Assembly: GCA_028711505.1 (NCBI GenBank)
Contig: JAQTSC010000003.1
Span: 9,397-73,396, forward strand
Length of the DNA: 64,000 nt
Reading direction: 5' to 3'
Source of the DNA: Minisyncoccota bacterium
Lineage (GTDB): Bacteria; Patescibacteriota; Minisyncoccia; JAHISW01; Tagabacteraceae
Shown: in pieces, positions 1 to 64,000 of the stretch
Layout of the letters: the number at the start of each line of letters is the position of its first letter
Position numbering within the stretch: position 1 is the stretch's first letter
Notes under the pieces: model-generated
What the model saw: the letters and a program-made list of their open reading frames with translations, nothing else
Told to the model about the DNA's origin: nothing
Database searches by the model: none
Made by a program: the position numbers and the translations under genes

Positions 1-285
1 GAATTTGTGGGGAGCGGAGGATATGACCCGAGCCGTTTGGCAAGCCAGGTTGTTGTTGGTGTAGGTTTTCTTGGCGCCGGAATAATTTTTTCTTCCCAAA
101 AAGAAGTGCACGGCCTTACGACCGCGGCGGCAATTTGGGTTTCCGCCGCCGTCGGCACGGCGGTCGGTCTTAAATTTTACGCGGTTGCCGTCTTTACCGC
201 GATGCTCACTGTTTTTATTCTTTGGTTTTTAAGGCTTATAGAAAGCAAAGTTCCAAGGGCGGAAGGAAAGGATGAAATATCTTAG
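1..285 (+). CDS. MgtC/SapB-family membrane protein, C-terminal fragment (5' end outside window)
   Basis: Translation GLTTAAAIWVSAAVGTAVG... resembles the conserved MgtC C-terminal TM region; reading frame is open to window start. Confidence 0.5.
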   Translation, partial: EFVGSGGYDPSRLASQVVVGVGFLGAGIIFSSQKEVHGLTTAAAIWVSAAVGTAVGLKFYAVAVFTAMLTVFILWFLRLIESKVPRAEGKDEIS

Positions 286-1381
286 AGGGATCGGAATTAT
301 TGTCGGACTTATGTTCGGGGCGGGAATTTTTGCCCTTCCTTATACTGTTTTAAAATCGGGGGTATTGTGGGGGCTTATACATTTTTTTGTAGCCCTCTTT
401 TTAATAATTTTTCTTCATCTTCTTTATGCGGAAATTTCTTTTCGCGCGGGTGACGGCCACCGGTTTGTCGGTTATGTGCGGATGCTTCTGGGAGAAAAGT
501 ACAAGAGTTCGGCGCTTTTCATAACCCTCGCGTCGTACTACGGGACGCTTTTGGCTTACGGTGTTTTGGGAGGCATTTTCCTTTCCAATTTTTTTGAAGA
601 AAAACCGGTGTTTTTTGCTACGCTGGCGTTTTTTGTTTTTGGCTCCCTTTTTCTCCTTCTAAAAATGGGGAATATCGCTTTTTTAAATTTTTGCCTTTCA
701 ATTCCACTTTTTGTTTTCGTCGTCATTCTTGCCTTTTTGCTTTTTCCGTCTTTTGACACGGCAAACTTTCATCTGTTGCCGCAAAATGAAATTGCTGGAA
801 ATTCAAATTGGTTTTTGCCGTACGGTGTCTGGATTTTCGCCCTGTCGGCTCTTGCCGTTATTCCAGACGCGCGAGACCTTTTTCGCTCGTCGTCTGTTAG
901 AAATTTGAAGAGAGTCGTTTTGGCAAGCATTTTTTTGTGCGCCGCGGCTTATCTTCTTTTTACTTTCGCGGTGCTGGGCTCAAGCGGTTTGGAGACAAGC
1001 GATGACGCTTTGTCCGGGCTCTCCGGTATTTTGGGCAGTAAAATTATCTTAGCGGGTTCTATTATGGGTTTTTTGGCGGTTTTCACTTCTTTTCTCGCCT
1101 TGGGTTTTGACCTTCTTCAAATTTTCCGTTTTGATTTCAAAATTTCAAAAACCGCTTCGTGGTTTTTGGCGATAGCGCCTCCTCTTCTTTTTTTCCTCTT
1201 GGGTTTTCATAATTTCGGTAAAATTATCGGAGTGGTCGGCACGATAGGCATCGGCTTTACGGGTTTTTTGGTTATTTTAATGGGATGGAAATCAAGAAAA
1301 AATTTTTGGATTGCCGGAGTCTTAGCATCTTTGGCGATTTTTGCCGCGGTTGCTTACGAAGTTTTTAATATTTTTTTCTGA
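272..1381 (+). CDS. Polytopic membrane transporter, aromatic-amino-acid/APC-like permease
   Basis: 369 aa, about 11 predicted TM helices; N-terminus GAGIFALPYTV resembles Trp/Tyr permease family; overlaps upstream gene by 14 nt. Confidence 0.4.
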   Translation: MKYLRGIGIIVGLMFGAGIFALPYTVLKSGVLWGLIHFFVALFLIIFLHLLYAEISFRAGDGHRFVGYVRMLLGEKYKSSALFITLASYYGTLLAYGVLGGIFLSNFFEEKPVFFATLAFFVFGSLFLLLKMGNIAFLNFCLSIPLFVFVVILAFLLFPSFDTANFHLLPQNEIAGNSNWFLPYGVWIFALSALAVIPDARDLFRSSSVRNLKRVVLASIFLCAAAYLLFTFAVLGSSGLETSDDALSGLSGILGSKIILAGSIMGFLAVFTSFLALGFDLLQIFRFDFKISKTASWFLAIAPPLLFFLLGFHNFGKIIGVVGTIGIGFTGFLVILMGWKSRKNFWIAGVLASLAIFAAVAYEVFNIFF

Positions 1382-1395
1382 CATTTTGACCAAAC

Positions 1396-2652
1396 ATGAA
1401 AATAATCGCTGATTTTCACATCCACTCCAAATATTCCCGCGCCGTTTCCCGCGATATGGTTTTGGCAAATATCTCTAAAACCGCCGCGAAAAAAGGAATT
1501 CAAGTTATGGGCACCGGAGATTTTACTCATCCCGCGTGGTTTGATGAAATTAAAAAAGAACTTAAGCCGGCGGAAGAAGGTCTTTTTAAAATCAAAAACG
1601 ATGAAACAAGATTTATGCTTACCGCGGAAATCGCCAACATTTATTCAAAGGGCGGAAAAACGCGGCGCGTCCATAATGTGATTTTTTCTCCCACGATAGA
1701 GGCGGTGGAAAAAATAAACAATAAATTAAACTGGATAGGAAATTTGAAATCCGACGGCAGGCCCATGCTTGGTTTGGATTCTAAAAAACTTCTGGAAATA
1801 ATTTTGGACGCCGACCCGCGGTGCGTTCTCGTCCCTGCTCACGCGTGGACCCCGTGGTTTTCCATTTTCGGTTCGATGTCGGGATTTGATTCCATAGAAG
1901 AATGTTTTGACGATTTGAGCGGCCATATTTTCGCGATTGAAACGGGGCTTTCATCGGACCCGGGAATGAACTGGCGGCTTTCCGCTTTGGATAAAATTTC
2001 TTTGATTTCAAATTCCGACAGCCACTCGCCTTCAAAAATCGGAAGGGAAGCGAATGTTTTTGACTGCGATTTAAGTTATGACGGAATATTTTCCGTTATA
2101 AAAAAGACCGAACCTGCCGACAGGCAGGCGGGAAAATTTTTGTACACGATTGAATTTTTTCCGGAAGAAGGCAAATATCATTTTGACGGGCACAGCGCCT
2201 GCAAGGTTTCTTTTTCTCCGGAAGAAACGAAAAAATTGGAAGGTTTGTGTCCGGTATGCGGAAGAAAAATGACAATAGGAGTTTTAAGCAGGGTAAACGT
2301 TCTGGCGGACAGGGGAGAAGGGGCAAAACCCGCGGGCGCGGTTCCTTATAAAAATTTAATTCCTCTTAACGAGATAATCGCCGAAGCTAAAGATGTCGGC
2401 GTTCAGACAAAAACCGTCGGCGGCATCTATGAAAAATTGCTTGACGAGTTTGGCACGGAAATGGAAATTTTGCTTGAAACGCCCGTTGAAAAAATTTTTG
2501 AAATTGCAGGAGCTCGCGTTTCCGAAGGATTAAAAAATATGCGCGAAGGAAAAGTAAAAATAAAACCCGGGTATGACGGCGAGTATGGAAAAATTTCTTT
2601 GTTCGGCGAAGGCGATGAAAAAGAAAAACAGACACAAAAAAGTTTATTTTAA
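1396..2652 (+). CDS. PHP-domain metal-dependent nuclease, EndoQ-like, with Cys-rich zinc-finger-like segment
   Basis: N-terminal DFHIHSKYSRAVS PHP motif, further His/Asp clusters (HAWTPWF, SNSDSHSP), CPVCGRK segment; overall architecture like endonuclease Q. Confidence 0.5.
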   Translation: MKIIADFHIHSKYSRAVSRDMVLANISKTAAKKGIQVMGTGDFTHPAWFDEIKKELKPAEEGLFKIKNDETRFMLTAEIANIYSKGGKTRRVHNVIFSPTIEAVEKINNKLNWIGNLKSDGRPMLGLDSKKLLEIILDADPRCVLVPAHAWTPWFSIFGSMSGFDSIEECFDDLSGHIFAIETGLSSDPGMNWRLSALDKISLISNSDSHSPSKIGREANVFDCDLSYDGIFSVIKKTEPADRQAGKFLYTIEFFPEEGKYHFDGHSACKVSFSPEETKKLEGLCPVCGRKMTIGVLSRVNVLADRGEGAKPAGAVPYKNLIPLNEIIAEAKDVGVQTKTVGGIYEKLLDEFGTEMEILLETPVEKIFEIAGARVSEGLKNMREGKVKIKPGYDGEYGKISLFGEGDEKEKQTQKSLF

Positions 2653-2662
2653 AAATAAACAA

Positions 2663-2688
2663 GCCCCGGGCAATGCCTGGGGCTTTTA
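2663..2688 (+). terminator. Rho-independent terminator after EndoQ-like gene
   Basis: agccccgggcaatgcctggggct hairpin followed by T-run. Confidence 0.5.
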
Positions 2689-2897
2689 GAAAGAAAGGAG
2701 AGTGTAAAAGAACCGAAAACCGGATTCGAAAAAAGGAAACAAAGTCTCAAAAAATGAAACAGTCCTTAAGGGGTCAATGACCCACTCGCAGGCTCTTGGA
2801 GAACTCGATTCCTCCCTCCGCATCCACTCGTCAACAGAACTCTGTTTATATGATAAAATTTTATTTGTAAACCTACAAGCATTTTCTGTGGATAACA

Positions 2898-4151
2898 ATG
2901 AACAAAGAACTTTCCAAAATTTTATACGAAATGGCGGAATATTACGAAATAGAAGGGACCGCTTTTAAGCCGCAGGCTTATACAAAGGCCGCTATGTCTA
3001 TTGAGTCTTTAGCTTTGGATATTTCGGAAATTTACAGAAAAGACGGAATAAACGGCCTTAAATCTATTTCCGGCGTCGGTTCCGGTATCGCCGAGCGCAT
3101 TGAAGAGTATATGAAAAGGGGAAAGATTGAAGATTACGAAAATTTAAAAAAGAAGTTTCCCGCGAACGTTTCAGAGCTTACTTCCGTAGATGGCGTCGGA
3201 CCTAAACTTATAAAGCTTTTTTACGACAGGCTAAAAATAAAAGATATTAATGGTCTTGAGAAGGCAGCAAAAAAAGGGGAAATTAAAAATCTTCCAAGGT
3301 GCGGAGAAAAATTGGAAAAGAAGATTTTAAAATGGATTGAATTTTACAAAAAATCCGTTAACGATTCTTTGCCGGAAGAAATTTTCGGTTTGCCAAAAGA
3401 TAATGGGCTGGGGTTTATTGAGGAAAAAGATATCAAAGGCGATTTGCATGTTCACTCCCATTACAATGCTGATAAAGAGTTTGTAAACAGGATGATACAA
3501 AAAGCGGCAGAGAGGGGATATGAATATCTTGGAATTTCCGACCACACGAAATTTCTCGCGATTGAACACGGGCTAAACGAGAAAGAATTGATGGAGCAGG
3601 CGGAACTGATAAAAAAATTAAGCTCGGAGCATAAAATTAAAATCTTTCACGGATGCGAAGCCAATATCTTAGCCGACGGTTCCATTGATATTTCCGACGA
3701 CGCTTTGGCAAAGCTTGATTATGTGATAGCGGGAGTGCATTCGCAGATGAAAATGCCGAAAAAAGAAATGACGGAGAGAATAATAAAAGCGATGGAAAAC
3801 CCCAATGTCGATATTATTTCTCACCCGACCGGACGAATAATCCGCCAGCGCGATGAATTTGAAATTGATTTTGATGAAATTTTAAAAACCGCAAAATTAA
3901 CCGGAACTATTTTGGAAATTAATTCCAATCCGTACAGATTGGATTTAAAAAGTTCCAATATAAAAAAAGCGAAAAAAGCGGGGGTGATGATGATTATAAA
4001 TTCCGACGCGCATCAGCCGGAACAGATGGATTTTATAAAATTTGGAATTGAAGAGGCTCGCAAGGGAGGAGCGGAGAAAAAAGATATTTTAAATATTTTG
4101 CCTTTGCAAAAATTTGTGGAGTTTTTTAAGAAAAAGAAAAAAGACAGATAA
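2898..4151 (+). CDS. PolX-family protein: N-terminal 8kDa/HhH DNA-binding domains fused directly to C-terminal PHP phosphoesterase; palm (nucleotidyltransferase) domain apparently absent
   Basis: N-terminus matches Pol beta-like lyase/fingers (GVGSGIAERI, VDGVGPKLIK HhH motifs); C-terminal GDLHVHSHYNAD...ISDH...SHP...NSDAH PHP motifs; only 417 aa versus about 570 for full PolX. Confidence 0.6.
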   Translation: MNKELSKILYEMAEYYEIEGTAFKPQAYTKAAMSIESLALDISEIYRKDGINGLKSISGVGSGIAERIEEYMKRGKIEDYENLKKKFPANVSELTSVDGVGPKLIKLFYDRLKIKDINGLEKAAKKGEIKNLPRCGEKLEKKILKWIEFYKKSVNDSLPEEIFGLPKDNGLGFIEEKDIKGDLHVHSHYNADKEFVNRMIQKAAERGYEYLGISDHTKFLAIEHGLNEKELMEQAELIKKLSSEHKIKIFHGCEANILADGSIDISDDALAKLDYVIAGVHSQMKMPKKEMTERIIKAMENPNVDIISHPTGRIIRQRDEFEIDFDEILKTAKLTGTILEINSNPYRLDLKSSNIKKAKKAGVMMIINSDAHQPEQMDFIKFGIEEARKGGAEKKDILNILPLQKFVEFFKKKKKDR

Positions 4152-4164
4152 AGATAAAAAAACA

Positions 4165-4186
4165 AAACCGCCGATGGCGGTTTTGT
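4165..4186. terminator. Bidirectional hairpin terminator between polX-like gene and tmRNA
   Basis: aaaaccgccgatggcggtttt perfect stem-loop flanked by A-run/T-run. Confidence 0.5.
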
Positions 4187-4195
4187 GGTGTGATG

Positions 4196-4533
4196 TGGAG
4201 ATGGTGGGATTTGAACCCACGTGAGAAAGAAAATCTTAAAATCGTCTACAAGCGTATTCCGGTTGTGTAGACGAAGCGTTTAGACCGGACGAAAAGCGCT
4301 TCGTTTTTTCTCCTTTTAGTCCCCGCGTTTTGGAGAAAAAAGCGGGCAAGCCTCAAAATGACGCCCGCGATCCCCTATGAGACATCCGGGACGGACGGCT
4401 TAAGCGTAATTACGCTAAAGCAGGTGCTAATTGAAAATTTGCACTTATTTGTTTGGCGAATGATTTGGGAGGTTTCGCCAGCCTCCGCTTGCGAACTTTG
4501 AGACTGTTCTCTCTACGATTCCTTTCACCCCCG
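4196..4533 (-). ncRNA. ssrA: tmRNA (SsrA)
   Basis: Minus strand: 5' GGGGGTGAAAGGAATCGTAGAG resembles the conserved tmRNA 5' GGGGnnGAUUCUGGAUUCGACGGG. The 3' end is a tRNA-like T-arm GTGGGTTCAAATCCCAC followed by CATCTCC, which pairs with the 5' GGGGGTG including a G3:U70 Ala-identity pair. Internal ORF GCA AAT TTT CAA TTA GCA CCT GCT TTA GCG TAA gives tag ANFQLAPALA. Lies immediately downstream of smpB. Confidence 0.7.
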
Positions 4534-4980
4534 TTATATTTCTTTTTTCAAATTTCTCTCAATTTCCCGTTTGCTTTCCCTCTCTTTTATCTTTTGCCTT
4601 TTGTCGTATTTTTTCATCCCGCGCGCCACCGCAAAAGAAAGTTTTACAAGACCATTTTTAACAAAAACGGACACCGGAATCAAGGTGAGCCCTTTTTGGG
4701 ATTCTTTTCCGGAAAGATAATCTATTTCTTTTTTATTGAGAAGCAGTTTGCGCGTTCTTTGTGAATCATAATCTTCAGGCGTGTTCTTTGGCTGGTAGGG
4801 AGGCACTTCCATTCCAACTATAAACGCTTCTCCTCCTCTTATTACAACGTGAGCGCCAGCCAAGTTTCCGCGTTTCATTTTAAGCGATTTTACTTCAAAA
4901 CCCAAAAGCCGCATCCCTGCCTCAAATTGTTCCAGGATTTCGTAATCAAAATTTGCCTTTTTGTTGTCCAGAAGCGTCAT
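4534..4980 (-). CDS. smpB: SsrA-binding protein SmpB
   Basis: 148 aa; FDYEILEQFEAGMRLLGFEVKSLK...GGEAFIVGMEV typical SmpB; adjacent to tmRNA. Confidence 0.9.
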   Translation of the reverse strand: MTLLDNKKANFDYEILEQFEAGMRLLGFEVKSLKMKRGNLAGAHVVIRGGEAFIVGMEVPPYQPKNTPEDYDSQRTRKLLLNKKEIDYLSGKESQKGLTLIPVSVFVKNGLVKLSFAVARGMKKYDKRQKIKERESKREIERNLKKEI

Positions 4981-5087
4981 GAATATAATTATATTTTACC
5001 TTGAAATGTTTTACTAATGGGAAAAGAAAACGCGGGGTTTTTTGACCCCGCGTCCAATAACTTTTTTGTGCTGTATTTTGCGCAGAA

Positions 5088-5852
5088 TTAAAAAGGGATA
5101 TTGAAGGTCAATCCTCCTCGAATTTTATTACAAGCAAGATTGTCTTCGTCCCCGAATCTTTTTTGAAAAAAGATCATCGGGCTGAGCGTCGCTTTCCAAA
5201 AAGGCATTGCAACGGGCAAGGACAAAACCAGTCGTCCGTAGTTTAATGTTTTTGGTTCGCTTCCATAAGCTCCGTCGTTTCCGCCAAAACATAAATCCAG
5301 ATTCAGCTTTTGCTTGTCAAAGGGCAGGTCAATCGCGTAGAGAGCTCCAAATTTCCACAAAACTCCGCCTTCAACAATGTCTTTGTCGGTCGGCCAGTCT
5401 TTTTCTATGACTCCATAGAACGAAACCCCTTTTACCGGCGGGGATATAACCCTGAAACAAAGAGCGTGGAGATCTCCGTTTATTTCGCCGATACGGTACA
5501 TATCGCCAAACAAATATTCAAGTCCAAACCTCCAGCCGTTAATTGTTTTGAAGACGTCAAGCATATAATCGTTTTCATCTCCAAAATCGGAATTGAATCC
5601 GCCTCTCGGACTTACAGACGACCAAAATGTGCCGGAGAAATCTACAATCTCCGTTTCCATGCCCAAAGTGGCGCTTTGCTGAAACACGGGATCGTCAAAG
5701 ACAAGAGACCCTGACATTCCGCCTGTATAATCGGTGTAATATCCGAAGTTTAGGTTTCCGCCGAGTTTTGTCTCCGCGCTTGCCATTTGCGCCGCCATCG
5801 CCGTAAATACTGCAAGAAAAGCGCAAAACATAAAAACCTTCCATTTCTTCAT
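5088..5852 (-). CDS. Secreted beta-rich protein of unknown function (signal peptide)
   Basis: Likely start at internal MKKWKVFMFCAFLAVFTAMAAQMASA (cleavable signal peptide), preceded by GGAGGGAGG RBS; Gly/Tyr/Phe/Asp-rich body; tracked ORF extends to 5915. Confidence 0.45.
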   Translation of the reverse strand: MKKWKVFMFCAFLAVFTAMAAQMASAETKLGGNLNFGYYTDYTGGMSGSLVFDDPVFQQSATLGMETEIVDFSGTFWSSVSPRGGFNSDFGDENDYMLDVFKTINGWRFGLEYLFGDMYRIGEINGDLHALCFRVISPPVKGVSFYGVIEKDWPTDKDIVEGGVLWKFGALYAIDLPFDKQKLNLDLCFGGNDGAYGSEPKTLNYGRLVLSLPVAMPFWKATLSPMIFFQKRFGDEDNLACNKIRGGLTFNIPF

Positions 5853-5964
5853 TTTTCCTCCCTCCCTTGTTTTCAAAGATTTACGAATTCTAAGATGATT
5901 TATAAAAGAAGTCAAGCATAGAAAAAGACGGAGTTTTGCCCCGTCTTTTGTTTAGGTTTTTGGC

Positions 5965-6708
5965 CTAATATTTTTTAACCACCGTAATTCTCGGGCAGGC
6001 TTCTTTGTAAATCGCCGCGAGAAATTCTTTTATCGGAATGAAGAAATTTGCAGTATTTCTCCATGCCTTTTCTACTTTATCATTGTTTTTTAGTATCTTT
6101 TTTCCTGACCAAACGCCGGCGCATAGGATAAGGATACCTTTGCCGATTTTGTACCAGATGTCCTCGAACACAACAGAAGAGAAACCGAGTTTTAAGAGAG
6201 GCCAACCTATTTGGAATAAAAGCATCCAAACTAAAAGCACGCAAAGTGCCGTTAAGCATGCCTCAGCCGGTGTTAACCACATCTTTCTTTTGCTGTCTTT
6301 CCCAAACCGGCAGAGAGGATGAAATTTTAGAAGCCCTTTGTTGTAGTCGATGATAAGAGGTCTTCCAAAAAAAAGCGCCGGCAGCGCCACGATGGCGGAA
6401 AGAGTTAAAAGCAGCGCAAAAAATAAAGTTCCTAAAAACAATCCCCAGTAGAGTTTGCAGAGGCTAAAGGGGATCGAGTCCTCTTTTGGGCCAAACCAGG
6501 AAAAAAGGTCGAAATGTTTGCTTCCGGCATTAAAAAGAAAGCAATACCGGAAGATGTGTCCGGCGACAAATCTACAATTGCCATCTTCGTCTTTAGGGTT
6601 TTTAAAATCAACCATCATCCCCATTAAAACAAGGATGAAAACGAAGTAACCGGGAATTACCATCGGCCATCCCCAAAGCCATTCGCAGATGCTAGCTAGC
6701 ATGTTCAT
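5965..6708 (-). CDS. Polytopic membrane protein, unknown function
   Basis: Multiple TM segments; likely start at MNMLASICEW with GGAGGGG RBS upstream; tracked ORF begins at TTG 6741. Confidence 0.4.
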   Translation of the reverse strand: MNMLASICEWLWGWPMVIPGYFVFILVLMGMMVDFKNPKDEDGNCRFVAGHIFRYCFLFNAGSKHFDLFSWFGPKEDSIPFSLCKLYWGLFLGTLFFALLLTLSAIVALPALFFGRPLIIDYNKGLLKFHPLCRFGKDSKRKMWLTPAEACLTALCVLLVWMLLFQIGWPLLKLGFSSVVFEDIWYKIGKGILILCAGVWSGKKILKNNDKVEKAWRNTANFFIPIKEFLAAIYKEACPRITVVKKY

Positions 6709-6820
6709 ACCCCTCCTTTTTTGTTTTGCGTATTTTGTCAAAGCCGGAAATCGGCGAAATATCTTGTTGTATAATACATTTTTAATCTTGATTTGTCAAG
6801 AGCAAGAAAAAACTCCGGTA

Positions 6821-6850
6821 TTGACCAAAACGCGATTACTTGTATATAAT
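6821..6850 (+). promoter_or_regulatory. Sigma70-type promoter upstream of secE-nusG
   Basis: TTGACC, 18-nt spacer, then TGTATATAAT (extended -10) about 60 nt upstream of secE. Confidence 0.4.
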
Positions 6851-6909
6851 AGGAAATAACAAATGTAAGCCCGGAAGGGGGCTTTTTTAATAAAAAGAAG
6901 TTTTAGAAT

Positions 6910-7095
6910 ATGTTTGAGAAGTTAGTAAATTATCTGAAAGGCACGAAAGCCGAACTTGGATACGTGAACTGGCCGACAAAAAAGCAAACGGTTAATTTTA
7001 CCCTGCTTGTTATCGGCGTTTCGCTTCTTGTGGCGGCTTTCCTCGGTTTTTTTGACACGATTTTTACCTTTCTTCTTGAGAAATTTGTTTTTTAG
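6910..7095 (+). CDS. secE: Preprotein translocase subunit SecE
   Basis: 61 aa, single C-terminal TM helix, positioned immediately upstream of nusG as in the canonical secE-nusG operon. Confidence 0.7.
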   Translation: MFEKLVNYLKGTKAELGYVNWPTKKQTVNFTLLVIGVSLLVAAFLGFFDTIFTFLLEKFVF

Positions 7096-7110
7096 TTTTT
7101 TCATAAATAT

Positions 7111-7704
7111 ATGGAAGAAAACAATGCGATAACGCCGGAGACAAATGTTTCCAAGAGCGAGAACCCAAAGCCGAAACAGGAAGGCCGGTATTGGTATGCC
7201 ATACATACTTATTCGGGCTACGAAGACGCGGTTGTCCGCAATTTAAAACAGCGAATAGAATCGCTTGGAATGGAAGACAAGATTTTTAACGTGGTTGTCC
7301 CGACGGAGAAAAAAATAAAAATTAAAGGGGGTAAAAGAAATATCGTTGAAGAAAAACTTTACGCCGGATACGTTCTTGTCGAGATGATGGTAACGCATGA
7401 TTCGTGGTATGTCGTGAGAAATACTCCGAGGGTAACAGGTTTTGTCGGTTCGGGCACGACCCCGACTCCATTAAGAGAAGACGAGATAGATAATCTTTTT
7501 CAGAGAATGGGAGCGAAAGAGCCTAAGTATAAGGCGGATATCAGCGTGGGCGAACAGGTAAAAATAGTCGACGGTCCGTTTAAGGATTTTGAAGGCAGAG
7601 TAAGCGAAACCGATGAAAGCAGGGGCAAGATAAAAATCCTGGTTTCCATGTTCGGAAGGGAAACCCCTGTTGAACTTGATTTTTTACAGGTAAAAAAGAT
7701 ATAA
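7111..7704 (+). CDS. nusG: Transcription termination/antitermination factor NusG
   Basis: NGN domain (WYAIHTYSGYEDAV) and C-terminal KOW motif (GEQVKIVDGPFKDFEGRV). Confidence 0.9.
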   Translation: MEENNAITPETNVSKSENPKPKQEGRYWYAIHTYSGYEDAVVRNLKQRIESLGMEDKIFNVVVPTEKKIKIKGGKRNIVEEKLYAGYVLVEMMVTHDSWYVVRNTPRVTGFVGSGTTPTPLREDEIDNLFQRMGAKEPKYKADISVGEQVKIVDGPFKDFEGRVSETDESRGKIKILVSMFGRETPVELDFLQVKKI

Positions 7705-7731
7705 ATAGTAATTAAGAATCAGCCATAAGCC

Positions 7732-7932
7732 ATGAGCAGAGTCGGAAAAACAAACAAATCATACAGCAAGAGATTAAAAATTACCAAAACAGGCAAGGTG
7801 CTTCAGCGCGGTCCCGGCATGGGACATTTCAATGCCAAAGAAAGCAGGAGCAAGCAGCTTCCGAGAAAAAAATTAAAAAGCTTCAATATCGGCAGCAAAA
7901 AAAACATGAAGCATTATCTGCCGTTTAGTTAA
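7732..7932 (+). CDS. rpmI: 50S ribosomal protein L35
   Basis: 66 aa very basic; KRLKITKTGKVLQR matches L35 consensus (KRFKxTGTGK). Confidence 0.8.
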   Translation: MSRVGKTNKSYSKRLKITKTGKVLQRGPGMGHFNAKESRSKQLPRKKLKSFNIGSKKNMKHYLPFS

Positions 7933-7937
7933 TCAAT

Positions 7938-8285
7938 ATGACACGAGTAAAAAGAGGAACAACTTCATTAAAGAGGAGGAGAAAGGTTTTAAAACAGACA
8001 AAGGGATATTTGTGGGGCAGAAAATCAAAAGAGCGCGCCGCGAAAGAGGCGCTTTCTCACGCGTATCTTCACTCTTTTCACGACAGGCGGAAAAAGAAAA
8101 GAGATTTCCGAAAAATTTGGCAGATTAAAATCAATGCTGCCAGTCGCGAACACGACCTTTCTTACAGCAAATTTTTGGGTTTTCTGAAAAAGGCCAATAT
8201 CGGAATAAACAGGAAAATTTTGGCGGATTTGGCGGAGAACAGGCCGGAAGTTTTCGAACAAGTGGTAAAAGAGGCGATTAAATAA
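7938..8285 (+). CDS. rplT: 50S ribosomal protein L20
   Basis: MTRVKRGTTSLKRRRKVLKQTKGY...ASREH typical L20. Confidence 0.9.
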   Translation: MTRVKRGTTSLKRRRKVLKQTKGYLWGRKSKERAAKEALSHAYLHSFHDRRKKKRDFRKIWQIKINAASREHDLSYSKFLGFLKKANIGINRKILADLAENRPEVFEQVVKEAIK

Positions 8286-8321
8286 AACAAACAGCGGAGT
8301 AATAAAAAACAAAAACAGAAA

Positions 8322-8837
8322 TTGCAAAAAAGACCGAGAATAAATAATGAAATAAACGGATTAGAATTGCGCCTTTTGGACGAAGAGGGAAAAAATCTTG
8401 GCGTGGTTAAAACTGGCCAAGCGATTGAGATGGCGAGAGACAGAGGGCTAGATCTTATAGAAATTTCGCCCAATGCCGCTCCTCCGGTTGCCAGAATAAT
8501 GGACCTCGGAAAATTCCTTTATAACGAAAAAAGAAAAGAAAAAGAATCGGCAAAAAGCGGGCAGGATTTTTCGGAGATGAAGAACGTAAGAATCCATCTG
8601 GGTACTTCGGAACACGACCTTGAAATGAAAGCCGGCCAGGCATCGGAATTTTTGAAAAAAGGGAATCGCGTGCGGGTGGAGCTTTTTTTGAAAGGGCGTG
8701 AAAAATATCTTGAAAAGAATTTTTTAAGAGGGAGGTTTGACAGGATTTTGAATTTGATAGCGGAAAATTACAAAATTCTCCAGGACGTAAAAACCGGCCC
8801 GAGAGGCATAAATATAGTAATAGAAAAAATAAAATAA
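8322..8837 (+). CDS. infC: Translation initiation factor IF-3
   Basis: [22 protein letters not shown]... and C-domain ([15 protein letters not shown]) typical IF3; no ATG at 5' end (frame opens with TTG 8322 and ATA 8340). Confidence 0.85.
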
Positions 8838-8838
8838 T

Positions 8839-9264
8839 ATGGCAAAAGAAATTAAAACAATTTTAAAGCTTCAAATTCCAGCGGGAAAAGCGAACCCCGC
8901 GCCTCCGGTTGGTCCCGCCTTGGGTCAGCACGGAGTGAACATCGGGGATTTTGTGAATAAGTTCAACGAAGCCACGAGGGACAAGGGAACCGATATTATT
9001 CCGGTTGAAATTACCGTTTACACGGACAGGACTTTTGAATTCAAATTGAAAACTCCTCCCGCGTCGGACCTGCTTAGAAAAGCTGCCGGAATTGAGAAAG
9101 GCTCCGGAGCCCCTCATATAAAGAAAGTCGGAAAAATAAATAAACAGCAGCTGCGTTCTATTGCAGAGCGCAAGATGGAAGATCTGAATGCTAATGACGT
9201 GGAAGGCGCGGAACGTATTGTTAAAGGCACTGCCCGTTCCATGGGGATAGAAGTGGAGCAATAG
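8839..9264 (+). CDS. rplK: 50S ribosomal protein L11
   Basis: [35 protein letters not shown] canonical L11 N-terminus. Confidence 0.9.
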
Positions 9265-9290
9265 TCGAATTTCGTTTTGGTGTGATCTGT

Positions 9291-9322
9291 TGTCCGCCCC
9301 GGCGTTTTGCCGGGGCGGACTT
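9291..9322 (+). terminator. Rho-independent terminator after rplK
   Basis: gtccgccccggcgttttgccggggcggac hairpin followed by T-run. Confidence 0.55.
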
Positions 9323-9388
9323 GTTTTATTTTTCGGGGATTGCTAACTTTATCTCAGAAAAAAAATTCTTTGAAAGGAGAAAAGAGAT

Positions 9389-10240
9389 ATGGAAGAAAGC
9401 AAAAATTCTTTAAAAGACCCAAGGTTTAAACCTATCTTTACTCAAATTGTCGGTAATACCATAAGCTGGTGTTGGTTTTTGATGCTTGGGGAAATACTTA
9501 CAAGAGGGAGAAGATACGATATTACTTCTGGAAGCCTGGATTTTGAAGGAAATTTTAGACTATCGATGCCGTTAGTGGTTGAAATGCATACGCCTTCAGT
9601 AAGGCCTCTTGCTCCTTACATACCTGAAGGTAAAAATGTCCCGGCACCCACAACAGAAGAAGCTATACAGGAATATATGAAGTATCTTCTTTCCCGGGAA
9701 AAACAGCCGAATGAGCATTATACTTATGGCGAGGATTTGTGGTGGCAAGTGGAAGAAGTTATTAAGTATTATAAAAGGTATGGGTTTGGCAACGCATGTT
9801 GTCATATGGTTGTTGGCCGGCCGGAATCTTTCTTGTTTTACAATCGAGAAGTGGATTACACGGAGTTTGTAGCCGTTGAAGACAGGACATCGGGAAAACT
9901 GATTTTTAGCAGGCATATAACTAATACATGGAATAAAGACTTGCGGATAGAAGTGAGCTCCCAGTGTTTGAGGGGCGTGGATACATGGGTTCAAAACGGA
10001 AGATTGTATTTTTGCTGCTATTTTCGCTCGCAAGACGCGTGGGCGGGTTTTCCTCAAAATTACGGAGGTTTGCAGTTGGTTAAAGAATATATGGCTTCTT
10101 GCCTCAACCTTGAAGATGGTCCGCTTATTGCTATTTCTAAAGACCTGCATTTTTATAGAGACAATATTCCTTACGGATTGGAAATGATAGGGAAAAAAGC
10201 CGAAGAATTGTCTTGGTTTGAGCCGGAGGTTCGTTTATGA
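9389..10240 (+). CDS. Divergent thymidylate-synthase-fold (ThyA / pyrimidine hydroxymethylase superfamily) protein
   Basis: Alignable to ThyA core: ITSGSLDFEGNFRLS (TGTGTLSIFG), CCHMVV...FLFYN (PCHAFFQFYV), GRLYFCCYFRSQDAWAGFPQNYGGLQL ([27 protein letters not shown]), DLHFY (DTHLY); catalytic Cys, R-S-x-D and Asn present; unusual N-terminal about 40 aa. Confidence 0.55.
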   Translation: MEESKNSLKDPRFKPIFTQIVGNTISWCWFLMLGEILTRGRRYDITSGSLDFEGNFRLSMPLVVEMHTPSVRPLAPYIPEGKNVPAPTTEEAIQEYMKYLLSREKQPNEHYTYGEDLWWQVEEVIKYYKRYGFGNACCHMVVGRPESFLFYNREVDYTEFVAVEDRTSGKLIFSRHITNTWNKDLRIEVSSQCLRGVDTWVQNGRLYFCCYFRSQDAWAGFPQNYGGLQLVKEYMASCLNLEDGPLIAISKDLHFYRDNIPYGLEMIGKKAEELSWFEPEVRL

Positions 10241-10671
10241 GAAAAAACACAAAAGTAGTTGATCCGCGTTTTTCCAAAGGTAAAGGGGACTATGAGAAAG
10301 TTATTTTTTCCATAGAAAAAGAAGGTAAATGTCCTTTTTGTCCTGACAATTTCAGATACCACAAACATCCAGTTCTTAAGAGAAGAGGAGATTGGTTTAT
10401 AACCAAATCAAGCTGGCCTTATCTAAATGCCAGATTGCATTTGGTTTTAATAAAGAACTCTCATAAAGAAAGTGTCAGAGAATTGAATGTCAACGACATG
10501 AAAGACATCTTATTTTTAGTAAAATGGGCGTCGGGGGAGTTCAAAATAAGCGGTGGTGGATTAGCCATGCGTTTTGGGAAAACGGCGCATACAGGAGCGA
10601 CTGTTTGTCATATACATGCTCATCTTATTGTTCCTAAAAGAAGGAAAAGCGTTTCGTTTCCTATTGGATAG
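10237..10671 (+). CDS. HIT-family (histidine triad) nucleotide hydrolase/transferase with CxxC zinc motif
   Basis: CPFCPDNF zinc-binding motif (as in GalT/Ap4A phosphorylase branch) and HIT motif CHIHAHLIV near C-terminus; start overlaps upstream stop (ATGA). Confidence 0.5.
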   Translation: MRKNTKVVDPRFSKGKGDYEKVIFSIEKEGKCPFCPDNFRYHKHPVLKRRGDWFITKSSWPYLNARLHLVLIKNSHKESVRELNVNDMKDILFLVKWASGEFKISGGGLAMRFGKTAHTGATVCHIHAHLIVPKRRKSVSFPIG

Positions 10672-10672
10672 A

Positions 10673-10710
10673 AAAATCCTTACCCCCTAGGGGGTAAGGA
10701 TTTTATTTTA
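10673..10710. terminator. Bidirectional terminator between convergent genes
   Basis: aaaaatccttaccccctagggggtaaggatttt perfect hairpin flanked by A/T runs. Confidence 0.55.
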
Positions 10711-11530
10711 CTTGTATGATCTTTATTTTTTTTGCTTTCAGCATTTCCAAGCCGTTTAAAGAAGCATGTTCGGTTTGGAAATAAAGCCGTTGGATTCCGG
10801 AAAAAGAAACTGGCTTCGCGCACATAGGGCAAGGAAATATCAGACTATACATTGATACTCCTTGCGTTTTTATACCTTTGGCTGCAGCCACGGCTATTAT
10901 TTTTTGCTCAGCATGAAGCGATGAGGCAATATGGCTGTCTTTTCCTGCTTCAATGAAATCTCGCGGATCTCCCAAGGAATAAGGAGTGAATTCAGACGGC
11001 AAGTGCTCGTTGTGGCCTTTAACCAGTATTTTACCATTCTTGACGAAAGCGGCAGCGGTTCTTCTCCACCAACAAGAACTTTTTTCTGCTTCCTTTTTCA
11101 GTTCCGCCATTATTTCTCGGTCTCTTTTTCGGCAGGATACCAGATCGCAGCTTACTTCTGCTGAAGAGTTTACATTTTCGCTGCTCCACATGAGAAAAGT
11201 TGTGTCGTGCTCTATTTTGTTTGTCTTAGAGAGGTATCTTTCTGCAACCATAGAAGAAACAGTGTCTGTTGCCGTTATCACTTTCTTTCCGTTTATACCA
11301 GCCGCGATTTTTGGAGTGAGCACCTCGATTTTTTTGAAGGAAATTGATTCAATAATTTTTTTCATCAAAGCCGGATTAACTTGCCTGATCTCTTTGTGAA
11401 GAGTTAAAAATTCTTGAATCAGTTCATCCCCTACGATGAAAATTGTTTCGGCGCCAGCTGAGTGTCTTTTAAAGAATTCTATATATCCATTATGCAGAAC
11501 AGGCACATAAAGAAGGATGATCTTTTTCAT
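10703..11530 (-). CDS. Two-domain protein: unknown N-terminal about 150-aa domain fused to C-terminal dCMP/CMP deaminase zinc domain
   Basis: C-terminal HAEQKIIAVAAAKG...PCPMCAKPV matches cytidine/deoxycytidylate deaminase H-A-E / P-C-x-x-C zinc site; N-terminal half unrecognised. Confidence 0.55.
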   Translation of the reverse strand: MKKIILLYVPVLHNGYIEFFKRHSAGAETIFIVGDELIQEFLTLHKEIRQVNPALMKKIIESISFKKIEVLTPKIAAGINGKKVITATDTVSSMVAERYLSKTNKIEHDTTFLMWSSENVNSSAEVSCDLVSCRKRDREIMAELKKEAEKSSCWWRRTAAAFVKNGKILVKGHNEHLPSEFTPYSLGDPRDFIEAGKDSHIASSLHAEQKIIAVAAAKGIKTQGVSMYSLIFPCPMCAKPVSFSGIQRLYFQTEHASLNGLEMLKAKKIKIIQVK

Positions 11531-11540
11531 GCCCGACTCC

Positions 11541-12086
11541 TTAAACCTTGAGGTTTGTCAAAAAAGACTCAATGTGTTTTTTAAGGGTGTCTTGAATTTT
11601 CATCGAGGTTGAAGTGCTTTTTGCTTGTCTTTCCAACACGACTACTTCTTTGCAGAATTGCCGGATATCATCCAGCTGCTTCTGTGGGTAACTTTCTTCT
11701 TCTGCCACAAAAATGTCAGGTTGAATTTCTTTGATAAGTTGATATTTCCATTCTCCTTTTTCGTCTATATCATCTACCAGAGTGATTAGGTCAATGCAGT
11801 GCTGATAACTTAACATCTCCATCCTTTCGCTTTGAGGAATGACCGGTCTTAGAGGACCTTTGTAAAGTTTGACGGCCCTGTCCGTGTCCGCGCCCACAAG
11901 CAAGACATCACCTTGCTTTTTTGCTTCTATCAAATATCTAAGATGTCCGATGTGAAGCATGTCCCATGTGCCAATCGTGATTACCACTTTATAACCGAGA
12001 GTGTCTTTGAGAGTTTGGGTTAGTGTTTTTAATTTGTTAATGTCCAATACTATTTTCTTTTCCGCCGTATCTCTAAAAATTTCCAT
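11541..12086 (-). CDS. Cytidylyltransferase-like Rossmann nucleotidyltransferase (TagD/RfaE domain II-like)
   Basis: GTWDMLHIGHLRYL (HxGH motif) and VGADTDRAV...RPVIPQSER pattern of the cytidylyltransferase-like family. Confidence 0.5.
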   Translation of the reverse strand: MEIFRDTAEKKIVLDINKLKTLTQTLKDTLGYKVVITIGTWDMLHIGHLRYLIEAKKQGDVLLVGADTDRAVKLYKGPLRPVIPQSERMEMLSYQHCIDLITLVDDIDEKGEWKYQLIKEIQPDIFVAEEESYPQKQLDDIRQFCKEVVVLERQAKSTSTSMKIQDTLKKHIESFLTNLKV

Positions 12087-12168
12087 AGCCTATCCTCCTT
12101 TTTGCCTTTGTATTCTGGCTGCATACTATCAATTTGTAGGTTTCTAAGTCAAGTATTAGAATAAATCT

Positions 12169-13710
12169 ATGCTTCGGGAAATTTTAAGACAAGAAATAGA
12201 AAAGGCGGTTTTGAAACTCTTTGATAAAAAGGCCGTTTTCAATGTTTCCTGGGACGGAAAATTTTCCGATTATTCTTCCAACGCGGGTTTGTTTCTTGGA
12301 GGAAAAGACGAGGCGGAGAAATTGAAAGATGAACTTGCCAAATCGAAAGAAATTGAAGAACTTTTTTCAGAAATAAAAGTGGCCGGAAACGGTTTTATTA
12401 ATTTTCGGCTTTCGGAAAAAGGAATTGAAGATGGATTGAAATTCGCGTTGAAAGAAAAATTTGATTTTTTGAAAAGTGAAAAAATTCAGGTGGAATTCAT
12501 TTCCGCGAACCCGACAGGCCCTCTTACTTTGGGAAACGGACGGGGCGGAGTTTTTGGCGATGTCTTAGGAAATGTTTTTAAAAAAGCCGGCGCCGAAGTC
12601 GTCAAAGAATATTATATAAACAACGCGGGAAATCAGATAGAAATTTTGGGCCATTCTGTTCTGAAAGACGACAAGGCTGAGTATAAAGGCGAATATATAG
12701 ATGAACTTGGTAAAAAATTAGGAGGCGAAGAGCCCCTGGAAGTCGGCAAAAAAGCCGCGGACATAATTTTGGAAAGCATCAAAAAAACCGTTTCCGAAAT
12801 GGGGATTGATTTTGATGTCTGGTTTTCGGAGAGCAAAGAGCTTCGAGAAACCGGGAAAGTTGAAGAAATAATGAGGTGGCTTAAAGAAAAAGATTTGGCT
12901 TATGAAAAGGACGATGCTTTATGGTTTCGGGCGACAAAATTCGGGGACAGCGAAGACAGGGTTTTAATCAAAACTGGCGGCGAACCGACTTATTTCGGCG
13001 TTGATTGCGCTTATCATAAAAATAAATTTGAGGAACGGAAATTTGACCGTGTTATAAACATTTGGGGCGCAGATCATCATGGCGATGTCAAGCGCGTAAA
13101 AGGATTCATTGATGCGCTGGGGCATAAAGACAAATTTGAAATAATTTTAATGCAGTTCGTCAGGCTTTTTCAAAACGGCGCTGCTGCGCGGATGTCAAAA
13201 AGGGAAGGAGTATATGTTTTAGTTGACGATGTTCTAAAAGAAATCGGCAAAGACGCTTTCAGGTATTTTATGCTCACGCGTTCTCCTGACACGCACATGG
13301 ATTTCGATTTGGAGCTTGCAAAAGAGCAGTCAAAGAAAAACCCCGTTTATTATATCCAGTACGCCGGCGCGAGGATGAGCAATATTTTAAAAAAATCGGA
13401 GGCCGGACTTAAAAACGAAAAAATTGAAATTCAAAATTTAACAGAACCGCAGGAAAGGAGATTATTGCTGAAGCTTATCCAATTCCCGGAAATGATTGAG
13501 AGTGTTTCAAGGGATTATCAGGTTCATCGGTTGACTACTTATATATATGAACTTGCCGCCGCTTTTACCGATTTTTACGAAAATGTCCGCGTGCTTGAAG
13601 CGGAAGGAGATGAGCTAAAAAACTCTCGATTGTTGTTGGTTTCCGTTTCTAGACGTCTTTTGGAACAAGTGTTAGGATTACTTGGAATTTCGGCGCCGGA
13701 AAAAATGTAG
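12169..13710 (+). CDS. argS: Arginyl-tRNA synthetase
   Basis: FISANPTGPLTLGNGRG class I HIGH-region variant typical of ArgRS; 513 aa. Confidence 0.9.
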   Translation: MLREILRQEIEKAVLKLFDKKAVFNVSWDGKFSDYSSNAGLFLGGKDEAEKLKDELAKSKEIEELFSEIKVAGNGFINFRLSEKGIEDGLKFALKEKFDFLKSEKIQVEFISANPTGPLTLGNGRGGVFGDVLGNVFKKAGAEVVKEYYINNAGNQIEILGHSVLKDDKAEYKGEYIDELGKKLGGEEPLEVGKKAADIILESIKKTVSEMGIDFDVWFSESKELRETGKVEEIMRWLKEKDLAYEKDDALWFRATKFGDSEDRVLIKTGGEPTYFGVDCAYHKNKFEERKFDRVINIWGADHHGDVKRVKGFIDALGHKDKFEIILMQFVRLFQNGAAARMSKREGVYVLVDDVLKEIGKDAFRYFMLTRSPDTHMDFDLELAKEQSKKNPVYYIQYAGARMSNILKKSEAGLKNEKIEIQNLTEPQERRLLLKLIQFPEMIESVSRDYQVHRLTTYIYELAAAFTDFYENVRVLEAEGDELKNSRLLLVSVSRRLLEQVLGLLGISAPEKM

Positions 13711-13725
13711 TGAAAGGAGGCATGT

Positions 13726-14025
13726 ATGAATATAGGGTTTAGTCTTTTGAAAAAAGAGTTAGCGGAAATGAAAGGCGGGCTTTTCGCGATATTCGCCTTA
13801 TCTTGTATCGCCGGATTTTTTTTGCAGGGTTTTCTTGTCCACGGCGCCGTTTTTGGGGCAAATCTGCCGCGTATTTTGCTTGCTCTCATTTTTTTGCTTC
13901 TTCTGCTTGTGTTTATTCTTGCCGCGTGGCTGGCGACTAAAGATGGCAAAAAAACACTAGGACTGATTATCTTTTTGGCCACATTGCTGGGCATTATGGT
14001 TGGGATCGGCATGGAAGGAGTATAA
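13726..14025 (+). CDS. Small membrane protein, unknown function
   Basis: 99 aa, three hydrophobic segments; RBS GGAGG upstream. Confidence 0.35.
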   Translation: MNIGFSLLKKELAEMKGGLFAIFALSCIAGFFLQGFLVHGAVFGANLPRILLALIFLLLLLVFILAAWLATKDGKKTLGLIIFLATLLGIMVGIGMEGV

Positions 14026-14052
14026 AATGACGCAATTTTGCGCGCGGTCATT

Positions 14053-14082
14053 CCCGCCACCTGTTTAAGGTGGCGGTTTTTT
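14053..14082 (+). terminator. Rho-independent terminator
   Basis: cccgccacctgtttaaggtggcgg hairpin followed by tttttt. Confidence 0.55.
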
Positions 14083-14121
14083 ATTGATAAAAAAGGCTTT
14101 TTTTAATAGTATGAATGAATA

Positions 14122-17100
14122 ATGGATTTACCCGAAAGAGAGCAAAAGATTTTGGAGTTTTGGGAGAAGAACCTGATTTTTGAAAAAACGCTTCGCAAAG
14201 AAGCGGTTAATGGCGATTTTGTTTTTTATGAAGGACCTCCGACTGCCAATGGCAAGCCGGGCATTCATCATATTGAAGCGCGCTCTTTTAAAGATTTGAT
14301 ACCTCGCTACAAAACAATGAGGGGTTTTCGTGTTTTGAGAAAAGCCGGCTGGGACACCCATGGCCTTCCGGTGGAGCTTGAAGTCGAGAAAAAATTAGGG
14401 CTTAAAAGTAAAAAAGACATTGAAGAATATGGAATAGAAAAATTCAATCAAAAATGCAAAGAAAGCGTCTGGGAGTATAAAGACGAATGGGAAAAAATAA
14501 CAAAACGAATCGGATTTTGGGTTGATTTGGAAAATCCGTACATCACTTATGAGACGGATTATATAGAAACGCTTTGGTGGATTATAAAACAGGCGGATGA
14601 GAAAGGATTTTTGTACAAAGGACACAAGGTGGTGCCAAATTGCCCGCGTTGCGGCACGGCGCTTTCTTCTCATGAAGTCGCGCAGGGGTATAAAAATGTA
14701 AGCGAAGAATCGGTCTATGCGAGATTTAAAATCAAAGGCAAAGAAAATGATTATATTTTGGCGTGGACAACGACTCCTTGGACATTGCCGGGAAACGTGG
14801 CTCTTGCGGTTGGAAGCAATATTGAGTACGTAAAAATTAAAAATAAAGATGCCGGAGATAATTTAATTTTAGCGAAGGAACGATTGGCTGCTATTGATGG
14901 CGAATACGAAATTTTGGAAGAATTGAAAGGCGCTGACCTCGTCGGTCTTGAATACGAACCTCTTTTCTCGGGCGCGATCCCCGAAAATACGCCGAATTTT
15001 GAAAAAGCTTTTAAAGTTTATTCTGCTGATTTTGTTTCAACCGAAGATGGCATCGGTGTGGTGCACACCGCGGTAATGTATGGGATAGACGATTATGAAC
15101 TCGGAGAAAAAATTGGGCTTCCGAAATTTCACACGGTTAATTCTGACGGAACTTTCAATGAAAGCGTGCCGAAGTGGAAAGGAAAATTTGTAAAAGACAC
15201 TGACAAAGAAATTATTTCCGATTTGGAATCTCGCGGATTTTTGTTTAAAACCGAAAATTATTCTCATGATTATCCTTTTTGCTGGAGATGCGGAACTCCG
15301 CTTCTTTACTACGCCAAAGACTCGTGGTTTTTCAAGATGAGCGGACTTCGCGACGAGCTTGTAAAAAATAACGAAAAAATAAACTGGATCCCCGGACATA
15401 TTAAAGAAGGAAGGTTTGGCGAGTGGCTAAAAGACGCGAAAGACTGGGCAATATCCCGAGAAAGATATTGGGGAACTCCGATGCCGGTTTGGGAATGCGA
15501 AAAGTGCGGCAAAAGAAAGATAGCGGGTTCAATAGATGAAATCCGCGAAGAGTTCGGAAACCCGAATAAAATTTTTCTGGTGCGGCATGGAGAAGCGGAA
15601 ACTACGCTGAAGGGAGTTGGAAATTCAATGCCAGAAACGGAGAAGTACCCACTTACGGGAAAAGGGAGGGATCAAATTAAAGAATTAGCAAAAATCTTAA
15701 AGGATGAAAAAATAAATTTTATTTATGCTTCGCCGATTTTAAGGACAAAAGAAACAGCGGAAATAATAGCGGACAAGCTTGGGCTTGAAATTATTTTTGA
15801 CGAACGGCTAAGAGAAACAGGGCTTGGAGAATTCAATAACAAAAAAATTGAAGAGCTTCATAGTATTTATCCGACGAAAGAATCTCGCGCGGGCGAAACC
15901 GTACGCGGAGTTGAAAGCGGAAGAGACGTGAGGAAAAGATTTGAAGAATTTTTAAGCGAAATAAATCAAAAACACAAAAACAAAAATATTGCGGTTGTTT
16001 CTCATGGCGACCCGCTTCAGATTTTTTACGGCCTTTGCCGCGGCGAAGATTTAATGGATTCGTTTCGCGGCTGGTATCCGAAAAAAGGTGAGACGAAAAT
16101 AGTTTATTCAAAACCCGTTGATTTGCACAGGCCTTTTATAGATGAAGTGAAATTGAAATGCGAATGCGGAGCGGATATGAAAAGAGCGGCGGAGGTTATG
16201 GATTGCTGGTTTGATTCCGGGTCAATGCCGTTTGCTCAGGTTCATTATCCTTTTGAAAATAAAGGATTGGTTGATGATAAAAAACTTTTTCCCGCGGACT
16301 TCATTTCCGAAGCCATAGACCAGACGCGCGGATGGTTTTACACTTTGCTCGCGGTTTCCACGATGCTCGGCTTTAAAGAGCCATACAAAAACGCTATTTG
16401 CCTCGGGCATGTTCTTGATAAAAACGGGCAAAAAATGAGCAAAAGCAAGGGGAACGTCGTAAATCCCTGGGAAATGATAGACAAATACGGAGCTGACAGC
16501 GTGAGGTGGTATCTTTACACCGTAAACCAACCCGGAGAGCAGAAGCGTTTTGATGAAAATGACCTGAAGCTTTCAAAGAGGATGTTTACGACGCTTTTTA
16601 ATGTTTTGTCTTTTTACAAAATGTTTTCAGCGGCTGGGCAGCCGGAAAAAATTGGAGTGGAAGAACCGGCGCACGTTTTGGACAAATGGATTTTAAATTA
16701 TCTGGCGAAAACAGAAATTGAGATAACCGATCTTTTGGAAAAATACGATATAACCTCCAGCGCTCGAAAAATTGAAGCGTTTATAAACGATTTGTCTGTT
16801 TGGTATTTAAGACGTTCTCGTGAAAGATTTAAGGGGGAAGACGAAAAAGATAAAGCCGCCGCCCAAAAAACGCTTGGTGAGGTTTTGCTTTCAGTTTCAA
16901 AACTTCTGGCTCCCTTCGCGCCATTTTCCGCGGAGGCTGTTTATAAAGAACTTTGCGAAGAAAAAGAATCGGTTCATTTGGAAAATTGGACAAAGGCTGA
17001 CGAAGAATACGATGAAAAAATTTTGGAAGAAATGGCAAGGGTCAGAAATGACGTTTCAGTCGGTTTGGACTTGCGGCTTAAATCTGGAATAAAAGTGCGC

Positions 17101-17484
17101 CAGCCGCTTTCATCTTTTGAAACGCCGAATAAATTTGGCGCCGAATTTTCCGCGTTGATAAAAGACGAGCTTAATGTAAAAGAAATAAAATTCGGCAAGG
17201 AATATAAAATTGATGCAAGAATTACCGACGAGCTGAAAAAAGAGGGGATGTTAAGGGAAATAACCCGCGCGATACAGGATTTGCGCAAAAAAGCCGGGTT
17301 TGTTCAATCTGACAAAATTATTTTGGCGGTTGATACGGATGCCGGAGGCAAAGATTTTATGAGCGGGTTTGAAGAAAAGATAAAATCCGCGACCAATTTG
17401 TCGGAAATAAAATTTGTTTCTTTTGAAGAAGGCGAAAAATTTGAAGTAGGCGAATCAAGCTTCAGGATAAAAATCGAAAAATAA
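14122..17484 (+). CDS. ileS: Isoleucyl-tRNA synthetase carrying an inserted histidine-phosphatase (PGAM-like) domain
   Basis: PPTANGKPGIHHIEARSF HIGH motif, KMSKSKGN motif, editing domain, anticodon-binding region. An extra domain with LVRHGEAE...SPILRTKETAEII...DERLRETGLGEF...VVSHGDPL lies between the WECEKCG zinc knuckle and the CWFDSGSMPF motif. Confidence 0.95.
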   Translation: MDLPEREQKILEFWEKNLIFEKTLRKEAVNGDFVFYEGPPTANGKPGIHHIEARSFKDLIPRYKTMRGFRVLRKAGWDTHGLPVELEVEKKLGLKSKKDIEEYGIEKFNQKCKESVWEYKDEWEKITKRIGFWVDLENPYITYETDYIETLWWIIKQADEKGFLYKGHKVVPNCPRCGTALSSHEVAQGYKNVSEESVYARFKIKGKENDYILAWTTTPWTLPGNVALAVGSNIEYVKIKNKDAGDNLILAKERLAAIDGEYEILEELKGADLVGLEYEPLFSGAIPENTPNFEKAFKVYSADFVSTEDGIGVVHTAVMYGIDDYELGEKIGLPKFHTVNSDGTFNESVPKWKGKFVKDTDKEIISDLESRGFLFKTENYSHDYPFCWRCGTPLLYYAKDSWFFKMSGLRDELVKNNEKINWIPGHIKEGRFGEWLKDAKDWAISRERYWGTPMPVWECEKCGKRKIAGSIDEIREEFGNPNKIFLVRHGEAETTLKGVGNSMPETEKYPLTGKGRDQIKELAKILKDEKINFIYASPILRTKETAEIIADKLGLEIIFDERLRETGLGEFNNKKIEELHSIYPTKESRAGETVRGVESGRDVRKRFEEFLSEINQKHKNKNIAVVSHGDPLQIFYGLCRGEDLMDSFRGWYPKKGETKIVYSKPVDLHRPFIDEVKLKCECGADMKRAAEVMDCWFDSGSMPFAQVHYPFENKGLVDDKKLFPADFISEAIDQTRGWFYTLLAVSTMLGFKEPYKNAICLGHVLDKNGQKMSKSKGNVVNPWEMIDKYGADSVRWYLYTVNQPGEQKRFDENDLKLSKRMFTTLFNVLSFYKMFSAAGQPEKIGVEEPAHVLDKWILNYLAKTEIEITDLLEKYDITSSARKIEAFINDLSVWYLRRSRERFKGEDEKDKAAAQKTLGEVLLSVSKLLAPFAPFSAEAVYKELCEEKESVHLENWTKADEEYDEKILEEMARVRNDVSVGLDLRLKSGIKVRQPLSSFETPNKFGAEFSALIKDELNVKEIKFGKEYKIDARITDELKKEGMLREITRAIQDLRKKAGFVQSDKIILAVDTDAGGKDFMSGFEEKIKSATNLSEIKFVSFEEGEKFEVGESSFRIKIEK

Positions 17485-17487
17485 TTT

Positions 17488-18054
17488 ATGGCTTATTCCG
17501 TCTATACCAGCGAAGCTGTGGTTTTAAAAAAACGGGATGTCGGCGAAGCCGACAGAAGTTTTTCCGTTTTTACCAAAAATTTCGGGAGAATTGAAGCGTT
17601 TAGCCGGGGTGTCCGGCTTTTAAAATCCAAACTCCGCTATAATCTTTCACATCCTGCCGTTTTAAGGCTGTCTTTTATTCCCACGCAAAACGGATTATGG
17701 CGGATTATTGATGCCGAGGAAATTAAAGTTTTGAGAAATACCAAATTGGATTCGGCAAAATTTCAATGTGTTCTGAAATTTTTTGCTTTGCTTGAGAGAT
17801 TGCTTCAGGGTCAGGAAGAAGACGCGGCTCTTTGGAAAGAGACTAGAGATTTTTTGGAAAAAATTGAAGAAGAAAAATACGGAGCAGAAGATATAAATGA
17901 TTTTTTTGTCTATACCGGGCTTAAAATACTTGGTCACATGGGCTATGCCGACAGAAATGTTTATTCCGGAGATTTTTCTTTGAAAGATGTCAGGCCAAAC
18001 AGAAAATTTTTTGTTGATTCTTTCAAACGCGGTCTGGAAAATAGCCATCTGTAA
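17488..18054 (+). CDS. recO: DNA repair protein RecO (short form)
   Basis: N-terminal OB-fold pattern EAVVLKKRDVGEADRSFSVFTKNFGRIEAFSRGVR typical of RecO; 188 aa, no obvious C-terminal zinc motif. Confidence 0.6.
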   Translation: MAYSVYTSEAVVLKKRDVGEADRSFSVFTKNFGRIEAFSRGVRLLKSKLRYNLSHPAVLRLSFIPTQNGLWRIIDAEEIKVLRNTKLDSAKFQCVLKFFALLERLLQGQEEDAALWKETRDFLEKIEEEKYGAEDINDFFVYTGLKILGHMGYADRNVYSGDFSLKDVRPNRKFFVDSFKRGLENSHL

Positions 18055-18085
18055 AAAAGTCGTTCCCATGATATAATTTAAAGAA

Positions 18086-20014
18086 ATGAACGGAGACAGT
18101 TTGGACAAACTTAAAAAGCGGCTTTATCGGGGAAACGGAAATTTCGATGACCGCGTGAAGAGGAAAAACGCGGAATCGGACAAACCGGACATCAAGACAT
18201 ATTGGCAGGACGGAATTTCTAAAAAACCGCTTCCCGAGAGCGAACTAAGGGGAACAGAAGATTTAATGGGTCCCAAAATCGGAAAAAAGAAAAAAACCAT
18301 TATTCTCACTTTGGCGTTTGCTTTTCTGGCGTTCGCTGTTGTTGTCGCGCTTGGAATCAGCGGAGTTTTTTCTTTGGGTAATATAGTGTCTTCAAGAAAT
18401 ATAGATATGGTTATTGAAGGTTCTCCGAATGTGGAGTCCGGAGTTCCCACAAGATGGAGAGTTCTTTTGACCAATAAAAACGAATCAAAACTTGAATTGG
18501 CGGATTTAATCATTGATTATCCTCTTGGTTCTTTGTCCGTGAAAGGAGAAAATGTTTCAAGAGAGAGGCGCGCTTTCGGAGAAATACTTCCCGGGCAGAC
18601 AAGAGACGAGGAAGTCGCTTTAATTTTTGTGGGGCAGGAAGATGATCAAAAAGAGGTTGTCATAACTCTTGAATACAGAGTGGAGGGTTCAAACGCGATT
18701 TTTGCCAAGACCGAAACAAAAACAGCCAGGATCTCACGTTCCCCCGTAGGAATTTCTTTTAATATGCCTCAGGAAACTGACTCCGGACAGGAAATCGCCG
18801 TAGAAGTAGAGTGTGTTTCAAACAGCAGCGTCGCCCTGAAAGATGTCTTGCTTAAAATAGAATATCCTCCCGGTTTCCAATTTTTGAGCGCGGAGCCGGA
18901 GCCTTATAAAGATAAAAATTCGTGGCTTTTGGGCGATTTGAATCCGCAAGAAAAAAGAAGTATTAAGATAAAAGGAATTTTGGAAGGTCAGGACATGAGC
19001 GAAGCGAATTTTAGGGCGTCGGTGGGGGTTAATGATGACGATGCTTCTTTGCTTGGTTCCGCCGCCACAGCCGTCTTAATCAAAAAGCCATTTTTAAATT
19101 TGGGTTTTCTTGTTAACGGCAAAGATATTGAATCGATTTCCGGGGCGGGAGGAAAATCTCTTTCTGTTTCAATTCCTTGGCAAAATAATTTGCCGGACGA
19201 AGTAAGGGACGTTTCCATAAAAGTGGTTTTAAAAAGCGAAGCCGTTGATTTTAGGACGCTTTCCGTCCAAGGCGGGGATTATAGCGCTTCTGGAAATTCT
19301 ATCGTTTGGAATTCTTCCAGTTTTAATAAATTTGCGGCGCTTTCCCCCGGAGATGAAGGCGTTGTCGACTTTTCTTTTCTTCTGAAAAATGTTTTTCCCG
19401 TTAATTCGTCGTCAGACAGGAATTTTTCCATAAAAATGGAAGCGGAAATGTCTGGGACGAGAAACAGCGAGTCGGGTGAAAGTTCCGTGGTAAAAAGCAT
19501 TGCCGATAAGGAAATAAAAATTTCTTCCGAGCTTCAGCTTGCGGCAAAAGTGCTGAGAGGTTCGGGTCCTTTTGCAAATACGGGTCCGCTTCCGCCGAAA
19601 GTCGGAGAAGCGACGACTTATACCGTGGTTTTTTCCGTTTCTAATCTGTATAATGATGTTCGCGACGCAGTTGTGCGGGCGGTTCTTCCTTCATATATAT
19701 CATGGACAGGAACGGTAAGCCCTTCGGATGCCGATATAAGCTTTAATTCGTCGACAGGAGAAGTTTTTTGGAAACTGGGAGTTGTTGAGGCGGGAACGGG
19801 TCTTTTAAAACCCGCGAAAGAAGCAGCTTTCAAAATATCTTTTACTCCGGCGTTAAATCAGATGGGTTCCACGCCGACGCTTGTTTCTCAAATTTCTTTG
19901 GAAGGCAGGGACACTTTTACGGATTTGCCTCTTCGCGATTCGGCAAATGATTTGGACATCGGTTCCATAAGCGAGGTTCAGGCGAACCAGAATTTAGGAA
20001 AAGTTTCAGAATAA
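18086..20014 (+). CDS. Large membrane-anchored extracellular protein, unknown function
   Basis: 642 aa; basic cytoplasmic N-terminus, single TM (TIILTLAFAFLAFAVVVALGI), long Ser/Thr/Asn-rich beta-type ectodomain. Confidence 0.4.
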   Translation: MNGDSLDKLKKRLYRGNGNFDDRVKRKNAESDKPDIKTYWQDGISKKPLPESELRGTEDLMGPKIGKKKKTIILTLAFAFLAFAVVVALGISGVFSLGNIVSSRNIDMVIEGSPNVESGVPTRWRVLLTNKNESKLELADLIIDYPLGSLSVKGENVSRERRAFGEILPGQTRDEEVALIFVGQEDDQKEVVITLEYRVEGSNAIFAKTETKTARISRSPVGISFNMPQETDSGQEIAVEVECVSNSSVALKDVLLKIEYPPGFQFLSAEPEPYKDKNSWLLGDLNPQEKRSIKIKGILEGQDMSEANFRASVGVNDDDASLLGSAATAVLIKKPFLNLGFLVNGKDIESISGAGGKSLSVSIPWQNNLPDEVRDVSIKVVLKSEAVDFRTLSVQGGDYSASGNSIVWNSSSFNKFAALSPGDEGVVDFSFLLKNVFPVNSSSDRNFSIKMEAEMSGTRNSESGESSVVKSIADKEIKISSELQLAAKVLRGSGPFANTGPLPPKVGEATTYTVVFSVSNLYNDVRDAVVRAVLPSYISWTGTVSPSDADISFNSSTGEVFWKLGVVEAGTGLLKPAKEAAFKISFTPALNQMGSTPTLVSQISLEGRDTFTDLPLRDSANDLDIGSISEVQANQNLGKVSE

Positions 20015-20034
20015 AATTTTTAGATAAAAACAAA

Positions 20035-21381
20035 ATGGCAAAAGAACAGGATAAAATGGAAAAAATAATTTCGCTCGCGAAACGTCGGGGGTTTGTTTAT
20101 CCGGGCTCGGAAATTTACGGAGGACTCGCCGGCATTTATGATTACGGACCGCTTGGCGTCGAGATGCGCCACAACATAAAGCAGTATTTTTGGAAGAAAT
20201 TTATTATTGAGCGCGAAGACGTCTACGGTATGGGTGCCGCCATTTTGATGCCGGCTAAAGTCTGGGAGGCATCGGGGCATACGGGAGTCGCCGGATTAGT
20301 GGATCCTCTTGTTGAATGCAAAATTTGCCATGAAAGGGTGCGGGCCGACCAACCGGAAGCGATAGCTGACCACGAGAAACTTCACAAGAACGAAAAAACC
20401 AAAATGGAATGGACAGAGCCGACAGTTTTTAATCTGTTGGTCAGCACCAGGCTTGGCGCTTCGGAAAAATCCGCCACTCAAGTTTATTTGCGCGGTGAAA
20501 TTACCCAGGGGGTTCACGTCAATTTCAAAAACGTTTTGGATTCAATGCATCCGAAGATTCCGTTTGGTATCGGACAAATCGGAAAAGCTTTCAGAAATGA
20601 AATCACGCCGCGAGATTTTCTTTACCGTCAGCGTGAATTTGAACAGATGGAATTGCAGTATTATATCAAGCCCGATGAGGCCGAAGGCAAAAAACAATAC
20701 GAGTACTGGAAACAGTTCGCTTTTGATTGGTACCTTGGTTTGGGCTTTAAAAAAGAGAATCTTCGTCTGCGTCAGCACGCGCCGGATGAACGCGCTCATT
20801 ATGCCAAAGATGCTTGGGATATAGAATACGATACCCCTTTCGCCGGATGGAAAGAGGCTTGGGGGCTTCACCATCGGGGAGATTGGGATTTGAAGCGCCA
20901 CAACGAATATTCAAACACAGATATGACTTATTACGACGAGGAGACAAAGGAAAGGTTTATTCCCTGGGATATTGAATGTTCCGGCGGAGTTGACAGGGCT
21001 TTTCTTTTTGTATTGCTTGAGGCCTATACCGAAGACGAACTAGGAGGCGAGACTAGGGCGTATTTAAAACTTTCTCCGAAACTGGCGCCTGTCAAAGCAG
21101 CGGTTTTTCCTCTTCTGAAGAACAAACCGGTTTTGGTAGAAAAAGCGAGAGGAGTTTATAAAATTTTGAAAGATGAGTTCGGAGCGATTATGTTTGACGA
21201 TAACGGGAATATCGGCAAACGATACAGGAGGCAGGATGAAATAGGCACTCCGTTTTGCGTAACTATAGATTTTGAAACTTTGGAAAACGACACGATGACG
21301 ATTCGCGACCGCGATACAGGAAAGCAGGAGAGAATTGACATAAAAGAAATTTCGGCATATTTTCAGGAAAGGTTGAAGTAA
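20035..21381 (+). CDS. glyQS: Glycyl-tRNA synthetase (dimeric class II form)
   Basis: 448 aa; canonical GlyRS N-terminus KRRGFVYPGSEIYGGLAGIYDYGPLG and class II motifs. Confidence 0.9.
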   Translation: MAKEQDKMEKIISLAKRRGFVYPGSEIYGGLAGIYDYGPLGVEMRHNIKQYFWKKFIIEREDVYGMGAAILMPAKVWEASGHTGVAGLVDPLVECKICHERVRADQPEAIADHEKLHKNEKTKMEWTEPTVFNLLVSTRLGASEKSATQVYLRGEITQGVHVNFKNVLDSMHPKIPFGIGQIGKAFRNEITPRDFLYRQREFEQMELQYYIKPDEAEGKKQYEYWKQFAFDWYLGLGFKKENLRLRQHAPDERAHYAKDAWDIEYDTPFAGWKEAWGLHHRGDWDLKRHNEYSNTDMTYYDEETKERFIPWDIECSGGVDRAFLFVLLEAYTEDELGGETRAYLKLSPKLAPVKAAVFPLLKNKPVLVEKARGVYKILKDEFGAIMFDDNGNIGKRYRRQDEIGTPFCVTIDFETLENDTMTIRDRDTGKQERIDIKEISAYFQERLK

Positions 21382-21399
21382 ACTTTTGTCGATATCTTT

Positions 21400-21657
21400 T
21401 TGGAAAAAAGGAGGAAAAAAATGCCGTTAAAATGTTCTTTTTGCAATAACGATTTAGACTTGAGCCGTCCGGAAGCCTTAGGGATAAGCGCCTTTCCTTC
21501 TTCAAACGCTTTTCCTTGCAAGGCGTGCGGACTTTTCCATTTCATAAGAGAAGATACCGGAGAAGCGCTAGTTGCGGAGATTATCGTTAAGGAAGCTTTT
21601 TTTCTGAAAAACGGAGAAGTCATTCAGGTTCAGCACGGGCCTCCTGTCTTTGCGTGA
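21400..21657 (+). CDS. Small zinc-ribbon protein, unknown function
   Basis: 85 aa with CSFC...CKAC (two CxxC pairs); RBS AGGAGG upstream; terminator downstream. Confidence 0.35.
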   Translation: MEKRRKKMPLKCSFCNNDLDLSRPEALGISAFPSSNAFPCKACGLFHFIREDTGEALVAEIIVKEAFFLKNGEVIQVQHGPPVFA

Positions 21658-21688
21658 CAGGCGCAGTTCAACAATATAGGACGGGCTT

Positions 21689-21706
21689 TCGGGCCCGTTT
21701 TTTATT
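21689..21706 (+). terminator. Rho-independent terminator
   Basis: gacgggctttcgggcccgt hairpin followed by tttttt. Confidence 0.5.
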
Positions 21707-21732
21707 TTATTAATTCGTGCTATTTTTAGAAA

Positions 21733-23019
21733 ATGATAAATTTCAAAAAGAAAACTTTAAAAAATGGGCTCAAAATAATAGCCGCGCCGATGAAGAACTC
21801 CGAAGCGTCCACTCTTTTGGCCTTGGTCGGAACAGGCTCGCGCAATGAAAACAAGAAGATAAACGGCATCTCTCATTTTTTGGAGCATATGTATTTTAAG
21901 GGAACCAAAAAGCGTCCGAAGATGGGTCAAATTCATACGGAAATGGACAGGATGGGAGCCGCCCATAATGCTTTCACTTCCAAAGAAACAACCGGGTTTT
22001 GGATAAAATCTTCAGGAAAAGATTTTGATAAAGGCTGTGATATTGTGTCTGACATGCTTTTGAACCCGGTTTTTAAGCCGGAAGAAATAGAAAAGGAAAG
22101 GGGGGTGATACTTCAGGAAATAAGCATGTATGAAGACGAACCCCGCCGCCGAGTTTGGGAAGTTTTGGAAAACGTAATTTTGGGCGACCAGCCGATTGGC
22201 TGGAATATTGCCGGAACCAAAGAAACTGTTTCAAAAATTTCCAAAAAAGACATAATTGATTACCGCGATAAAAATTATCTGTCTGAAAATACCATTATTG
22301 TCGCGACTGGAGATTTTGAAGCGGAGGACGTTTTTAAAAAAATAGAAAAATATTTCGGCGGGTTTAAAAAAGGGAAAAATAGACCGGCTGAAAAAGCTGT
22401 TTTGCCGAACAAGGAAACAAGGGCGAAAATAATTTACAAAGATTCCGACCAGACTCATCTGGCTTTGGGAATTCGCGCTTACGATATGTTTGACGAAAGG
22501 CGCTATCCTTTGGGGCTTCTTTCTTTAATTGTGGGCGGAAATTCTTCTTCTCGTCTATGGATGGAAATACGGGAAAAACTCGGGCTTGCTTATTATGTTT
22601 TTTCTTTTGCGGAGCAGTTTCTTGACTGCGGTTATTTCGGAATAGGAAGCGGCATACCGCATGAAAAATTGGAAGCGGTTTCCAAAAAAATCATCGAAGT
22701 CCTTAAATCGATAAAATTGAAAGGAGTTTCGGACAAAGAATTAAAAGATGCCAAAAGTTATACCCGGGGTCAGATGGCTTTAAAGCTTGAAACTTCCGAT
22801 GAAATAGCGTCTTTTTGCGCGGGCCAGGAGATTTTTTACGACGAAATTCTCCAGCCGGAAGAGATTCTTAAAAAGATTGAAAAGACGAGCAAAAATGATA
22901 TCCTAAAGATAGCGAATGATATTTTCGTTTCGGATAAAATCAGCATGACAGTGATAGGGAAACATTCTAATCCGGAACAAAAAGAAGATTTTTACAAAAA
23001 ATTATTTTCAAGAATATAA
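21733..23019 (+). CDS. M16 family zinc peptidase (insulinase/pitrilysin-like)
   Basis: Inverted zinc motif HFLEHMYFKGT (HxxEH) plus downstream Glu region; 428 aa. Confidence 0.8.
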   Translation: MINFKKKTLKNGLKIIAAPMKNSEASTLLALVGTGSRNENKKINGISHFLEHMYFKGTKKRPKMGQIHTEMDRMGAAHNAFTSKETTGFWIKSSGKDFDKGCDIVSDMLLNPVFKPEEIEKERGVILQEISMYEDEPRRRVWEVLENVILGDQPIGWNIAGTKETVSKISKKDIIDYRDKNYLSENTIIVATGDFEAEDVFKKIEKYFGGFKKGKNRPAEKAVLPNKETRAKIIYKDSDQTHLALGIRAYDMFDERRYPLGLLSLIVGGNSSSRLWMEIREKLGLAYYVFSFAEQFLDCGYFGIGSGIPHEKLEAVSKKIIEVLKSIKLKGVSDKELKDAKSYTRGQMALKLETSDEIASFCAGQEIFYDEILQPEEILKKIEKTSKNDILKIANDIFVSDKISMTVIGKHSNPEQKEDFYKKLFSRI

Positions 23020-24071
23020 TGCCGGAACAGCATAAAAAAAATATAGTGGAGATAAGTTTTGGTACGATAATAAAAACCGCTATTTTGGTGATAGCGATTG
23101 CTGTTCTCTATTATATACGCGATATAGTTGCGATGATCCTTTTCGCCATAGTCGTTGCTTCGGCTGTCGAGCCGGGAGCGGAATGGTTTGAAAAAAGAAA
23201 AATTCCCCGCGTTTTTGCCGTCATATTCATCTATGTAGCGGCTTTCGTTGTTCTGGGCGCCACTTTTTATCTTATCGTCCCGAATTTTATTTCAGAAATT
23301 TCCAATTTTATTTCTTCTCTCCCCGCTTTTTTCCAGAATCCTACCTTCCTTCAAAAAATTATTTCACTCGCGCCGTCGTCTTCCGACGGTTCTCTCGCCT
23401 CTCTCTTCCAAGAGATTTTCGTGCAATTTCAGAGCCAGATAAGCAAGGTGGCTTCCGGATTTTTCAAAACAACCGCCAGCGTTTTCGGGGGAGCGATGTC
23501 TTTTGTCCTTCTCATCGTTCTTTCTTTCTATCTTTCAGTGCAAAAGGACGGGCTTGAAGATTTTCTAAAGATAGTCACCCCTATAAAATACGAAGATTAT
23601 ATTCTTGGTTTGTGGCAAAGGTCGCGAACAAAAATCGGGCTTTGGATGCAGGGGCAGATACTTCTTGGAATTTTAGTTGGTGTTTTGGTGTTTTTGGGAC
23701 TTACAATTTTGGACGTGGAATATTCTTTGTCCTTCGCTTTGTTCGCGGCAGTTTTCGAAATTATACCGATATTCGGACCGGTCCTTGCTTCTATTCCGCC
23801 CATAGCCGTGGCTTTTTTGGAAAGTCCGACCCTTGCCTTGGAAGTCGCCATCCTTTTTATAATCGTACAGCAATTTGAAAATCATCTTATTTATCCTCTT
23901 GTCGTGAAAAAAATAGTAGGCGTTCCCCCCACTCTCGTGATTTTGGCTCTTCTTGTGGGAGGCAAGCTGGGCGGTTTTTTGGGGATACTTTTGGCTGTTC
24001 CGCTCGCAACCGTCTTGAAAGAATTTTTTAACGATGTCGCGGCAAAAAAACACCCGATTGCGACAAAATAA
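23019..24071 (+). CDS. AI-2E family (PerM/UPF0118-like) membrane transporter
   Basis: 350 aa, about 8 TM helices with topology typical of the AI-2E/UPF0118 family. Confidence 0.45.
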   Translation: MPEQHKKNIVEISFGTIIKTAILVIAIAVLYYIRDIVAMILFAIVVASAVEPGAEWFEKRKIPRVFAVIFIYVAAFVVLGATFYLIVPNFISEISNFISSLPAFFQNPTFLQKIISLAPSSSDGSLASLFQEIFVQFQSQISKVASGFFKTTASVFGGAMSFVLLIVLSFYLSVQKDGLEDFLKIVTPIKYEDYILGLWQRSRTKIGLWMQGQILLGILVGVLVFLGLTILDVEYSLSFALFAAVFEIIPIFGPVLASIPPIAVAFLESPTLALEVAILFIIVQQFENHLIYPLVVKKIVGVPPTLVILALLVGGKLGGFLGILLAVPLATVLKEFFNDVAAKKHPIATK

Positions 24072-24076
24072 AGGAT

Positions 24077-25618
24077 ATGGATGACGCGAAATCCCGTTTC
24101 TACATTTCCACTCCGATCTATTACGTAAACGCAAGTCCTCACATAGGACACGCTTATACTTCTGTCTTGGCTGATTCTTTGGCCCGGTATAATTATCTTT
24201 CGGGAAAAGAAATTTTTTTTCTCACCGGCACTGATGAGCACGGAGCGAAAGTCAGTCGCGCCGCTGACGCGAAAAATATTCCGGTAAAAGATTTTGTGGA
24301 TGAAAATTCGGAACGTTTTCGCGCCCTGGCGACCGCGCTTAATCTTTCTCTAAATGATTTTATCAGGACGTCTGACGAGAAAAAACATTGGCCCGGGGTT
24401 GAAAAACTTTGGCAGACTCTTGCCAACAATGGCGATATCTACAAAAGCACGTATAAAGGGCTTTATTGCGTCGGATGCGAAGCTTTTATTACGGAAAAAG
24501 ATTTAGTGGATGGAAAATGCGTTTATCACGGGAAGGAACCCGAAATAATAGAAGAAGAAAATTATTTTTTCCGTCTTTCAAAATATGGCGATAAAATAAA
24601 AGACGCCATTGAAAAAGGAGAGATGAAAATTTTTCCGGACAGCAGAAAAAACGAAGTACTTTCTTTTATAAACGACGGGCTTTCGGACATAAGCGTTTCT
24701 CGCCCGGCGCGGGACGTGAAATGGGGAATTCCGGTGCCGGCTGATCCGAGCCAAATTATTTACGTGTGGCTTGATGCTTTGGCGAATTATATTTCTGCTT
24801 TAGGTTTTGGCCGCGGCGATGACAGTCTTTTTCAAAAATTTTGGCCGGTGAATTTGCACGTTTTGGCGAAGGATATTTTAAGATTTCATGCCGTAATATG
24901 GCCGGCGGTTCTTCTTTCGGCAGAGATGCCTCTTCCGAAGGCGCTTCTGGTTCACGGGTTTATAAATGTTTCCGGCAAAAAGATGTCAAAATCAATCGGC
25001 AACGTCGTTGACCCTTTTGATTTGATAAGCCGTTATTCCGCCGATTCCCTGCGCCATTATCTTTTGCGGGAAATTTCTCCTTTTGAAGACGGCGATTTTA
25101 CGGAAGAAAAATTCAAAATTTCTTACAACGCCAACTTGGCGAACGGCCTTGGAAATTGCGTCTCGAGAATAGTAAAAATGGCTTTGTCGTATTTTGAAGG
25201 AAAAGTCATTAAGCCCGACGAGGCGTCATTAAGCGCGGTGCCGCTAAAGGAAAAAGGAGAAGAAACTTTTTCCCTTCCTTATATTTTTGAACATCAAGTT
25301 TGGCCGGAATATGAAAAATTGATGTCTGACATGAAGATAAATGAAGCTGTGGAGCATGCCGGTTCGGCAGTATCGCTTTTGGACAATTATATTCAGCAAT
25401 ACGAACCGTTTAAACTTATAAAAACAGACCCGCAAAAAACTTCCGTAGTTTTATGGAGTCTTTTGGACGGTATCGCCAATATTTCCTGGCTTATCTATCC
25501 GTTTATGCCGGAAACCGCCGAGAAAATAATGAAATCGCTCGGCGTTTTGGCATCCAAAAAAAGTTGGCAGGATTTTTCAGTAACTCCGGTTGAAAATCTT
25601 TTTCCGAAAAAATTGTGA
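24077..25618 (+). CDS. metG: Methionyl-tRNA synthetase
   Basis: FYISTPIYYVNASPHIGHAYT HIGH motif, CVGCEAF zinc knuckle, KMSKSIGN. Confidence 0.9.
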   Translation: MDDAKSRFYISTPIYYVNASPHIGHAYTSVLADSLARYNYLSGKEIFFLTGTDEHGAKVSRAADAKNIPVKDFVDENSERFRALATALNLSLNDFIRTSDEKKHWPGVEKLWQTLANNGDIYKSTYKGLYCVGCEAFITEKDLVDGKCVYHGKEPEIIEEENYFFRLSKYGDKIKDAIEKGEMKIFPDSRKNEVLSFINDGLSDISVSRPARDVKWGIPVPADPSQIIYVWLDALANYISALGFGRGDDSLFQKFWPVNLHVLAKDILRFHAVIWPAVLLSAEMPLPKALLVHGFINVSGKKMSKSIGNVVDPFDLISRYSADSLRHYLLREISPFEDGDFTEEKFKISYNANLANGLGNCVSRIVKMALSYFEGKVIKPDEASLSAVPLKEKGEETFSLPYIFEHQVWPEYEKLMSDMKINEAVEHAGSAVSLLDNYIQQYEPFKLIKTDPQKTSVVLWSLLDGIANISWLIYPFMPETAEKIMKSLGVLASKKSWQDFSVTPVENLFPKKL

Positions 25619-25621
25619 TTT

Positions 25622-26419
25622 ATGCAGCCAAAATTTATAGATATACACTGCCATTTGGATTTTGAGCAATTTGACAAGGACAGAGAAGAAGTTATCGGCC
25701 GGATGGTTGAAGAAAATATGCTCGCGATAAATATCGGAGCGGATTTGGAGAGCTCCCTGCGTTCCGTAGAGCTTTCTCAGAACTACGATTTTATTTTCGC
25801 TTCGGCGGGTATCCATCCTCATGAAGCTGAAAAAGATATTGACTGGGATAATTTTTTAAAGCTTGTAAAAAGCGATAAGATCGTGGCGATTGGAGAATGC
25901 GGATTGGATTATTACCGAGGTTTGGGGGATAAAAAATTGCAGGAAGAATTATTCCGAAAACAGATAGAAATCGCGATTAAATTAAAAAAACCGCTGGTGA
26001 TTCATTGCCGTGAAGCCCGCCTCGACTTGCCGAGGCTTGCCGAGGCGAGTCGGGCCCATAATGAAGTCTTGAAAATTTTGTCCGATTATCCGGGCGTAAG
26101 AGCCAACATCCATTTTTTTTCGGGGAACTGGCGGCAGGCGAAAAAATATCTTGAACTCGGATTTTTTCTTTCTTTTGCCGGTCCGATTACTTTCTCTCGC
26201 GATTACGACGAAGTTATAAAAAATATGCCGCTTGAGAGAATAATGGCGGAGACAGATTCTCCTTTCGCCGCGCCCAGTCCGTGGCGAGGCAGGCGCAATG
26301 AGCCGGTTTTTGTGAAAGAAATAATTAAAAGAATAGCGGAGATAAAGGAAATTGGTTTTGAAGAAACGGAACAAAAGATGCTAAAAAATGCGGTTGATTT
26401 TTTCGGTCTGAAAATCTAA
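25622..26419 (+). CDS. tatD: TatD-family metal-dependent DNase/hydrolase
   Basis: IDIHCHLDF N-terminal motif, internal HCR and C-terminal ETDSPF motifs. Confidence 0.85.
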   Translation: MQPKFIDIHCHLDFEQFDKDREEVIGRMVEENMLAINIGADLESSLRSVELSQNYDFIFASAGIHPHEAEKDIDWDNFLKLVKSDKIVAIGECGLDYYRGLGDKKLQEELFRKQIEIAIKLKKPLVIHCREARLDLPRLAEASRAHNEVLKILSDYPGVRANIHFFSGNWRQAKKYLELGFFLSFAGPITFSRDYDEVIKNMPLERIMAETDSPFAAPSPWRGRRNEPVFVKEIIKRIAEIKEIGFEETEQKMLKNAVDFFGLKI

Positions 26420-26430
26420 GGTATAAGTAC

Positions 26431-26503
26431 GCCGAGATAGCTCAGTTGGCAGAGCAACTCCATGGTAAGGAGTAGGTCGGGAGTTCGAATCTCCCTCTCG
26501 GCT
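26431..26503 (+). tRNA. tRNA-Thr (anticodon GGT)
   Basis: Cloverleaf: acceptor gccgaga/tctcggc, D-arm gctc-agttggca-gagc, anticodon stem actcc/ggagt with loop atGGTaa, T-arm gggag-ttcgaat-ctccc. Confidence 0.8.
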
Positions 26504-26510
26504 TAAGAAT

Positions 26511-26583
26511 GCCAGAGTAGCTCAGTTGGCAGAGCAACGCACTCGTAACGCGTAGGTCGGGAGTTCGAATCTCCCCTCTGGCT
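26511..26583 (+). tRNA. tRNA-Thr (anticodon CGT)
   Basis: Cloverleaf: acceptor gccagag/ctctggc, identical D-arm, anticodon loop ctCGTaa, T-arm gggag-ttcgaat-ctccc. Confidence 0.8.
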
Positions 26584-26609
26584 TTTGTTAAAGATGAACT
26601 TCTGATAAA

Positions 26610-27488
26610 ATGGATATTGAAAGCACAAAGAAAAAATTGGAAGAACTGGAAAGCGAACTTCAAAAACCCGATTTTTGGTCAGACAAAGAAAAAGCGCGGA
26701 CGGTTCTTAAGGAAATAAACGCTTTGAAAGAGCGTTTGTCTTCGCTTAATAAATACGATAAAGGAGATGCGGTGGCGAGCATTTATTCCGGAGCGGGGGG
26801 AGAGGACGCGGAGGATTGGTCAAGAATACTTTTTGAGATGTATCAGAAATTGGCCGAACGCAGAGGATGGGGGCTTAAGATTCTTCATGAACACAGAAAC
26901 GACACCGGCGGTCTTAGAAATATCACTTTCGAAATTTTGGGCAAAAAAGTTTACGGAGACATTAAAAAAGAAATGGGCGTGCATCGTCTCGTAAGAGTGT
27001 CTCCTTTTTCCGCGAAAAATTTGCGTCATACTTCTTTTGCGCTTGTTGAAATTTTGCCCAGGGAAGTGGAGCGGCAGGAAATAGAAATAAGGCCGGAAGA
27101 TCTAGAAGTGGATTTCGCGCGTTCGTCGGGACCAGGAGGCCAGAACGTAAATAAAAGGGAAACGGCGGTGCGACTAAAACATAAACCTACCGGATTAAAC
27201 GTTCATGTTGACTCGGAACGGTCTCAGCAAAGGAACAGAGACAGGGCGGAGGAGCTCTTGCGTTCAAAATTGTTCAGCCTTTACCAAAAATACAAAAAAG
27301 AAGAAATAGACGCGCTTAAAATTACCGGCAAAATGGAACCGGAATGGGGGAACCAGATACGTTCGTATGTTTTTCATCCGTACAAATTGGTAAAAGATCA
27401 CAGAACTGCCGTGGAAACGGTAAAAGTTGACGAAGTCTTGGCCGGAAATTTGGAAGAATTTATAGAGGCGGAGAAAAATCTGCCGTAA
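26610..27488 (+). CDS. prfB: Peptide chain release factor 2
   Basis: SPF tripeptide (RVSPFSAKN) and GGQ motif ([18 protein letters not shown]); 292 aa, N-terminally short relative to E. coli RF2. Confidence 0.85.
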
Positions 27489-27498
27489 AATACAATCC

Positions 27499-28179
27499 AT
27501 GATTTATTTTAATAATGTTTCAAAAGTTTATTCCGATACTTCAACAGCTCTTCAAGACGTGGATTTTTCGATTGAAGAAGGAGAATTTGTTTCAATTGTC
27601 GGACAATCCGGCGCCGGAAAAACCACTCTGATTAAACTTTTTTTGGCGGAAGAAAGGCCGACTGCCGGAAAAATATTTCTTGATTCTTTAGATATCCATT
27701 CTCTTCCAAGGGGAGACCTCCATGTATTAAGAAGAAGAATAGGAACTGTATTTCAGGAATTCCGCCTTCTTCCCACAAAAACCGCTTATGAAAACGTAGC
27801 TTTTGCCATGCAGGCCGCGGGGAAAACCGAAGAGGAAATAAGAAAAGATGTTCCTCAGGTTTTGGAAGTTGTCGGTCTTGTTGAAAAAAGTTTTCATTTT
27901 CCGAGCGAACTTTCCGGGGGCGAAAAACAGAGAATAGCGATAGCGCGCGCCATCATAAACAGGCCGGACGTGATTGTGGCGGACGAACCGACCGGGAACC
28001 TGGACCCTTTGAATGTTCAGGAAATCATAGAGCTTCTTAAAAAAATAAATGAACTTGGAACTACCGTGATTTTAACCACTCACAATAAGGATATAATCAA
28101 TTCGCTTAGCCGCAGAGTTATCACGCTTGAAAAAGGCCGCGTGGTGCGGGATGATAAAAAGGGCAGATATGTATTATAA
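27499..28179 (+). CDS. ftsE: Cell-division ABC transporter ATP-binding protein FtsE
   Basis: Walker [13 protein letters not shown] signature LSGGEKQR, Walker [13 protein letters not shown]. Confidence 0.85.
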
Positions 28180-28191
28180 ATTTCTGTAAAT

Positions 28192-29118
28192 ATGCTTTGG
28201 GTAAACATAAAAAGAGTTGCGAAAGCGGGGCTCACTAATTTCTGGAGAAATGGCTGGGTATCCTTGGCGACGATTTTGGTAATGGTCATAACCCTTTCGG
28301 TTTTCGGTTCTTTGATCATAGCAAAGGCGACCCTTACTACTGTTTTGGACAGGCTTCAGGATAAGGTTGACATTACCGTGTATTTCAAAACGGGGGCTTC
28401 GGAAGAAGATATTATTTCGTTAAAAAATTCTCTTGCGGATTTGAATGAAGTAAAAGACGTTGAGTATGTTTCTTGCGAAGCGGCGCTTGCGGCTTTTCAG
28501 CAGAGGCACGCCGATAACAGTTTGATAATCCAGTCGCTTGAAGAAATAGACGGCAATCCGCTTGGGGCCAGTTTGAACATAAAAGCAAAAAATCCTTCTC
28601 AATACGAAAGCATCGCCAAATTTTTGGAATCGGGAACGCCGGCGCAGGAAGGAGTTTTTTCTGCCATAGACAAAGTCAATTACCACCAGAACAGGTTGGT
28701 GATAGACAGGATGGCGAATATTTTGCAGACATCGCGAAACCTTGGTTCCGGACTTAGTTTGGCGCTCGCGTTTGTGGCGCTTTTGGTTACTTTTAATACC
28801 ATACGGCTTGCGATTTACACGAACAGCGAGGAGATAAAAGTAATGCGCCTTGTCGGCGCTTCAAATAAATATATCAGGAGCCCTTTTGTGGTTGAAGGGA
28901 CTCTTTACGGAGTTTTTGCCAGTATAATTTCCATGGCTCTTTTTTATCCGCTTACTTTGTGGTTGGGTCCTATGTCTGAAAGGTTTTTGGGCGATATCAA
29001 TATTTTTACTTATTATGTTTCCAATTTTTTTGAAATTTTTGCCGTTCTTCTTATTGTGGGTGTTTCTTTGGGGGTGGTTTCAAGCTGGATCGCTACGAGA
29101 AGATATTTAGGGGTGTAA
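28192..29118 (+). CDS. ftsX: Cell-division ABC transporter permease FtsX
   Basis: Immediately downstream of ftsE; N-terminal TM, periplasmic domain, three C-terminal TM helices (FtsX topology). Confidence 0.8.
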   Translation: MLWVNIKRVAKAGLTNFWRNGWVSLATILVMVITLSVFGSLIIAKATLTTVLDRLQDKVDITVYFKTGASEEDIISLKNSLADLNEVKDVEYVSCEAALAAFQQRHADNSLIIQSLEEIDGNPLGASLNIKAKNPSQYESIAKFLESGTPAQEGVFSAIDKVNYHQNRLVIDRMANILQTSRNLGSGLSLALAFVALLVTFNTIRLAIYTNSEEIKVMRLVGASNKYIRSPFVVEGTLYGVFASIISMALFYPLTLWLGPMSERFLGDINIFTYYVSNFFEIFAVLLIVGVSLGVVSSWIATRRYLGV

Positions 29119-29125
29119 TAAATTT

Positions 29126-29788
29126 TTACAAAAAATCATACCAATCCGGAACCTTTAGGGTTTCCGGATTTTTTCCATCCCAGGAAATTTCTCCCCGTAA
29201 AATAAGATCGGTTATAAATGATTGCCAGGCGTGTTCTATTTTGTTGGTTTTCGCGGCTAGCGTTTCAGCAGTATCGCTTTCTTCCACCAAAACCGGGAAA
29301 CGGAAAAAAATCGGTCCTTTGTCGTATTCTTCGTTTACAAAGTGCATGGAGACCGCCGATTCTTTTATTTCACCTTTTTTAAACGCTTCAATTACGGCTT
29401 CGTGCACGAAATGCCCGTACATTCCAGGACCTCCGAATCGCGGCAATGGCCCGGGGTGTATGTTTATTGTTTTTGCCGGCGGCAGACCAAGCGCAAGCTT
29501 GAGCCATCCGGAAAGCGACACCCATTCGGCTTCATATTTTTCAAGAATTTTTTTGTATTCTTCGCTCGTCCACGGACCTTTAAACAGCTCAAAAGGGATT
29601 TTCCATTTTTCCGATTTTTGGCGGACTCCGCCGTTTTCATGATTTGACACGACAGCGACTATTTCCGCGTTCAGAATTCCTGTTTTTGAATTTTTAACGA
29701 GTTCTTCAAAACCCGAGCCGCCTCCGTCTTTTGTTCCCGAAGCAAAGATTATAAGTTTTGGTTTGAGCATATTGAAAAAATACAGCAA
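29126..29788 (-). CDS. Formyltransferase, PurN-like (phosphoribosylglycinamide formyltransferase family)
   Basis: IFASGTKDGGGSGFEEL N-terminal nucleotide-binding region, INIHPGPLPRFGG catalytic His motif. Confidence 0.6.
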   Translation of the reverse strand: MLYFFNMLKPKLIIFASGTKDGGGSGFEELVKNSKTGILNAEIVAVVSNHENGGVRQKSEKWKIPFELFKGPWTSEEYKKILEKYEAEWVSLSGWLKLALGLPPAKTINIHPGPLPRFGGPGMYGHFVHEAVIEAFKKGEIKESAVSMHFVNEEYDKGPIFFRFPVLVEESDTAETLAAKTNKIEHAWQSFITDLILRGEISWDGKNPETLKVPDWYDFL

Positions 29789-29894
29789 AAATCGGCGGCT
29801 TGCAATTAAAACAAGGTGTGTTAATTTATACCCAGAAAAAGAACTTTGACTTGGTATATTAAATTCTTGGGATTTTCCGAAAAGGAGGTAGTAT

Positions 29895-30758
29895 ATGGCG
29901 AAGAATCAGATTGTTGAATTGAACAAGGCGATTGCCGTTTCGGGAAAAAAGCTGGCGAAACTGAAAAAGGCGGAAGTAACGGCGCGGAAAACGTGGACAA
30001 GAGAATATCGCAGGTTTTTGAAAGCCGCCGAAGGGCTGGCTAATTTGAAGAAAAGGAAAACGAAAAAGCGCGGAACTCTTGTGAATATCGTGAAGGATTG
30101 GCGGGAGAAAAGTTTCGCTTTGACAAAAGCGCGAGATGAAGCGCGGCAATCCATGGCGGAAGAAGAAAGGAATTTCCACATGCTTGAAACAAAGCGCCAG
30201 ATTTTTATCGCCCGACACGAAGAAAGGGTAAAAGCGGACGACGAACTGGTAAAACAAACTTTTGCTTTGAGCTGTGCGGTGGCGCGCGCCCTGGACGAAA
30301 GGAATTCGTATCTTAATTCCCGTGTTTTCCCGAAGCTTGTCGGAAAAGAAGGAAATCTTAAGTCTCAAATTACTATTGATAGTTCTGACGGGCTCCGGCG
30401 AGTTGTTGCCATGGTCAATGCCATTAGTAGGATTGATGTGGATTTGGCTGCTCGGGCGAAAGAAAAGATTGAAGAGTTTTTCAGCAGATTCCAGGAACAA
30501 GTGAAGATGGATTCGGTGGCGCAAATGTTTTACGAGTTAACACGGAAGATTTTGGTGGAAAAAACCAGTTTTCAAATAGGCCCGGATTTGTACAGATTTT
30601 TAAGTCTGGATATTGACCAGCAATCTTTTCCCGGACTCAAAGAAGCTCAGGAGCTTCTGATTAACGGATTAAGAAGCGAGAAATCTTCTTCTTATGTTCG
30701 GCTTTATGAAAGAGAAGGGCGGAATAATCCATGGAAACGGTTGAATGTTGGAGGATAA
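29895..30758 (+). CDS. Hypothetical coiled-coil-rich protein
   Basis: 287 aa, strongly charged, strong RBS AAAGGAGG before ATG 29895; no recognisable motif. Confidence 0.4.
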   Translation: MAKNQIVELNKAIAVSGKKLAKLKKAEVTARKTWTREYRRFLKAAEGLANLKKRKTKKRGTLVNIVKDWREKSFALTKARDEARQSMAEEERNFHMLETKRQIFIARHEERVKADDELVKQTFALSCAVARALDERNSYLNSRVFPKLVGKEGNLKSQITIDSSDGLRRVVAMVNAISRIDVDLAARAKEKIEEFFSRFQEQVKMDSVAQMFYELTRKILVEKTSFQIGPDLYRFLSLDIDQQSFPGLKEAQELLINGLRSEKSSSYVRLYEREGRNNPWKRLNVGG

Positions 30759-30765
30759 ATTATCT

Positions 30766-30954
30766 ATGCCTTATTTTGAACTGATTTTGTGCAGAGCCAG
30801 TGGGGAAAAAAGAGCCAAGGATCTTATTATACAAGGAATTCCAGCAGAATCCGAAAATGTGCTCAGAGCTTTTTTCCAGCGAGTTAGAAAGAAAGGAGGG
30901 TTCAATCGCAAAAGGATAAAGGAAATTCATCCGTTTTCCGATGAAGAAAAATGA
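30766..30954 (+). CDS. Small basic hypothetical protein
   Basis: 62 aa from ATG 30766 preceded by GGAGG; tracked ORF 30745..30954; followed by terminator. Confidence 0.3.
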   Translation: MPYFELILCRASGEKRAKDLIIQGIPAESENVLRAFFQRVRKKGGFNRKRIKEIHPFSDEEK

Positions 30955-30969
30955 GAAGTTTGATGAATT

Positions 30970-30995
30970 ATTTGCCCCGATATGATGTCGGGGCA
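30970..30995 (+). terminator. Rho-independent terminator
   Basis: ttgccccgatatgatgtcggggcaa hairpin followed by ttttt. Confidence 0.5.
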
Positions 30996-31050
30996 ATTTT
31001 TATTGCAATAACGCGTTTTGGGTAGTATCTTGAAATATATCATTCCGGGA

Positions 31051-31128
31051 TCGCCCGCCTAGACTCGACCGTCTAGTCGAGGCGGGTCTAATGGCCCGCC
31101 TCGCGTCGGCTCGCGAGTCGAGGCAGAT
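31051..31128. repeat. GC-rich nested imperfect palindromes (structured element of unknown nature)
   Basis: cccgcctagactcgac / gtctagtcgaggcggg and gcctcgcg...cgcgagtcgaggc complementary arms; local GC far above window average. Confidence 0.4.
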
Positions 31129-31137
31129 AGGACAAAT

Positions 31138-31386
31138 ATGTATAAAGTTTATATTTTAAAGAGTCTTACAGCAAAAAAGTCTTATGTCGGGTTAACCGTT
31201 GATTTAGATAGGAGATTGAAGGAACATAATTCGGGAAAGCATTTTTATACGCGTAGATATTTACCATGGGAAATTGTATCTTTTGAAGAACGAGAGAATT
31301 TGCTAGAAGCAAGAAAGCGTGAAAAATATTTAAAATCAGCAGCAGGCAGAAGATATTTGAAGAAATTTATATTTGGGAATATTTGA
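31138..31386 (+). CDS. GIY-YIG nuclease superfamily small protein (YhbQ-like)
   Basis: 82 aa; VYILKS...YVGLTVDLDRRLKEHNSG...REKYLK matches GIY-YIG core (Y-V-Y, R...E...N, conserved Glu). Confidence 0.7.
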   Translation: MYKVYILKSLTAKKSYVGLTVDLDRRLKEHNSGKHFYTRRYLPWEIVSFEERENLLEARKREKYLKSAAGRRYLKKFIFGNI

Positions 31387-31398
31387 GCCTGTAATTTT

Positions 31399-31469
31399 TG
31401 CGGGATCGTCTAATGGTAGGACACATGCCTCTGGAGCATGGTATCTAGGTTCGAGTCCTAGTCCCGCAG
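31399..31469 (+). tRNA. tRNA-Gln (anticodon CTG)
   Basis: Acceptor tgcggga/tcccgca (U1-A72), 3-bp D-stem gtc/gac, anticodon stem catgc/gcatg with loop ctCTGga, T-arm ctagg-ttcgagt-cctag. Confidence 0.7.
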
Positions 31470-31551
31470 TCAGCTTGAGATAGGTTCGTTCGAGTTCCTT
31501 CTCACCTGCAAGTTTTTATTAACTTGTTAATAGCTAATTTATTTATAAATA

Positions 31552-31920
31552 ATGGAAAATTTTTTATTTTGGTGGTCTATTGTGTCTACATTTATTGGTG
31601 TAATACTTTTATGCTTTTCAATATGGCAATACAAAGATGGAAAAAACCAATCTGGTAAAATTAGGGCTCAAGTTAAAGTATGGATGGAACAAGCAAATGG
31701 TTTAAGTTTAGCATTGCAACGTATTGTTGCTGATAATTTGAGCAAAAGATATTCTACCACTAACGATGTATGTAATGCTGTATGGGCTTTGCAAATATCA
31801 GCTTTTTCTTTATATCAAAGTTTGTATGAGGAAAGATGTGTAACAGAAGAAGAATATAAAGCGAGACAAAAAAAGATTGCTGATATGGTAGAAGCAAAAC
31901 AATCTGAACAGATTAAATAA
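31552..31920 (+). CDS. Hypothetical protein with N-terminal TM helix, in low-GC segment
   Basis: 122 aa; local GC clearly below window average; no recognisable motif. Confidence 0.35.
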   Translation: MENFLFWWSIVSTFIGVILLCFSIWQYKDGKNQSGKIRAQVKVWMEQANGLSLALQRIVADNLSKRYSTTNDVCNAVWALQISAFSLYQSLYEERCVTEEEYKARQKKIADMVEAKQSEQIK

Positions 31921-31984
31921 AAAAATATTAATGCTTGAGGTTTAGCGAAATAATAAAATAAAAATTATTAGTAATTAAAAAAAT

Positions 31985-32230
31985 ATGAACACATCGCAAA
32001 TTTATATCGCCATAGCAATCGCGGCATTGGCGATAATCGCAATTGTTCTTTTTGTGGTCAGAAAAAACAAGCCGCGCGAAAAGCTTTCCACACTTGGCGC
32101 TTTCGCGCTTCTTTTGGTTATAGCGGGGATTGTATTTGGCGATAGCCAGCCGATTGGCTATGGTCTAATGACTGTTGGCGGAATTTTGGCCGCGATTGAT
32201 ATTGTAAGAAAATTGAGAAAACATGAGTAA
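31985..32230 (+). CDS. Small two-TM membrane protein
   Basis: 81 aa, two hydrophobic helices. Confidence 0.3.
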   Translation: MNTSQIYIAIAIAALAIIAIVLFVVRKNKPREKLSTLGAFALLLVIAGIVFGDSQPIGYGLMTVGGILAAIDIVRKLRKHE

Positions 32231-32675
32231 TAAATACGAAGGACAAATTGAAGTTGTTGGCTCTCCAATTATCGTTAATCGCAGAGGGGAAATTTTACTT
32301 ATCAAATCTTATAAATGGGGTGATAAATATCTTATTCCTGGGGGACATGCGGAAGTGGGGGAAATGATTTTTGAAACGGCAAAACGCGAGGGCGAGGAAG
32401 AGACAGGATTAAAACTTGAACCACAGTTTTGTGTGAATATCGGAGAACTAATCTATGACCCGGATTTTTACAGAAAAGCGCACCTTGTGTATTTTCATAT
32501 TGTTTGCAATGCTCTTACTGATGATATAAGGCTTGACGAGAAAGAGTTGAAAGAATTTATTTGGATTGAGCCAAAAAAAGCGTTGGATTTGGCACTTACC
32601 AAGGGAGTTAAAAAGTCTTTAGAGAACTATATTAATGGAATTCGGATAGATATAAATTCTTTTGTTAACGATTAA
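32223..32675 (+). CDS. NUDIX hydrolase
   Basis: Nudix box GGHAEVGEMIFETAKREGEEETGL (GX5EX7REUXEEXGU). Confidence 0.8.
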   Translation: MSNKYEGQIEVVGSPIIVNRRGEILLIKSYKWGDKYLIPGGHAEVGEMIFETAKREGEEETGLKLEPQFCVNIGELIYDPDFYRKAHLVYFHIVCNALTDDIRLDEKELKEFIWIEPKKALDLALTKGVKKSLENYINGIRIDINSFVND

Positions 32676-32967
32676 AACTAGACGAGTGTATAAGGGTTGC
32701 TTTTTTGGCCGTTTTGTCGTATCATTACGAGTAATGAAAGGAAACAGAAAAGAAGAGGAACTTAATCAGGCTCAAGTGACACTTCTTTCGTTTTTGGAAT
32801 CATATAATCAAACTATTCCAGCGAGCTTCCCTCACGCATCAGTCCCGATATTGAAAAAATTTCAAGGCGCTCATCCTACACTTTTTAAAGATACCGATTT
32901 ATGGTCTGTCGCTCAGCACAGAAAAAGATTGATGGATTGGCTCTTTACTTATCGTGAGGCTATTTAA
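32662..32967 (+). CDS. Hypothetical protein
   Basis: 101 aa ORF overlapping NUDIX stop; no motif. Confidence 0.25.
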   Translation: MLTIKTRRVYKGCFFGRFVVSLRVMKGNRKEEELNQAQVTLLSFLESYNQTIPASFPHASVPILKKFQGAHPTLFKDTDLWSVAQHRKRLMDWLFTYREAI

Positions 32968-32979
32968 TTTGAAATAAAT

Positions 32980-33147
32980 ATGAACTCGTCCAGGTCGTCT
33001 ATTTGGATAGGATTGTTTTTAGGATCTATCGTCGGAAGTTATATACCCGCCCTTTGGGGAGCGGGTATATTTTCTTTTTCTTCAATAATTTTTAGCGGCA
33101 TCGGCGCTATTTTGGGCATTTGGGTTGGTTTTAAACTTGGGCAATAG
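32980..33147 (+). CDS. Small membrane protein (55 aa, not in ORF track)
   Basis: ATG 32980 to TAG 33147: MNSSRSSIWIGLFLGSIVGSYIPALWGAGIFSFSSIIFSGIGAILGIWVGFKLGQ, two Gly-rich TM helices. Confidence 0.3.
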   Translation: MNSSRSSIWIGLFLGSIVGSYIPALWGAGIFSFSSIIFSGIGAILGIWVGFKLGQ

Positions 33148-33159
33148 TAATATTAAAAC

Positions 33160-33357
33160 ATGGAGCAAGAAGAAATAGTTAAAAAATTAGATGCGCTTGA
33201 AAAAGCGATTGAGGAAAATACAAGAATCACGCGGCAGTTGCGGCTGTATTTTATCTTAATGGTTGTGATTTCCGCGGCCGTAGTTATTTTGCCGTTGATA
33301 GGACTTTTGTTCGTGCTGCCGGGTTTTTTGTCATCGTATGGCAATTTGGGTATTTAA
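33160..33357 (+). CDS. Small coiled-coil plus TM protein
   Basis: 65 aa; N-terminal charged helix then TM segment. Confidence 0.3.
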   Translation: MEQEEIVKKLDALEKAIEENTRITRQLRLYFILMVVISAAVVILPLIGLLFVLPGFLSSYGNLGI

Positions 33358-33453
33358 AATTTATTTATGAAAGGGAAACTCCTTTCATAATCGGGTTATT
33401 AAAAGAATCGCTTTCGCCTTAGGTATTTTTATTATTAATTTTATAACAATGAT

Positions 33454-34224
33454 ATGGACATATTCTATTGGATTTTAGGTTTCGCTATTTTTATTATTCT
33501 TATTTCCATAAAGCAGGTAAACCAATATCAAAAAGGCGTGAAATTTATGTTCGGTAAATATACAGGAATGATGGACCCGGGTTGGCGTTTGGTTTTTCCC
33601 GTAATCCAGTCGTATCAAAAAGTGGATTTGCGCGTTAAGGCCGTTGACGTGCCGAACCAGGAGGCGATTACCAAAGACAATATTTCCGTGGGGGTAAACG
33701 CCGTTATTTATTACAAAGTTCAGGACGCGAGCAAGGCGTTTTTGGAGGTGGAGAATTTTTTCTACGCTGTTTCCCAGCTCGCGCAGACAACGATGCGGAA
33801 TGTGGTGGGACAGGTTGTCTTGGACGACCTTCTTTCTCAGCGCGACAGGGTTTCGGAGAATATAAGAACCATAATAGATTTGGCGACCGATCCGTGGGGC
33901 ATAAAAGTGAATAATGTGGAGCTTAAAGATATTTCTCTGCCGGAAGAAATGAAGCGCGTCATCGGAAAACAGGCCGAAGCGGAGCGTGAAAAGCGGGCGA
34001 TAATTATAAAAGCCGAGGGTGAGGTTGTTGCCGCTTCAAATATGGCAAAAGCCGCGGAAACCCTGGCTTCGTCGGACGGAGCCTTGCATTTAAGGACGCT
34101 TCAATCCATAAACGACATAAGCTCTGACCAATCAAACACTATCGTTTTTGCCGTGCCTCTTGAAGTTTTGAGGGCATTTGAACGATATGGCAGAACATCT
34201 TCTAAGAATGAAAACAGGGAATAA
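33454..34224 (+). CDS. SPFH/Band-7 (stomatin/prohibitin-like) membrane protein
   Basis: N-terminal TM then SPFH core (VDLRVKAVDVP..TKDNISVGVNAVIYYKV) and Ala/Glu-rich coiled coil (EAEREKRAIIIKAEGE). Confidence 0.8.
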   Translation: MDIFYWILGFAIFIILISIKQVNQYQKGVKFMFGKYTGMMDPGWRLVFPVIQSYQKVDLRVKAVDVPNQEAITKDNISVGVNAVIYYKVQDASKAFLEVENFFYAVSQLAQTTMRNVVGQVVLDDLLSQRDRVSENIRTIIDLATDPWGIKVNNVELKDISLPEEMKRVIGKQAEAEREKRAIIIKAEGEVVAASNMAKAAETLASSDGALHLRTLQSINDISSDQSNTIVFAVPLEVLRAFERYGRTSSKNENRE

Positions 34225-34951
34225 AGTTGGAAAAGAGTCGGTTTTAAATCTGAAAAAAGAACTTAGAAAATTACAAAATCCGAAACAGGAGGAAAACCTT
34301 TCGCGTTTTTTTAAAACAGGGAAAGGAGAATACGGCGAGGGCGATAAGTTTTTGGGAATAAAAGTTCCGGCTCAAAGAAAAGTTGCGAAAAAATATACCG
34401 GTTTGAGTTTTGGAGAAATATCGCGGCTTTTAAAAAGCAAAATACACGAAGAACGGCTTGTCGGACTTTTGATTTTAGTTGCTCAGTACAAAAAATCGCC
34501 GGTTGAACCAAAAGAGAAAGAAAAAATTTTTAGGTTTTATCTTAAAAATACAAAAGGCATAAATAATTGGGATTTGGTTGATTTATCGGCTCCGAATATT
34601 GTCGGCGGTTGGCTTTTTGATAAGCCATCCAAACGGGCAATTTTATACAAACTTGCGCGTTCAAAAAATCTGTGGGAAAGAAGAATCGCTGTTTTGGCGA
34701 CAGCGATGTTTATAAAAAATAGTGATTTCAACGATATTTTAAAGATTTCAGAAATTCTTTTAAACGATAGACACGACCTTATTCATAAAGCCGTCGGTTG
34801 GATGCTTAGGGAAGTGGGAAAGCGAGATAAAAAAATTTTGGAAAAATTTCTAAATAAGCACGCGCTAAAAATGCCGCGCGTAATGCTTCGCTACTCAATT
34901 GAAAAATTCGGTGAAAGGGAAAGAAAGATATATTTGCGTCGGATGAGTTAA
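34178..34951 (+). CDS. DNA alkylation repair protein (AlkD/AlkC-like HEAT-repeat glycosylase family)
   Basis: NNWDLVDLSAPNIVG and WERRIAVLATAMFIKN motifs typical of AlkD-like family; true start probably ATG about 34208 to avoid overlap. Confidence 0.65.
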   Translation: MNDMAEHLLRMKTGNKVGKESVLNLKKELRKLQNPKQEENLSRFFKTGKGEYGEGDKFLGIKVPAQRKVAKKYTGLSFGEISRLLKSKIHEERLVGLLILVAQYKKSPVEPKEKEKIFRFYLKNTKGINNWDLVDLSAPNIVGGWLFDKPSKRAILYKLARSKNLWERRIAVLATAMFIKNSDFNDILKISEILLNDRHDLIHKAVGWMLREVGKRDKKILEKFLNKHALKMPRVMLRYSIEKFGERERKIYLRRMS

Positions 34952-35095
34952 CAGAAATTTAAATTACACGCTTGCAGAATTCGATCAGCAAAAACATCCC
35001 TGGCGCGCGCTATCAAGCTTTTATTTGACTCTTTCCTTTTTTCTTGGTATCATTCCATCAATCTCCCGCGGGTCGGGAAATTTTATTTTAGAGAT

Positions 35096-36889
35096 ATGGA
35101 AATCAGAAATATCGCGATAATAGCTCACGTTGACCATGGGAAAACGACCATAACGGATGCCATAATGCGGCAGACAGGAGCCGCTGAAGAAGGCGTTTCC
35201 ATGGACTCAAACGCGCTCGAACTGGAGCGCGGTATTACCATTTATTCAAAAAACACGAGTGTAACGTATAAAGGGACTAAAATAAATATTGTTGATACTC
35301 CGGGGCATGCCGATTTCGGTTCGGAAGTGGAGCGCGTTTTGCGTTCCATAGATTCCGTGCTTCTTGTCGTTGACGCTCAGGAAGGCCCGATGCCCCAAAC
35401 GCGTTTTGTGCTTAAAAAATCTTTGGAGCTCGGCATTAAGCCGATTGTTGTAATAAATAAAATAGACAAGCCCGCGGCAGACCCGGATCGCTGCGAAGAA
35501 GAAGTATTCGAACTTTTTCTTGAACTTGGCGCTTCGGACGAGCAGGCGGATTTTCCGGTGGTGTACGCTATCGGCAAGCAGGGTATTGCGAAAAGAAAGC
35601 TGGAAAACGAGTCAAAAGATCTTTCTCCTCTTCTCGATATTATTCTTGAACGAGTTCAGGTTTCTTCTTCCGAAGAGAAAAATAAAATGCCGCTTCGGTT
35701 GCAGCCGTTCAATTTGGGTTATGATAATTTTTTGGGGCGTTTGGCGGTCTGCCGTGTTTATGAAGGCAGCGTCGTTCCCGGACAAAATGTTTTTATAAAA
35801 AAGCCGGATGGAAATATCCGTTCCGGAAAGATAATCAAAGTATTTACTTTTAAGGGGCTTCAAAGAACGGAAACGGAATCCGCCGAAGCCGGAGACATAG
35901 TTCTTATCTCAGGTCTTCCCGATATTTATATCGGAGAAACGATTGTTGCCGACCAAGACACTCCGCTTTTGCCTTCCATCGCCGTTGATGAACCGACGAT
36001 TGAAATAAATTTTTTGGTGAATAATTCTCCTTTTGCCGGACGCGAAGGAAAATTCGTCACGTCCAGACAAATAAGGGAATATCTTGAGCGCGAGATTGAG
36101 GTGAATGTCGGGCTTAAAGTGGATTTTTCTTCAAACGAAAGTTTCCGCGTTTCCGGAAGAGGCGAACTTCATATCGCGATTCTTCTTGAAAATATGAGAA
36201 GAGCCGGATACGAGCTTCAGGCATCCCAGCCGAAAGTTATTATCCGCGAAGAAAACGGAGTTAAAATGGAACCGTTTGAAGAAGTTATAGTTGACGTGCC
36301 AAAAGAATATCAGGGTGTCGCTATCGAGCGTTTGGGGACAAGGGCTTTTATTATGAAAGATCTGCGTATTGAACAGGAGACCGTAAGGATGTTTTTTGAG
36401 GGACCCACGCGCGGGCTTTTCGGATATCGCAGTCAATTTGTGATAGACACGAAAGGTGAAGGAATTCTGTCTTCGCGGTTCGTTGAATTTAGGCCTTTTG
36501 TCGGAGAAATAAAAAGAAAAGCCGCGGGCTCTATGGTTTCTATGGCATCGGGCAAAGCGCTCGGTTTTTCTCTTTGGAATTTGCAGGAAAGAGGAACTCT
36601 TTATATCGGTCCGACAACTGAAGTTTACGAAGGGATGGTTATCGGAAACACTTCAAAGGGCGAAGACATGTCGGTGAACCCGACGAAAGGAAAGCAGCTT
36701 ACAAATATGCGCGCTTCTGGTTCTGACGAAGCGATAGTCCTTACTCCTCCGTATAAATTAAATATTGAACGCGGTCTTGAAACAATGTCCGAGGACGAAT
36801 ATCTTGAGATTACGCCTTCTTCGGTGCGGCTAAGGAAGCAAAAGCTTACTGAGATTGACCGTATTAGGGTAAAAAGAAAAGAACGATAA
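35096..36889 (+). CDS. typA: Ribosome-associated GTPase TypA/BipA
   Basis: [17 protein letters not shown]1 motif, [13 protein letters not shown]; 597 aa. Confidence 0.9.
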
Positions 36890-37006
36890 AATAAAATTTA
36901 ACGCGGAACAACGTCTTTCCTTTTCGGCGAGGCGTTTTTATTTCATCCAGATGATACTTTTATTGGAACGCTTGCCCTTGTTTTTTAGCCGCTATATAAT
37001 TTTTTT

Positions 37007-37474
37007 ATGAGAATTGCCACACTTTGTTTTTTGATGGACGGCGATAAAATTCTTCTTGCAAAGAAAAAGCGCGGTTTTGGTGTCGGAAAATGGAATGGGG
37101 TCGGGGGAAAAATGCAGGAGGAAGAAACGATTGAACAGGCGGTTTTAAGGGAAGCGAAAGAAGAAATCGGCATCGATTCTTGCGAAGACCGCCTTGAAAA
37201 AGCCGGAAGCATAAAATTTTATTTTAACGGCAAGGAAGATTGGAATCAGGAAGTGCATATTTACGCGCTGAAAAAATGGGAAGGCGAACCGCAGGAATCT
37301 GAAGAAATGAGTCCGAAATGGTTTTTTCATCACGAGATGCCTTTTGACGAAATGTGGGCTGACGACAGACATTGGATGCCCTACTTTCTTTCGGGTAAAA
37401 GATTTGAAGGGGAGTTTTATTTTACTGAAGATGGAAGCGTGATTGAAAAATTTGACATAAGGGAAATTTTTTGA
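37007..37474 (+). CDS. NUDIX hydrolase (MutT-like)
   Basis: Nudix box GGKMQEEETIEQAVLREAKEEIGI. Confidence 0.8.
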   Translation: MRIATLCFLMDGDKILLAKKKRGFGVGKWNGVGGKMQEEETIEQAVLREAKEEIGIDSCEDRLEKAGSIKFYFNGKEDWNQEVHIYALKKWEGEPQESEEMSPKWFFHHEMPFDEMWADDRHWMPYFLSGKRFEGEFYFTEDGSVIEKFDIREIF

Positions 37475-37496
37475 GGTTTAAAACTTTTTCTATAAA

Positions 37497-37527
37497 ACAC
37501 CGTCTATTAAAACAGACGGTGTTTTTC
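37497..37527 (+). terminator. Rho-independent terminator
   Basis: acaccgtctattaaaacagacggtgt hairpin followed by ttttt. Confidence 0.5.
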
Positions 37528-37560
37528 CTTCTGCAAAAAATGCGATTATTTTGATATAAT

Positions 37561-38553
37561 ATGATGATGCGGAATCTAAGAGTCGGTGTCGCTCGCGGAG
37601 GCCCTTCTTCCGAGTACGAGGTGTCTCTTAAAACGGGGGGAGAGATTTTGAGGCATTTGCCTGAAAAATACAAAGGCGTTGATTTGCTTTTTGATAAAAA
37701 AAGCAACTGGCATTCGTGGGGTTATCCTAAAAAACCGCACCAGATTTTCGCGCCGGAACGAGGCGGTGTCGATATTGTATTTAATGCTTTGCACGGAGAG
37801 TTTGGCGAAGACGGCAGGGCGCAGCAGCTTTTTGAGTCTTTCAATATTCCTTACACCGGTTCGCAAATCGCGCCATCGGCTTTTGCCATGAAGAAACATT
37901 TGGCGCGGGATATGTTTTTAAGGCATGGACTAAAAATTCCACGAGGGTTTGTTTTAAAAAAAGATGAAAATGAAAAATGGGATGCGGAATATTTTGCCGG
38001 AAGAGTTTTTAATTCTATGCCGCCTTTGTGGGTGGTAAAGCCCGGAGCTGCCGGTTCTTCCGTTGGCGTAAGTATTTGCAAAAGTTTTTCAGAGCTTGTA
38101 TTGGGAATTGGAAATGCCGGAAAATACGGCAATGTAGTTTTGGTTGAAGAATTCATAAAAGGGGTGGAAGCTACATGCGGAATTTTAGAAGATTTTCGCG
38201 GAGAGAGGGAATACACTTTGCCTATTATTGAAATTGTGCCGACTAAAGAAAATTTTTTCGGATACGACTCAAAATATAGCGGTTCAACGAGAGAAATTTG
38301 CCCGGCAGGGTTTGAGAGAAAGGTGAAAAGAGAAATTGAAAATATGGCCAAGGAAGCTCACCGGGCGCTTGGGTGCCGCCATTATTCGCGAGCTGATTTT
38401 ATCGTTTCAGACAGAGGTGTTTTTCTTCTTGAAGTTAATACTTTGCCCGGACTTACCTCAGAATCGCTTTTTCCAAAAGCTGCCAGCGCGGCTGGCCTGG
38501 AATTTCCGGCGCTTCTTGACCATATCATTTCTTTGGCGTTGAATAGGCATTGA
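37561..38553 (+). CDS. ddl: D-alanine--D-alanine ligase
   Basis: N-terminal RVGVARGGPSSEYEVSL and ATP-grasp core typical of Ddl. Confidence 0.85.
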   Translation: MMMRNLRVGVARGGPSSEYEVSLKTGGEILRHLPEKYKGVDLLFDKKSNWHSWGYPKKPHQIFAPERGGVDIVFNALHGEFGEDGRAQQLFESFNIPYTGSQIAPSAFAMKKHLARDMFLRHGLKIPRGFVLKKDENEKWDAEYFAGRVFNSMPPLWVVKPGAAGSSVGVSICKSFSELVLGIGNAGKYGNVVLVEEFIKGVEATCGILEDFRGEREYTLPIIEIVPTKENFFGYDSKYSGSTREICPAGFERKVKREIENMAKEAHRALGCRHYSRADFIVSDRGVFLLEVNTLPGLTSESLFPKAASAAGLEFPALLDHIISLALNRH

Positions 38554-38577
38554 TGGGTTTACTCTGAGCCAGTCGAA

Positions 38578-38651
38578 GGGCCATTAGCTTAGTGGCAGAG
38601 CACCCGGTTTGCATCCGGGAGACGGGAGTTCGATTCTCCCATGGTCCACCA
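38578..38651 (+). tRNA. tRNA-Ala (anticodon TGC), CCA encoded
   Basis: Acceptor gggccat/atggtcc with G3:U70, D-arm agcttagtggcagagc, anticodon stem cccgg/ccggg with loop ttTGCat, T-arm gggag-ttcgatt-ctccc, terminal acca. Confidence 0.8.
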
Positions 38652-38694
38652 AAGTTGATATTTTTTCTTTTTTGTCTTAGAGTACAAAATACTT

Positions 38695-39264
38695 ATGCTT
38701 GAATATACCGAATTAAAACCCGGAACAAAGATAATTTTGGATAAAAAACCGTACGTTGTTTTAGAGTACAGTTTTGTCCGCATGCAGATGAGAAAGCCAG
38801 TGGTGCAGACCAAACTTAAAGACCTTATAAACGGGGGCGTTGTTGAACGTAGTTTTTATCCTCGGGATATCCTTGAAGAAGCGGAAATTGAAATTAAGGA
38901 AGTAAAATTCTTGTATCAAAACAAAGGCGAATTTTGGTTTTGTCCGCCTGACAATCCGGGGAACAGATTTAAAATGGATGCCGATATAATCGGCCCCGCA
39001 GCCGTTTTTTTAAAACAAAATTCTCTTGTTAAGGCGCAGTATTTTGACGAGAGGATAATAGGCGTTGAACTTCCGATAAAAATGGAGCTTAAGGTTGTTG
39101 AAGCTCCGCCGTCAATAAAAGGGAATACCGCTCAAGGCGGAACAAAGCAGGTAAAACTTGAAACAGGAGCCTCTGTCAATGTGCCGCTTTTTATAAACGA
39201 AGGAGACATTGTGCGAGTGAATACCACGACCGGAGAATACGTGGAACGCGCGAATAAAGCATAG
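38695..39264 (+). CDS. efp: Elongation factor P
   Basis: 189 aa; three-OB-domain EF-P pattern with KPG loop region (LKPGTKIILDKKPYVVLE). Confidence 0.85.
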   Translation: MLEYTELKPGTKIILDKKPYVVLEYSFVRMQMRKPVVQTKLKDLINGGVVERSFYPRDILEEAEIEIKEVKFLYQNKGEFWFCPPDNPGNRFKMDADIIGPAAVFLKQNSLVKAQYFDERIIGVELPIKMELKVVEAPPSIKGNTAQGGTKQVKLETGASVNVPLFINEGDIVRVNTTTGEYVERANKA

Positions 39265-39331
39265 ACAAGTCCGGGAAACCTCCCAGCGTTTTGCTCTGTT
39301 GTAATTTTACGCAATGCATTATATTTGACGT

Positions 39332-39934
39332 ATGGAGAATCGATTTTATCTGCAGCTTGAAGAAGAAATAAAAACTGAAACCGAAAAGAATTTCAAAGAT
39401 GAAGAAATTCTTGAAAAATCCCTTGAAAATCCGAGGTTTTTTGAGTTTTTCGTGGACAAATATCAAAAGAGTTTCTTAAGGACGGCTACGAGAGTTTTGA
39501 AAAATAAGGAGGAATCGGAGGAGGCGGTTCAGGATGCTTTTGTTAAAATCTATCTAAACGTAAAAAAATACCAAAAACAGCCTGGCGTGGAGCTGAAAAG
39601 CTGGGCGTATAAAGTGCTTTTGAATTGTGTTTTTACGAAATACAGGAAGACCAAGAAAACGTTGGCGGATTCGGAATATTTTGACGAATTGCTCTATGAC
39701 ACGCCGGACAGTTCCCAGTCTTTCGTGGAGAAAAAAGAGAAAAAAGACGAAATAGAAAGCGTTTTGAAAGAACTTCCTGAAGATTTAAGCGAACTTTTAA
39801 AACAGCATTATCTTGAGGATAAGCCGTACGCCGAGATTGCCAATACAAAAGGCATGAGTATGGCGGCTTTAAAAATGAAACTTTTTAGGGCCAGAAAGAA
39901 GTTTAAAGAAACAATGGAGGAGATAGGCAAATAA
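39332..39934 (+). CDS. RNA polymerase sigma factor (sigma-70 family, ECF-like regions 2 and 4)
   Basis: Region 2-like AVQDAFVKIYLNVKKY and region 4 HTH (YAEIANTKGMSMAALKMKLFRARKKF). Confidence 0.65.
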   Translation: MENRFYLQLEEEIKTETEKNFKDEEILEKSLENPRFFEFFVDKYQKSFLRTATRVLKNKEESEEAVQDAFVKIYLNVKKYQKQPGVELKSWAYKVLLNCVFTKYRKTKKTLADSEYFDELLYDTPDSSQSFVEKKEKKDEIESVLKELPEDLSELLKQHYLEDKPYAEIANTKGMSMAALKMKLFRARKKFKETMEEIGK

Positions 39935-39995
39935 GAATTATTCAATAATCGCAAAGTTAGCGGTTGGGTTATTTAATTATTAGCAAAATAAAAAA

Positions 39996-40337
39996 ATGGA
40001 AAGCGATTTAAAAGAAAAAATAATGAGGAGAGTGTACGCGATTTGGTTTTTTAGAAAAGTCGCGCCTGCTGTGTTTTTATACATGCCGTTTCTCGCGGCT
40101 GTGGCTTTTCGCGAAACCGCGCGAGAGTTTTTTGTGGCGAGAATCGTGGATAATTTTTTGCAGGCGACCCATGTTTCCGGATTCTTCGGGGCGATAAATT
40201 TTGTTTTTGCCGCGATTGAAAACACTCCGGTTTTGCCGACATTGGTTATTGCCGTTTCGCTGGGATTTTTCGTTCTGCTTTTGAGAAAACTGGCTTATTC
40301 TATAAAAGATTTGAGTCTTGAAAGAGTGAGAATATAA
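39996..40337 (+). CDS. Membrane protein downstream of sigma factor (putative anti-sigma factor)
   Basis: 113 aa, three TM segments; genomic context only. Confidence 0.3.
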   Translation: MESDLKEKIMRRVYAIWFFRKVAPAVFLYMPFLAAVAFRETAREFFVARIVDNFLQATHVSGFFGAINFVFAAIENTPVLPTLVIAVSLGFFVLLLRKLAYSIKDLSLERVRI

Positions 40338-40359
40338 AATAAGGCTTAAGATAAGGTTT

Positions 40360-40402
40360 TTTAACCCCTGCCCGGCGTATATCGGGTAGGGGTTGCTTTT
40401 TT
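40360..40402 (+). terminator. Rho-independent terminator
   Basis: aacccctgcccggcgtatatcgggtaggggtt hairpin followed by ttttt. Confidence 0.55.
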
Positions 40403-40474
40403 CTGTGTTTTGTGATAAAATATGTTTTAGATTGAAAATAAAATTTTCCTATAAAATAAGGAGGATAAAAAATT

Positions 40475-40852
40475 ATGGCGGAAATATGCGGAATGATGGA
40501 TTGGGTAAGGTTGTCGGTCACAAAAGAGAGCAGAATAAAAAAGAGGCAAATACTGATTCTGCTTGGGCTGGTGTATTTTCTCTTCGGTCTTTTGCTGGGG
40601 GGATGTTATCAAGGTTTAGCCGGTATTCCAGCGGAAGAGCTTGGCGGTTTTGCAAATTTTATGGCCGGTTATCATCGGATCGCGATTCCCCCGGTGATTG
40701 ATAATGTAGCCGCATCATTAATTTTGCAGTTGGAATGCGGTGTTGCCTGGCCATTGATTTTGTTTGTCGTTTTGTTCGGCTGGGTTACGAGTTCTTTCTT
40801 TTCTTTTTTTATTTTTATTATTCTTTTCATCGCTTTCCGTCGCCTGCTTTAA
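40475..40852 (+). CDS. Hypothetical membrane protein
   Basis: 125 aa, three TM helices; RBS GGAGG upstream; terminator gaccccttttaggggtc + T-run downstream (40861-40895). Confidence 0.3.
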   Translation: MAEICGMMDWVRLSVTKESRIKKRQILILLGLVYFLFGLLLGGCYQGLAGIPAEELGGFANFMAGYHRIAIPPVIDNVAASLILQLECGVAWPLILFVVLFGWVTSSFFSFFIFIILFIAFRRLL

Positions 40853-40913
40853 TCACCATGCGAGCGAAAGACCCCTTTTAGGGGTCTTTTTTTTGTGGTA
40901 ATTTATAAAAATA

Positions 40914-43766
40914 ATGCCGTATAACCATAAAAAAGTTGAAAAAAAATGGGCGGAGTTTTGGAAGGAAAACAAAACTTTTACTCCGGATTTAAATAAGGCG
41001 AAAAATCCTTTTTACGCCCTTTTTATGTTCCCGTATCCTTCGGCCGAAGGACTTCATATCGGAAATTTTTACGCTTTTACCTGTGTTGACGTGGTGGCGA
41101 AGTACAAAAAACTTCGCGGTTTTGACGTGTTTGAGCCTATTGGATTTGACGCTTTCGGTATCCATTCGGAAAACTACGCGCTTAAAATCGGCGAAAGGCC
41201 GAGAAAAATGCTTGATCGGACGGAAGAAAATTTCAGAAAGCAATTGATGTCTTCCGGTATTGGCTGTGATTGGACGCGTGAAGTTGATACCACTTTGCCG
41301 GAATACTACAAATGGACGCAATGGATTTTTACAAAACTTTTTGAGCGAGGTTTGGCTGTGCAAAAAGAAGCGTTTTTGAATTGGTGCCCCGGTTGTAAAA
41401 CTGTTTTGGCCGACGAACAGATTGTTAATGGAGTTTGTGAAAGATGCAAGTCGGTTCCGCAAAAGAAAATGATGAAGCAATGGTTTTTCAAAATAACCGA
41501 TTTTTCGGAGCGGCTTTTAACGGGGCTTGAAAATATGGATTGGAGCGAAATAACAAAATCGGCTCAGAAAAATTGGATTGGAAAATCGGAAGGAGCGGAA
41601 GTGGAATTTGAAATAAGCGGAGAAAAAGTAAAAGTTTTTACAACGCGGCCGGATACGCTTTTTGGCGCGACTTATTTTGTTCTTTCGCCGGAGCATTCGA
41701 TTGTTAAAAAAATAACGACTGATTCGCAAAAAAGCGAAGTTGAAAAATATATTAAAGAAGCGGGGTCTAAATCGGATTTGTTAAGGACGGAATCAAAAGA
41801 AAAAACGGGAGTTTTTACCGGAGCTTTTGCCGTAAATCCGGTAAATGGAGAAAAAATTCCGGTTTGGATAGCGGATTACGTTCTCATGGGTTATGGCACC
41901 GGCGCCATAATGGCCGTGCCGGCTCACGATGAACGCGACTTTGAGTTCGCGAAAAAATACGGGCTGGAAATAAAACAGGTTGTAGCCCCGGCTGTTTTTG
42001 ACCATGAAAATCCTCCGCAAGAAGGAAAAGAAAATACAAAAAGAAATATTGTTCATGTTCTTGTTAAGCATCCAAAAGAAGACAAGATTTTATTTTTGCG
42101 GTGGAAAACTCAGCCATGGAAAACGCCGATTACTGGCGGCATTGAAGAAGGCGAAGATGAAATTGCCGCAGCCAGGCGGGAAGTTTATGAAGAAACCGGA
42201 TACAAAAATCTTGAATTTGTAAAAAAACTTCCGTATCTCATTTCCGCCAAATTTTATGCTGCGCACAAAGACTTGAACAGGCAAACGTTAGCCCGCGTTA
42301 TAATGTTTAAACTTTTGGATTTGGAACAGGATGAAATTTCTGAGGAAGAAAAGAGAGACCATGATGCGGAGTGGATGGACATAAAAGATGTTGCTGATTT
42401 ATCTCCTGTTTCAGAAATGCCGCATATTGTTGATTGGCTAAATAACGGAGATAAAATTTTTGAAGGCGACGGCATAAACATAAATTCTGATTTTCTTGAC
42501 GGAATTGCCACAGACAAAGCGAAAGAAAAAATAATCGCATGGCTTGAGGAAAAAGGAATCGGTAAAAAGATGATAAATTACAAACTTCGCGACTGGTGCA
42601 TTTCGCGTCAAAGATATTGGGGACCGCCAATACCTATTATATATTGCGAAAAATGTGGTTCGACTGGCTCACCACAGGCTATGGTTGTGCCGGAAAAGGA
42701 TTTGCCGGTTTTGCTTCCTGACCTTAAAACCGGATGGGAGCCGTCCGGAGATGGTAAAGGGCCGCTTTCAAAAGTTTCTGAATTTATAAATGTTAAATGT
42801 CCGAAATGCGGGGGAGAAGCAAAAAGGGAAACCGATGTGATGGATAATTTTTTGGATTCGGCATGGTATTTTTTCCGTTATCTTTCGCCCGAAAAAGAAA
42901 ATAGAATTTTTGACGAAGCGATTGGCAAAAGATGGCTTCCCGTTGATATCTATATCGGAGGAAACGAGCACGCGGTGCTTCATCTTATGTATACCAGATT
43001 TATAACTATGGTTTTTCACGACCTTGGTCTTGTTGGTTTTGACAATCCTTTCAAGCGGTTCCGCGCGAACGGAATGATCTTGAAAGACGGGGCGAAGATG
43101 AGCAAGTCAAAAGGCAACGTTATTAATCCGGAGGAGTATGGAGAAAAAATCGGTTATGATGCCCTGAAATCTTATATTCTCTTTTTGGGCCCCATGAGCG
43201 AAGACAGGTCTTTTTCAGATGAGGGTGTTTTGGGAACGATGCGCTGGGTGGAAAGAATTTCTCGCCTTGAGGAAAAAGTTAAAGATGGGGCAAAAGACGG
43301 AAAGGAAATTGAGGCGAAATTGAATAAAATCGTAAAACAGGTATCCGATGATTTTGAAGATCAGAAATATAATACGGCGGTCGCCAAGCTCATGGAACTC
43401 ACTAATGTTTTATCGTCTGTAAAAGAATTTTCAAAAGAAACATGGCTAAAATTTTTGGGTATAATCGCGCCGTTCTTGCCGGCGCTTGCCGAAGAAATGT
43501 GGTCAAAATCGGGGAAAGACAAATCTATTTTTAGCGGCAAAAATTGGCCGGAATATGACCCAAAAATGGCTGAAGAAAACGAAGTTGAAATAGCTGTTCA
43601 GATAAACGGGAAATTCAGAGGTAGCGTAAAAGTTGCGAGAAGCGCCGGTCGTGAAGAAGTTGAAAAATTGGCTTTAATGGATGAACGTTTGGCAAAATAT
43701 ATAGGTCCTGAGAAACCGGGAAAGGTGATTTTTGTGAAAGATAAATTGGTGAATTTTGTTAAATAA
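40914..43766 (+). CDS. leuS: Leucyl-tRNA synthetase carrying an inserted NUDIX hydrolase domain
   Basis: HIGH (PYPSAEGLHIGNF), editing-domain motifs (TTRPDTLFGATY, AVPAHDERDFEFA), KMSKS. Between the editing domain and the downstream catalytic half lies an about 150-aa block with a perfect Nudix box GGIEEGEDEIAAARREVYEETGY; 950 aa. Confidence 0.95.
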   Translation: MPYNHKKVEKKWAEFWKENKTFTPDLNKAKNPFYALFMFPYPSAEGLHIGNFYAFTCVDVVAKYKKLRGFDVFEPIGFDAFGIHSENYALKIGERPRKMLDRTEENFRKQLMSSGIGCDWTREVDTTLPEYYKWTQWIFTKLFERGLAVQKEAFLNWCPGCKTVLADEQIVNGVCERCKSVPQKKMMKQWFFKITDFSERLLTGLENMDWSEITKSAQKNWIGKSEGAEVEFEISGEKVKVFTTRPDTLFGATYFVLSPEHSIVKKITTDSQKSEVEKYIKEAGSKSDLLRTESKEKTGVFTGAFAVNPVNGEKIPVWIADYVLMGYGTGAIMAVPAHDERDFEFAKKYGLEIKQVVAPAVFDHENPPQEGKENTKRNIVHVLVKHPKEDKILFLRWKTQPWKTPITGGIEEGEDEIAAARREVYEETGYKNLEFVKKLPYLISAKFYAAHKDLNRQTLARVIMFKLLDLEQDEISEEEKRDHDAEWMDIKDVADLSPVSEMPHIVDWLNNGDKIFEGDGININSDFLDGIATDKAKEKIIAWLEEKGIGKKMINYKLRDWCISRQRYWGPPIPIIYCEKCGSTGSPQAMVVPEKDLPVLLPDLKTGWEPSGDGKGPLSKVSEFINVKCPKCGGEAKRETDVMDNFLDSAWYFFRYLSPEKENRIFDEAIGKRWLPVDIYIGGNEHAVLHLMYTRFITMVFHDLGLVGFDNPFKRFRANGMILKDGAKMSKSKGNVINPEEYGEKIGYDALKSYILFLGPMSEDRSFSDEGVLGTMRWVERISRLEEKVKDGAKDGKEIEAKLNKIVKQVSDDFEDQKYNTAVAKLMELTNVLSSVKEFSKETWLKFLGIIAPFLPALAEEMWSKSGKDKSIFSGKNWPEYDPKMAEENEVEIAVQINGKFRGSVKVARSAGREEVEKLALMDERLAKYIGPEKPGKVIFVKDKLVNFVK

Positions 43767-43775
43767 TTTTAACCC

Positions 43776-44843
43776 TTGACCCGTTTTCTATACTATGGTA
43801 CATTACAAGATATGAAAAATACGGTTTCTTTCAACCCAATTTTAGTAACAAAAAAACTTTTAAACGGTCTTGACGAGAGACCGAGAGATGTTTTGGAAAA
43901 AAGGTTCGGTCTTTATGGAACCGGCGTAAAAACACTTGAGTCCATTGGCGGCGTTTACGGCATCACGAGAGAAAGAGTTCGGCAAATAGAAGCTTTTGCT
44001 TTGGACAAAATCAGACAGTCAAAAGATTTCTCTTCTTTTGGCGACGTCTTTGACGAATTAAAAAATCACATAGACACTGAAGGCGGGCTTGTTCAGGAAG
44101 AACATTTTCTTACGAGCAGAGCCAAACAGGATGACCATAAAAATCACATTCTTTTCCTTTTGGTTGTGGGAGAACCCTTTGAAAAAATAAAAGAAGATGA
44201 TCACTTCTATCATTCCTGGACAACCGATATGGAAAAAGCGGAAGCGATAATGAAATCTTTAAGGCGTTTTCACTCCGAATTTGACCAGAAGAAAGTTCTT
44301 TCGGAAAAAGAAATGCTTTTTGCCTTGGAGAAGAGACTAAAAGACGCCGCTCAGCATGAATTTGAGGAAAACATTCTGCATTCGCTGCTTAAGGTTTCAA
44401 AAATTCTTTCTTCCAACGCTTTAGGCGAGTGGGGCTCGGTTTATTCTTCTTTTATAAAACCCAGGGGAATGAGAGATTTTGCGCTTTTGGTAATGAGGAA
44501 ACACGGGTCTCCCATGCATTTTTCGGAAGTCGCCGGAGCAATAAAAGATATTTTTAAAAAACCGGCGCATGTTCAGACCGTTCATAATGAACTTATAAAA
44601 AATGAAGATAATTTTGTTTTGGTCGGCCGCGGACTTTATGCTTTGAAAGAATGGGGGTATGAAGGAGGAATAGTGCGCGATGTCATAAAAAAAGTTATTT
44701 CACAGAGCGGCCCGCTCGCGAAAGAAGATATCATAAAAAAGGTTTTAAAAGAACGATACGTCAAAGAAAACACAATTTTAGTCAATTTGCAGAATAAAGA
44801 GTTTTTCAAAAGGAACGAAAAGGGTTATTATACCCTTATATGA
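43776..44843 (+). CDS. Sigma-70 region-4 HTH domain protein fused to about 270-aa uncharacterised domain
   Basis: RPRDVLEKRFGL...TLESIGGVYGITRERVRQIEAFALDKIR matches sigma70_r4; stop overlaps next start (ATGA). Confidence 0.5.
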   Translation: MTRFLYYGTLQDMKNTVSFNPILVTKKLLNGLDERPRDVLEKRFGLYGTGVKTLESIGGVYGITRERVRQIEAFALDKIRQSKDFSSFGDVFDELKNHIDTEGGLVQEEHFLTSRAKQDDHKNHILFLLVVGEPFEKIKEDDHFYHSWTTDMEKAEAIMKSLRRFHSEFDQKKVLSEKEMLFALEKRLKDAAQHEFEENILHSLLKVSKILSSNALGEWGSVYSSFIKPRGMRDFALLVMRKHGSPMHFSEVAGAIKDIFKKPAHVQTVHNELIKNEDNFVLVGRGLYALKEWGYEGGIVRDVIKKVISQSGPLAKEDIIKKVLKERYVKENTILVNLQNKEFFKRNEKGYYTLI

Positions 44844-46018
44844 TAAGTATCTGGGAACTTTTTTCTGAAAACTATATTTTCTCCAATTTTTTATCGTGGC
44901 TTTTAAGCCTCTGGTTTGTTTGGCTGCCGGCGGGTCTTGCTTTTGCCTTTTGGGAATTATGGCTCAACGCGATAAGAAAGAAATTTTTGAGGAATATGCA
45001 ATGCGTTCTTCTCGAGATAAAAGTTCCGAGGGATATAATCAAAAGTCCCAAAGCCATGGAAACCGTTTTGAATTCTTTATATACGACTTTTGCCGGAAAC
45101 TGGTGGGCGAGATCAATAAAAGGCTATTTGCCGACTTATTACAGTCTGGAAATGGTCGGAATAAACGGCTCTGTCCATTTTTTCATTTATACCCAGAAAG
45201 GTTTTAGAAATCTTGTAGAATCGCAAATCTATTCTCAGTATCCGGACGCTGAAATATCCGAAGTCTCGGACTATTCTTACGCTTCTGATTTTGAAAACAG
45301 GGAAAATTGGAATATGTGGGGCGCGGAACTCGGGCTTACTAAAGAAGATCCTTATCCTTTAAGAACTTATATTGATTTTGACTTGCAGATGCCTCTATTA
45401 AAGGAAGAGCAGAAAGTGAATCCTATCGCTTCTTTTGTGGAATTTTTAGGTTCGCTTAAACAGGGCGAACAAGTATGGATTCAAATTTTGATAAAAGGAG
45501 CTTCGGGAAAAGATTGGATTGAAAAAGCAAAAAAACTTATCGCGAAATTGCTTGAAGAAGCGAAAACGGAATCAGGAGAAAAAAGGCCGTTTTTGACCGA
45601 AGGGGAAAGGGATACGATAAAGGCGATAGAAAAAAATGTTTCCAAGCTTGGATTTGAAACCGGAATAAGAATTATATACATGGCGAAAAAGGAGGTGTTT
45701 AATCAGCTGACCGTACCTTCAATTATCGGACTGTTGAACCAATATAGTTCGCAGACTTTGAACGGATTTAAGCCGGCTAATTCAACCGCCTCAAAACAGC
45801 CGTTTAAACAATTCCGCGAGAACCTAAGAAAGAAAAAAATGCTGAAAGCTTATCAGCCTCGCGGTTATTTTTACCGTCCGAACAAAAGAAAGCATTTTGT
45901 GTTGAACACCGAAGAGCTCGCCACCATCTATCATTTTCCGGGAAGAGTGGCGGAAACTCCGACTTTTGCAAGAGTTGAAACAAAGAAAGGCGAGCCTCCT
46001 GCGGCATTGCCGATTTAA
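44840..46018 (+). CDS. Membrane protein, partner of TraG/VirD4-like ATPase
   Basis: 392 aa; two N-terminal TM helices then soluble domain; translationally coupled to upstream gene. Confidence 0.4.
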   Translation: MISIWELFSENYIFSNFLSWLLSLWFVWLPAGLAFAFWELWLNAIRKKFLRNMQCVLLEIKVPRDIIKSPKAMETVLNSLYTTFAGNWWARSIKGYLPTYYSLEMVGINGSVHFFIYTQKGFRNLVESQIYSQYPDAEISEVSDYSYASDFENRENWNMWGAELGLTKEDPYPLRTYIDFDLQMPLLKEEQKVNPIASFVEFLGSLKQGEQVWIQILIKGASGKDWIEKAKKLIAKLLEEAKTESGEKRPFLTEGERDTIKAIEKNVSKLGFETGIRIIYMAKKEVFNQLTVPSIIGLLNQYSSQTLNGFKPANSTASKQPFKQFRENLRKKKMLKAYQPRGYFYRPNKRKHFVLNTEELATIYHFPGRVAETPTFARVETKKGEPPAALPI

Positions 46019-46066
46019 ACCAGCCATGGCTGCCGGCTTTTAATTTTAATTGACACCAGCTTAAAA

Positions 46067-47842
46067 ATGGAAGATCCCAATAAAGTAACTTATTTCGGGC
46101 GCACTAATTTTCGCAACGCGAAGGTTGATTTTGGCATTAAACAGAAAGACCGCACTAAGCATATGTATGTTATCGGAAAGACCGGTATGGGGAAGACTAC
46201 TCTTCTTGAAAATATGGCTGTTCAAGACATACGGAACGGCGAAGGCATCGCGATAGTTGATCCGCACGGTTCTTTCGCGGAAAAAATGCTGGATTATATT
46301 CCGAAAGAAAGAATAAAAGATGTCATATATTTCAACCCTGCCGATACTGAATTCCCGATAGCTTTTAACATCATGGAAGACGTGGGTCCCGAGCAAAGAT
46401 ATCTTGTGGCGTCCGGGCTTATGGGTGTTTTCAAAAAAATGTGGCCGGATGTCTGGTCCGCGAGAATGGAATATATTTTGAATAACGCCATCTTGGCTCT
46501 TTTGGAATATCCCGATGCCACTCTTCTTGGCGTAAACAGAATGCTTTCTGATAAGGAATATCGCAAAGAGGTGGTCGCGAACATATCGGATCCTGTTGTA
46601 AAAGCGTTTTGGGAGCAGGAATTTGCAAAATATACCGACAGGTTTGCCGCTGAAGCTACTCCCGCGATACAGAATAAAGTGGGTCAATTTACTTCAAATC
46701 CTTTGATAAGAAATATAATCGGCCAGCCGAAATCAAGTTTTGATTTCAGGCGAGTGATGGATGAAAAGAAAATAGTGATAATGAACTTATCAAAAGGGCT
46801 TATCGGAGAGCTTAATTCCCGGCTTATCGGCGCGATGCTCATAACAAAAATTTATCTTGCGGCGATGAGCCGCGCTTCGGCGAACGGCGAGAAACTTCCC
46901 GATTTTTATCTTTATGTCGATGAATTCCAGAATTTTGCCACGGAATCTTTTAAAGATATTCTTTCCGAAGCGAGGAAATACGGACTTGGGCTTATTTTGG
47001 CTCATCAATATATCGCGCAGATGGAAGAAGGCGTTGCGGACGCCGTCTTTGGAAACGTGGGCACACATATAATTTTCAGAGTCGGTCCTGCTGATGCCGA
47101 AGTTCTTGAAAAAGAATTTTCCCCCGATTTTGTGATAGAGGATATCGTGAATTTGGGTTTTGCCAGCATTTATCTCAAGCTCTCGATAGACGGCGTTCCT
47201 TCGCGTCCTTTTTCCGCCGCGACCTTGCCGCCGATAGAAAAACAAAGAGCGTCTTTCCGCGATGAAATTATAGATTTTTCGAGAATAACTTATTGCATCG
47301 CGAAAAAAGATGTTGAAAAAAAGATCATTGAATCTCTTGAACCGATTGAGAATACGGGAAGAAAAGAAGGAAAGACAAACCAGTCGTTTTCGCCTTCTGC
47401 CGTCAAAAACGAAGCAGAAAAAGAAGATAATCTTTCGGGAGGGCCCGAATTGTTTGAGGCGGTTTGCGCGGAATGCGGAAAACGCACGATGGTTCCTTTT
47501 CAGCCCGATGGAAAAAGACCTGTTTATTGTCAAAAACATAGACCGAAAAACGATGTTTCGGCTTTTGATTTCGGCCAACATGACCGCCAAAAAGAAAATA
47601 GGCAAAGAGAGATTAACAGAGAATTTTCCAATGCTTCGACGCCTCCCATGTCTTTGCGTGAACTTTCCGGAAACACTACGGAGTTCAAAAAGAAAATAAA
47701 AAAAACAGAGCCTGATTTTAAGGGGCTTCGAGAGCTTTTGGCGGAAGCCATGGGAAAAGATGTGTCTGGCGCTTCGGCGTCAGCAGATGGGAAAAGAGAT
47801 GATGCTAAAATTATAAAACCCGGAGATAGCGTGAAGTTTTGA
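46067..47842 (+). CDS. TraG/TraD/VirD4-like (FtsK/HerA superfamily) P-loop ATPase with C-terminal zinc ribbon
   Basis: Walker A VIGKTGMGKTTLL, IAIVDPHG, Walker B FYLYVDEFQNFA, LILAHQY; C-terminal CAECGKRTMVPFQPDGKRPVYCQKH followed by low-complexity tail. Confidence 0.65.
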   Translation: MEDPNKVTYFGRTNFRNAKVDFGIKQKDRTKHMYVIGKTGMGKTTLLENMAVQDIRNGEGIAIVDPHGSFAEKMLDYIPKERIKDVIYFNPADTEFPIAFNIMEDVGPEQRYLVASGLMGVFKKMWPDVWSARMEYILNNAILALLEYPDATLLGVNRMLSDKEYRKEVVANISDPVVKAFWEQEFAKYTDRFAAEATPAIQNKVGQFTSNPLIRNIIGQPKSSFDFRRVMDEKKIVIMNLSKGLIGELNSRLIGAMLITKIYLAAMSRASANGEKLPDFYLYVDEFQNFATESFKDILSEARKYGLGLILAHQYIAQMEEGVADAVFGNVGTHIIFRVGPADAEVLEKEFSPDFVIEDIVNLGFASIYLKLSIDGVPSRPFSAATLPPIEKQRASFRDEIIDFSRITYCIAKKDVEKKIIESLEPIENTGRKEGKTNQSFSPSAVKNEAEKEDNLSGGPELFEAVCAECGKRTMVPFQPDGKRPVYCQKHRPKNDVSAFDFGQHDRQKENRQREINREFSNASTPPMSLRELSGNTTEFKKKIKKTEPDFKGLRELLAEAMGKDVSGASASADGKRDDAKIIKPGDSVKF

Positions 47843-47848
47843 TGCGAT

Positions 47849-49330
47849 ATGAAATTTGGGTTTGTTATTTTTTTGTTTTTAGCCGTTCCGCTTTTGGCTT
47901 GCATGCCGCAAGGCGTGGTTTTTGCCGAAAGCGGTATTTTTATTAATGAAATAATGTATGACTTGGAAACGGGAAGCGATGACGGAAGAGAGTGGATTGA
48001 AATTTATAACGGAAGCGGCGTTGAAATTGATTTAAATAATTTCAGAATTTTTGAGGCCGATGTCAGTCATAAAATAATCCCGAAAGAGAAAGGAGAAAGT
48101 CTAATCATTTCATCCGGCGGTTTCGCGGTTGTCGCGGATAACCCCGCAAAATTTTTAATCGATTGGCCCGATTTTGGCGGAATTTTAGGGGACAGCTCTT
48201 TTTCTTTGAGCAACAAGGGAGAAACTCTAATTCTGGAAACTGCCGAACTTATTGATGTGGATAGTTTTGCTTACGCGCCGGAACTTGGCGCAAACGGGGA
48301 TGGAAATTCTCTTCAGAAAAATGGTTTAAACTGGGAGGCTTCATCTCCTACTCCCGGAGACGATAATTCATCGGTGGAACCGATTTCATTACTTGAAGAA
48401 GAGCCGGTTCTTCAGGTGCAGGAAGAAATGGTCAGCGATTCTGCGTTCGTGGCGCTCGTGCCTGAATTTCAGATAAAATCTTACGCGGGGAGCAACAAAA
48501 CGGTTGTTGCCGGAGCGTCCGTTGAATTTCGCGGCAACGGGTACAATGTTGACGGAACCTTACTCCAAAATCCACGCTATCTTTGGAATTTCGGCGATGG
48601 AGAAGTAAAGGACGGGCAAAATATTTTTCATACTTACAGGTATCCGGGAGAATATGTCGCGGCGCTTGATGTTTCTTCTGGCGGCTATTCTAATTTGGAC
48701 ACTCTTTTTGTAAAAGCTCTTCCGAATGAAATTTTCATTTCCGAAATAAAGACAGGAGCGGATTCTTTTGTCGAAATCAGGAATCCGTCAAAAGAAGAAA
48801 TAAATATTTCCGGCTGGCAGATAAAGTCCGGAGTCGATGTTTTTTGTTTCCCTCAGAACAGTTTTATAAGACCTTTAAGTTTTTTGGTCGCGCCTTTGTC
48901 TCTAAAAGAGATTATTTTGCCCGAAGGGAAAGGAAGCGTCAATCTTTTTTATTCAAATGATTACGCGGCGGACAAATTTGAATATAGCGGGAGTTTGGCT
49001 GGCGGGCAAAGTTTTTCCCGACTCTCAAAAGACTCTGCTGTTTTAATGACAAAAGAAACTCCGGGCGCGGAAAATAAACCGGCATCTTCCTTTGCTTCCG
49101 TCGGAGCTGATGGGGATAATCTGCAGGTTGTTTTTCAAAAACAAAAAGAAGCAGCAGCTCCGGAAGAAAAAGAAGAAATTGCTGAAAACGAAAGAGAAAT
49201 TATTTCGGAAAACAACACCGCTGCCGCCGCTATCGCTTCCAAAAAACCGTTTTTTCTCTACTTTTCGCTTGCCGGCGGAATTTCGATTTTAGCGGCTTTG
49301 GGATTTATCGTCATACGCCGCCAAGGTTGA
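47849..49330 (+). CDS. Secreted/surface-anchored protein with two lamin tail domains (LTD)
   Basis: Signal peptide; LTD 1 GIFINEIMYDLETGSDDGREWIEIYNGSGVEIDL; LTD 2 EIFISEIKTGADSFVEIRNPSKEEINISGWQI; C-terminal TM anchor FFLYFSLAGGISILAALGFIVIRRQG. Confidence 0.7.
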   Translation: MKFGFVIFLFLAVPLLACMPQGVVFAESGIFINEIMYDLETGSDDGREWIEIYNGSGVEIDLNNFRIFEADVSHKIIPKEKGESLIISSGGFAVVADNPAKFLIDWPDFGGILGDSSFSLSNKGETLILETAELIDVDSFAYAPELGANGDGNSLQKNGLNWEASSPTPGDDNSSVEPISLLEEEPVLQVQEEMVSDSAFVALVPEFQIKSYAGSNKTVVAGASVEFRGNGYNVDGTLLQNPRYLWNFGDGEVKDGQNIFHTYRYPGEYVAALDVSSGGYSNLDTLFVKALPNEIFISEIKTGADSFVEIRNPSKEEINISGWQIKSGVDVFCFPQNSFIRPLSFLVAPLSLKEIILPEGKGSVNLFYSNDYAADKFEYSGSLAGGQSFSRLSKDSAVLMTKETPGAENKPASSFASVGADGDNLQVVFQKQKEAAAPEEKEEIAENEREIISENNTAAAAIASKKPFFLYFSLAGGISILAALGFIVIRRQG

Positions 49331-50494
49331 TTTTAGAGTTTGTTTAAAATTAAAATCTCTGTTTATTTTTTCCCAAAGCTTGAAAGGGAGCTCGTTCCTT
49401 AATTTGGAATCTTCCATTATCTTTTTTATCGATTTTTTTATTTCAAGAGGGTTTGCCGGGTCTATGAGAATTCCTGTGTCTTTATCTTCTATTATTTCCC
49501 CGACTCCGCCTACGTTTGTCGCGATAACAGGAAGGGAAGCAAGCCCGGCTTCAAGAAGAACATAAGGCAGTCCTTCTTTTAGAGAGGGGAGGATGAAGAT
49601 GTCAAATGCTTTTAAATAAGGATAGGCAGGGTGGAGATTGTTTAAAAGAAAGATTTCTTTTTCCAGTTTGTAGTCTGAAATTTGTCTCTCGAGTTTTTGC
49701 TTGTCTTCTCCAAAACCGATTATTACTGTCTTTATTTTGTTTTTCGTTTCGTTGTTTTCTTTGTGGATGTTCTTTAATTTTAAAATTGCGTCTACGAGAT
49801 ATTTTTGTCCTTTGTTTTTTGTGAATTCGCCTATTGAACCGATTAGGAAATCGTAATCCGAAAGAGGCAATCCGTATTCGGCAATCAATTTTTCTCTGGC
49901 TTTTTGTTTCGTTAGAAATTCATGTTCTTCTATCTTAATGCCGTTATGTATGGCTAGAAGTTTTTTGCGCGGGGCAATTTTGTTTTTTATGGCGATTTTG
50001 CGGTCAAATTCCGAAACGCAAATTATTTTTTTATAAAAGAGACAAGTGATTTTGCTGAAAATTTTTATGAGAAATAATTGCCATTCGGGGCGTTTTTCAT
50101 TAAATGTCCAGCCGTGAGCGGTAAAAACAGAGGGAAGCGAGTAGTGAAAAGATAAAATTTTGTAAATTAATATTGCCGGGCCCGCGATACCGCCGGCTTT
50201 CGGGCTTGAAACGTGGATTATGTCCGGTCGTATCCTGAAGACAAGAGCGACGATTTCGAAAAAAGCCGAAATATCTTTTAAAAAACTTACATCCCGCTGG
50301 AAGTTTTTTATTTCAAAATATGGAATAGCTTTTACAATAATTTTTTTACGCAATTCTCCTCCCGGAGCGCCGGCAACGGATACGTCAAAATTTTCTCTTG
50401 GCAGCGCGGTTGCCAAATCGTAAACGTATTTTCCTGCTCCTGCCCATACGGATTTAGTGATTATATAGAGTATTTTTTTGGGTTTTTTATCCAT
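49289..50494 (-). CDS. Glycosyltransferase family 4 (GT-B, group 1)
   Basis: C-terminal EGLPYVLLEAGLASLPVIATNVGG motif; probable start MDKKPKKILYIITKS at 50494; tracked ORF to 50608 overlaps divergent gene. Confidence 0.7.
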   Translation of the reverse strand: MDKKPKKILYIITKSVWAGAGKYVYDLATALPRENFDVSVAGAPGGELRKKIIVKAIPYFEIKNFQRDVSFLKDISAFFEIVALVFRIRPDIIHVSSPKAGGIAGPAILIYKILSFHYSLPSVFTAHGWTFNEKRPEWQLFLIKIFSKITCLFYKKIICVSEFDRKIAIKNKIAPRKKLLAIHNGIKIEEHEFLTKQKAREKLIAEYGLPLSDYDFLIGSIGEFTKNKGQKYLVDAILKLKNIHKENNETKNKIKTVIIGFGEDKQKLERQISDYKLEKEIFLLNNLHPAYPYLKAFDIFILPSLKEGLPYVLLEAGLASLPVIATNVGGVGEIIEDKDTGILIDPANPLEIKKSIKKIMEDSKLRNELPFKLWEKINRDFNFKQTLKSTLAAYDDKSQSR

Positions 50495-50561
50495 GATTTT
50501 GCTATAATCGTTATTATAATCGCTTTTAGGGCGTTTTAGTATCATTTTTGCTTTGTAAAAC

Positions 50562-51581
50562 ATGGCGAGAGGAAAAAATATAAAAATTAATTTTCCGCTT
50601 ATTAACACCCATACTCACGCGGCAATGACGGCTTTTCGCGGCATGGCGGAAGATCTGCCGTTAAAAGATTGGCTTGAAAAATATATTTGGCCCGCGGAAA
50701 AGGAAAAAGTCCGGCCGGAATTTGTTTATAAAAATACGAAAGAGGCCATTCAAGAGATGAAGAGAAACGGAATAAAAGTTTTTAATGATATGTATTTTTT
50801 CAGCGAAGAAGTTGCCCGTGCGGCTGAGGAAGAAAAAATAATGGCGGTTGTCGGCGAAGTTATCTTGGATTTTCCGACAAACAGCGCCGAAACCCCGGAG
50901 GAAGCGCTTCAAAAAACCGAAAAACTTATTTTGAAATACAAAAATAATCCGTTTATTTCCGTTGCCGCGGCTCCTCATTCAATATATGCGCTTTCGGAAA
51001 AGTGGCTTGTTGAAGCGAAAAATTTGGCAAGAAAATATGGCGTGCTTTATCATATCCATCTTTCCGAAACAAAAAAAGAATTTGACGATTGCGCGGCAAA
51101 GACAGGTTTAACTCCTGTCGGCTACATGAACAAACTCGGGCTTTTGGATGACAAAACGATTTTGGCTCATTGCGTTTGGCTAGCGGATGAAGATATGGAT
51201 ATTCTTTCAAAAACAAAAGCGAACGTCAGTCATTGTCCTTTGAGCAATTTAAAGCTCGGCTCCGGAATTGCGCCGATTTCCAAAATGCTTGAGAAAGGAG
51301 TGAATATCTGTCTGGGCACCGACGGAGCCGCCAGTTCAAACCGATTGGATATCTGGGAAGCGGGGAAATTTGCCGCTCTTCTCCAGAAAGGAATAACCAA
51401 TGACCCGTCAAAGATTTCAGCGAAGGATGTAATGGAAATGATGAGCGTAAACGGGTTAAAGGCGTTGGGTATAAGCGAATTTGAAGGGAAAGGCGTCGCG
51501 GAAATGAAAAACGAAATTGAAAACTCAGGCGATTTTTCGCAGCTTTATGAGCTTGGATCCGGAGAAATTGATTTTCATTGA
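50562..51581 (+). CDS. Amidohydrolase-family metal-dependent deaminase (MtaD/SsnA/guanine-deaminase-like)
   Basis: INTHTHAAMTAFRG metal-binding HxH motif; HIHLSE and CLGTDGAAS downstream motifs. Confidence 0.6.
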   Translation: MARGKNIKINFPLINTHTHAAMTAFRGMAEDLPLKDWLEKYIWPAEKEKVRPEFVYKNTKEAIQEMKRNGIKVFNDMYFFSEEVARAAEEEKIMAVVGEVILDFPTNSAETPEEALQKTEKLILKYKNNPFISVAAAPHSIYALSEKWLVEAKNLARKYGVLYHIHLSETKKEFDDCAAKTGLTPVGYMNKLGLLDDKTILAHCVWLADEDMDILSKTKANVSHCPLSNLKLGSGIAPISKMLEKGVNICLGTDGAASSNRLDIWEAGKFAALLQKGITNDPSKISAKDVMEMMSVNGLKALGISEFEGKGVAEMKNEIENSGDFSQLYELGSGEIDFH

Positions 51582-51650
51582 CACGGCGCGGTTCAGATAG
51601 TAGTTTTACAATAGCTCTTTATATTAAAAAAGAAAGCGAGGTGCTAAAAA

Positions 51651-52082
51651 ATGCTGAATATGATTCTTTTTGATACGAATGCCAGAGAAGGCGAAATTCT
51701 TTTCTTGTTGGCCAGCCGCGGAAGACATGCGGATATCCCAGGCTATCAGTCCGTTCAAAGTTTTTTTCTTGATAAAGGCATTGTGATTTTTTCCCGGCTT
51801 GATTGTTCCCCCGCGGATTCTTTTAAAGTGGGAGTAGCCGGAAACAGCCTTTTTACAACGTTAACATTTGCTGACGAGATTAAAGATTGGCTTTTGAAGT
51901 GGAAAATTACTTTTGAGCAGGCGCGCTTGGAATTTTTTTCTAAAAAAGAAGCTCGGCGGTACTTTGGCGGGTTAAGAGAAGAAACTGAAAAAAATCGCGG
52001 ATTTAATTTGAGGTGGGTTCGTGAAAAAATATCTCGGTATAAAGAAGCGGAGGAAATAGACCTTGCGAATTTGCGTTCGTGA
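51651..52082 (+). CDS. Hypothetical protein
   Basis: 143 aa, RBS upstream; terminator downstream. Confidence 0.3.
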   Translation: MLNMILFDTNAREGEILFLLASRGRHADIPGYQSVQSFFLDKGIVIFSRLDCSPADSFKVGVAGNSLFTTLTFADEIKDWLLKWKITFEQARLEFFSKKEARRYFGGLREETEKNRGFNLRWVREKISRYKEAEEIDLANLRS

Positions 52083-52117
52083 GTGTTTTGAACACAGGCG
52101 GAAAGCGTAATATAAAA

Positions 52118-52147
52118 GTCCCGGTTTTAGCCGGGACTTTTTTGTTT
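52118..52147 (+). terminator. Rho-independent terminator
   Basis: aaagtcccggttttagccgggacttt hairpin followed by tttg. Confidence 0.55.
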
Positions 52148-52217
52148 TTTGCCTTTTGCTGAAACCCGCGGTCTTTTTAAAAAGTTTACCTTTTGGTAGA
52201 GTAAATATAAGAATATT

Positions 52218-53381
52218 ATGAAAATCCTTATCGCAACCGGTATTTATCCGCCCGATATCGGCGGTCCGGCGGTTATGCTTGAGGCGCTTGCCAGTTCTCT
52301 TGAAGAATCCGGTTTTGAAGTAAAAATTATCACTTATTCCGACAGGGGCGGAATTGAAGGCGGAAAAATTTTTAGGATCTCAAGAAAACTTCCTTCGGCC
52401 GCAAGGTATATCCGGTATTTTTTTAGAATGGCGGGACTTTTAAGGCGAGCGGACATCATTTATGTGACCGACGTTTATAGCGTCGGTTATTTCGCTTATT
52501 TTCTTAAAAAAATATCGGGTAAAAAGTATGTGGTGCGTTTTGCCGGAGACAGCGCGTGGGAAAAAGCGGCTGCGTCCGGGGCAATAAAAGAAAATCTCCT
52601 GGAATTTCAGGAAAAGAAATATGGGAAGGAAATTGAAAAAGCAAAAAATAAAAGAAAAAAAATTCTTCTTTTCGCGGACGGGATAATTTGCGTAAGTGAG
52701 TTTATGAAAAAAATCGCGTTAAAAATCGGAGTGGATGAGAGAAAAATAAAGGTAATCTATAATTCGGCTGATTTTATGGATTGCGGTTCTGACGATACCG
52801 CTGTTTCAATTATAAAAAATAAATACGCTCCGAATGGAGAAAAAATAATTTTAACCGCGTGCAGACTTGTGCCGTGGAAAGGAATAGACGGCGTTATCAA
52901 AGCGATTCCGGAGATAGAGAGAAAAGTCGGTTCCGTGAAGTTTTTAGTTTTGGGTGATGGTCCGGAAAAGGAAAATTTAAAGAGGCTTTCGGAAGAAAAA
53001 AGAATCTCCGGGAAGATTTGTTTTTTGGGGAAAATAGGGAGGGATGATATTTTTGATTATTTCAAAGCCGCCGACGTTTTTGTTTTAAACAGCAAATATG
53101 AAGGTTTTTCTCACACCGTTCTTGAAGCCATGAAAACGGGTGTCCCTGTTGTCGTGTCAAACGAGGGGGGAAATCCGGAAGTTGTCGAAAGCGGGAAAAG
53201 CGGTTTTTTGGTTGAATATAACAATGAAAGCCAGATAGCGGAAGCGATTTCCCGCATCTTGGACGACAAAAAATTGGCCGAAGCTCTTTGCGCCGGAGCC
53301 AAAGAAAGATTGGAAAATTTCAATTGGGGCAATGTTGCGGGAGAAACGATTAAAATTTTTAAAGAGCTATCTTCAAAATGA
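52218..53381 (+). CDS. Glycosyltransferase family 4
   Basis: EGFSHTVLEAMKTGVPVVVSNEGG C-terminal GT4 motif. Confidence 0.8.
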   Translation: MKILIATGIYPPDIGGPAVMLEALASSLEESGFEVKIITYSDRGGIEGGKIFRISRKLPSAARYIRYFFRMAGLLRRADIIYVTDVYSVGYFAYFLKKISGKKYVVRFAGDSAWEKAAASGAIKENLLEFQEKKYGKEIEKAKNKRKKILLFADGIICVSEFMKKIALKIGVDERKIKVIYNSADFMDCGSDDTAVSIIKNKYAPNGEKIILTACRLVPWKGIDGVIKAIPEIERKVGSVKFLVLGDGPEKENLKRLSEEKRISGKICFLGKIGRDDIFDYFKAADVFVLNSKYEGFSHTVLEAMKTGVPVVVSNEGGNPEVVESGKSGFLVEYNNESQIAEAISRILDDKKLAEALCAGAKERLENFNWGNVAGETIKIFKELSSK

Positions 53382-54823
53382 AAGGCATCCTCCTTATAAA
53401 TCCGGCTTTTAATATCGCGAAAGAAAATTACGACAGTTCTGTTTCTGTCGGTCTTTTAAGTATCGCTTCTTATCTTAAAAGCAAAGGTATTCCCGTAAAA
53501 ATTATAGACGCGGCGCGCCAGAAAAACTATCGTAAACTTATTGAAAAAGAAGCCGTAGATTTTGATTATGTCGGGCTTTCCGTGATGACTACGCAAATTC
53601 CTTCCGCTTTTGAGATCGCGGAAATTGTGAGAAAAGTCAATCCTGCGGCGAAAATAGTTTGGGGAGGCCCTCATCCGACTTTTTTCGCGAGACAGACAGC
53701 GGAGAATTCTCTTGTTGATATCGTATGCAACGGAGAAGGCGAGGAAGTGGCTTATGAAATTTTAAGCGGGAAAGAATTAAAAAGCATAAACGGTATCGTT
53801 TTTAAGGATAACGCCGACGTTATTGTTAACCCGCCGCACGAACTTCACGATCCTTCAAAAATGCCTCTTTTTAACTGGGATTTGATTGAAGAAGATGTCC
53901 TTAAAAATTTGAAACTTATCCCGTCTCTTACTTCGCGCGGATGCCCTCATCGCTGCACTTTCTGTATCAATGCCATTTTAAAAAATAAATGGAGGCCGAG
54001 AACTGTTGATCAAGTGCTTGATGATTTGCGAAAAATAAAATCAAAGAAGTTTTTTCAGGGAAAAAATTTGAGGTTTTGGGATGAGAATTTTTTCGTGGAC
54101 ATAATCCGCGCCAAAAAGATAATAGAAGGAATTATCAGGGAAGACATTATAATTCCTTGGGAGACGACAGTCCGCGCCAATTATCTGCAAAACGGCATGA
54201 TTGACGATGATTTTTTAAAAAAATTAAAGCAATCGGGATGCTATCTTTTGTCGTTTGGAGCGGAATCCGGCTGCCCGAGAATGCTTAATGTGATGAAAAA
54301 GGATATTTCCCCGGAAGATATTTTAAGAGCGGCGGAGATGAGCTTGCGGCATGGAATTGTTCCCCAGTTTTCGTTTATGATAGGCCTTCCCGGGGAGAGC
54401 AAAAGCGATATGTTTGCGACCTTAAGGCTTATAGATAAATTGGTAAAATTCGGCGATAAAATCCAGATTTTGGGGCCGCAGGCCTTCCGTCCGTACCCCG
54501 GCTCGGAACTTTATGAGGAGTGTTTGAAAGCCGGCTGGAAAGAGCCCCTATCGCTTGAAGAATGGGGAAATCTGGCAAAAGACGAGCTGAATTATCTTTC
54601 GGTAAAAAATTTTCCATGGGTGAAAGACAAAGATTTTGTGGAATCAATGGAAGCGTATGTGAGGTTCGGGGCCCACTCTTTCAAAAGCGCCATCGGTTCT
54701 TCGGTAAAAGCCCCGTTTTTTATAAAGCTTGGCTTTGTTTTGCTTTGCAAGTTCAGATGGAAGCTTAAATTTTTCTTTTTTCCGTTTGAATTCAAAATAG
54801 CCAAAATGTTTTTAACGAAATAA
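53378..54823 (+). CDS. B12-binding (cobalamin) radical SAM enzyme
   Basis: N-terminal B12-binding fold followed by radical SAM core with CPHRCTFC (CxxxCxxC). Confidence 0.75.
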   Translation: MKGILLINPAFNIAKENYDSSVSVGLLSIASYLKSKGIPVKIIDAARQKNYRKLIEKEAVDFDYVGLSVMTTQIPSAFEIAEIVRKVNPAAKIVWGGPHPTFFARQTAENSLVDIVCNGEGEEVAYEILSGKELKSINGIVFKDNADVIVNPPHELHDPSKMPLFNWDLIEEDVLKNLKLIPSLTSRGCPHRCTFCINAILKNKWRPRTVDQVLDDLRKIKSKKFFQGKNLRFWDENFFVDIIRAKKIIEGIIREDIIIPWETTVRANYLQNGMIDDDFLKKLKQSGCYLLSFGAESGCPRMLNVMKKDISPEDILRAAEMSLRHGIVPQFSFMIGLPGESKSDMFATLRLIDKLVKFGDKIQILGPQAFRPYPGSELYEECLKAGWKEPLSLEEWGNLAKDELNYLSVKNFPWVKDKDFVESMEAYVRFGAHSFKSAIGSSVKAPFFIKLGFVLLCKFRWKLKFFFFPFEFKIAKMFLTK

Positions 54824-54830
54824 AACGCCG

Positions 54831-55934
54831 ATGATTGTTTTAATGATAAGCACGGACAGAAATATTTTTGATAAAGATTCCGGAGTCAGAAACCGGATGA
54901 TTGAATATGGGGGGCTTATCGATGAATTGAATATAATCGTTTTCTCTCGAGGGGAGAAATTAGGAAAACAAACTTTCGGCAATGTTTCTGTTTATCCGAC
55001 GAATTCAAAGAGCCGATGGTTTTATGTTTTTGACGCGATAAAGACCGGAAAGAAAATTAAAAAACCGGATTTGATAACTTCTCAGGACGCTTTTGAGTGC
55101 GGATTGGCGGGTTGGCGGCTCTCGAAATATTTTAATACCAAGCTGCAGCTGCAAATTCACTCGGATTTTTTAAGCCCGTATTTTCGCAAGGAGTCGCTTT
55201 TAAACCAAGCACGGGTTTTTATAGCCGAATTTTTGATTTCTCGGGCTTGCTGCGCGCGCGCCGTAAGCCGCCGCATAAAAGAATCGCTCAAATTAAAATT
55301 TAAGAATGAAAATTTAAGGATAGAAACAATCCCTGTTTTTGTCGACGTCCAGAAAATTAAAGACGCGGAGATTAGAATTGATATTCGCAAAAAATATCCT
55401 CAATTTGATTTTGTGATTTTGATGGCAAGCAGGTTCAGCCGGGAAAAGAATATCGGGCTTGCCATAGACACAATGGCTGAGGTCGTAAAAAAGCATCCGA
55501 AAACAGGTTTGGTCATTGTCGGCAGAGGTCCCGAAGAAAATAATTTAAAATCCAAAATTAAAAGTTTAAATTTAGCGGATAGCGTCGTTTTAGAGCCGTG
55601 GTCGGATGATTTGGTTTCTTATTATAAAACAGCGGATTTATTCTTGCTTACGTCGAATTATGAGGGTTATGGAATGTCGGTTCTGGAGGCAATGTCTTCC
55701 GGATGCCCTGTTTTGATGACAGATGTCGGGTTGGCGGGCGAGGTTTTGATAAACGGGGAAAACGGGGTTGTTATTTCGCCGGGAGATAAAAAAGCTTTGG
55801 TTTCTGCCGTGGATAATTTAATTTCCGACAGAAGCGTTTTGGAAAATTTTAAGAGAAGTTTTATCGCGACGGATTTCAAAAGCAAGAAAGATTATCTTAG
55901 CGCTTATAAAAAATCATGGGAAAATTGCCAGTAA
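54831..55934 (+). CDS. Glycosyltransferase family 4
   Basis: EGYGMSVLEAMSSGCPVLMTDVGLAGEV motif. Confidence 0.8.
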   Translation: MIVLMISTDRNIFDKDSGVRNRMIEYGGLIDELNIIVFSRGEKLGKQTFGNVSVYPTNSKSRWFYVFDAIKTGKKIKKPDLITSQDAFECGLAGWRLSKYFNTKLQLQIHSDFLSPYFRKESLLNQARVFIAEFLISRACCARAVSRRIKESLKLKFKNENLRIETIPVFVDVQKIKDAEIRIDIRKKYPQFDFVILMASRFSREKNIGLAIDTMAEVVKKHPKTGLVIVGRGPEENNLKSKIKSLNLADSVVLEPWSDDLVSYYKTADLFLLTSNYEGYGMSVLEAMSSGCPVLMTDVGLAGEVLINGENGVVISPGDKKALVSAVDNLISDRSVLENFKRSFIATDFKSKKDYLSAYKKSWENCQ

Positions 55935-56983
55935 AAAATCTTTTGTTTATAACTCAAAAGATGGATAAAAACGACGATTTGCTCGGGGTCTATCATGAAT
56001 GGATAAAACAGTTTGCCGGAGAATTTGATTTTGTAAGCGTAATTTGTCTGGAAAAAGGAGAATACGACCTGCTCCCAAACGTAAAAGTTTTTTCTCTTGG
56101 AAAAGAGAGCGGCCGTTCGCGGTTAAAATATATTGTTAATTTTTACAAATACATATGGTCGCTTCGCAATAATTACGACGCGGTTTTGGTTCATATGAAT
56201 AAGGAATATGTTATTTTAGGATGGAAATTTTGGCGGTTGTCCGGAAAGAAAATATTTTTGTGGCATAACCATGCCAAAGGCGGATTTTTTGTGCGTCTAG
56301 CGGTTGTTTTATCGGATAAAGTTTTTTATACGTCATCCGATTCTTTTACCGCGAGATTCAAAAAATCGCGAAAAATGCCTGCCGGGCTTGATACGGAAAA
56401 ATTTAAGCCTTCCGGTTTTGAACCTCACTCTTCGGGTTTTAAGATATTAAGCCTTGGAAGGATATCGCCGGTTAAAAAAACGGAGGTGCTAATTAAAGCG
56501 GCTGAAATTTTGGATAAAAGAGGCGGAGATTTTATTTTGGATATCGCAGGCTCCGCTCCTGAACGCGATGTGCTCTATTTTAATAAGATAAAAAAGGAAG
56601 CCGCCGTTCTTGAGCAGAAAGGGAAGCTGAAATTTTTAGGAAGCGTCAAAAACAGCGTTGCCTCTGATTTGTACGGGAATCATGATGTTTTTGTAAATCT
56701 TACTCCTGCGGGCAGTTTTGATAAAACCGTGATAGAAGCGGCGCTTTGCGGAACTTTGGTCTTGGCCTGCAATAAGGCGTTCGAGCCGCTTCTTACGGAA
56801 GAGTTTCTGTTTAAAGAAGGAGATTCCGCTGATTTGGCGGAAAAGCTTCAAAATGTTTTCGAGCTTATAAGAAGCAACCCCGGACGAGCTGAAAAAATAA
56901 AAAAACGTATGCGCGCCGGCGCGGCCGAAAATCACGGTTTGGATATTTTGATTAAAAAATTAATTGGAAATTTCAATGAATAA
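55916..56983 (+). CDS. Glycosyltransferase (GT-B, group 1)
   Basis: GT-B C-terminal pattern (FDKTVIEAALCGTLVLACN). Confidence 0.6.
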   Translation: MGKLPVKNLLFITQKMDKNDDLLGVYHEWIKQFAGEFDFVSVICLEKGEYDLLPNVKVFSLGKESGRSRLKYIVNFYKYIWSLRNNYDAVLVHMNKEYVILGWKFWRLSGKKIFLWHNHAKGGFFVRLAVVLSDKVFYTSSDSFTARFKKSRKMPAGLDTEKFKPSGFEPHSSGFKILSLGRISPVKKTEVLIKAAEILDKRGGDFILDIAGSAPERDVLYFNKIKKEAAVLEQKGKLKFLGSVKNSVASDLYGNHDVFVNLTPAGSFDKTVIEAALCGTLVLACNKAFEPLLTEEFLFKEGDSADLAEKLQNVFELIRSNPGRAEKIKKRMRAGAAENHGLDILIKKLIGNFNE

Positions 56984-57641
56984 ATTTGCAGATTTGATGA
57001 AAGAGACAATGAAAGGGAAATCTCTCTACAGAATTCTTTTCAATTGGAAAGTGTCCGAAATTTGCGTCGGGCAAACCGGCGTGTGTTTGGAGCTGGCTTC
57101 CGGTAAAAAACCGGCAAGTTATTACAGGTATTGGAAAATAAACTCCCAAGAGATTATCCGAGTTGATATAAATCCCGAGGCGAAACCGGACATAATTGCC
57201 GATTTGAACGAAACGCTGCCTTTTTCTGACGATTATGCCGATAATGTTTTTCTTTTTAATTCTCTTTATCTTTTAAATAAGCCGGAAGAATTTGTCGGAG
57301 AAGTTTTTAGAGTTTTAAAGAAAGGCGGCAGATTTTTTATTACCGCCGAATTTATAAAATCGGAAGAAACAAACGCCAATGATATCGGGAGATTTACTTC
57401 AAGGCGTCTTAGAAGAATTTTTAACGCAGCCGGTTTTTCAAAAATTGAGATAGTTCCGGTGGGCGAGAGATTTTCAGCCGTAGGCAATTTTTTTGATTTC
57501 ACTTTCGGGCACAGTGCCGTCGCCAATTTTTTTAAAATTTTCTTACGGCTATTTTTTCTCGCCTTAGACGTCCTTATGCCTAAAAAAGTTATGGTCAATT
57601 ATCCCTGTCCTATCTCGTGGATAGTTATCGGAGAAAAATAG
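56964..57641 (+). CDS. Class I SAM-dependent methyltransferase
   Basis: LELASGKKP (motif I-like) and VLKKGGRFFI (motif post II). Confidence 0.55.
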   Translation: MEISMNKFADLMKETMKGKSLYRILFNWKVSEICVGQTGVCLELASGKKPASYYRYWKINSQEIIRVDINPEAKPDIIADLNETLPFSDDYADNVFLFNSLYLLNKPEEFVGEVFRVLKKGGRFFITAEFIKSEETNANDIGRFTSRRLRRIFNAAGFSKIEIVPVGERFSAVGNFFDFTFGHSAVANFFKIFLRLFFLALDVLMPKKVMVNYPCPISWIVIGEK

Positions 57642-57650
57642 CTTAGTCCG

Positions 57651-57678
57651 AAAACCCGTTGAAAAAACGGGTTTTTTA
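57651..57678 (+). terminator. Hairpin terminator/attenuator inside glycan cluster
   Basis: aaacccgttgaaaaaacgggttt followed by ttttat. Confidence 0.45.
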
Positions 57679-57695
57679 TCGTATATTTAAAAAAA

Positions 57696-58489
57696 TGCTT
57701 AAAGAGCGCACAAAGGATTTTTTTTATTTTTTCTTGAACGTTTTGGCGCGTTTTGCCGTCTTTTTTGTCCGTTCTCCTCGCGCGAGTATTTTGATGTACC
57801 ATTCTATTTCCGATAACGGGGTCTTTTTTACGGTTAAGCCGAAAGATTTTGAAAAACAAACCGAGTATCTGAAAAGCTTCGGCTTTAAAATTATTTCTTT
57901 GGCAGAGATGGTTGAAGCGATAAAAAGCCGAAACTTAAAGGACAAAAGCGTTGTTTTAACTTTCGACGACGGATATAAGGATAATTATAAAAACGCCTGG
58001 CCTGTTCTTAAAAAATACGGGTTTCCGGCGGTTATTTTTTTGGCAAGCGATTTTACGGGAAAAAATTTCACCGTCTCATCCGGACAGCAACTCGAAATTC
58101 TTAATGAAGAAGAGATAAAAGAAATGGCCGAGTTTGGGCTTGTAGAATTCGGGTCGCATACGCGCACGCATCCCCGGCTTGAAAAAATATCAGACGAAGA
58201 ATTTGAAAAAGAAATCCGCGAGTCAAAAGAAGCTTTGGAAAAAATAACAGGCAAAAGATGCAGGTTTTTCTCATATCCTAAGGGATATTTCAGGCCGGCC
58301 TTCGGGGAGATTTTAAAAAGGAACGGATTTGAAGCGGCGGTTTCCGTAAAAGAAGGGCTTGTAAGAAGCGAAGACAATTTATTTTTACTCAGAAGAAATT
58401 TTGTTTATTCGGCCGGCGGTTTTTGCCAGTTTGTCGGCAAATTGGGATACAGCGTACCGATTTACAATTTTTTTAAAAAATTTTTTTGA
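57696..58489 (+). CDS. Polysaccharide deacetylase (NodB homology domain)
   Basis: VVLTFDDGYKDNY (TFDDG motif) and HTRTHPRL His motif; start set at ATG 57696 (tracked TTG 57659 lies inside hairpin). Confidence 0.75.
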
Positions 58490-58490
58490 C

Positions 58491-59927
58491 ATGAAAGTTG
58501 TTTTGGCTGTTGTTCCGCGGGCAAGCGGTGAAATAGAAAGAGGAGGACTTCCTTTTTTGGGCGTGGGGTACGTGGCTTCAAGCCTTCTTCTTGACGGCCA
58601 TGACGTAAAAATTCTTGACGCTCACACCTTGAGGCTTACTCCGGAAGAGACAGTGCAAAAAATTCTAGAAATGAATCCCGATGTTTTGGGGTTAAGCGGA
58701 AATACGCACAATAGATTTACCGCAATAGAAGTTATTAAATTGGCAAAGAAACAAAAGCCTAACTTGAAAGTTGTTGTCGGAGGCCCTCACTTCGGTCTTA
58801 CGGGGAAAGACGCCTTAAAGACGGTTTCTGAGATTGATTTTGTGGTAAAAGGCGAAGGCGAGCTTACTGCGCGGGAGCTTCTAAAAAGCGGCTTTAAGGA
58901 AGAAAAATTCCCGGGTATTTTGGGGATCGTCTACCGCGACAAAAACAGAAATATTATTGAAAATTCCGACAGGCCATTTGTTCAGAATTTGGACGATCTG
59001 CCGATGCCGGCTTGGCACCTTTTCGATCTTTCCCGATACAAAGGAACTCCCATAGAAAAGACGGGGATGAAAACAATCGGCATTGTGAGTTCGCGCGGAT
59101 GCCCGAACCAGTGCATTTTTTGTTCGGCGCGCGCCTTTCATCGCGGAACGCTTCGTGTGAGAAGCCCGAAAAATTTCGTTGACGAAATTGAATATCTCCA
59201 AAAAAATTACGGCTATGGAGCTTTCAATTTTTGGGACGACACTTTTTCCATGATACCTTCGCGCGCCGCGGAAATTTGCGAAGAAATTTTACGGCGGAAA
59301 CTTAAAATTTCCTGGTACACTCCGTGCCGCGTGAATACGGTGGACAAAAAACTTTTGGCTTTGATGAAAAAAGCCGGATGCGTGCGCGTCAATTTCGGAA
59401 TAGAATCCGGAAGCCCGAAAATTCTGAAAGTGATGAAAAAAGGCATAACCATGGAACAGGCTCGCGCGGCGATAAAAGCCGCGGTTGAGGTCGGGCTGGA
59501 TATAACTCTGAACTTTTTGGTTGTTTATCCTTATGAGACTTGGGAAGACATAAAAATGACTTCTGCCGCCATAAAGGAATTCCGTCAGCTAAAAAACGTA
59601 AAACCGTCTTACAGCTTTATAATAATTTATCCCGGAACGGAGCTTGAAGAAATAGCGAAAAAAGAGAAAGTAATGCCTGAAAATTTTTCATGGAATTCTC
59701 CTTACAAAAACACGAAAAGAATTGCCGCGGGCGAGGACGAGTCGGTACCTTATTTTGAATGGCCCGGCCTTCCTTTTGAAGCAGTAAAGGCTTTTATGAC
59801 GAAAGATCTTTTGGAAAAAAGGGATATTTTTAAAAGATTTTTGAAGAAAGCGGAAAGGGTGCGCAATTTTGACGATGTAAAAGCTATTTTCAAAGTCGGA
59901 ATCGCCTATTTAAAAACAACAAAATAA
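58491..59927 (+). CDS. B12-binding radical SAM enzyme (second paralog)
   Basis: MKVVLAVVP...DVKILDAH B12-binding fold; CPNQCIFCSA radical SAM cysteine triad; start at ATG 58491. Confidence 0.75.
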   Translation: MKVVLAVVPRASGEIERGGLPFLGVGYVASSLLLDGHDVKILDAHTLRLTPEETVQKILEMNPDVLGLSGNTHNRFTAIEVIKLAKKQKPNLKVVVGGPHFGLTGKDALKTVSEIDFVVKGEGELTARELLKSGFKEEKFPGILGIVYRDKNRNIIENSDRPFVQNLDDLPMPAWHLFDLSRYKGTPIEKTGMKTIGIVSSRGCPNQCIFCSARAFHRGTLRVRSPKNFVDEIEYLQKNYGYGAFNFWDDTFSMIPSRAAEICEEILRRKLKISWYTPCRVNTVDKKLLALMKKAGCVRVNFGIESGSPKILKVMKKGITMEQARAAIKAAVEVGLDITLNFLVVYPYETWEDIKMTSAAIKEFRQLKNVKPSYSFIIIYPGTELEEIAKKEKVMPENFSWNSPYKNTKRIAAGEDESVPYFEWPGLPFEAVKAFMTKDLLEKRDIFKRFLKKAERVRNFDDVKAIFKVGIAYLKTTK

Positions 59928-59928
59928 A

Positions 59929-61773
59929 ATGTGTGGTATTAGCGGATTCAATTTTAACGACAGGGTACTCTTGAAGAAAATGAATATGGCAGTGGCTCAT
60001 CGGGGCCCTGACAAGGAAGGCGTTTGGAATAACGCGGATTTTTCTTTGGGCCATCGCAGACTTTCAATAATTGATTTGTCTGAAAAAGGAGTACAGCCGA
60101 TGTTTAATGAAAATAAGACCGTCGCGATGGTTTTTAACGGGGAGATTTATAATTACCGCGAACTGAGAGAAGAATTGGAGCGGAAAGGGCACAGGTTTTT
60201 TTCAAACACAGACTCGGAAGCGATAATACATCTATACGAGGAAAAGGGAGAAAGATGCCTCGAACATCTTGATGGCATTTTTTCTTTCGGGATTTATGAT
60301 TTGGAAAAGAAGATTTTTTTCGCCAGCCGCGACCCAATGGGCATAAAACCTTTTTATTATTTTTGCGGCGGAGGAAAATTCATTTTTTCATCCGAAATAA
60401 AAGCGATATTGGAACATCCCGTAAACCGGGAAATCGACAAAAGGGCGTTAAGCTCTTATTTCCATTTGTTTTATCCTTTGGCTCCTCTCACTATCTATAA
60501 AGATATTTTTAAACTCCCGGCCGGGCATTTTTTGATTTACAAAGACGGAGATGTTCGTATTGAGAGATACTGGAAGCCTTCAAATAAAGGGAAGATAACC
60601 GACAAAAATGAAATCAAAAAAATATTGTTTGATTTGACCGAAAAAGCGGTTGAAAAACAAATGATTTCCGACAGGCCGTTGGGTGTTTTTTTAAGCGGGG
60701 GAATAGATTCAACCGCGGTCGCGGCTTTGGCTAAAAAATTCAGCTCCGGAAAATTAAAGACTTTTTCGGTTGGTTTTGAATCTCAAGAAGAAAAAGAAAA
60801 ATATAATTTTGATTTTGAAATGGCAAGACGCGTCAGCCGGGATTTCGGAACCGAGCATCATGAAATTATGATTTCGGGAAAAGACGCTTTGTCCGCGCTG
60901 GAGAAAGTTTCTTGGCATATGGATGAGCCGATTTCAAATCATACGCAGTCTATTACGTATTTGCTTTCGGAAATCGCAAAAAAAGAAGTCGCCGTAGTTT
61001 TGGGCGGCGATGGCGGAGATGAAATTTTTGCCGGATATCCCCGGTATAGATTGAATCTTTTTTTGGACAAATATCAAAAAATTCCAGTTTTTTTGCGCAA
61101 ACAGATTTTAAATAAAATTATAAGCCGCGTTAAAAATCCGGATTTAGCGAGAAAAATTGAGAAGCTGCCTGGAGTGGACAGATACATGCTTTTTATGTCG
61201 CAAAAGGACGAATTTTTAAAACAAGCGATAAAAAGCGAATGGCTGGAGGACAAATGGCATTTTGATAAATTTGAAAAAGATTATTCGCGGCTTTCCGAGT
61301 TTTCTTCTGGAGAAACGCTTATGCTTATGGATTTGGAAAATTGGCTTCCGGAAGAATCTCTTATGCGTACCGATAAAACCACCATGGCATGGGGTCTTGA
61401 AGAAAGAGTTCCTCTGCTTGACAGGCATCTTGTTGAGTTCAGTTTTAAAATTCCGGATTATTACAAAATAAATCGTTCCGGCGGAAAAAAGATTTTTATA
61501 GAAGCGATGGGAAGTCTTTTGCCGGACTACGTGGTTAACGCGCCTAAAAGAGGATGGTTTTCGCCGATGGCCAAATGGCTCAGAAGCGATCTCAAAGAAT
61601 TCGCTTATGAAGTTTTGTCTCCCGGGTATTGTTCCGGCGGGGAAGAGTTTCTTGATTTTGAAGCGGTTAGAAAAATTTTAGACGATCATATTTCTAAAAG
61701 AAAATATAACCTTGCGCTTATCTGGTCCCTGATCACTTTTCAAATGTGGCGCAGGAATTTTATGCGCAAATAA
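59929..61773 (+). CDS. Asparagine synthetase B-type glutamine amidotransferase (WbpS-like)
   Basis: N-terminal MCGISGF Ntn-nucleophile Cys, SGGIDSTAVAAL PP-loop. Confidence 0.85.
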   Translation: MCGISGFNFNDRVLLKKMNMAVAHRGPDKEGVWNNADFSLGHRRLSIIDLSEKGVQPMFNENKTVAMVFNGEIYNYRELREELERKGHRFFSNTDSEAIIHLYEEKGERCLEHLDGIFSFGIYDLEKKIFFASRDPMGIKPFYYFCGGGKFIFSSEIKAILEHPVNREIDKRALSSYFHLFYPLAPLTIYKDIFKLPAGHFLIYKDGDVRIERYWKPSNKGKITDKNEIKKILFDLTEKAVEKQMISDRPLGVFLSGGIDSTAVAALAKKFSSGKLKTFSVGFESQEEKEKYNFDFEMARRVSRDFGTEHHEIMISGKDALSALEKVSWHMDEPISNHTQSITYLLSEIAKKEVAVVLGGDGGDEIFAGYPRYRLNLFLDKYQKIPVFLRKQILNKIISRVKNPDLARKIEKLPGVDRYMLFMSQKDEFLKQAIKSEWLEDKWHFDKFEKDYSRLSEFSSGETLMLMDLENWLPEESLMRTDKTTMAWGLEERVPLLDRHLVEFSFKIPDYYKINRSGGKKIFIEAMGSLLPDYVVNAPKRGWFSPMAKWLRSDLKEFAYEVLSPGYCSGGEEFLDFEAVRKILDDHISKRKYNLALIWSLITFQMWRRNFMRK

Positions 61774-61774
61774 A

Positions 61775-63490
61775 ATGAATAATAGAAAAATAAAAATTTT
61801 GCTTATATCAATTCTTGCCTTCGCTTTTTTCTTGAGAATAAGCGGCATGTTTTTCGGTTTGCTTTCGGGTGATGTTTATGGCGATGAGATAGGGAATACT
61901 ATTGCCGCTTTCAAAATAATGGAAGCAAAAAGCCCCGTTTTCGTTTTTGGCATGAAGAATTACCTGCCGCCTCTTTTCAGCTATCTTCTGGTCCCGGCGT
62001 ACGGCCTTATTGGAATTTTTGGAATGATTTTCCATGTTTTCGCGAGCATCGCCGATTTTAAGGAATTCGTGATTTTATACAAAGAATGGTTTTTGGCGCC
62101 AAGCAGGATTTTGTCTGCAATTTTCGGTATGGGAACGGTTTATTTGGTTTATCTTTTTGCCAGAAAACTTTTTGATGAAAAAATAGCGCTTTTTTCGGCA
62201 TTTCTTTTGGCTGTGGATTTTCTTCATTTGCATGAATCTCAGATTGGGCACATTTGGTCGCCGATAACTTTTTTTACCGTTTTTTGCGCCTACAGTTTTT
62301 TTAATCTTTATCTCACGGGAGAAAGGAAATGGTATTTTTTTTCCGCCGCGGCTTTGGGATTGGGTTATGCCATAGGGCAGCTCCCGATAATATTTTATCC
62401 ATTTTTCGTTTTAGCTCATTATTTTTACGTCAAAAAAATACGAGAAAAATTTTTAAATAAGAAATTTATTGAAGCCAACATTTGGTTGATTGCATTGCTT
62501 TTCGTATTCACGCTTTTGAATTTCTATACGATTTACAAGCATTTTTACGATGTGATATTGGCTGTTTTAGAGATTGTCGGTTTGGGCGATTTTGCCGTAT
62601 CAATATTTCCGCGGACCATTCCCGGCATCGCGCACAGTTTTTCGCTTGTCGGCAATTGGGTTTATGCGGCTAAGACTTTATTTTACGATTCGCCCGTGTT
62701 TTTTACGGCGGCGTTTTTTGGCGGATTCTTTCTTCTTAAAAAAAATAAATTTAGCGCGCAAAATGTTTTTCTTCTGTTTTTTCCTGTTTATAATCTCATT
62801 GTCTTCTCTTTTTTGTTCTATAATTTTACATACAGGTATGTTTTGCCGCTTGTTCCTTTTATCGCCATTATCGTTTCTTTTTTCGTCTTTTACGCATCCG
62901 ACAATCTTTTTGCCGGAACCAAGAAAGCGTTTGCGTTGCCATTGTTGATGCTTGCGGTATCTTCTTATTCCATGGCGGCCAGCCTGCCATATTCTTTTTT
63001 GCTGACTAAACCTTACACGGTAGATGAAGCGGTTGTCTGGGTTTATGAAAATGTGCCCTCGGGAAATCGCGTGGTTTCCGACGTGTACCTGAATAGCAAC
63101 AGAGAAAGTTTGGAATTTTTGAAAGAATACAATCAATTTAATTGGCTTGATACAAGAAAAAATTATCTTCTCGGCTTGAATGATGCGGAATATCCCCGGC
63201 CGAATTATTTTTTAATTGATACGAATCTAACTGATGTTTTTTCGCTGCCTCAAAAAGAGAAGCGCGCTGATTATGCCCTGGTCTTCTTTTACGAGGAAAA
63301 AGACAAAAAAGAAAAAATAAAAATAGTCGAGACTTTCGGAAAGAGCGAACTTGCGGCGTTTTTTTATCCGAAAGAAGGAGGAGAATTTACAAAAAGTCTG
63401 CTCAACATAAGACCGCATTTTTTCCTCAAAAATATTTTGGAAACGCGGCAAATAGGTCCGAATGTTGAAATCTACAAATTCTTAAAATAA
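61775..63490 (+). CDS. Polytopic membrane glycosyltransferase, ArnT/PMT-like (GT39/GT83)
   Basis: 571 aa, more than 10 TM helices, N-terminal periplasmic-loop Asp/Glu motif (GDVYGDEIGN), overall GT-C-like topology. Confidence 0.5.
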   Translation: MNNRKIKILLISILAFAFFLRISGMFFGLLSGDVYGDEIGNTIAAFKIMEAKSPVFVFGMKNYLPPLFSYLLVPAYGLIGIFGMIFHVFASIADFKEFVILYKEWFLAPSRILSAIFGMGTVYLVYLFARKLFDEKIALFSAFLLAVDFLHLHESQIGHIWSPITFFTVFCAYSFFNLYLTGERKWYFFSAAALGLGYAIGQLPIIFYPFFVLAHYFYVKKIREKFLNKKFIEANIWLIALLFVFTLLNFYTIYKHFYDVILAVLEIVGLGDFAVSIFPRTIPGIAHSFSLVGNWVYAAKTLFYDSPVFFTAAFFGGFFLLKKNKFSAQNVFLLFFPVYNLIVFSFLFYNFTYRYVLPLVPFIAIIVSFFVFYASDNLFAGTKKAFALPLLMLAVSSYSMAASLPYSFLLTKPYTVDEAVVWVYENVPSGNRVVSDVYLNSNRESLEFLKEYNQFNWLDTRKNYLLGLNDAEYPRPNYFLIDTNLTDVFSLPQKEKRADYALVFFYEEKDKKEKIKIVETFGKSELAAFFYPKEGGEFTKSLLNIRPHFFLKNILETRQIGPNVEIYKFLK

Positions 63491-63493
63491 TTT

Positions 63494-64000
63494 ATGTCGG
63501 AAGAAAAAACTATCAAAAATAATGAAATTTCCGGTTCGGCTGTCAAAGACGTGTATTGGGGAGAGTTTTCCGAAGAACTTCTTGATAAAATAATCGGATG
63601 TTATCAATCGGGCCGGTTTGATGATGCGGATGATATTATAAAATCTTTGGATCGGGAAGATTTTATTTTCGGGCTTGGCAGAAGCGATTTTCTTTTTTAT
63701 CTTCCTCTTGGCAAGACAAGCAAAGTTTTAGACGTGGGGTGCGGGCTTGGCGTTCATTCGTTTAACGCGGCTAAAATTGCCGGAGAAGTATACGGCTGCG
63801 ATCTTTCAAAAAAAAGAGTTGATTTTTGTAATTTGAGAAAACAGCGCGAAGAAGTTAAAAATATCAGTTTTTTGCATTCGGATATTGAAAATTTGCCGTT
63901 TGAGTCTGAAACTTTCGATGCAGTAATACTTAACGGAGTCGTTGAATGGCTAGGAGAAAAAAATAAAAATAAAAATCCTCGCGATGACCAGATTGAAGAT
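63494..64000 (+). CDS. Class I SAM-dependent methyltransferase (3' end outside window)
   Basis: ATG 63494; VLDVGCGLGVHSF motif I and DAVILNGVVEWL motif; no stop before window end. Confidence 0.55.
   Translation, partial: MSEEKTIKNNEISGSAVKDVYWGEFSEELLDKIIGCYQSGRFDDADDIIKSLDREDFIFGLGRSDFLFYLPLGKTSKVLDVGCGLGVHSFNAAKIAGEVYGCDLSKKRVDFCNLRKQREEVKNISFLHSDIENLPFESETFDAVILNGVVEWLGEKNKNKNPRDDQIED

Follow-up and report, generated by a model that had tools for sequence, protein, structure and literature searches.

Most of the characterised class B radical SAM enzymes are methylases and, to our knowledge, those that modify sugars have all been found in secondary metabolism or acting on hopanoids. Moenomycin biosynthesis combines a lipid-linked glycan with MoeK5 and with the AsnB-type amidotransferase MoeF5 (also MoeH5). 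In this system the glycan is carried on a membrane lipid and the class B enzyme C-methylates a uronic-acid-derived sugar; both MoeK5 and GenK are C-methylases of sugars (PMC9204698). The C-methylases GenK and GenD1, as well as the diol dehydratase AprD4, are class-B-type enzymes acting on glucosamine-type residues that come from a glycosyltransferase and a deacetylase, and AprD4 is a cobalamin-free dehydratase (PMC12931638). In the synthesis of the bacteriohopanetetrol cyclitol ether, the glycosyltransferase HpnI adds GlcNAc to a membrane acceptor, the deacetylase HpnK frees its amine, and then HpnJ, a radical SAM enzyme with a B12 domain, contracts the ring of the lipid-attached glucosamine (PMC9204698). 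A protein is the substrate of MgmA/QCMT, the MCR glutamine C-methyltransferase (PDB 9ccb), which has a compact class B architecture of about 450 aa. Finally, the Wzx/Wzy O-antigen/CPS loci and the XrtA/PEP-CTERM EPS loci contain GT4 (stp2-like), AsnB, CE4 deacetylase and methyltransferase genes; we know of none where a class B radical SAM gene is an in-line part of the core.

Here we describe a locus from a CPR/Patescibacteria bacterium with a tiny genome, located in a stretch of 64,000 nucleotides (the window, which means the whole stretch analysed), where tightly packed glycan genes include two radical SAM genes, rSAM-1 and rSAM-2. The succession of glycosyltransferase, deacetylase and B12-domain radical SAM enzyme recalls HpnI–HpnK–HpnJ. 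However, the enzymes found here are GT4 and NodB, in place of a GT2 (HpnI) and a YdjC-like protein (HpnK); furthermore, hopanoid genes are absent and the radical SAM gene stands between successive steps of an operon with several glycosyltransferases. The pairing of rSAM-2 with AsnB resembles moenomycin synthesis, where AsnB-type amidotransferases make carboxamides (MoeK5 itself is likened by description), although moenomycin is an actinomycete secondary metabolite built on a phosphoglycerate-isoprenoid lipid. GenK, GenD1 and AprD4 differ in that their substrates are soluble pseudo-oligosaccharides. MgmA is the closest solved sequence and structure to rSAM-1 (84 bits) and shares its compact architecture, but the identity is 20% and rSAM-1 reaches 99 bits on TIGR04014, whose cut-off is 360. 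Regarding the polysaccharide loci, their gene repertoire is that of the window, and Wzy_C and Wzx are present in related CPR loci; nevertheless, all the XrtA/PEP-CTERM cut-offs were missed (eps_aminotran_1 458 vs 817, stp2 120-122 vs 409, pepcterm_polyde 20 vs 276) and a monoderm envelope is expected for the CPR host. Our main reading, to which we assign a probability of around 0.6, is that a glycan built by the glycosyltransferases would be radically modified by rSAM-1 and tailored by an accessory module.

Organization of the locus

Profile searches of the cluster, from 49289 to the window end, found four GT4 glycosyltransferases, a NodB deacetylase, two class I methyltransferases, an AsnB, a GT-C/PMT_2 and the two radical SAM genes. 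The initial annotation had placed all these gene types correctly, and the profile support is strong (Glycos_transf_1 E-values from 1e-14 to 1e-45 for the GT4 genes). It had also seen a glycan-assembly cluster with two paralogous radical SAM genes as integral members, and this is supported. rSAM-1 and rSAM-2 are only 28% identical and therefore distant paralogues. Its count of 13 consecutive genes with glycan signatures is right for the GT4 genes, NodB, the methyltransferases, AsnB, the GT-C and the radical SAM genes, and wrong for the genes at 50562-51581 and 51651-52082.

The first gene of the cluster, GT4a, is on the minus strand, divergent from the others. Its longest reading frame covers 49289-50608, with a likely start at ATG 50494 that gives 401 aa, and it matches Glycos_transf_1 (1e-33) and Glyco_transf_4 (7e-23). 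Two plus-strand interlopers follow. The gene at 50562-51581 had been counted as a glycan amidohydrolase, but it is a shortened, nucleoside-deaminase-like TRZ/ATZ protein (Amidohydro_1, 2e-59) that lies before a terminator and is absent from the homologous clusters: among the related loci, a homologue was detected only in L001, where it is 100% identical. The best NCBIfam models were TRZ/ATZ hydrolase, 5'-deoxyadenosine deaminase and MTA/SAH deaminase, all of them below cut-off, and the alignment covers profile positions 69-362 of 444. Guanine deaminase-like is also among the labels that this protein received. The second interloper, a 143-aa reading frame at 51651-52082, had no match in the Pfam and NCBIfam searches and was seen only in the identical contig L001.

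A strong intrinsic terminator on the plus strand, at 52114-52141 (a T-run after a 12-bp stem, 6 of whose pairs are GC), separates both interlopers from the genes downstream. Neither gene is part of the conserved glycan cluster. Since the terminator follows both of them and both are absent from homologous clusters elsewhere, we place the start of the operon at 52218. From there a contiguous operon of 11 genes runs beyond the window end, the genes being overlapping or separated by gaps of 17 nt at most.

A core module conserved across CPR genomes

The operon opens on the plus strand with GT4b (52218-53381; Glycos_transf_1, 1e-45), whose stop overlaps the start of rSAM-1 (53378-54823) by 4 nt. 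Then come two more plus-strand glycosyltransferases, GT4c (54831-55934; Glycos_transf_1, 1e-39) and GT4d (55916-56983; Glycos_transf_1, 1e-14), the latter being recognisable in its C-terminal GT-B half only. This GT4–rSAM–GT4–GT4 module with rSAM-1 at its core was found in at least 80 species-level CPR genomes. The rSAM-1 orthologues are 48-70% identical across 80 loci (median 65%), whereas the median identity of the flanking GT4 proteins is 47% (GT4b) and 32%. Thus, rSAM-1 is the best-conserved gene of the core module.

The gene order is also conserved. At least 58 of 74 loci have a GT4b homologue immediately 5' of rSAM-1; GT4c follows rSAM-1, directly or after one extra radical SAM paralogue, in at least 46 of 66; and GT4d is downstream in 40 of 56. 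The core is usually accompanied upstream by the divergent GT4a and by another GT4, the minus-strand GT4a homologue being present in 48 of the 60 informative CPR loci. The cluster is not split in relatives, an outcome that would have refuted the initial annotation, and one Portnoybacteria genome keeps the same gene order along its full length. A literature search returned nothing on this module or on the function of rSAM-1. The locus is probably one instance of a glycan-assembly operon common to Parcubacteria-type CPR.

Several elements link the module to the membrane: a GtrA-like module with 4 TM, fused to GT4b, preceding it or adjacent, in 25 of 80 loci; Wzy_C/TPR proteins in 21 related loci; Wzx or Bac_transf in a few; a hydrophobic tail in the methyltransferase downstream of GT4d; and the C-terminus of rSAM-1, which is conserved, basic and aromatic. 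These genes bear on a different view of the product, namely that it is no surface polymer but a separate glycolipid or small glycoside (such as a phosphoglycolipid of the moenomycin type, a compound resembling aminoglycosides or a membrane glycoglycerolipid), or a glycosylated and modified peptide or protein. Most loci are without a priming phosphoglycosyltransferase (only 3 of 72 have one within 10 kb, and the window has none), and the GT4 proteins weakly match the models for two glycolipid synthases, MGlcDAG synthase and GlcNAc-PG synthase. Among the models matched by rSAM-2, that of the RiPP enzyme ApyD ranks second, and the known sugar-modifying class B enzymes belong, as mentioned, to secondary metabolism or hopanoid synthesis. 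Nevertheless, these loci repeatedly contain genes for Wzy_C/TPR, Wzx, GtrA and GT-C proteins, genes for precursor peptides, NRPS/PKS or cyclitols were not observed, and conservation over 80 reduced genomes favours an envelope component over a secondary metabolite. We therefore consider a discrete product very improbable.

Tailoring genes

Downstream of the core, all on the plus strand, there is a class I SAM methyltransferase at 56976-57641 (Methyltransf_11, 2e-09), whose hydrophobic C-terminal segment spans aa 182-200 and which agrees with the gene called in L001 and L006 (221 aa). The NodB/CE4 polysaccharide de-N-acetylase at 57659-58489 (alternative start, ATG 57695) scores 113 bits on PF01522 against a threshold of 23.1 (Polysacc_deac_1, 1e-32), and its translation contains the TFDD, HTRTH and SYP motifs. 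It ends 2 nt upstream of rSAM-2 (58491-59927), for which ATG 58491 is a more likely start than TTG 58401, in 100% agreement with the 478-aa NCBI protein P0121.

The next gene, at 59929-61773, encodes an AsnB-type glutamine-dependent amidotransferase (Asn_synthase 5e-89, GATase_7 8e-44; TIGR01536 478.7 bits, cut-off 267.1) that starts with MCGIS, with Cys2 as nucleophile, and carries the SGGIDS PP-loop. As it passes the equivalog cut-off of TIGR01536, it might conceivably serve as a housekeeping asparagine synthetase, with aspartate as substrate instead of a glycan carboxylate. The GT-C glycosyltransferase at 61775-63490 is polytopic and PMT_2/ArnT-like (PMT_2 2.5e-11, 44.5 bits vs 26.1; PMT 4e-11, 43.3 bits vs 22.7), with around 10 hydrophobic segments and an acidic motif in the first outer loop, GDVYGDEIGN, after TM1. 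The last gene, a second class I SAM methyltransferase at 63494-64000 (Methyltransf_31/11/25, about 1e-17), is cut by the window end and is 66% identical to the colinear 315-aa gene of L006.

Orthologues of rSAM-2 (at least 45% identity) co-occur with GT4, methyltransferase, NodB and AsnB genes, and AsnB lies within a few genes of the rSAM-2 orthologue in about 10 of 14 informative loci. Thus, rSAM-2 belongs to an accessory tailoring module together with a membrane-anchored methyltransferase, NodB and AsnB; in the window, the GT-C and the second methyltransferase are part of it as well. The initial annotation had overlooked this difference in status between rSAM-1, a conserved CPR core gene, and rSAM-2, an accessory tailoring gene.

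Class B architecture and possible chemistry of the two radical SAM proteins

Both proteins have the class B architecture, with an N-terminal Rossmann B12 domain (SxL…GG, with no His ligand), a TIM barrel with the CxxxCxxC motif and a C-terminal helical domain. rSAM-1 scores 69.9 bits on PF02310 (2e-19) and 75.3 on PF04055 (8e-21), and rSAM-2 77.4 (1e-21) and 104.9 (7e-30), the Pfam gathering thresholds being 32.1 and 29.5 bits respectively. The B12-binding domain that had been claimed for both is therefore found by profile search, so that the other outcome named as refuting the initial annotation did not occur either. rSAM-1 has the motifs SxL-x26-GG (aa 68-97) and CPHRCTFC (aa 189), to which SxN-x26-GG (aa 69-98) and CPNQCIFC (aa 204) correspond in rSAM-2. 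The cysteine motif and the GG of the B12 domain are invariant in 28 homologues of rSAM-1 and in 29 of rSAM-2.

The AF2 models (pLDDT 85 for rSAM-1 and 88 for rSAM-2) have the fold of solved class B enzymes, with Foldseek E-values of 1e-16 to 1e-21 and TM-scores of 0.6-0.75. For rSAM-1 the first match is MgmA 9ccb (1e-20, TM 0.73), followed by TsrM, OxsB, CysS, AprD4 and TokK; rSAM-2 matches TsrM, AprD4, OxsB, MgmA and TokK. To judge from their sequences, both proteins are likely to bind cobalamin.

It could be argued that these Rossmann domains hold no cobalamin, as in AprD4 and ArsL, and that the proteins are ordinary 5'-dA-radical enzymes, such as diol dehydratases making deoxy sugars, epimerases or oxidases; then the cluster would impose no B12 requirement. 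CPR genomes in general lack cofactor synthesis, and within the window we found neither genes for the transport or salvage of cobalamin nor a riboswitch for it. Furthermore, AprD4 is the best PDB sequence match of rSAM-2 (87 bits, about 20% identity) and structurally as near to it as any other Foldseek match (TM 0.75). AprD4 and ArsL homologues sit in the network of B12 radical SAM enzymes without binding cobalamin, so a B12-like Rossmann domain does not guarantee binding (PMC12931638). However, PF02310 is exceeded by both proteins by a factor of two or more (70 and 77 bits vs 32), the SxL-x26-GG spacing is kept with an invariant GG in both families, and the AprD4 sequence match is restricted to the radical SAM core, whereas those of TokK, OxsB and CysS span the N-terminal cobalamin domain. 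We consider cobalamin-free enzymes distinctly unlikely.

Regarding the reaction, neither protein reached the cut-off of any curated family among the NCBIfam profiles. Against HpnJ (TIGR03471, cut-off 577.6) rSAM-1 scored 142.8 and rSAM-2 175.3 bits; against BchE (TIGR02026, cut-off 481), 110.4 and 210.4; against the AprD4 diol dehydratase (NF033070, cut-off 500), 40.6 and 99.8; and against the KedN5-type methylase model (cut-off 700), 46 and 73. Therefore, homology does not define the reaction type, and from these profiles the chemistry could be C-methylation, ring rearrangement or dehydration. The initial annotation went further when it proposed C-methylated sugars; this is not established, as no characterised family has a cut-off that the scores even approach, and the nearest relatives are methylases (MgmA/QCMT, TokK, TsrM, PhpK) and non-methylases (HpnJ, BchE, OxsB, AprD4) alike. 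HpnJ and BchE, whose NCBIfam models come nearest, do not methylate.

Accordingly, one or both proteins might be non-methylating class B enzymes, catalysing for example a ring contraction in the manner of HpnJ or OxsB, with a contracted or carbocyclic sugar as product, or a cyclisation in the manner of BchE; the substrate would then be glucosamine made by NodB, as in HpnI (glycosyltransferase)–HpnK (deacetylase)–HpnJ. HpnJ is indeed the best model for rSAM-1 (third for rSAM-2) and BchE the best for rSAM-2, NodB lies 2 nt from rSAM-2 and recurs near its orthologues, and HpnJ itself acts on a lipid-attached glucosamine. Nevertheless, these scores amount to no more than one quarter to one third of what the families require, and the characterised class B enzymes are mostly methylases. 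Besides, HpnJ co-clusters with MoeK5 and Fom3 in similarity networks (PMC9204698), so nearness to HpnJ does not predict chemistry. This makes a ring rearrangement unlikely in our opinion.

Proposed pathway

In the preferred reading, a radically modified and tailored glycan, the GT4 enzymes would work on the cytoplasmic side of the membrane, where they extend an oligosaccharide from an acceptor associated with it. rSAM-1 would act between the GT4b and GT4c steps, where its 5'-deoxyadenosyl radical would take a hydrogen from a sugar carbon and, most probably, a methyl group would then be moved from methylcobalamin to give a C-methyl branch. NodB would free the amine of a HexNAc and rSAM-2 would make a second radical modification; AsnB would convert a carboxylate into an amide with ATP and glutamine (a uronic acid into a uronamide), and the class I methyltransferases would attach O- or N-methyl groups. 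Outside the membrane, the GT-C would add a sugar from a polyprenyl-phosphate donor.

A stronger version seems doubtful to us, namely that the envelope glycan of Parcubacteria-type CPR bears a signature sugar, C-branched or carbocyclic, which rSAM-1 makes by radical modification in strict dependence on cobalamin. If it were true, a core CPR surface component would rely on corrinoid scavenged from hosts or neighbours, as CPR are unable to make cobalamin, and this need would be a metabolic tie behind their symbiotic lifestyle and a hint for cultivation.

Extra B12-type paralogues, forming 13-17 subfamilies, were found in half of the related loci; such variable paralogues may diversify the glycan between lineages, in the manner of O-antigen loci.

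Gene content and layout of the glycan cluster

The gene inventory of the initial annotation, a run of 13 glycan-biosynthesis genes with two B12-binding radical SAM enzymes, was matched by our ORF listing and profile searches. A GT4 glycosyltransferase on the minus strand (GT4a, 49289-50608) comes first. All the genes that follow are on the plus strand, beginning with an Amidohydro_1 protein (50562-51581) and a 143-aa ORF with no family match (51651-52082). Then come a second GT4 enzyme (GT4b, 52218-53381), the first radical SAM protein (rSAM-1, 53378-54823), two more GT4 enzymes (GT4c, 54831-55934, and GT4d, 55916-56983), a Methyltransf_11 protein (56976-57641), a NodB/CE4 deacetylase (57659-58489), the second radical SAM protein (rSAM-2, 58491-59927), AsnB (59929-61773), a PMT_2/GT-C protein (61775-63490) and a class I methyltransferase, which starts at 63494 and is incomplete at the window end. 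From 52218 on the genes overlap or lie at most 17 nt apart and form an operon of 11 genes that continues past the window end; together with GT4a it makes up the glycan set. The remainder of the window is housekeeping: aminoacyl-tRNA synthetases, translation factors, FtsEX, Ddl, tRNAs and tmRNA. Two plus-strand genes directly upstream of the cluster (46067-49330) encode a coupling ATPase of VirD4/TraG type, which has a treble-clef zinc finger, and after it a surface protein with lamin-tail and PKD domains and a C-terminal membrane anchor. The window proteins have exact matches in NCBI from a 'Candidatus Pacebacteria' MAG, which places the host among the CPR/Patescibacteria.

One member of the inventory did not hold as a glycan gene. 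The amidohydrolase (50562-51581) is a shortened TRZ/ATZ-family protein of 339 aa. The alignment spans profile positions 69 to 362 (of 444), and the protein lacks some 55 residues at the N-terminus and some 80 at the C-terminus. It scores highest, without reaching any cut-off, with the models for TRZ/ATZ hydrolase, 5'-deoxyadenosine deaminase and MTA/SAH deaminase. A terminator with a 12-bp stem followed by a T-run (52114-52141) lies 3' of this gene and the 143-aa ORF, and no homologue of either was found in the related loci, except in the contig identical to the window (L001). In most related loci another GT4 gene separates GT4a from GT4b, in some of them together with a GtrA module. We therefore regard the two genes as interlopers, and the amidohydrolase was removed from the cluster. 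A deaminase-like protein adjoining a cluster with two SAM-cleaving enzymes could be thought to recycle radical SAM by-products; this role was rejected, and the adjacency is probably coincidental, because the terminator separates the gene and its position is not conserved elsewhere.

A conserved GT4–rSAM–GT4–GT4 module

The protein search recovered rSAM-1 orthologues in at least 120 clusters (90% identity grouping). They share 64-70% identity with the protein of the window, and all the named ones belong to CPR bacteria (Magasanik-, Portnoy-, Buchanan-, Terry-, Parcu- and Patescibacteria). When one genome per GTDB species was scanned, orthologues came up in 80 loci, with 48-70% identity and a median of 65%. 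The window proteins were placed on these loci by tblastn, with strict gap criteria, so that the counts are lower bounds. GT4b lies directly upstream of rSAM-1 in at least 58 of the 74 informative loci (median identity 47%), and GT4c lies downstream, directly or after one extra radical SAM gene, in at least 46 of 66 (median identity 32%). The minus-strand GT4a was found upstream in 48 of 60 and GT4d downstream in 40 of 56 informative loci. Judging from these median identities, the strongest conservation within this conserved GT4–rSAM–GT4–GT4 module is that of rSAM-1.

Third-party bins labelled Gammaproteobacteria or Saccharibacteria make up 28 of the 80 record titles. There are 13 MAG records titled 'uncultured Gammaproteobacteria' and 15 titled 'Candidatus Saccharibacteria' (among them L015, L016, L018, L019, L024, L026, L027, L036, L042, L045, L046, L055 and L059). 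All carry a typical CPR GT4–rSAM-1–GT4 locus at 53-70% identity, with the same synteny as the rest, and the labels of these records look unreliable. In one Magasanikbacteria locus (L002, 12531-16428), genes for CotH kinase/beta-helix, VTC-domain and DUF4956 proteins are inserted directly after GT4c.

Variable genes and colinear relatives

Half of the loci (40/80) have at least one further B12-type radical SAM gene within 10 kb, and these proteins form 13-17 subfamilies at 40-45% identity. No more than 4-5 of the 80 loci have an rSAM-2 orthologue, and therefore rSAM-2 belongs to the variable part. The initial annotation would have been refuted by a cluster split by unrelated genes in closely related genomes, and no such split was seen. 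The whole window cluster has a colinear counterpart in a Portnoybacteria genome (L006/L038), and loci centred on rSAM-2, from metagenomes and assemblies, again contain GT4 genes, the small methyltransferase and NodB; in about 10 of the 14 informative cases AsnB is also only a few genes away. Beyond the cluster, the Portnoybacteria genome has a methyltransferase gene, a 281-aa ORF, two GT4 genes, a gene for a CmcI-type methyltransferase and a third B12-type radical SAM gene, and by analogy the same gene content probably lies past our window end.

Two minor observations concern these relatives. A small GIY-YIG nuclease ORF (86-94 aa) between the methyltransferase and NodB interrupts the otherwise colinear Portnoybacteria cluster (L006, 8932-9192; L007, 1571-1855). 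Another CPR glycan locus (L090, 3913-15267) has two adjacent B12-type radical SAM genes, together with ATP sulfurylase, APS kinase, two sulfotransferases, a formyltransferase, two SPASM radical SAM proteins and WbqC, which suggests that its glycans are sulfated and formylated.

Class and probable cobalamin binding of the radical SAM proteins

Regarding the two radical SAM proteins, which share only 28% identity, the B12-binding domain proposed for both was recovered by Pfam with 69.9 and 77.4 bits (threshold 32.1), and the Radical_SAM domain scored 75.3 bits in rSAM-1 and 104.9 in rSAM-2 (threshold 29.5). NCBIfam places both among BchE/HpnJ/PhpK/QCMT-like proteins, with scores far below all cut-offs. 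The nearest solved sequence is AprD4 for rSAM-2 and, for rSAM-1, PDB 9ccb, which is the glutamine C-methylase MgmA/QCMT (PMC12931638). The AlphaFold models were confident (pLDDT 85 for rSAM-1 and 88 for rSAM-2, pTM 0.86) and their top Foldseek matches were only class B enzymes (MgmA, TsrM, OxsB, CysS, AprD4 and TokK), followed by MiaB/RimO. Thus, at the level of sequences and predicted folds the putative class is confirmed, whereas methylase, rearrangement and dehydratase chemistries are not separated.

In both proteins the SxL-x26-GG spacing known from B12 domains is retained, and the DxHxxG histidine is missing. This combination fits base-off, His-off cobalamin binding, which is common to all solved class B enzymes (PMC12931638). 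However, a match to the B12 domain is not proof of binding, because homologues of AprD4 and ArsL have related domains with no cobalamin bound (PMC12931638). Binding is favoured by the extent of the sequence matches, which include the N-terminal domain for TokK, OxsB and CysS but only the core for AprD4, and we consider cobalamin binding likely. No B12 transport genes, B12 salvage genes or cobalamin riboswitches were found within the whole 64-kb window.

The known superfamily of both enzymes exceeds 220,000 members. A search of 1.8 billion representative proteins gave 3405 clusters at E≤1e-30, a large surrounding superfamily, and no functional lead; the closest non-orthologous relatives there are unnamed metagenomic proteins, one of them from Omnitrophota.

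A probable membrane-associated pathway and its possible chemistry

Several features speak for a glycan pathway associated with the membrane. In 25 of the 80 loci GT4b is fused to, or directly preceded by, a GtrA-like four-helix module; Wzy_C/TPR proteins occur in 21 loci, and Wzx and Bac_transf in a few. In the window, the small methyltransferase (56976-57641) has a hydrophobic segment at its C-terminus and the GT-C protein has about 10 hydrophobic segments, the first of which is followed by an acidic GDEIGN motif. At its C-terminus rSAM-1 has a conserved tail, basic and aromatic in character, in which many positions are invariant. However, few loci have a priming phosphoglycosyltransferase nearby, and the candidate carriers or acceptors are polyprenyl phosphate, a glycerolipid or a protein. 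The gene order suggests that GT4b and the upstream GT4 would first make an intermediate, which rSAM-1 modifies and GT4c and GT4d then extend.

As the most likely reaction we propose methyl transfer to an unactivated carbon (about 45-50%), because it is the commonest class B chemistry and has sugar precedents in GenK, GenD1 and MoeK5 (PMC9204698). The main alternative is an HpnJ-like ring contraction of glucosamine, which is attractive for rSAM-2, as NodB lies 2 nt upstream and mirrors the HpnI–HpnK–HpnJ pathway. The rSAM-2–AsnB pairing has a parallel in moenomycin, where an AsnB homologue amidates a lipid-linked uronic acid. The same uronic acid is C-methylated by MoeK5 (PMC9204698). Two colinear loci have fused UDP-sugar dehydrogenase/epimerase genes, which fit a uronic acid component. 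A RiPP role, raised by similarity to ApyD, was given low weight, since precursor peptide and peptidase genes are missing and the glycan context is constant.

Significance

CPR bacteria, almost none of which are cultured, account for a large share of bacterial diversity, and they attach to hosts by their cell surface. There is nothing unusual in a glycan cluster that combines AsnB, CE4 and GT4 genes. The novelty lies in the place of a class B enzyme: across Parcubacteria-type CPR it forms the conserved core, in line with the other genes, of an envelope-glycan operon, and a radiating set of paralogues accompanies it; we found no paper on this module in the literature on CPR/Patescibacteria with radical SAM, B12 or glycosyltransferase. 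Being mid-operon and better conserved than its partner glycosyltransferases, rSAM-1 points to an unusual conserved sugar modification, chemically undescribed. If cobalamin is required, corrinoid scavenging would be implied in organisms with minimal cofactor metabolism, which adds one more externally supplied cofactor to the CPR dependencies. The rSAM-1 family is also a well-delimited enzymology target, whose substrate the adjoining GT4 enzymes should supply.

In a groundwater CPR survey, asparagine was among the few amino acids 'sometimes' synthesised (PMC8672522). The window AsnB (59929-61773) exceeds the asparagine synthase equivalog cut-off and is inside the glycan operon, so such calls may partly reflect glycan-cluster AsnB genes. 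Therefore, 'asparagine biosynthesis' in CPR genomes may be inflated by these homologues, and this is a warning for annotation.

Other observations in the window

Two class I synthetases of the window carry foreign hydrolase inserts. In the isoleucyl-tRNA synthetase (14122-17484, plus strand, 1120 aa) a histidine-phosphatase domain (His_Phos_1, aa 484-644, E 6e-37) splits the catalytic domain, and in the leucyl-tRNA synthetase (40914-43766, plus strand, 950 aa) a NUDIX hydrolase (aa 380-508, E 1e-14) follows the editing domain. There are also tandem tRNA-Thr genes with anticodons GGT and CGT, 7 nt apart (26431-26583, plus strand).
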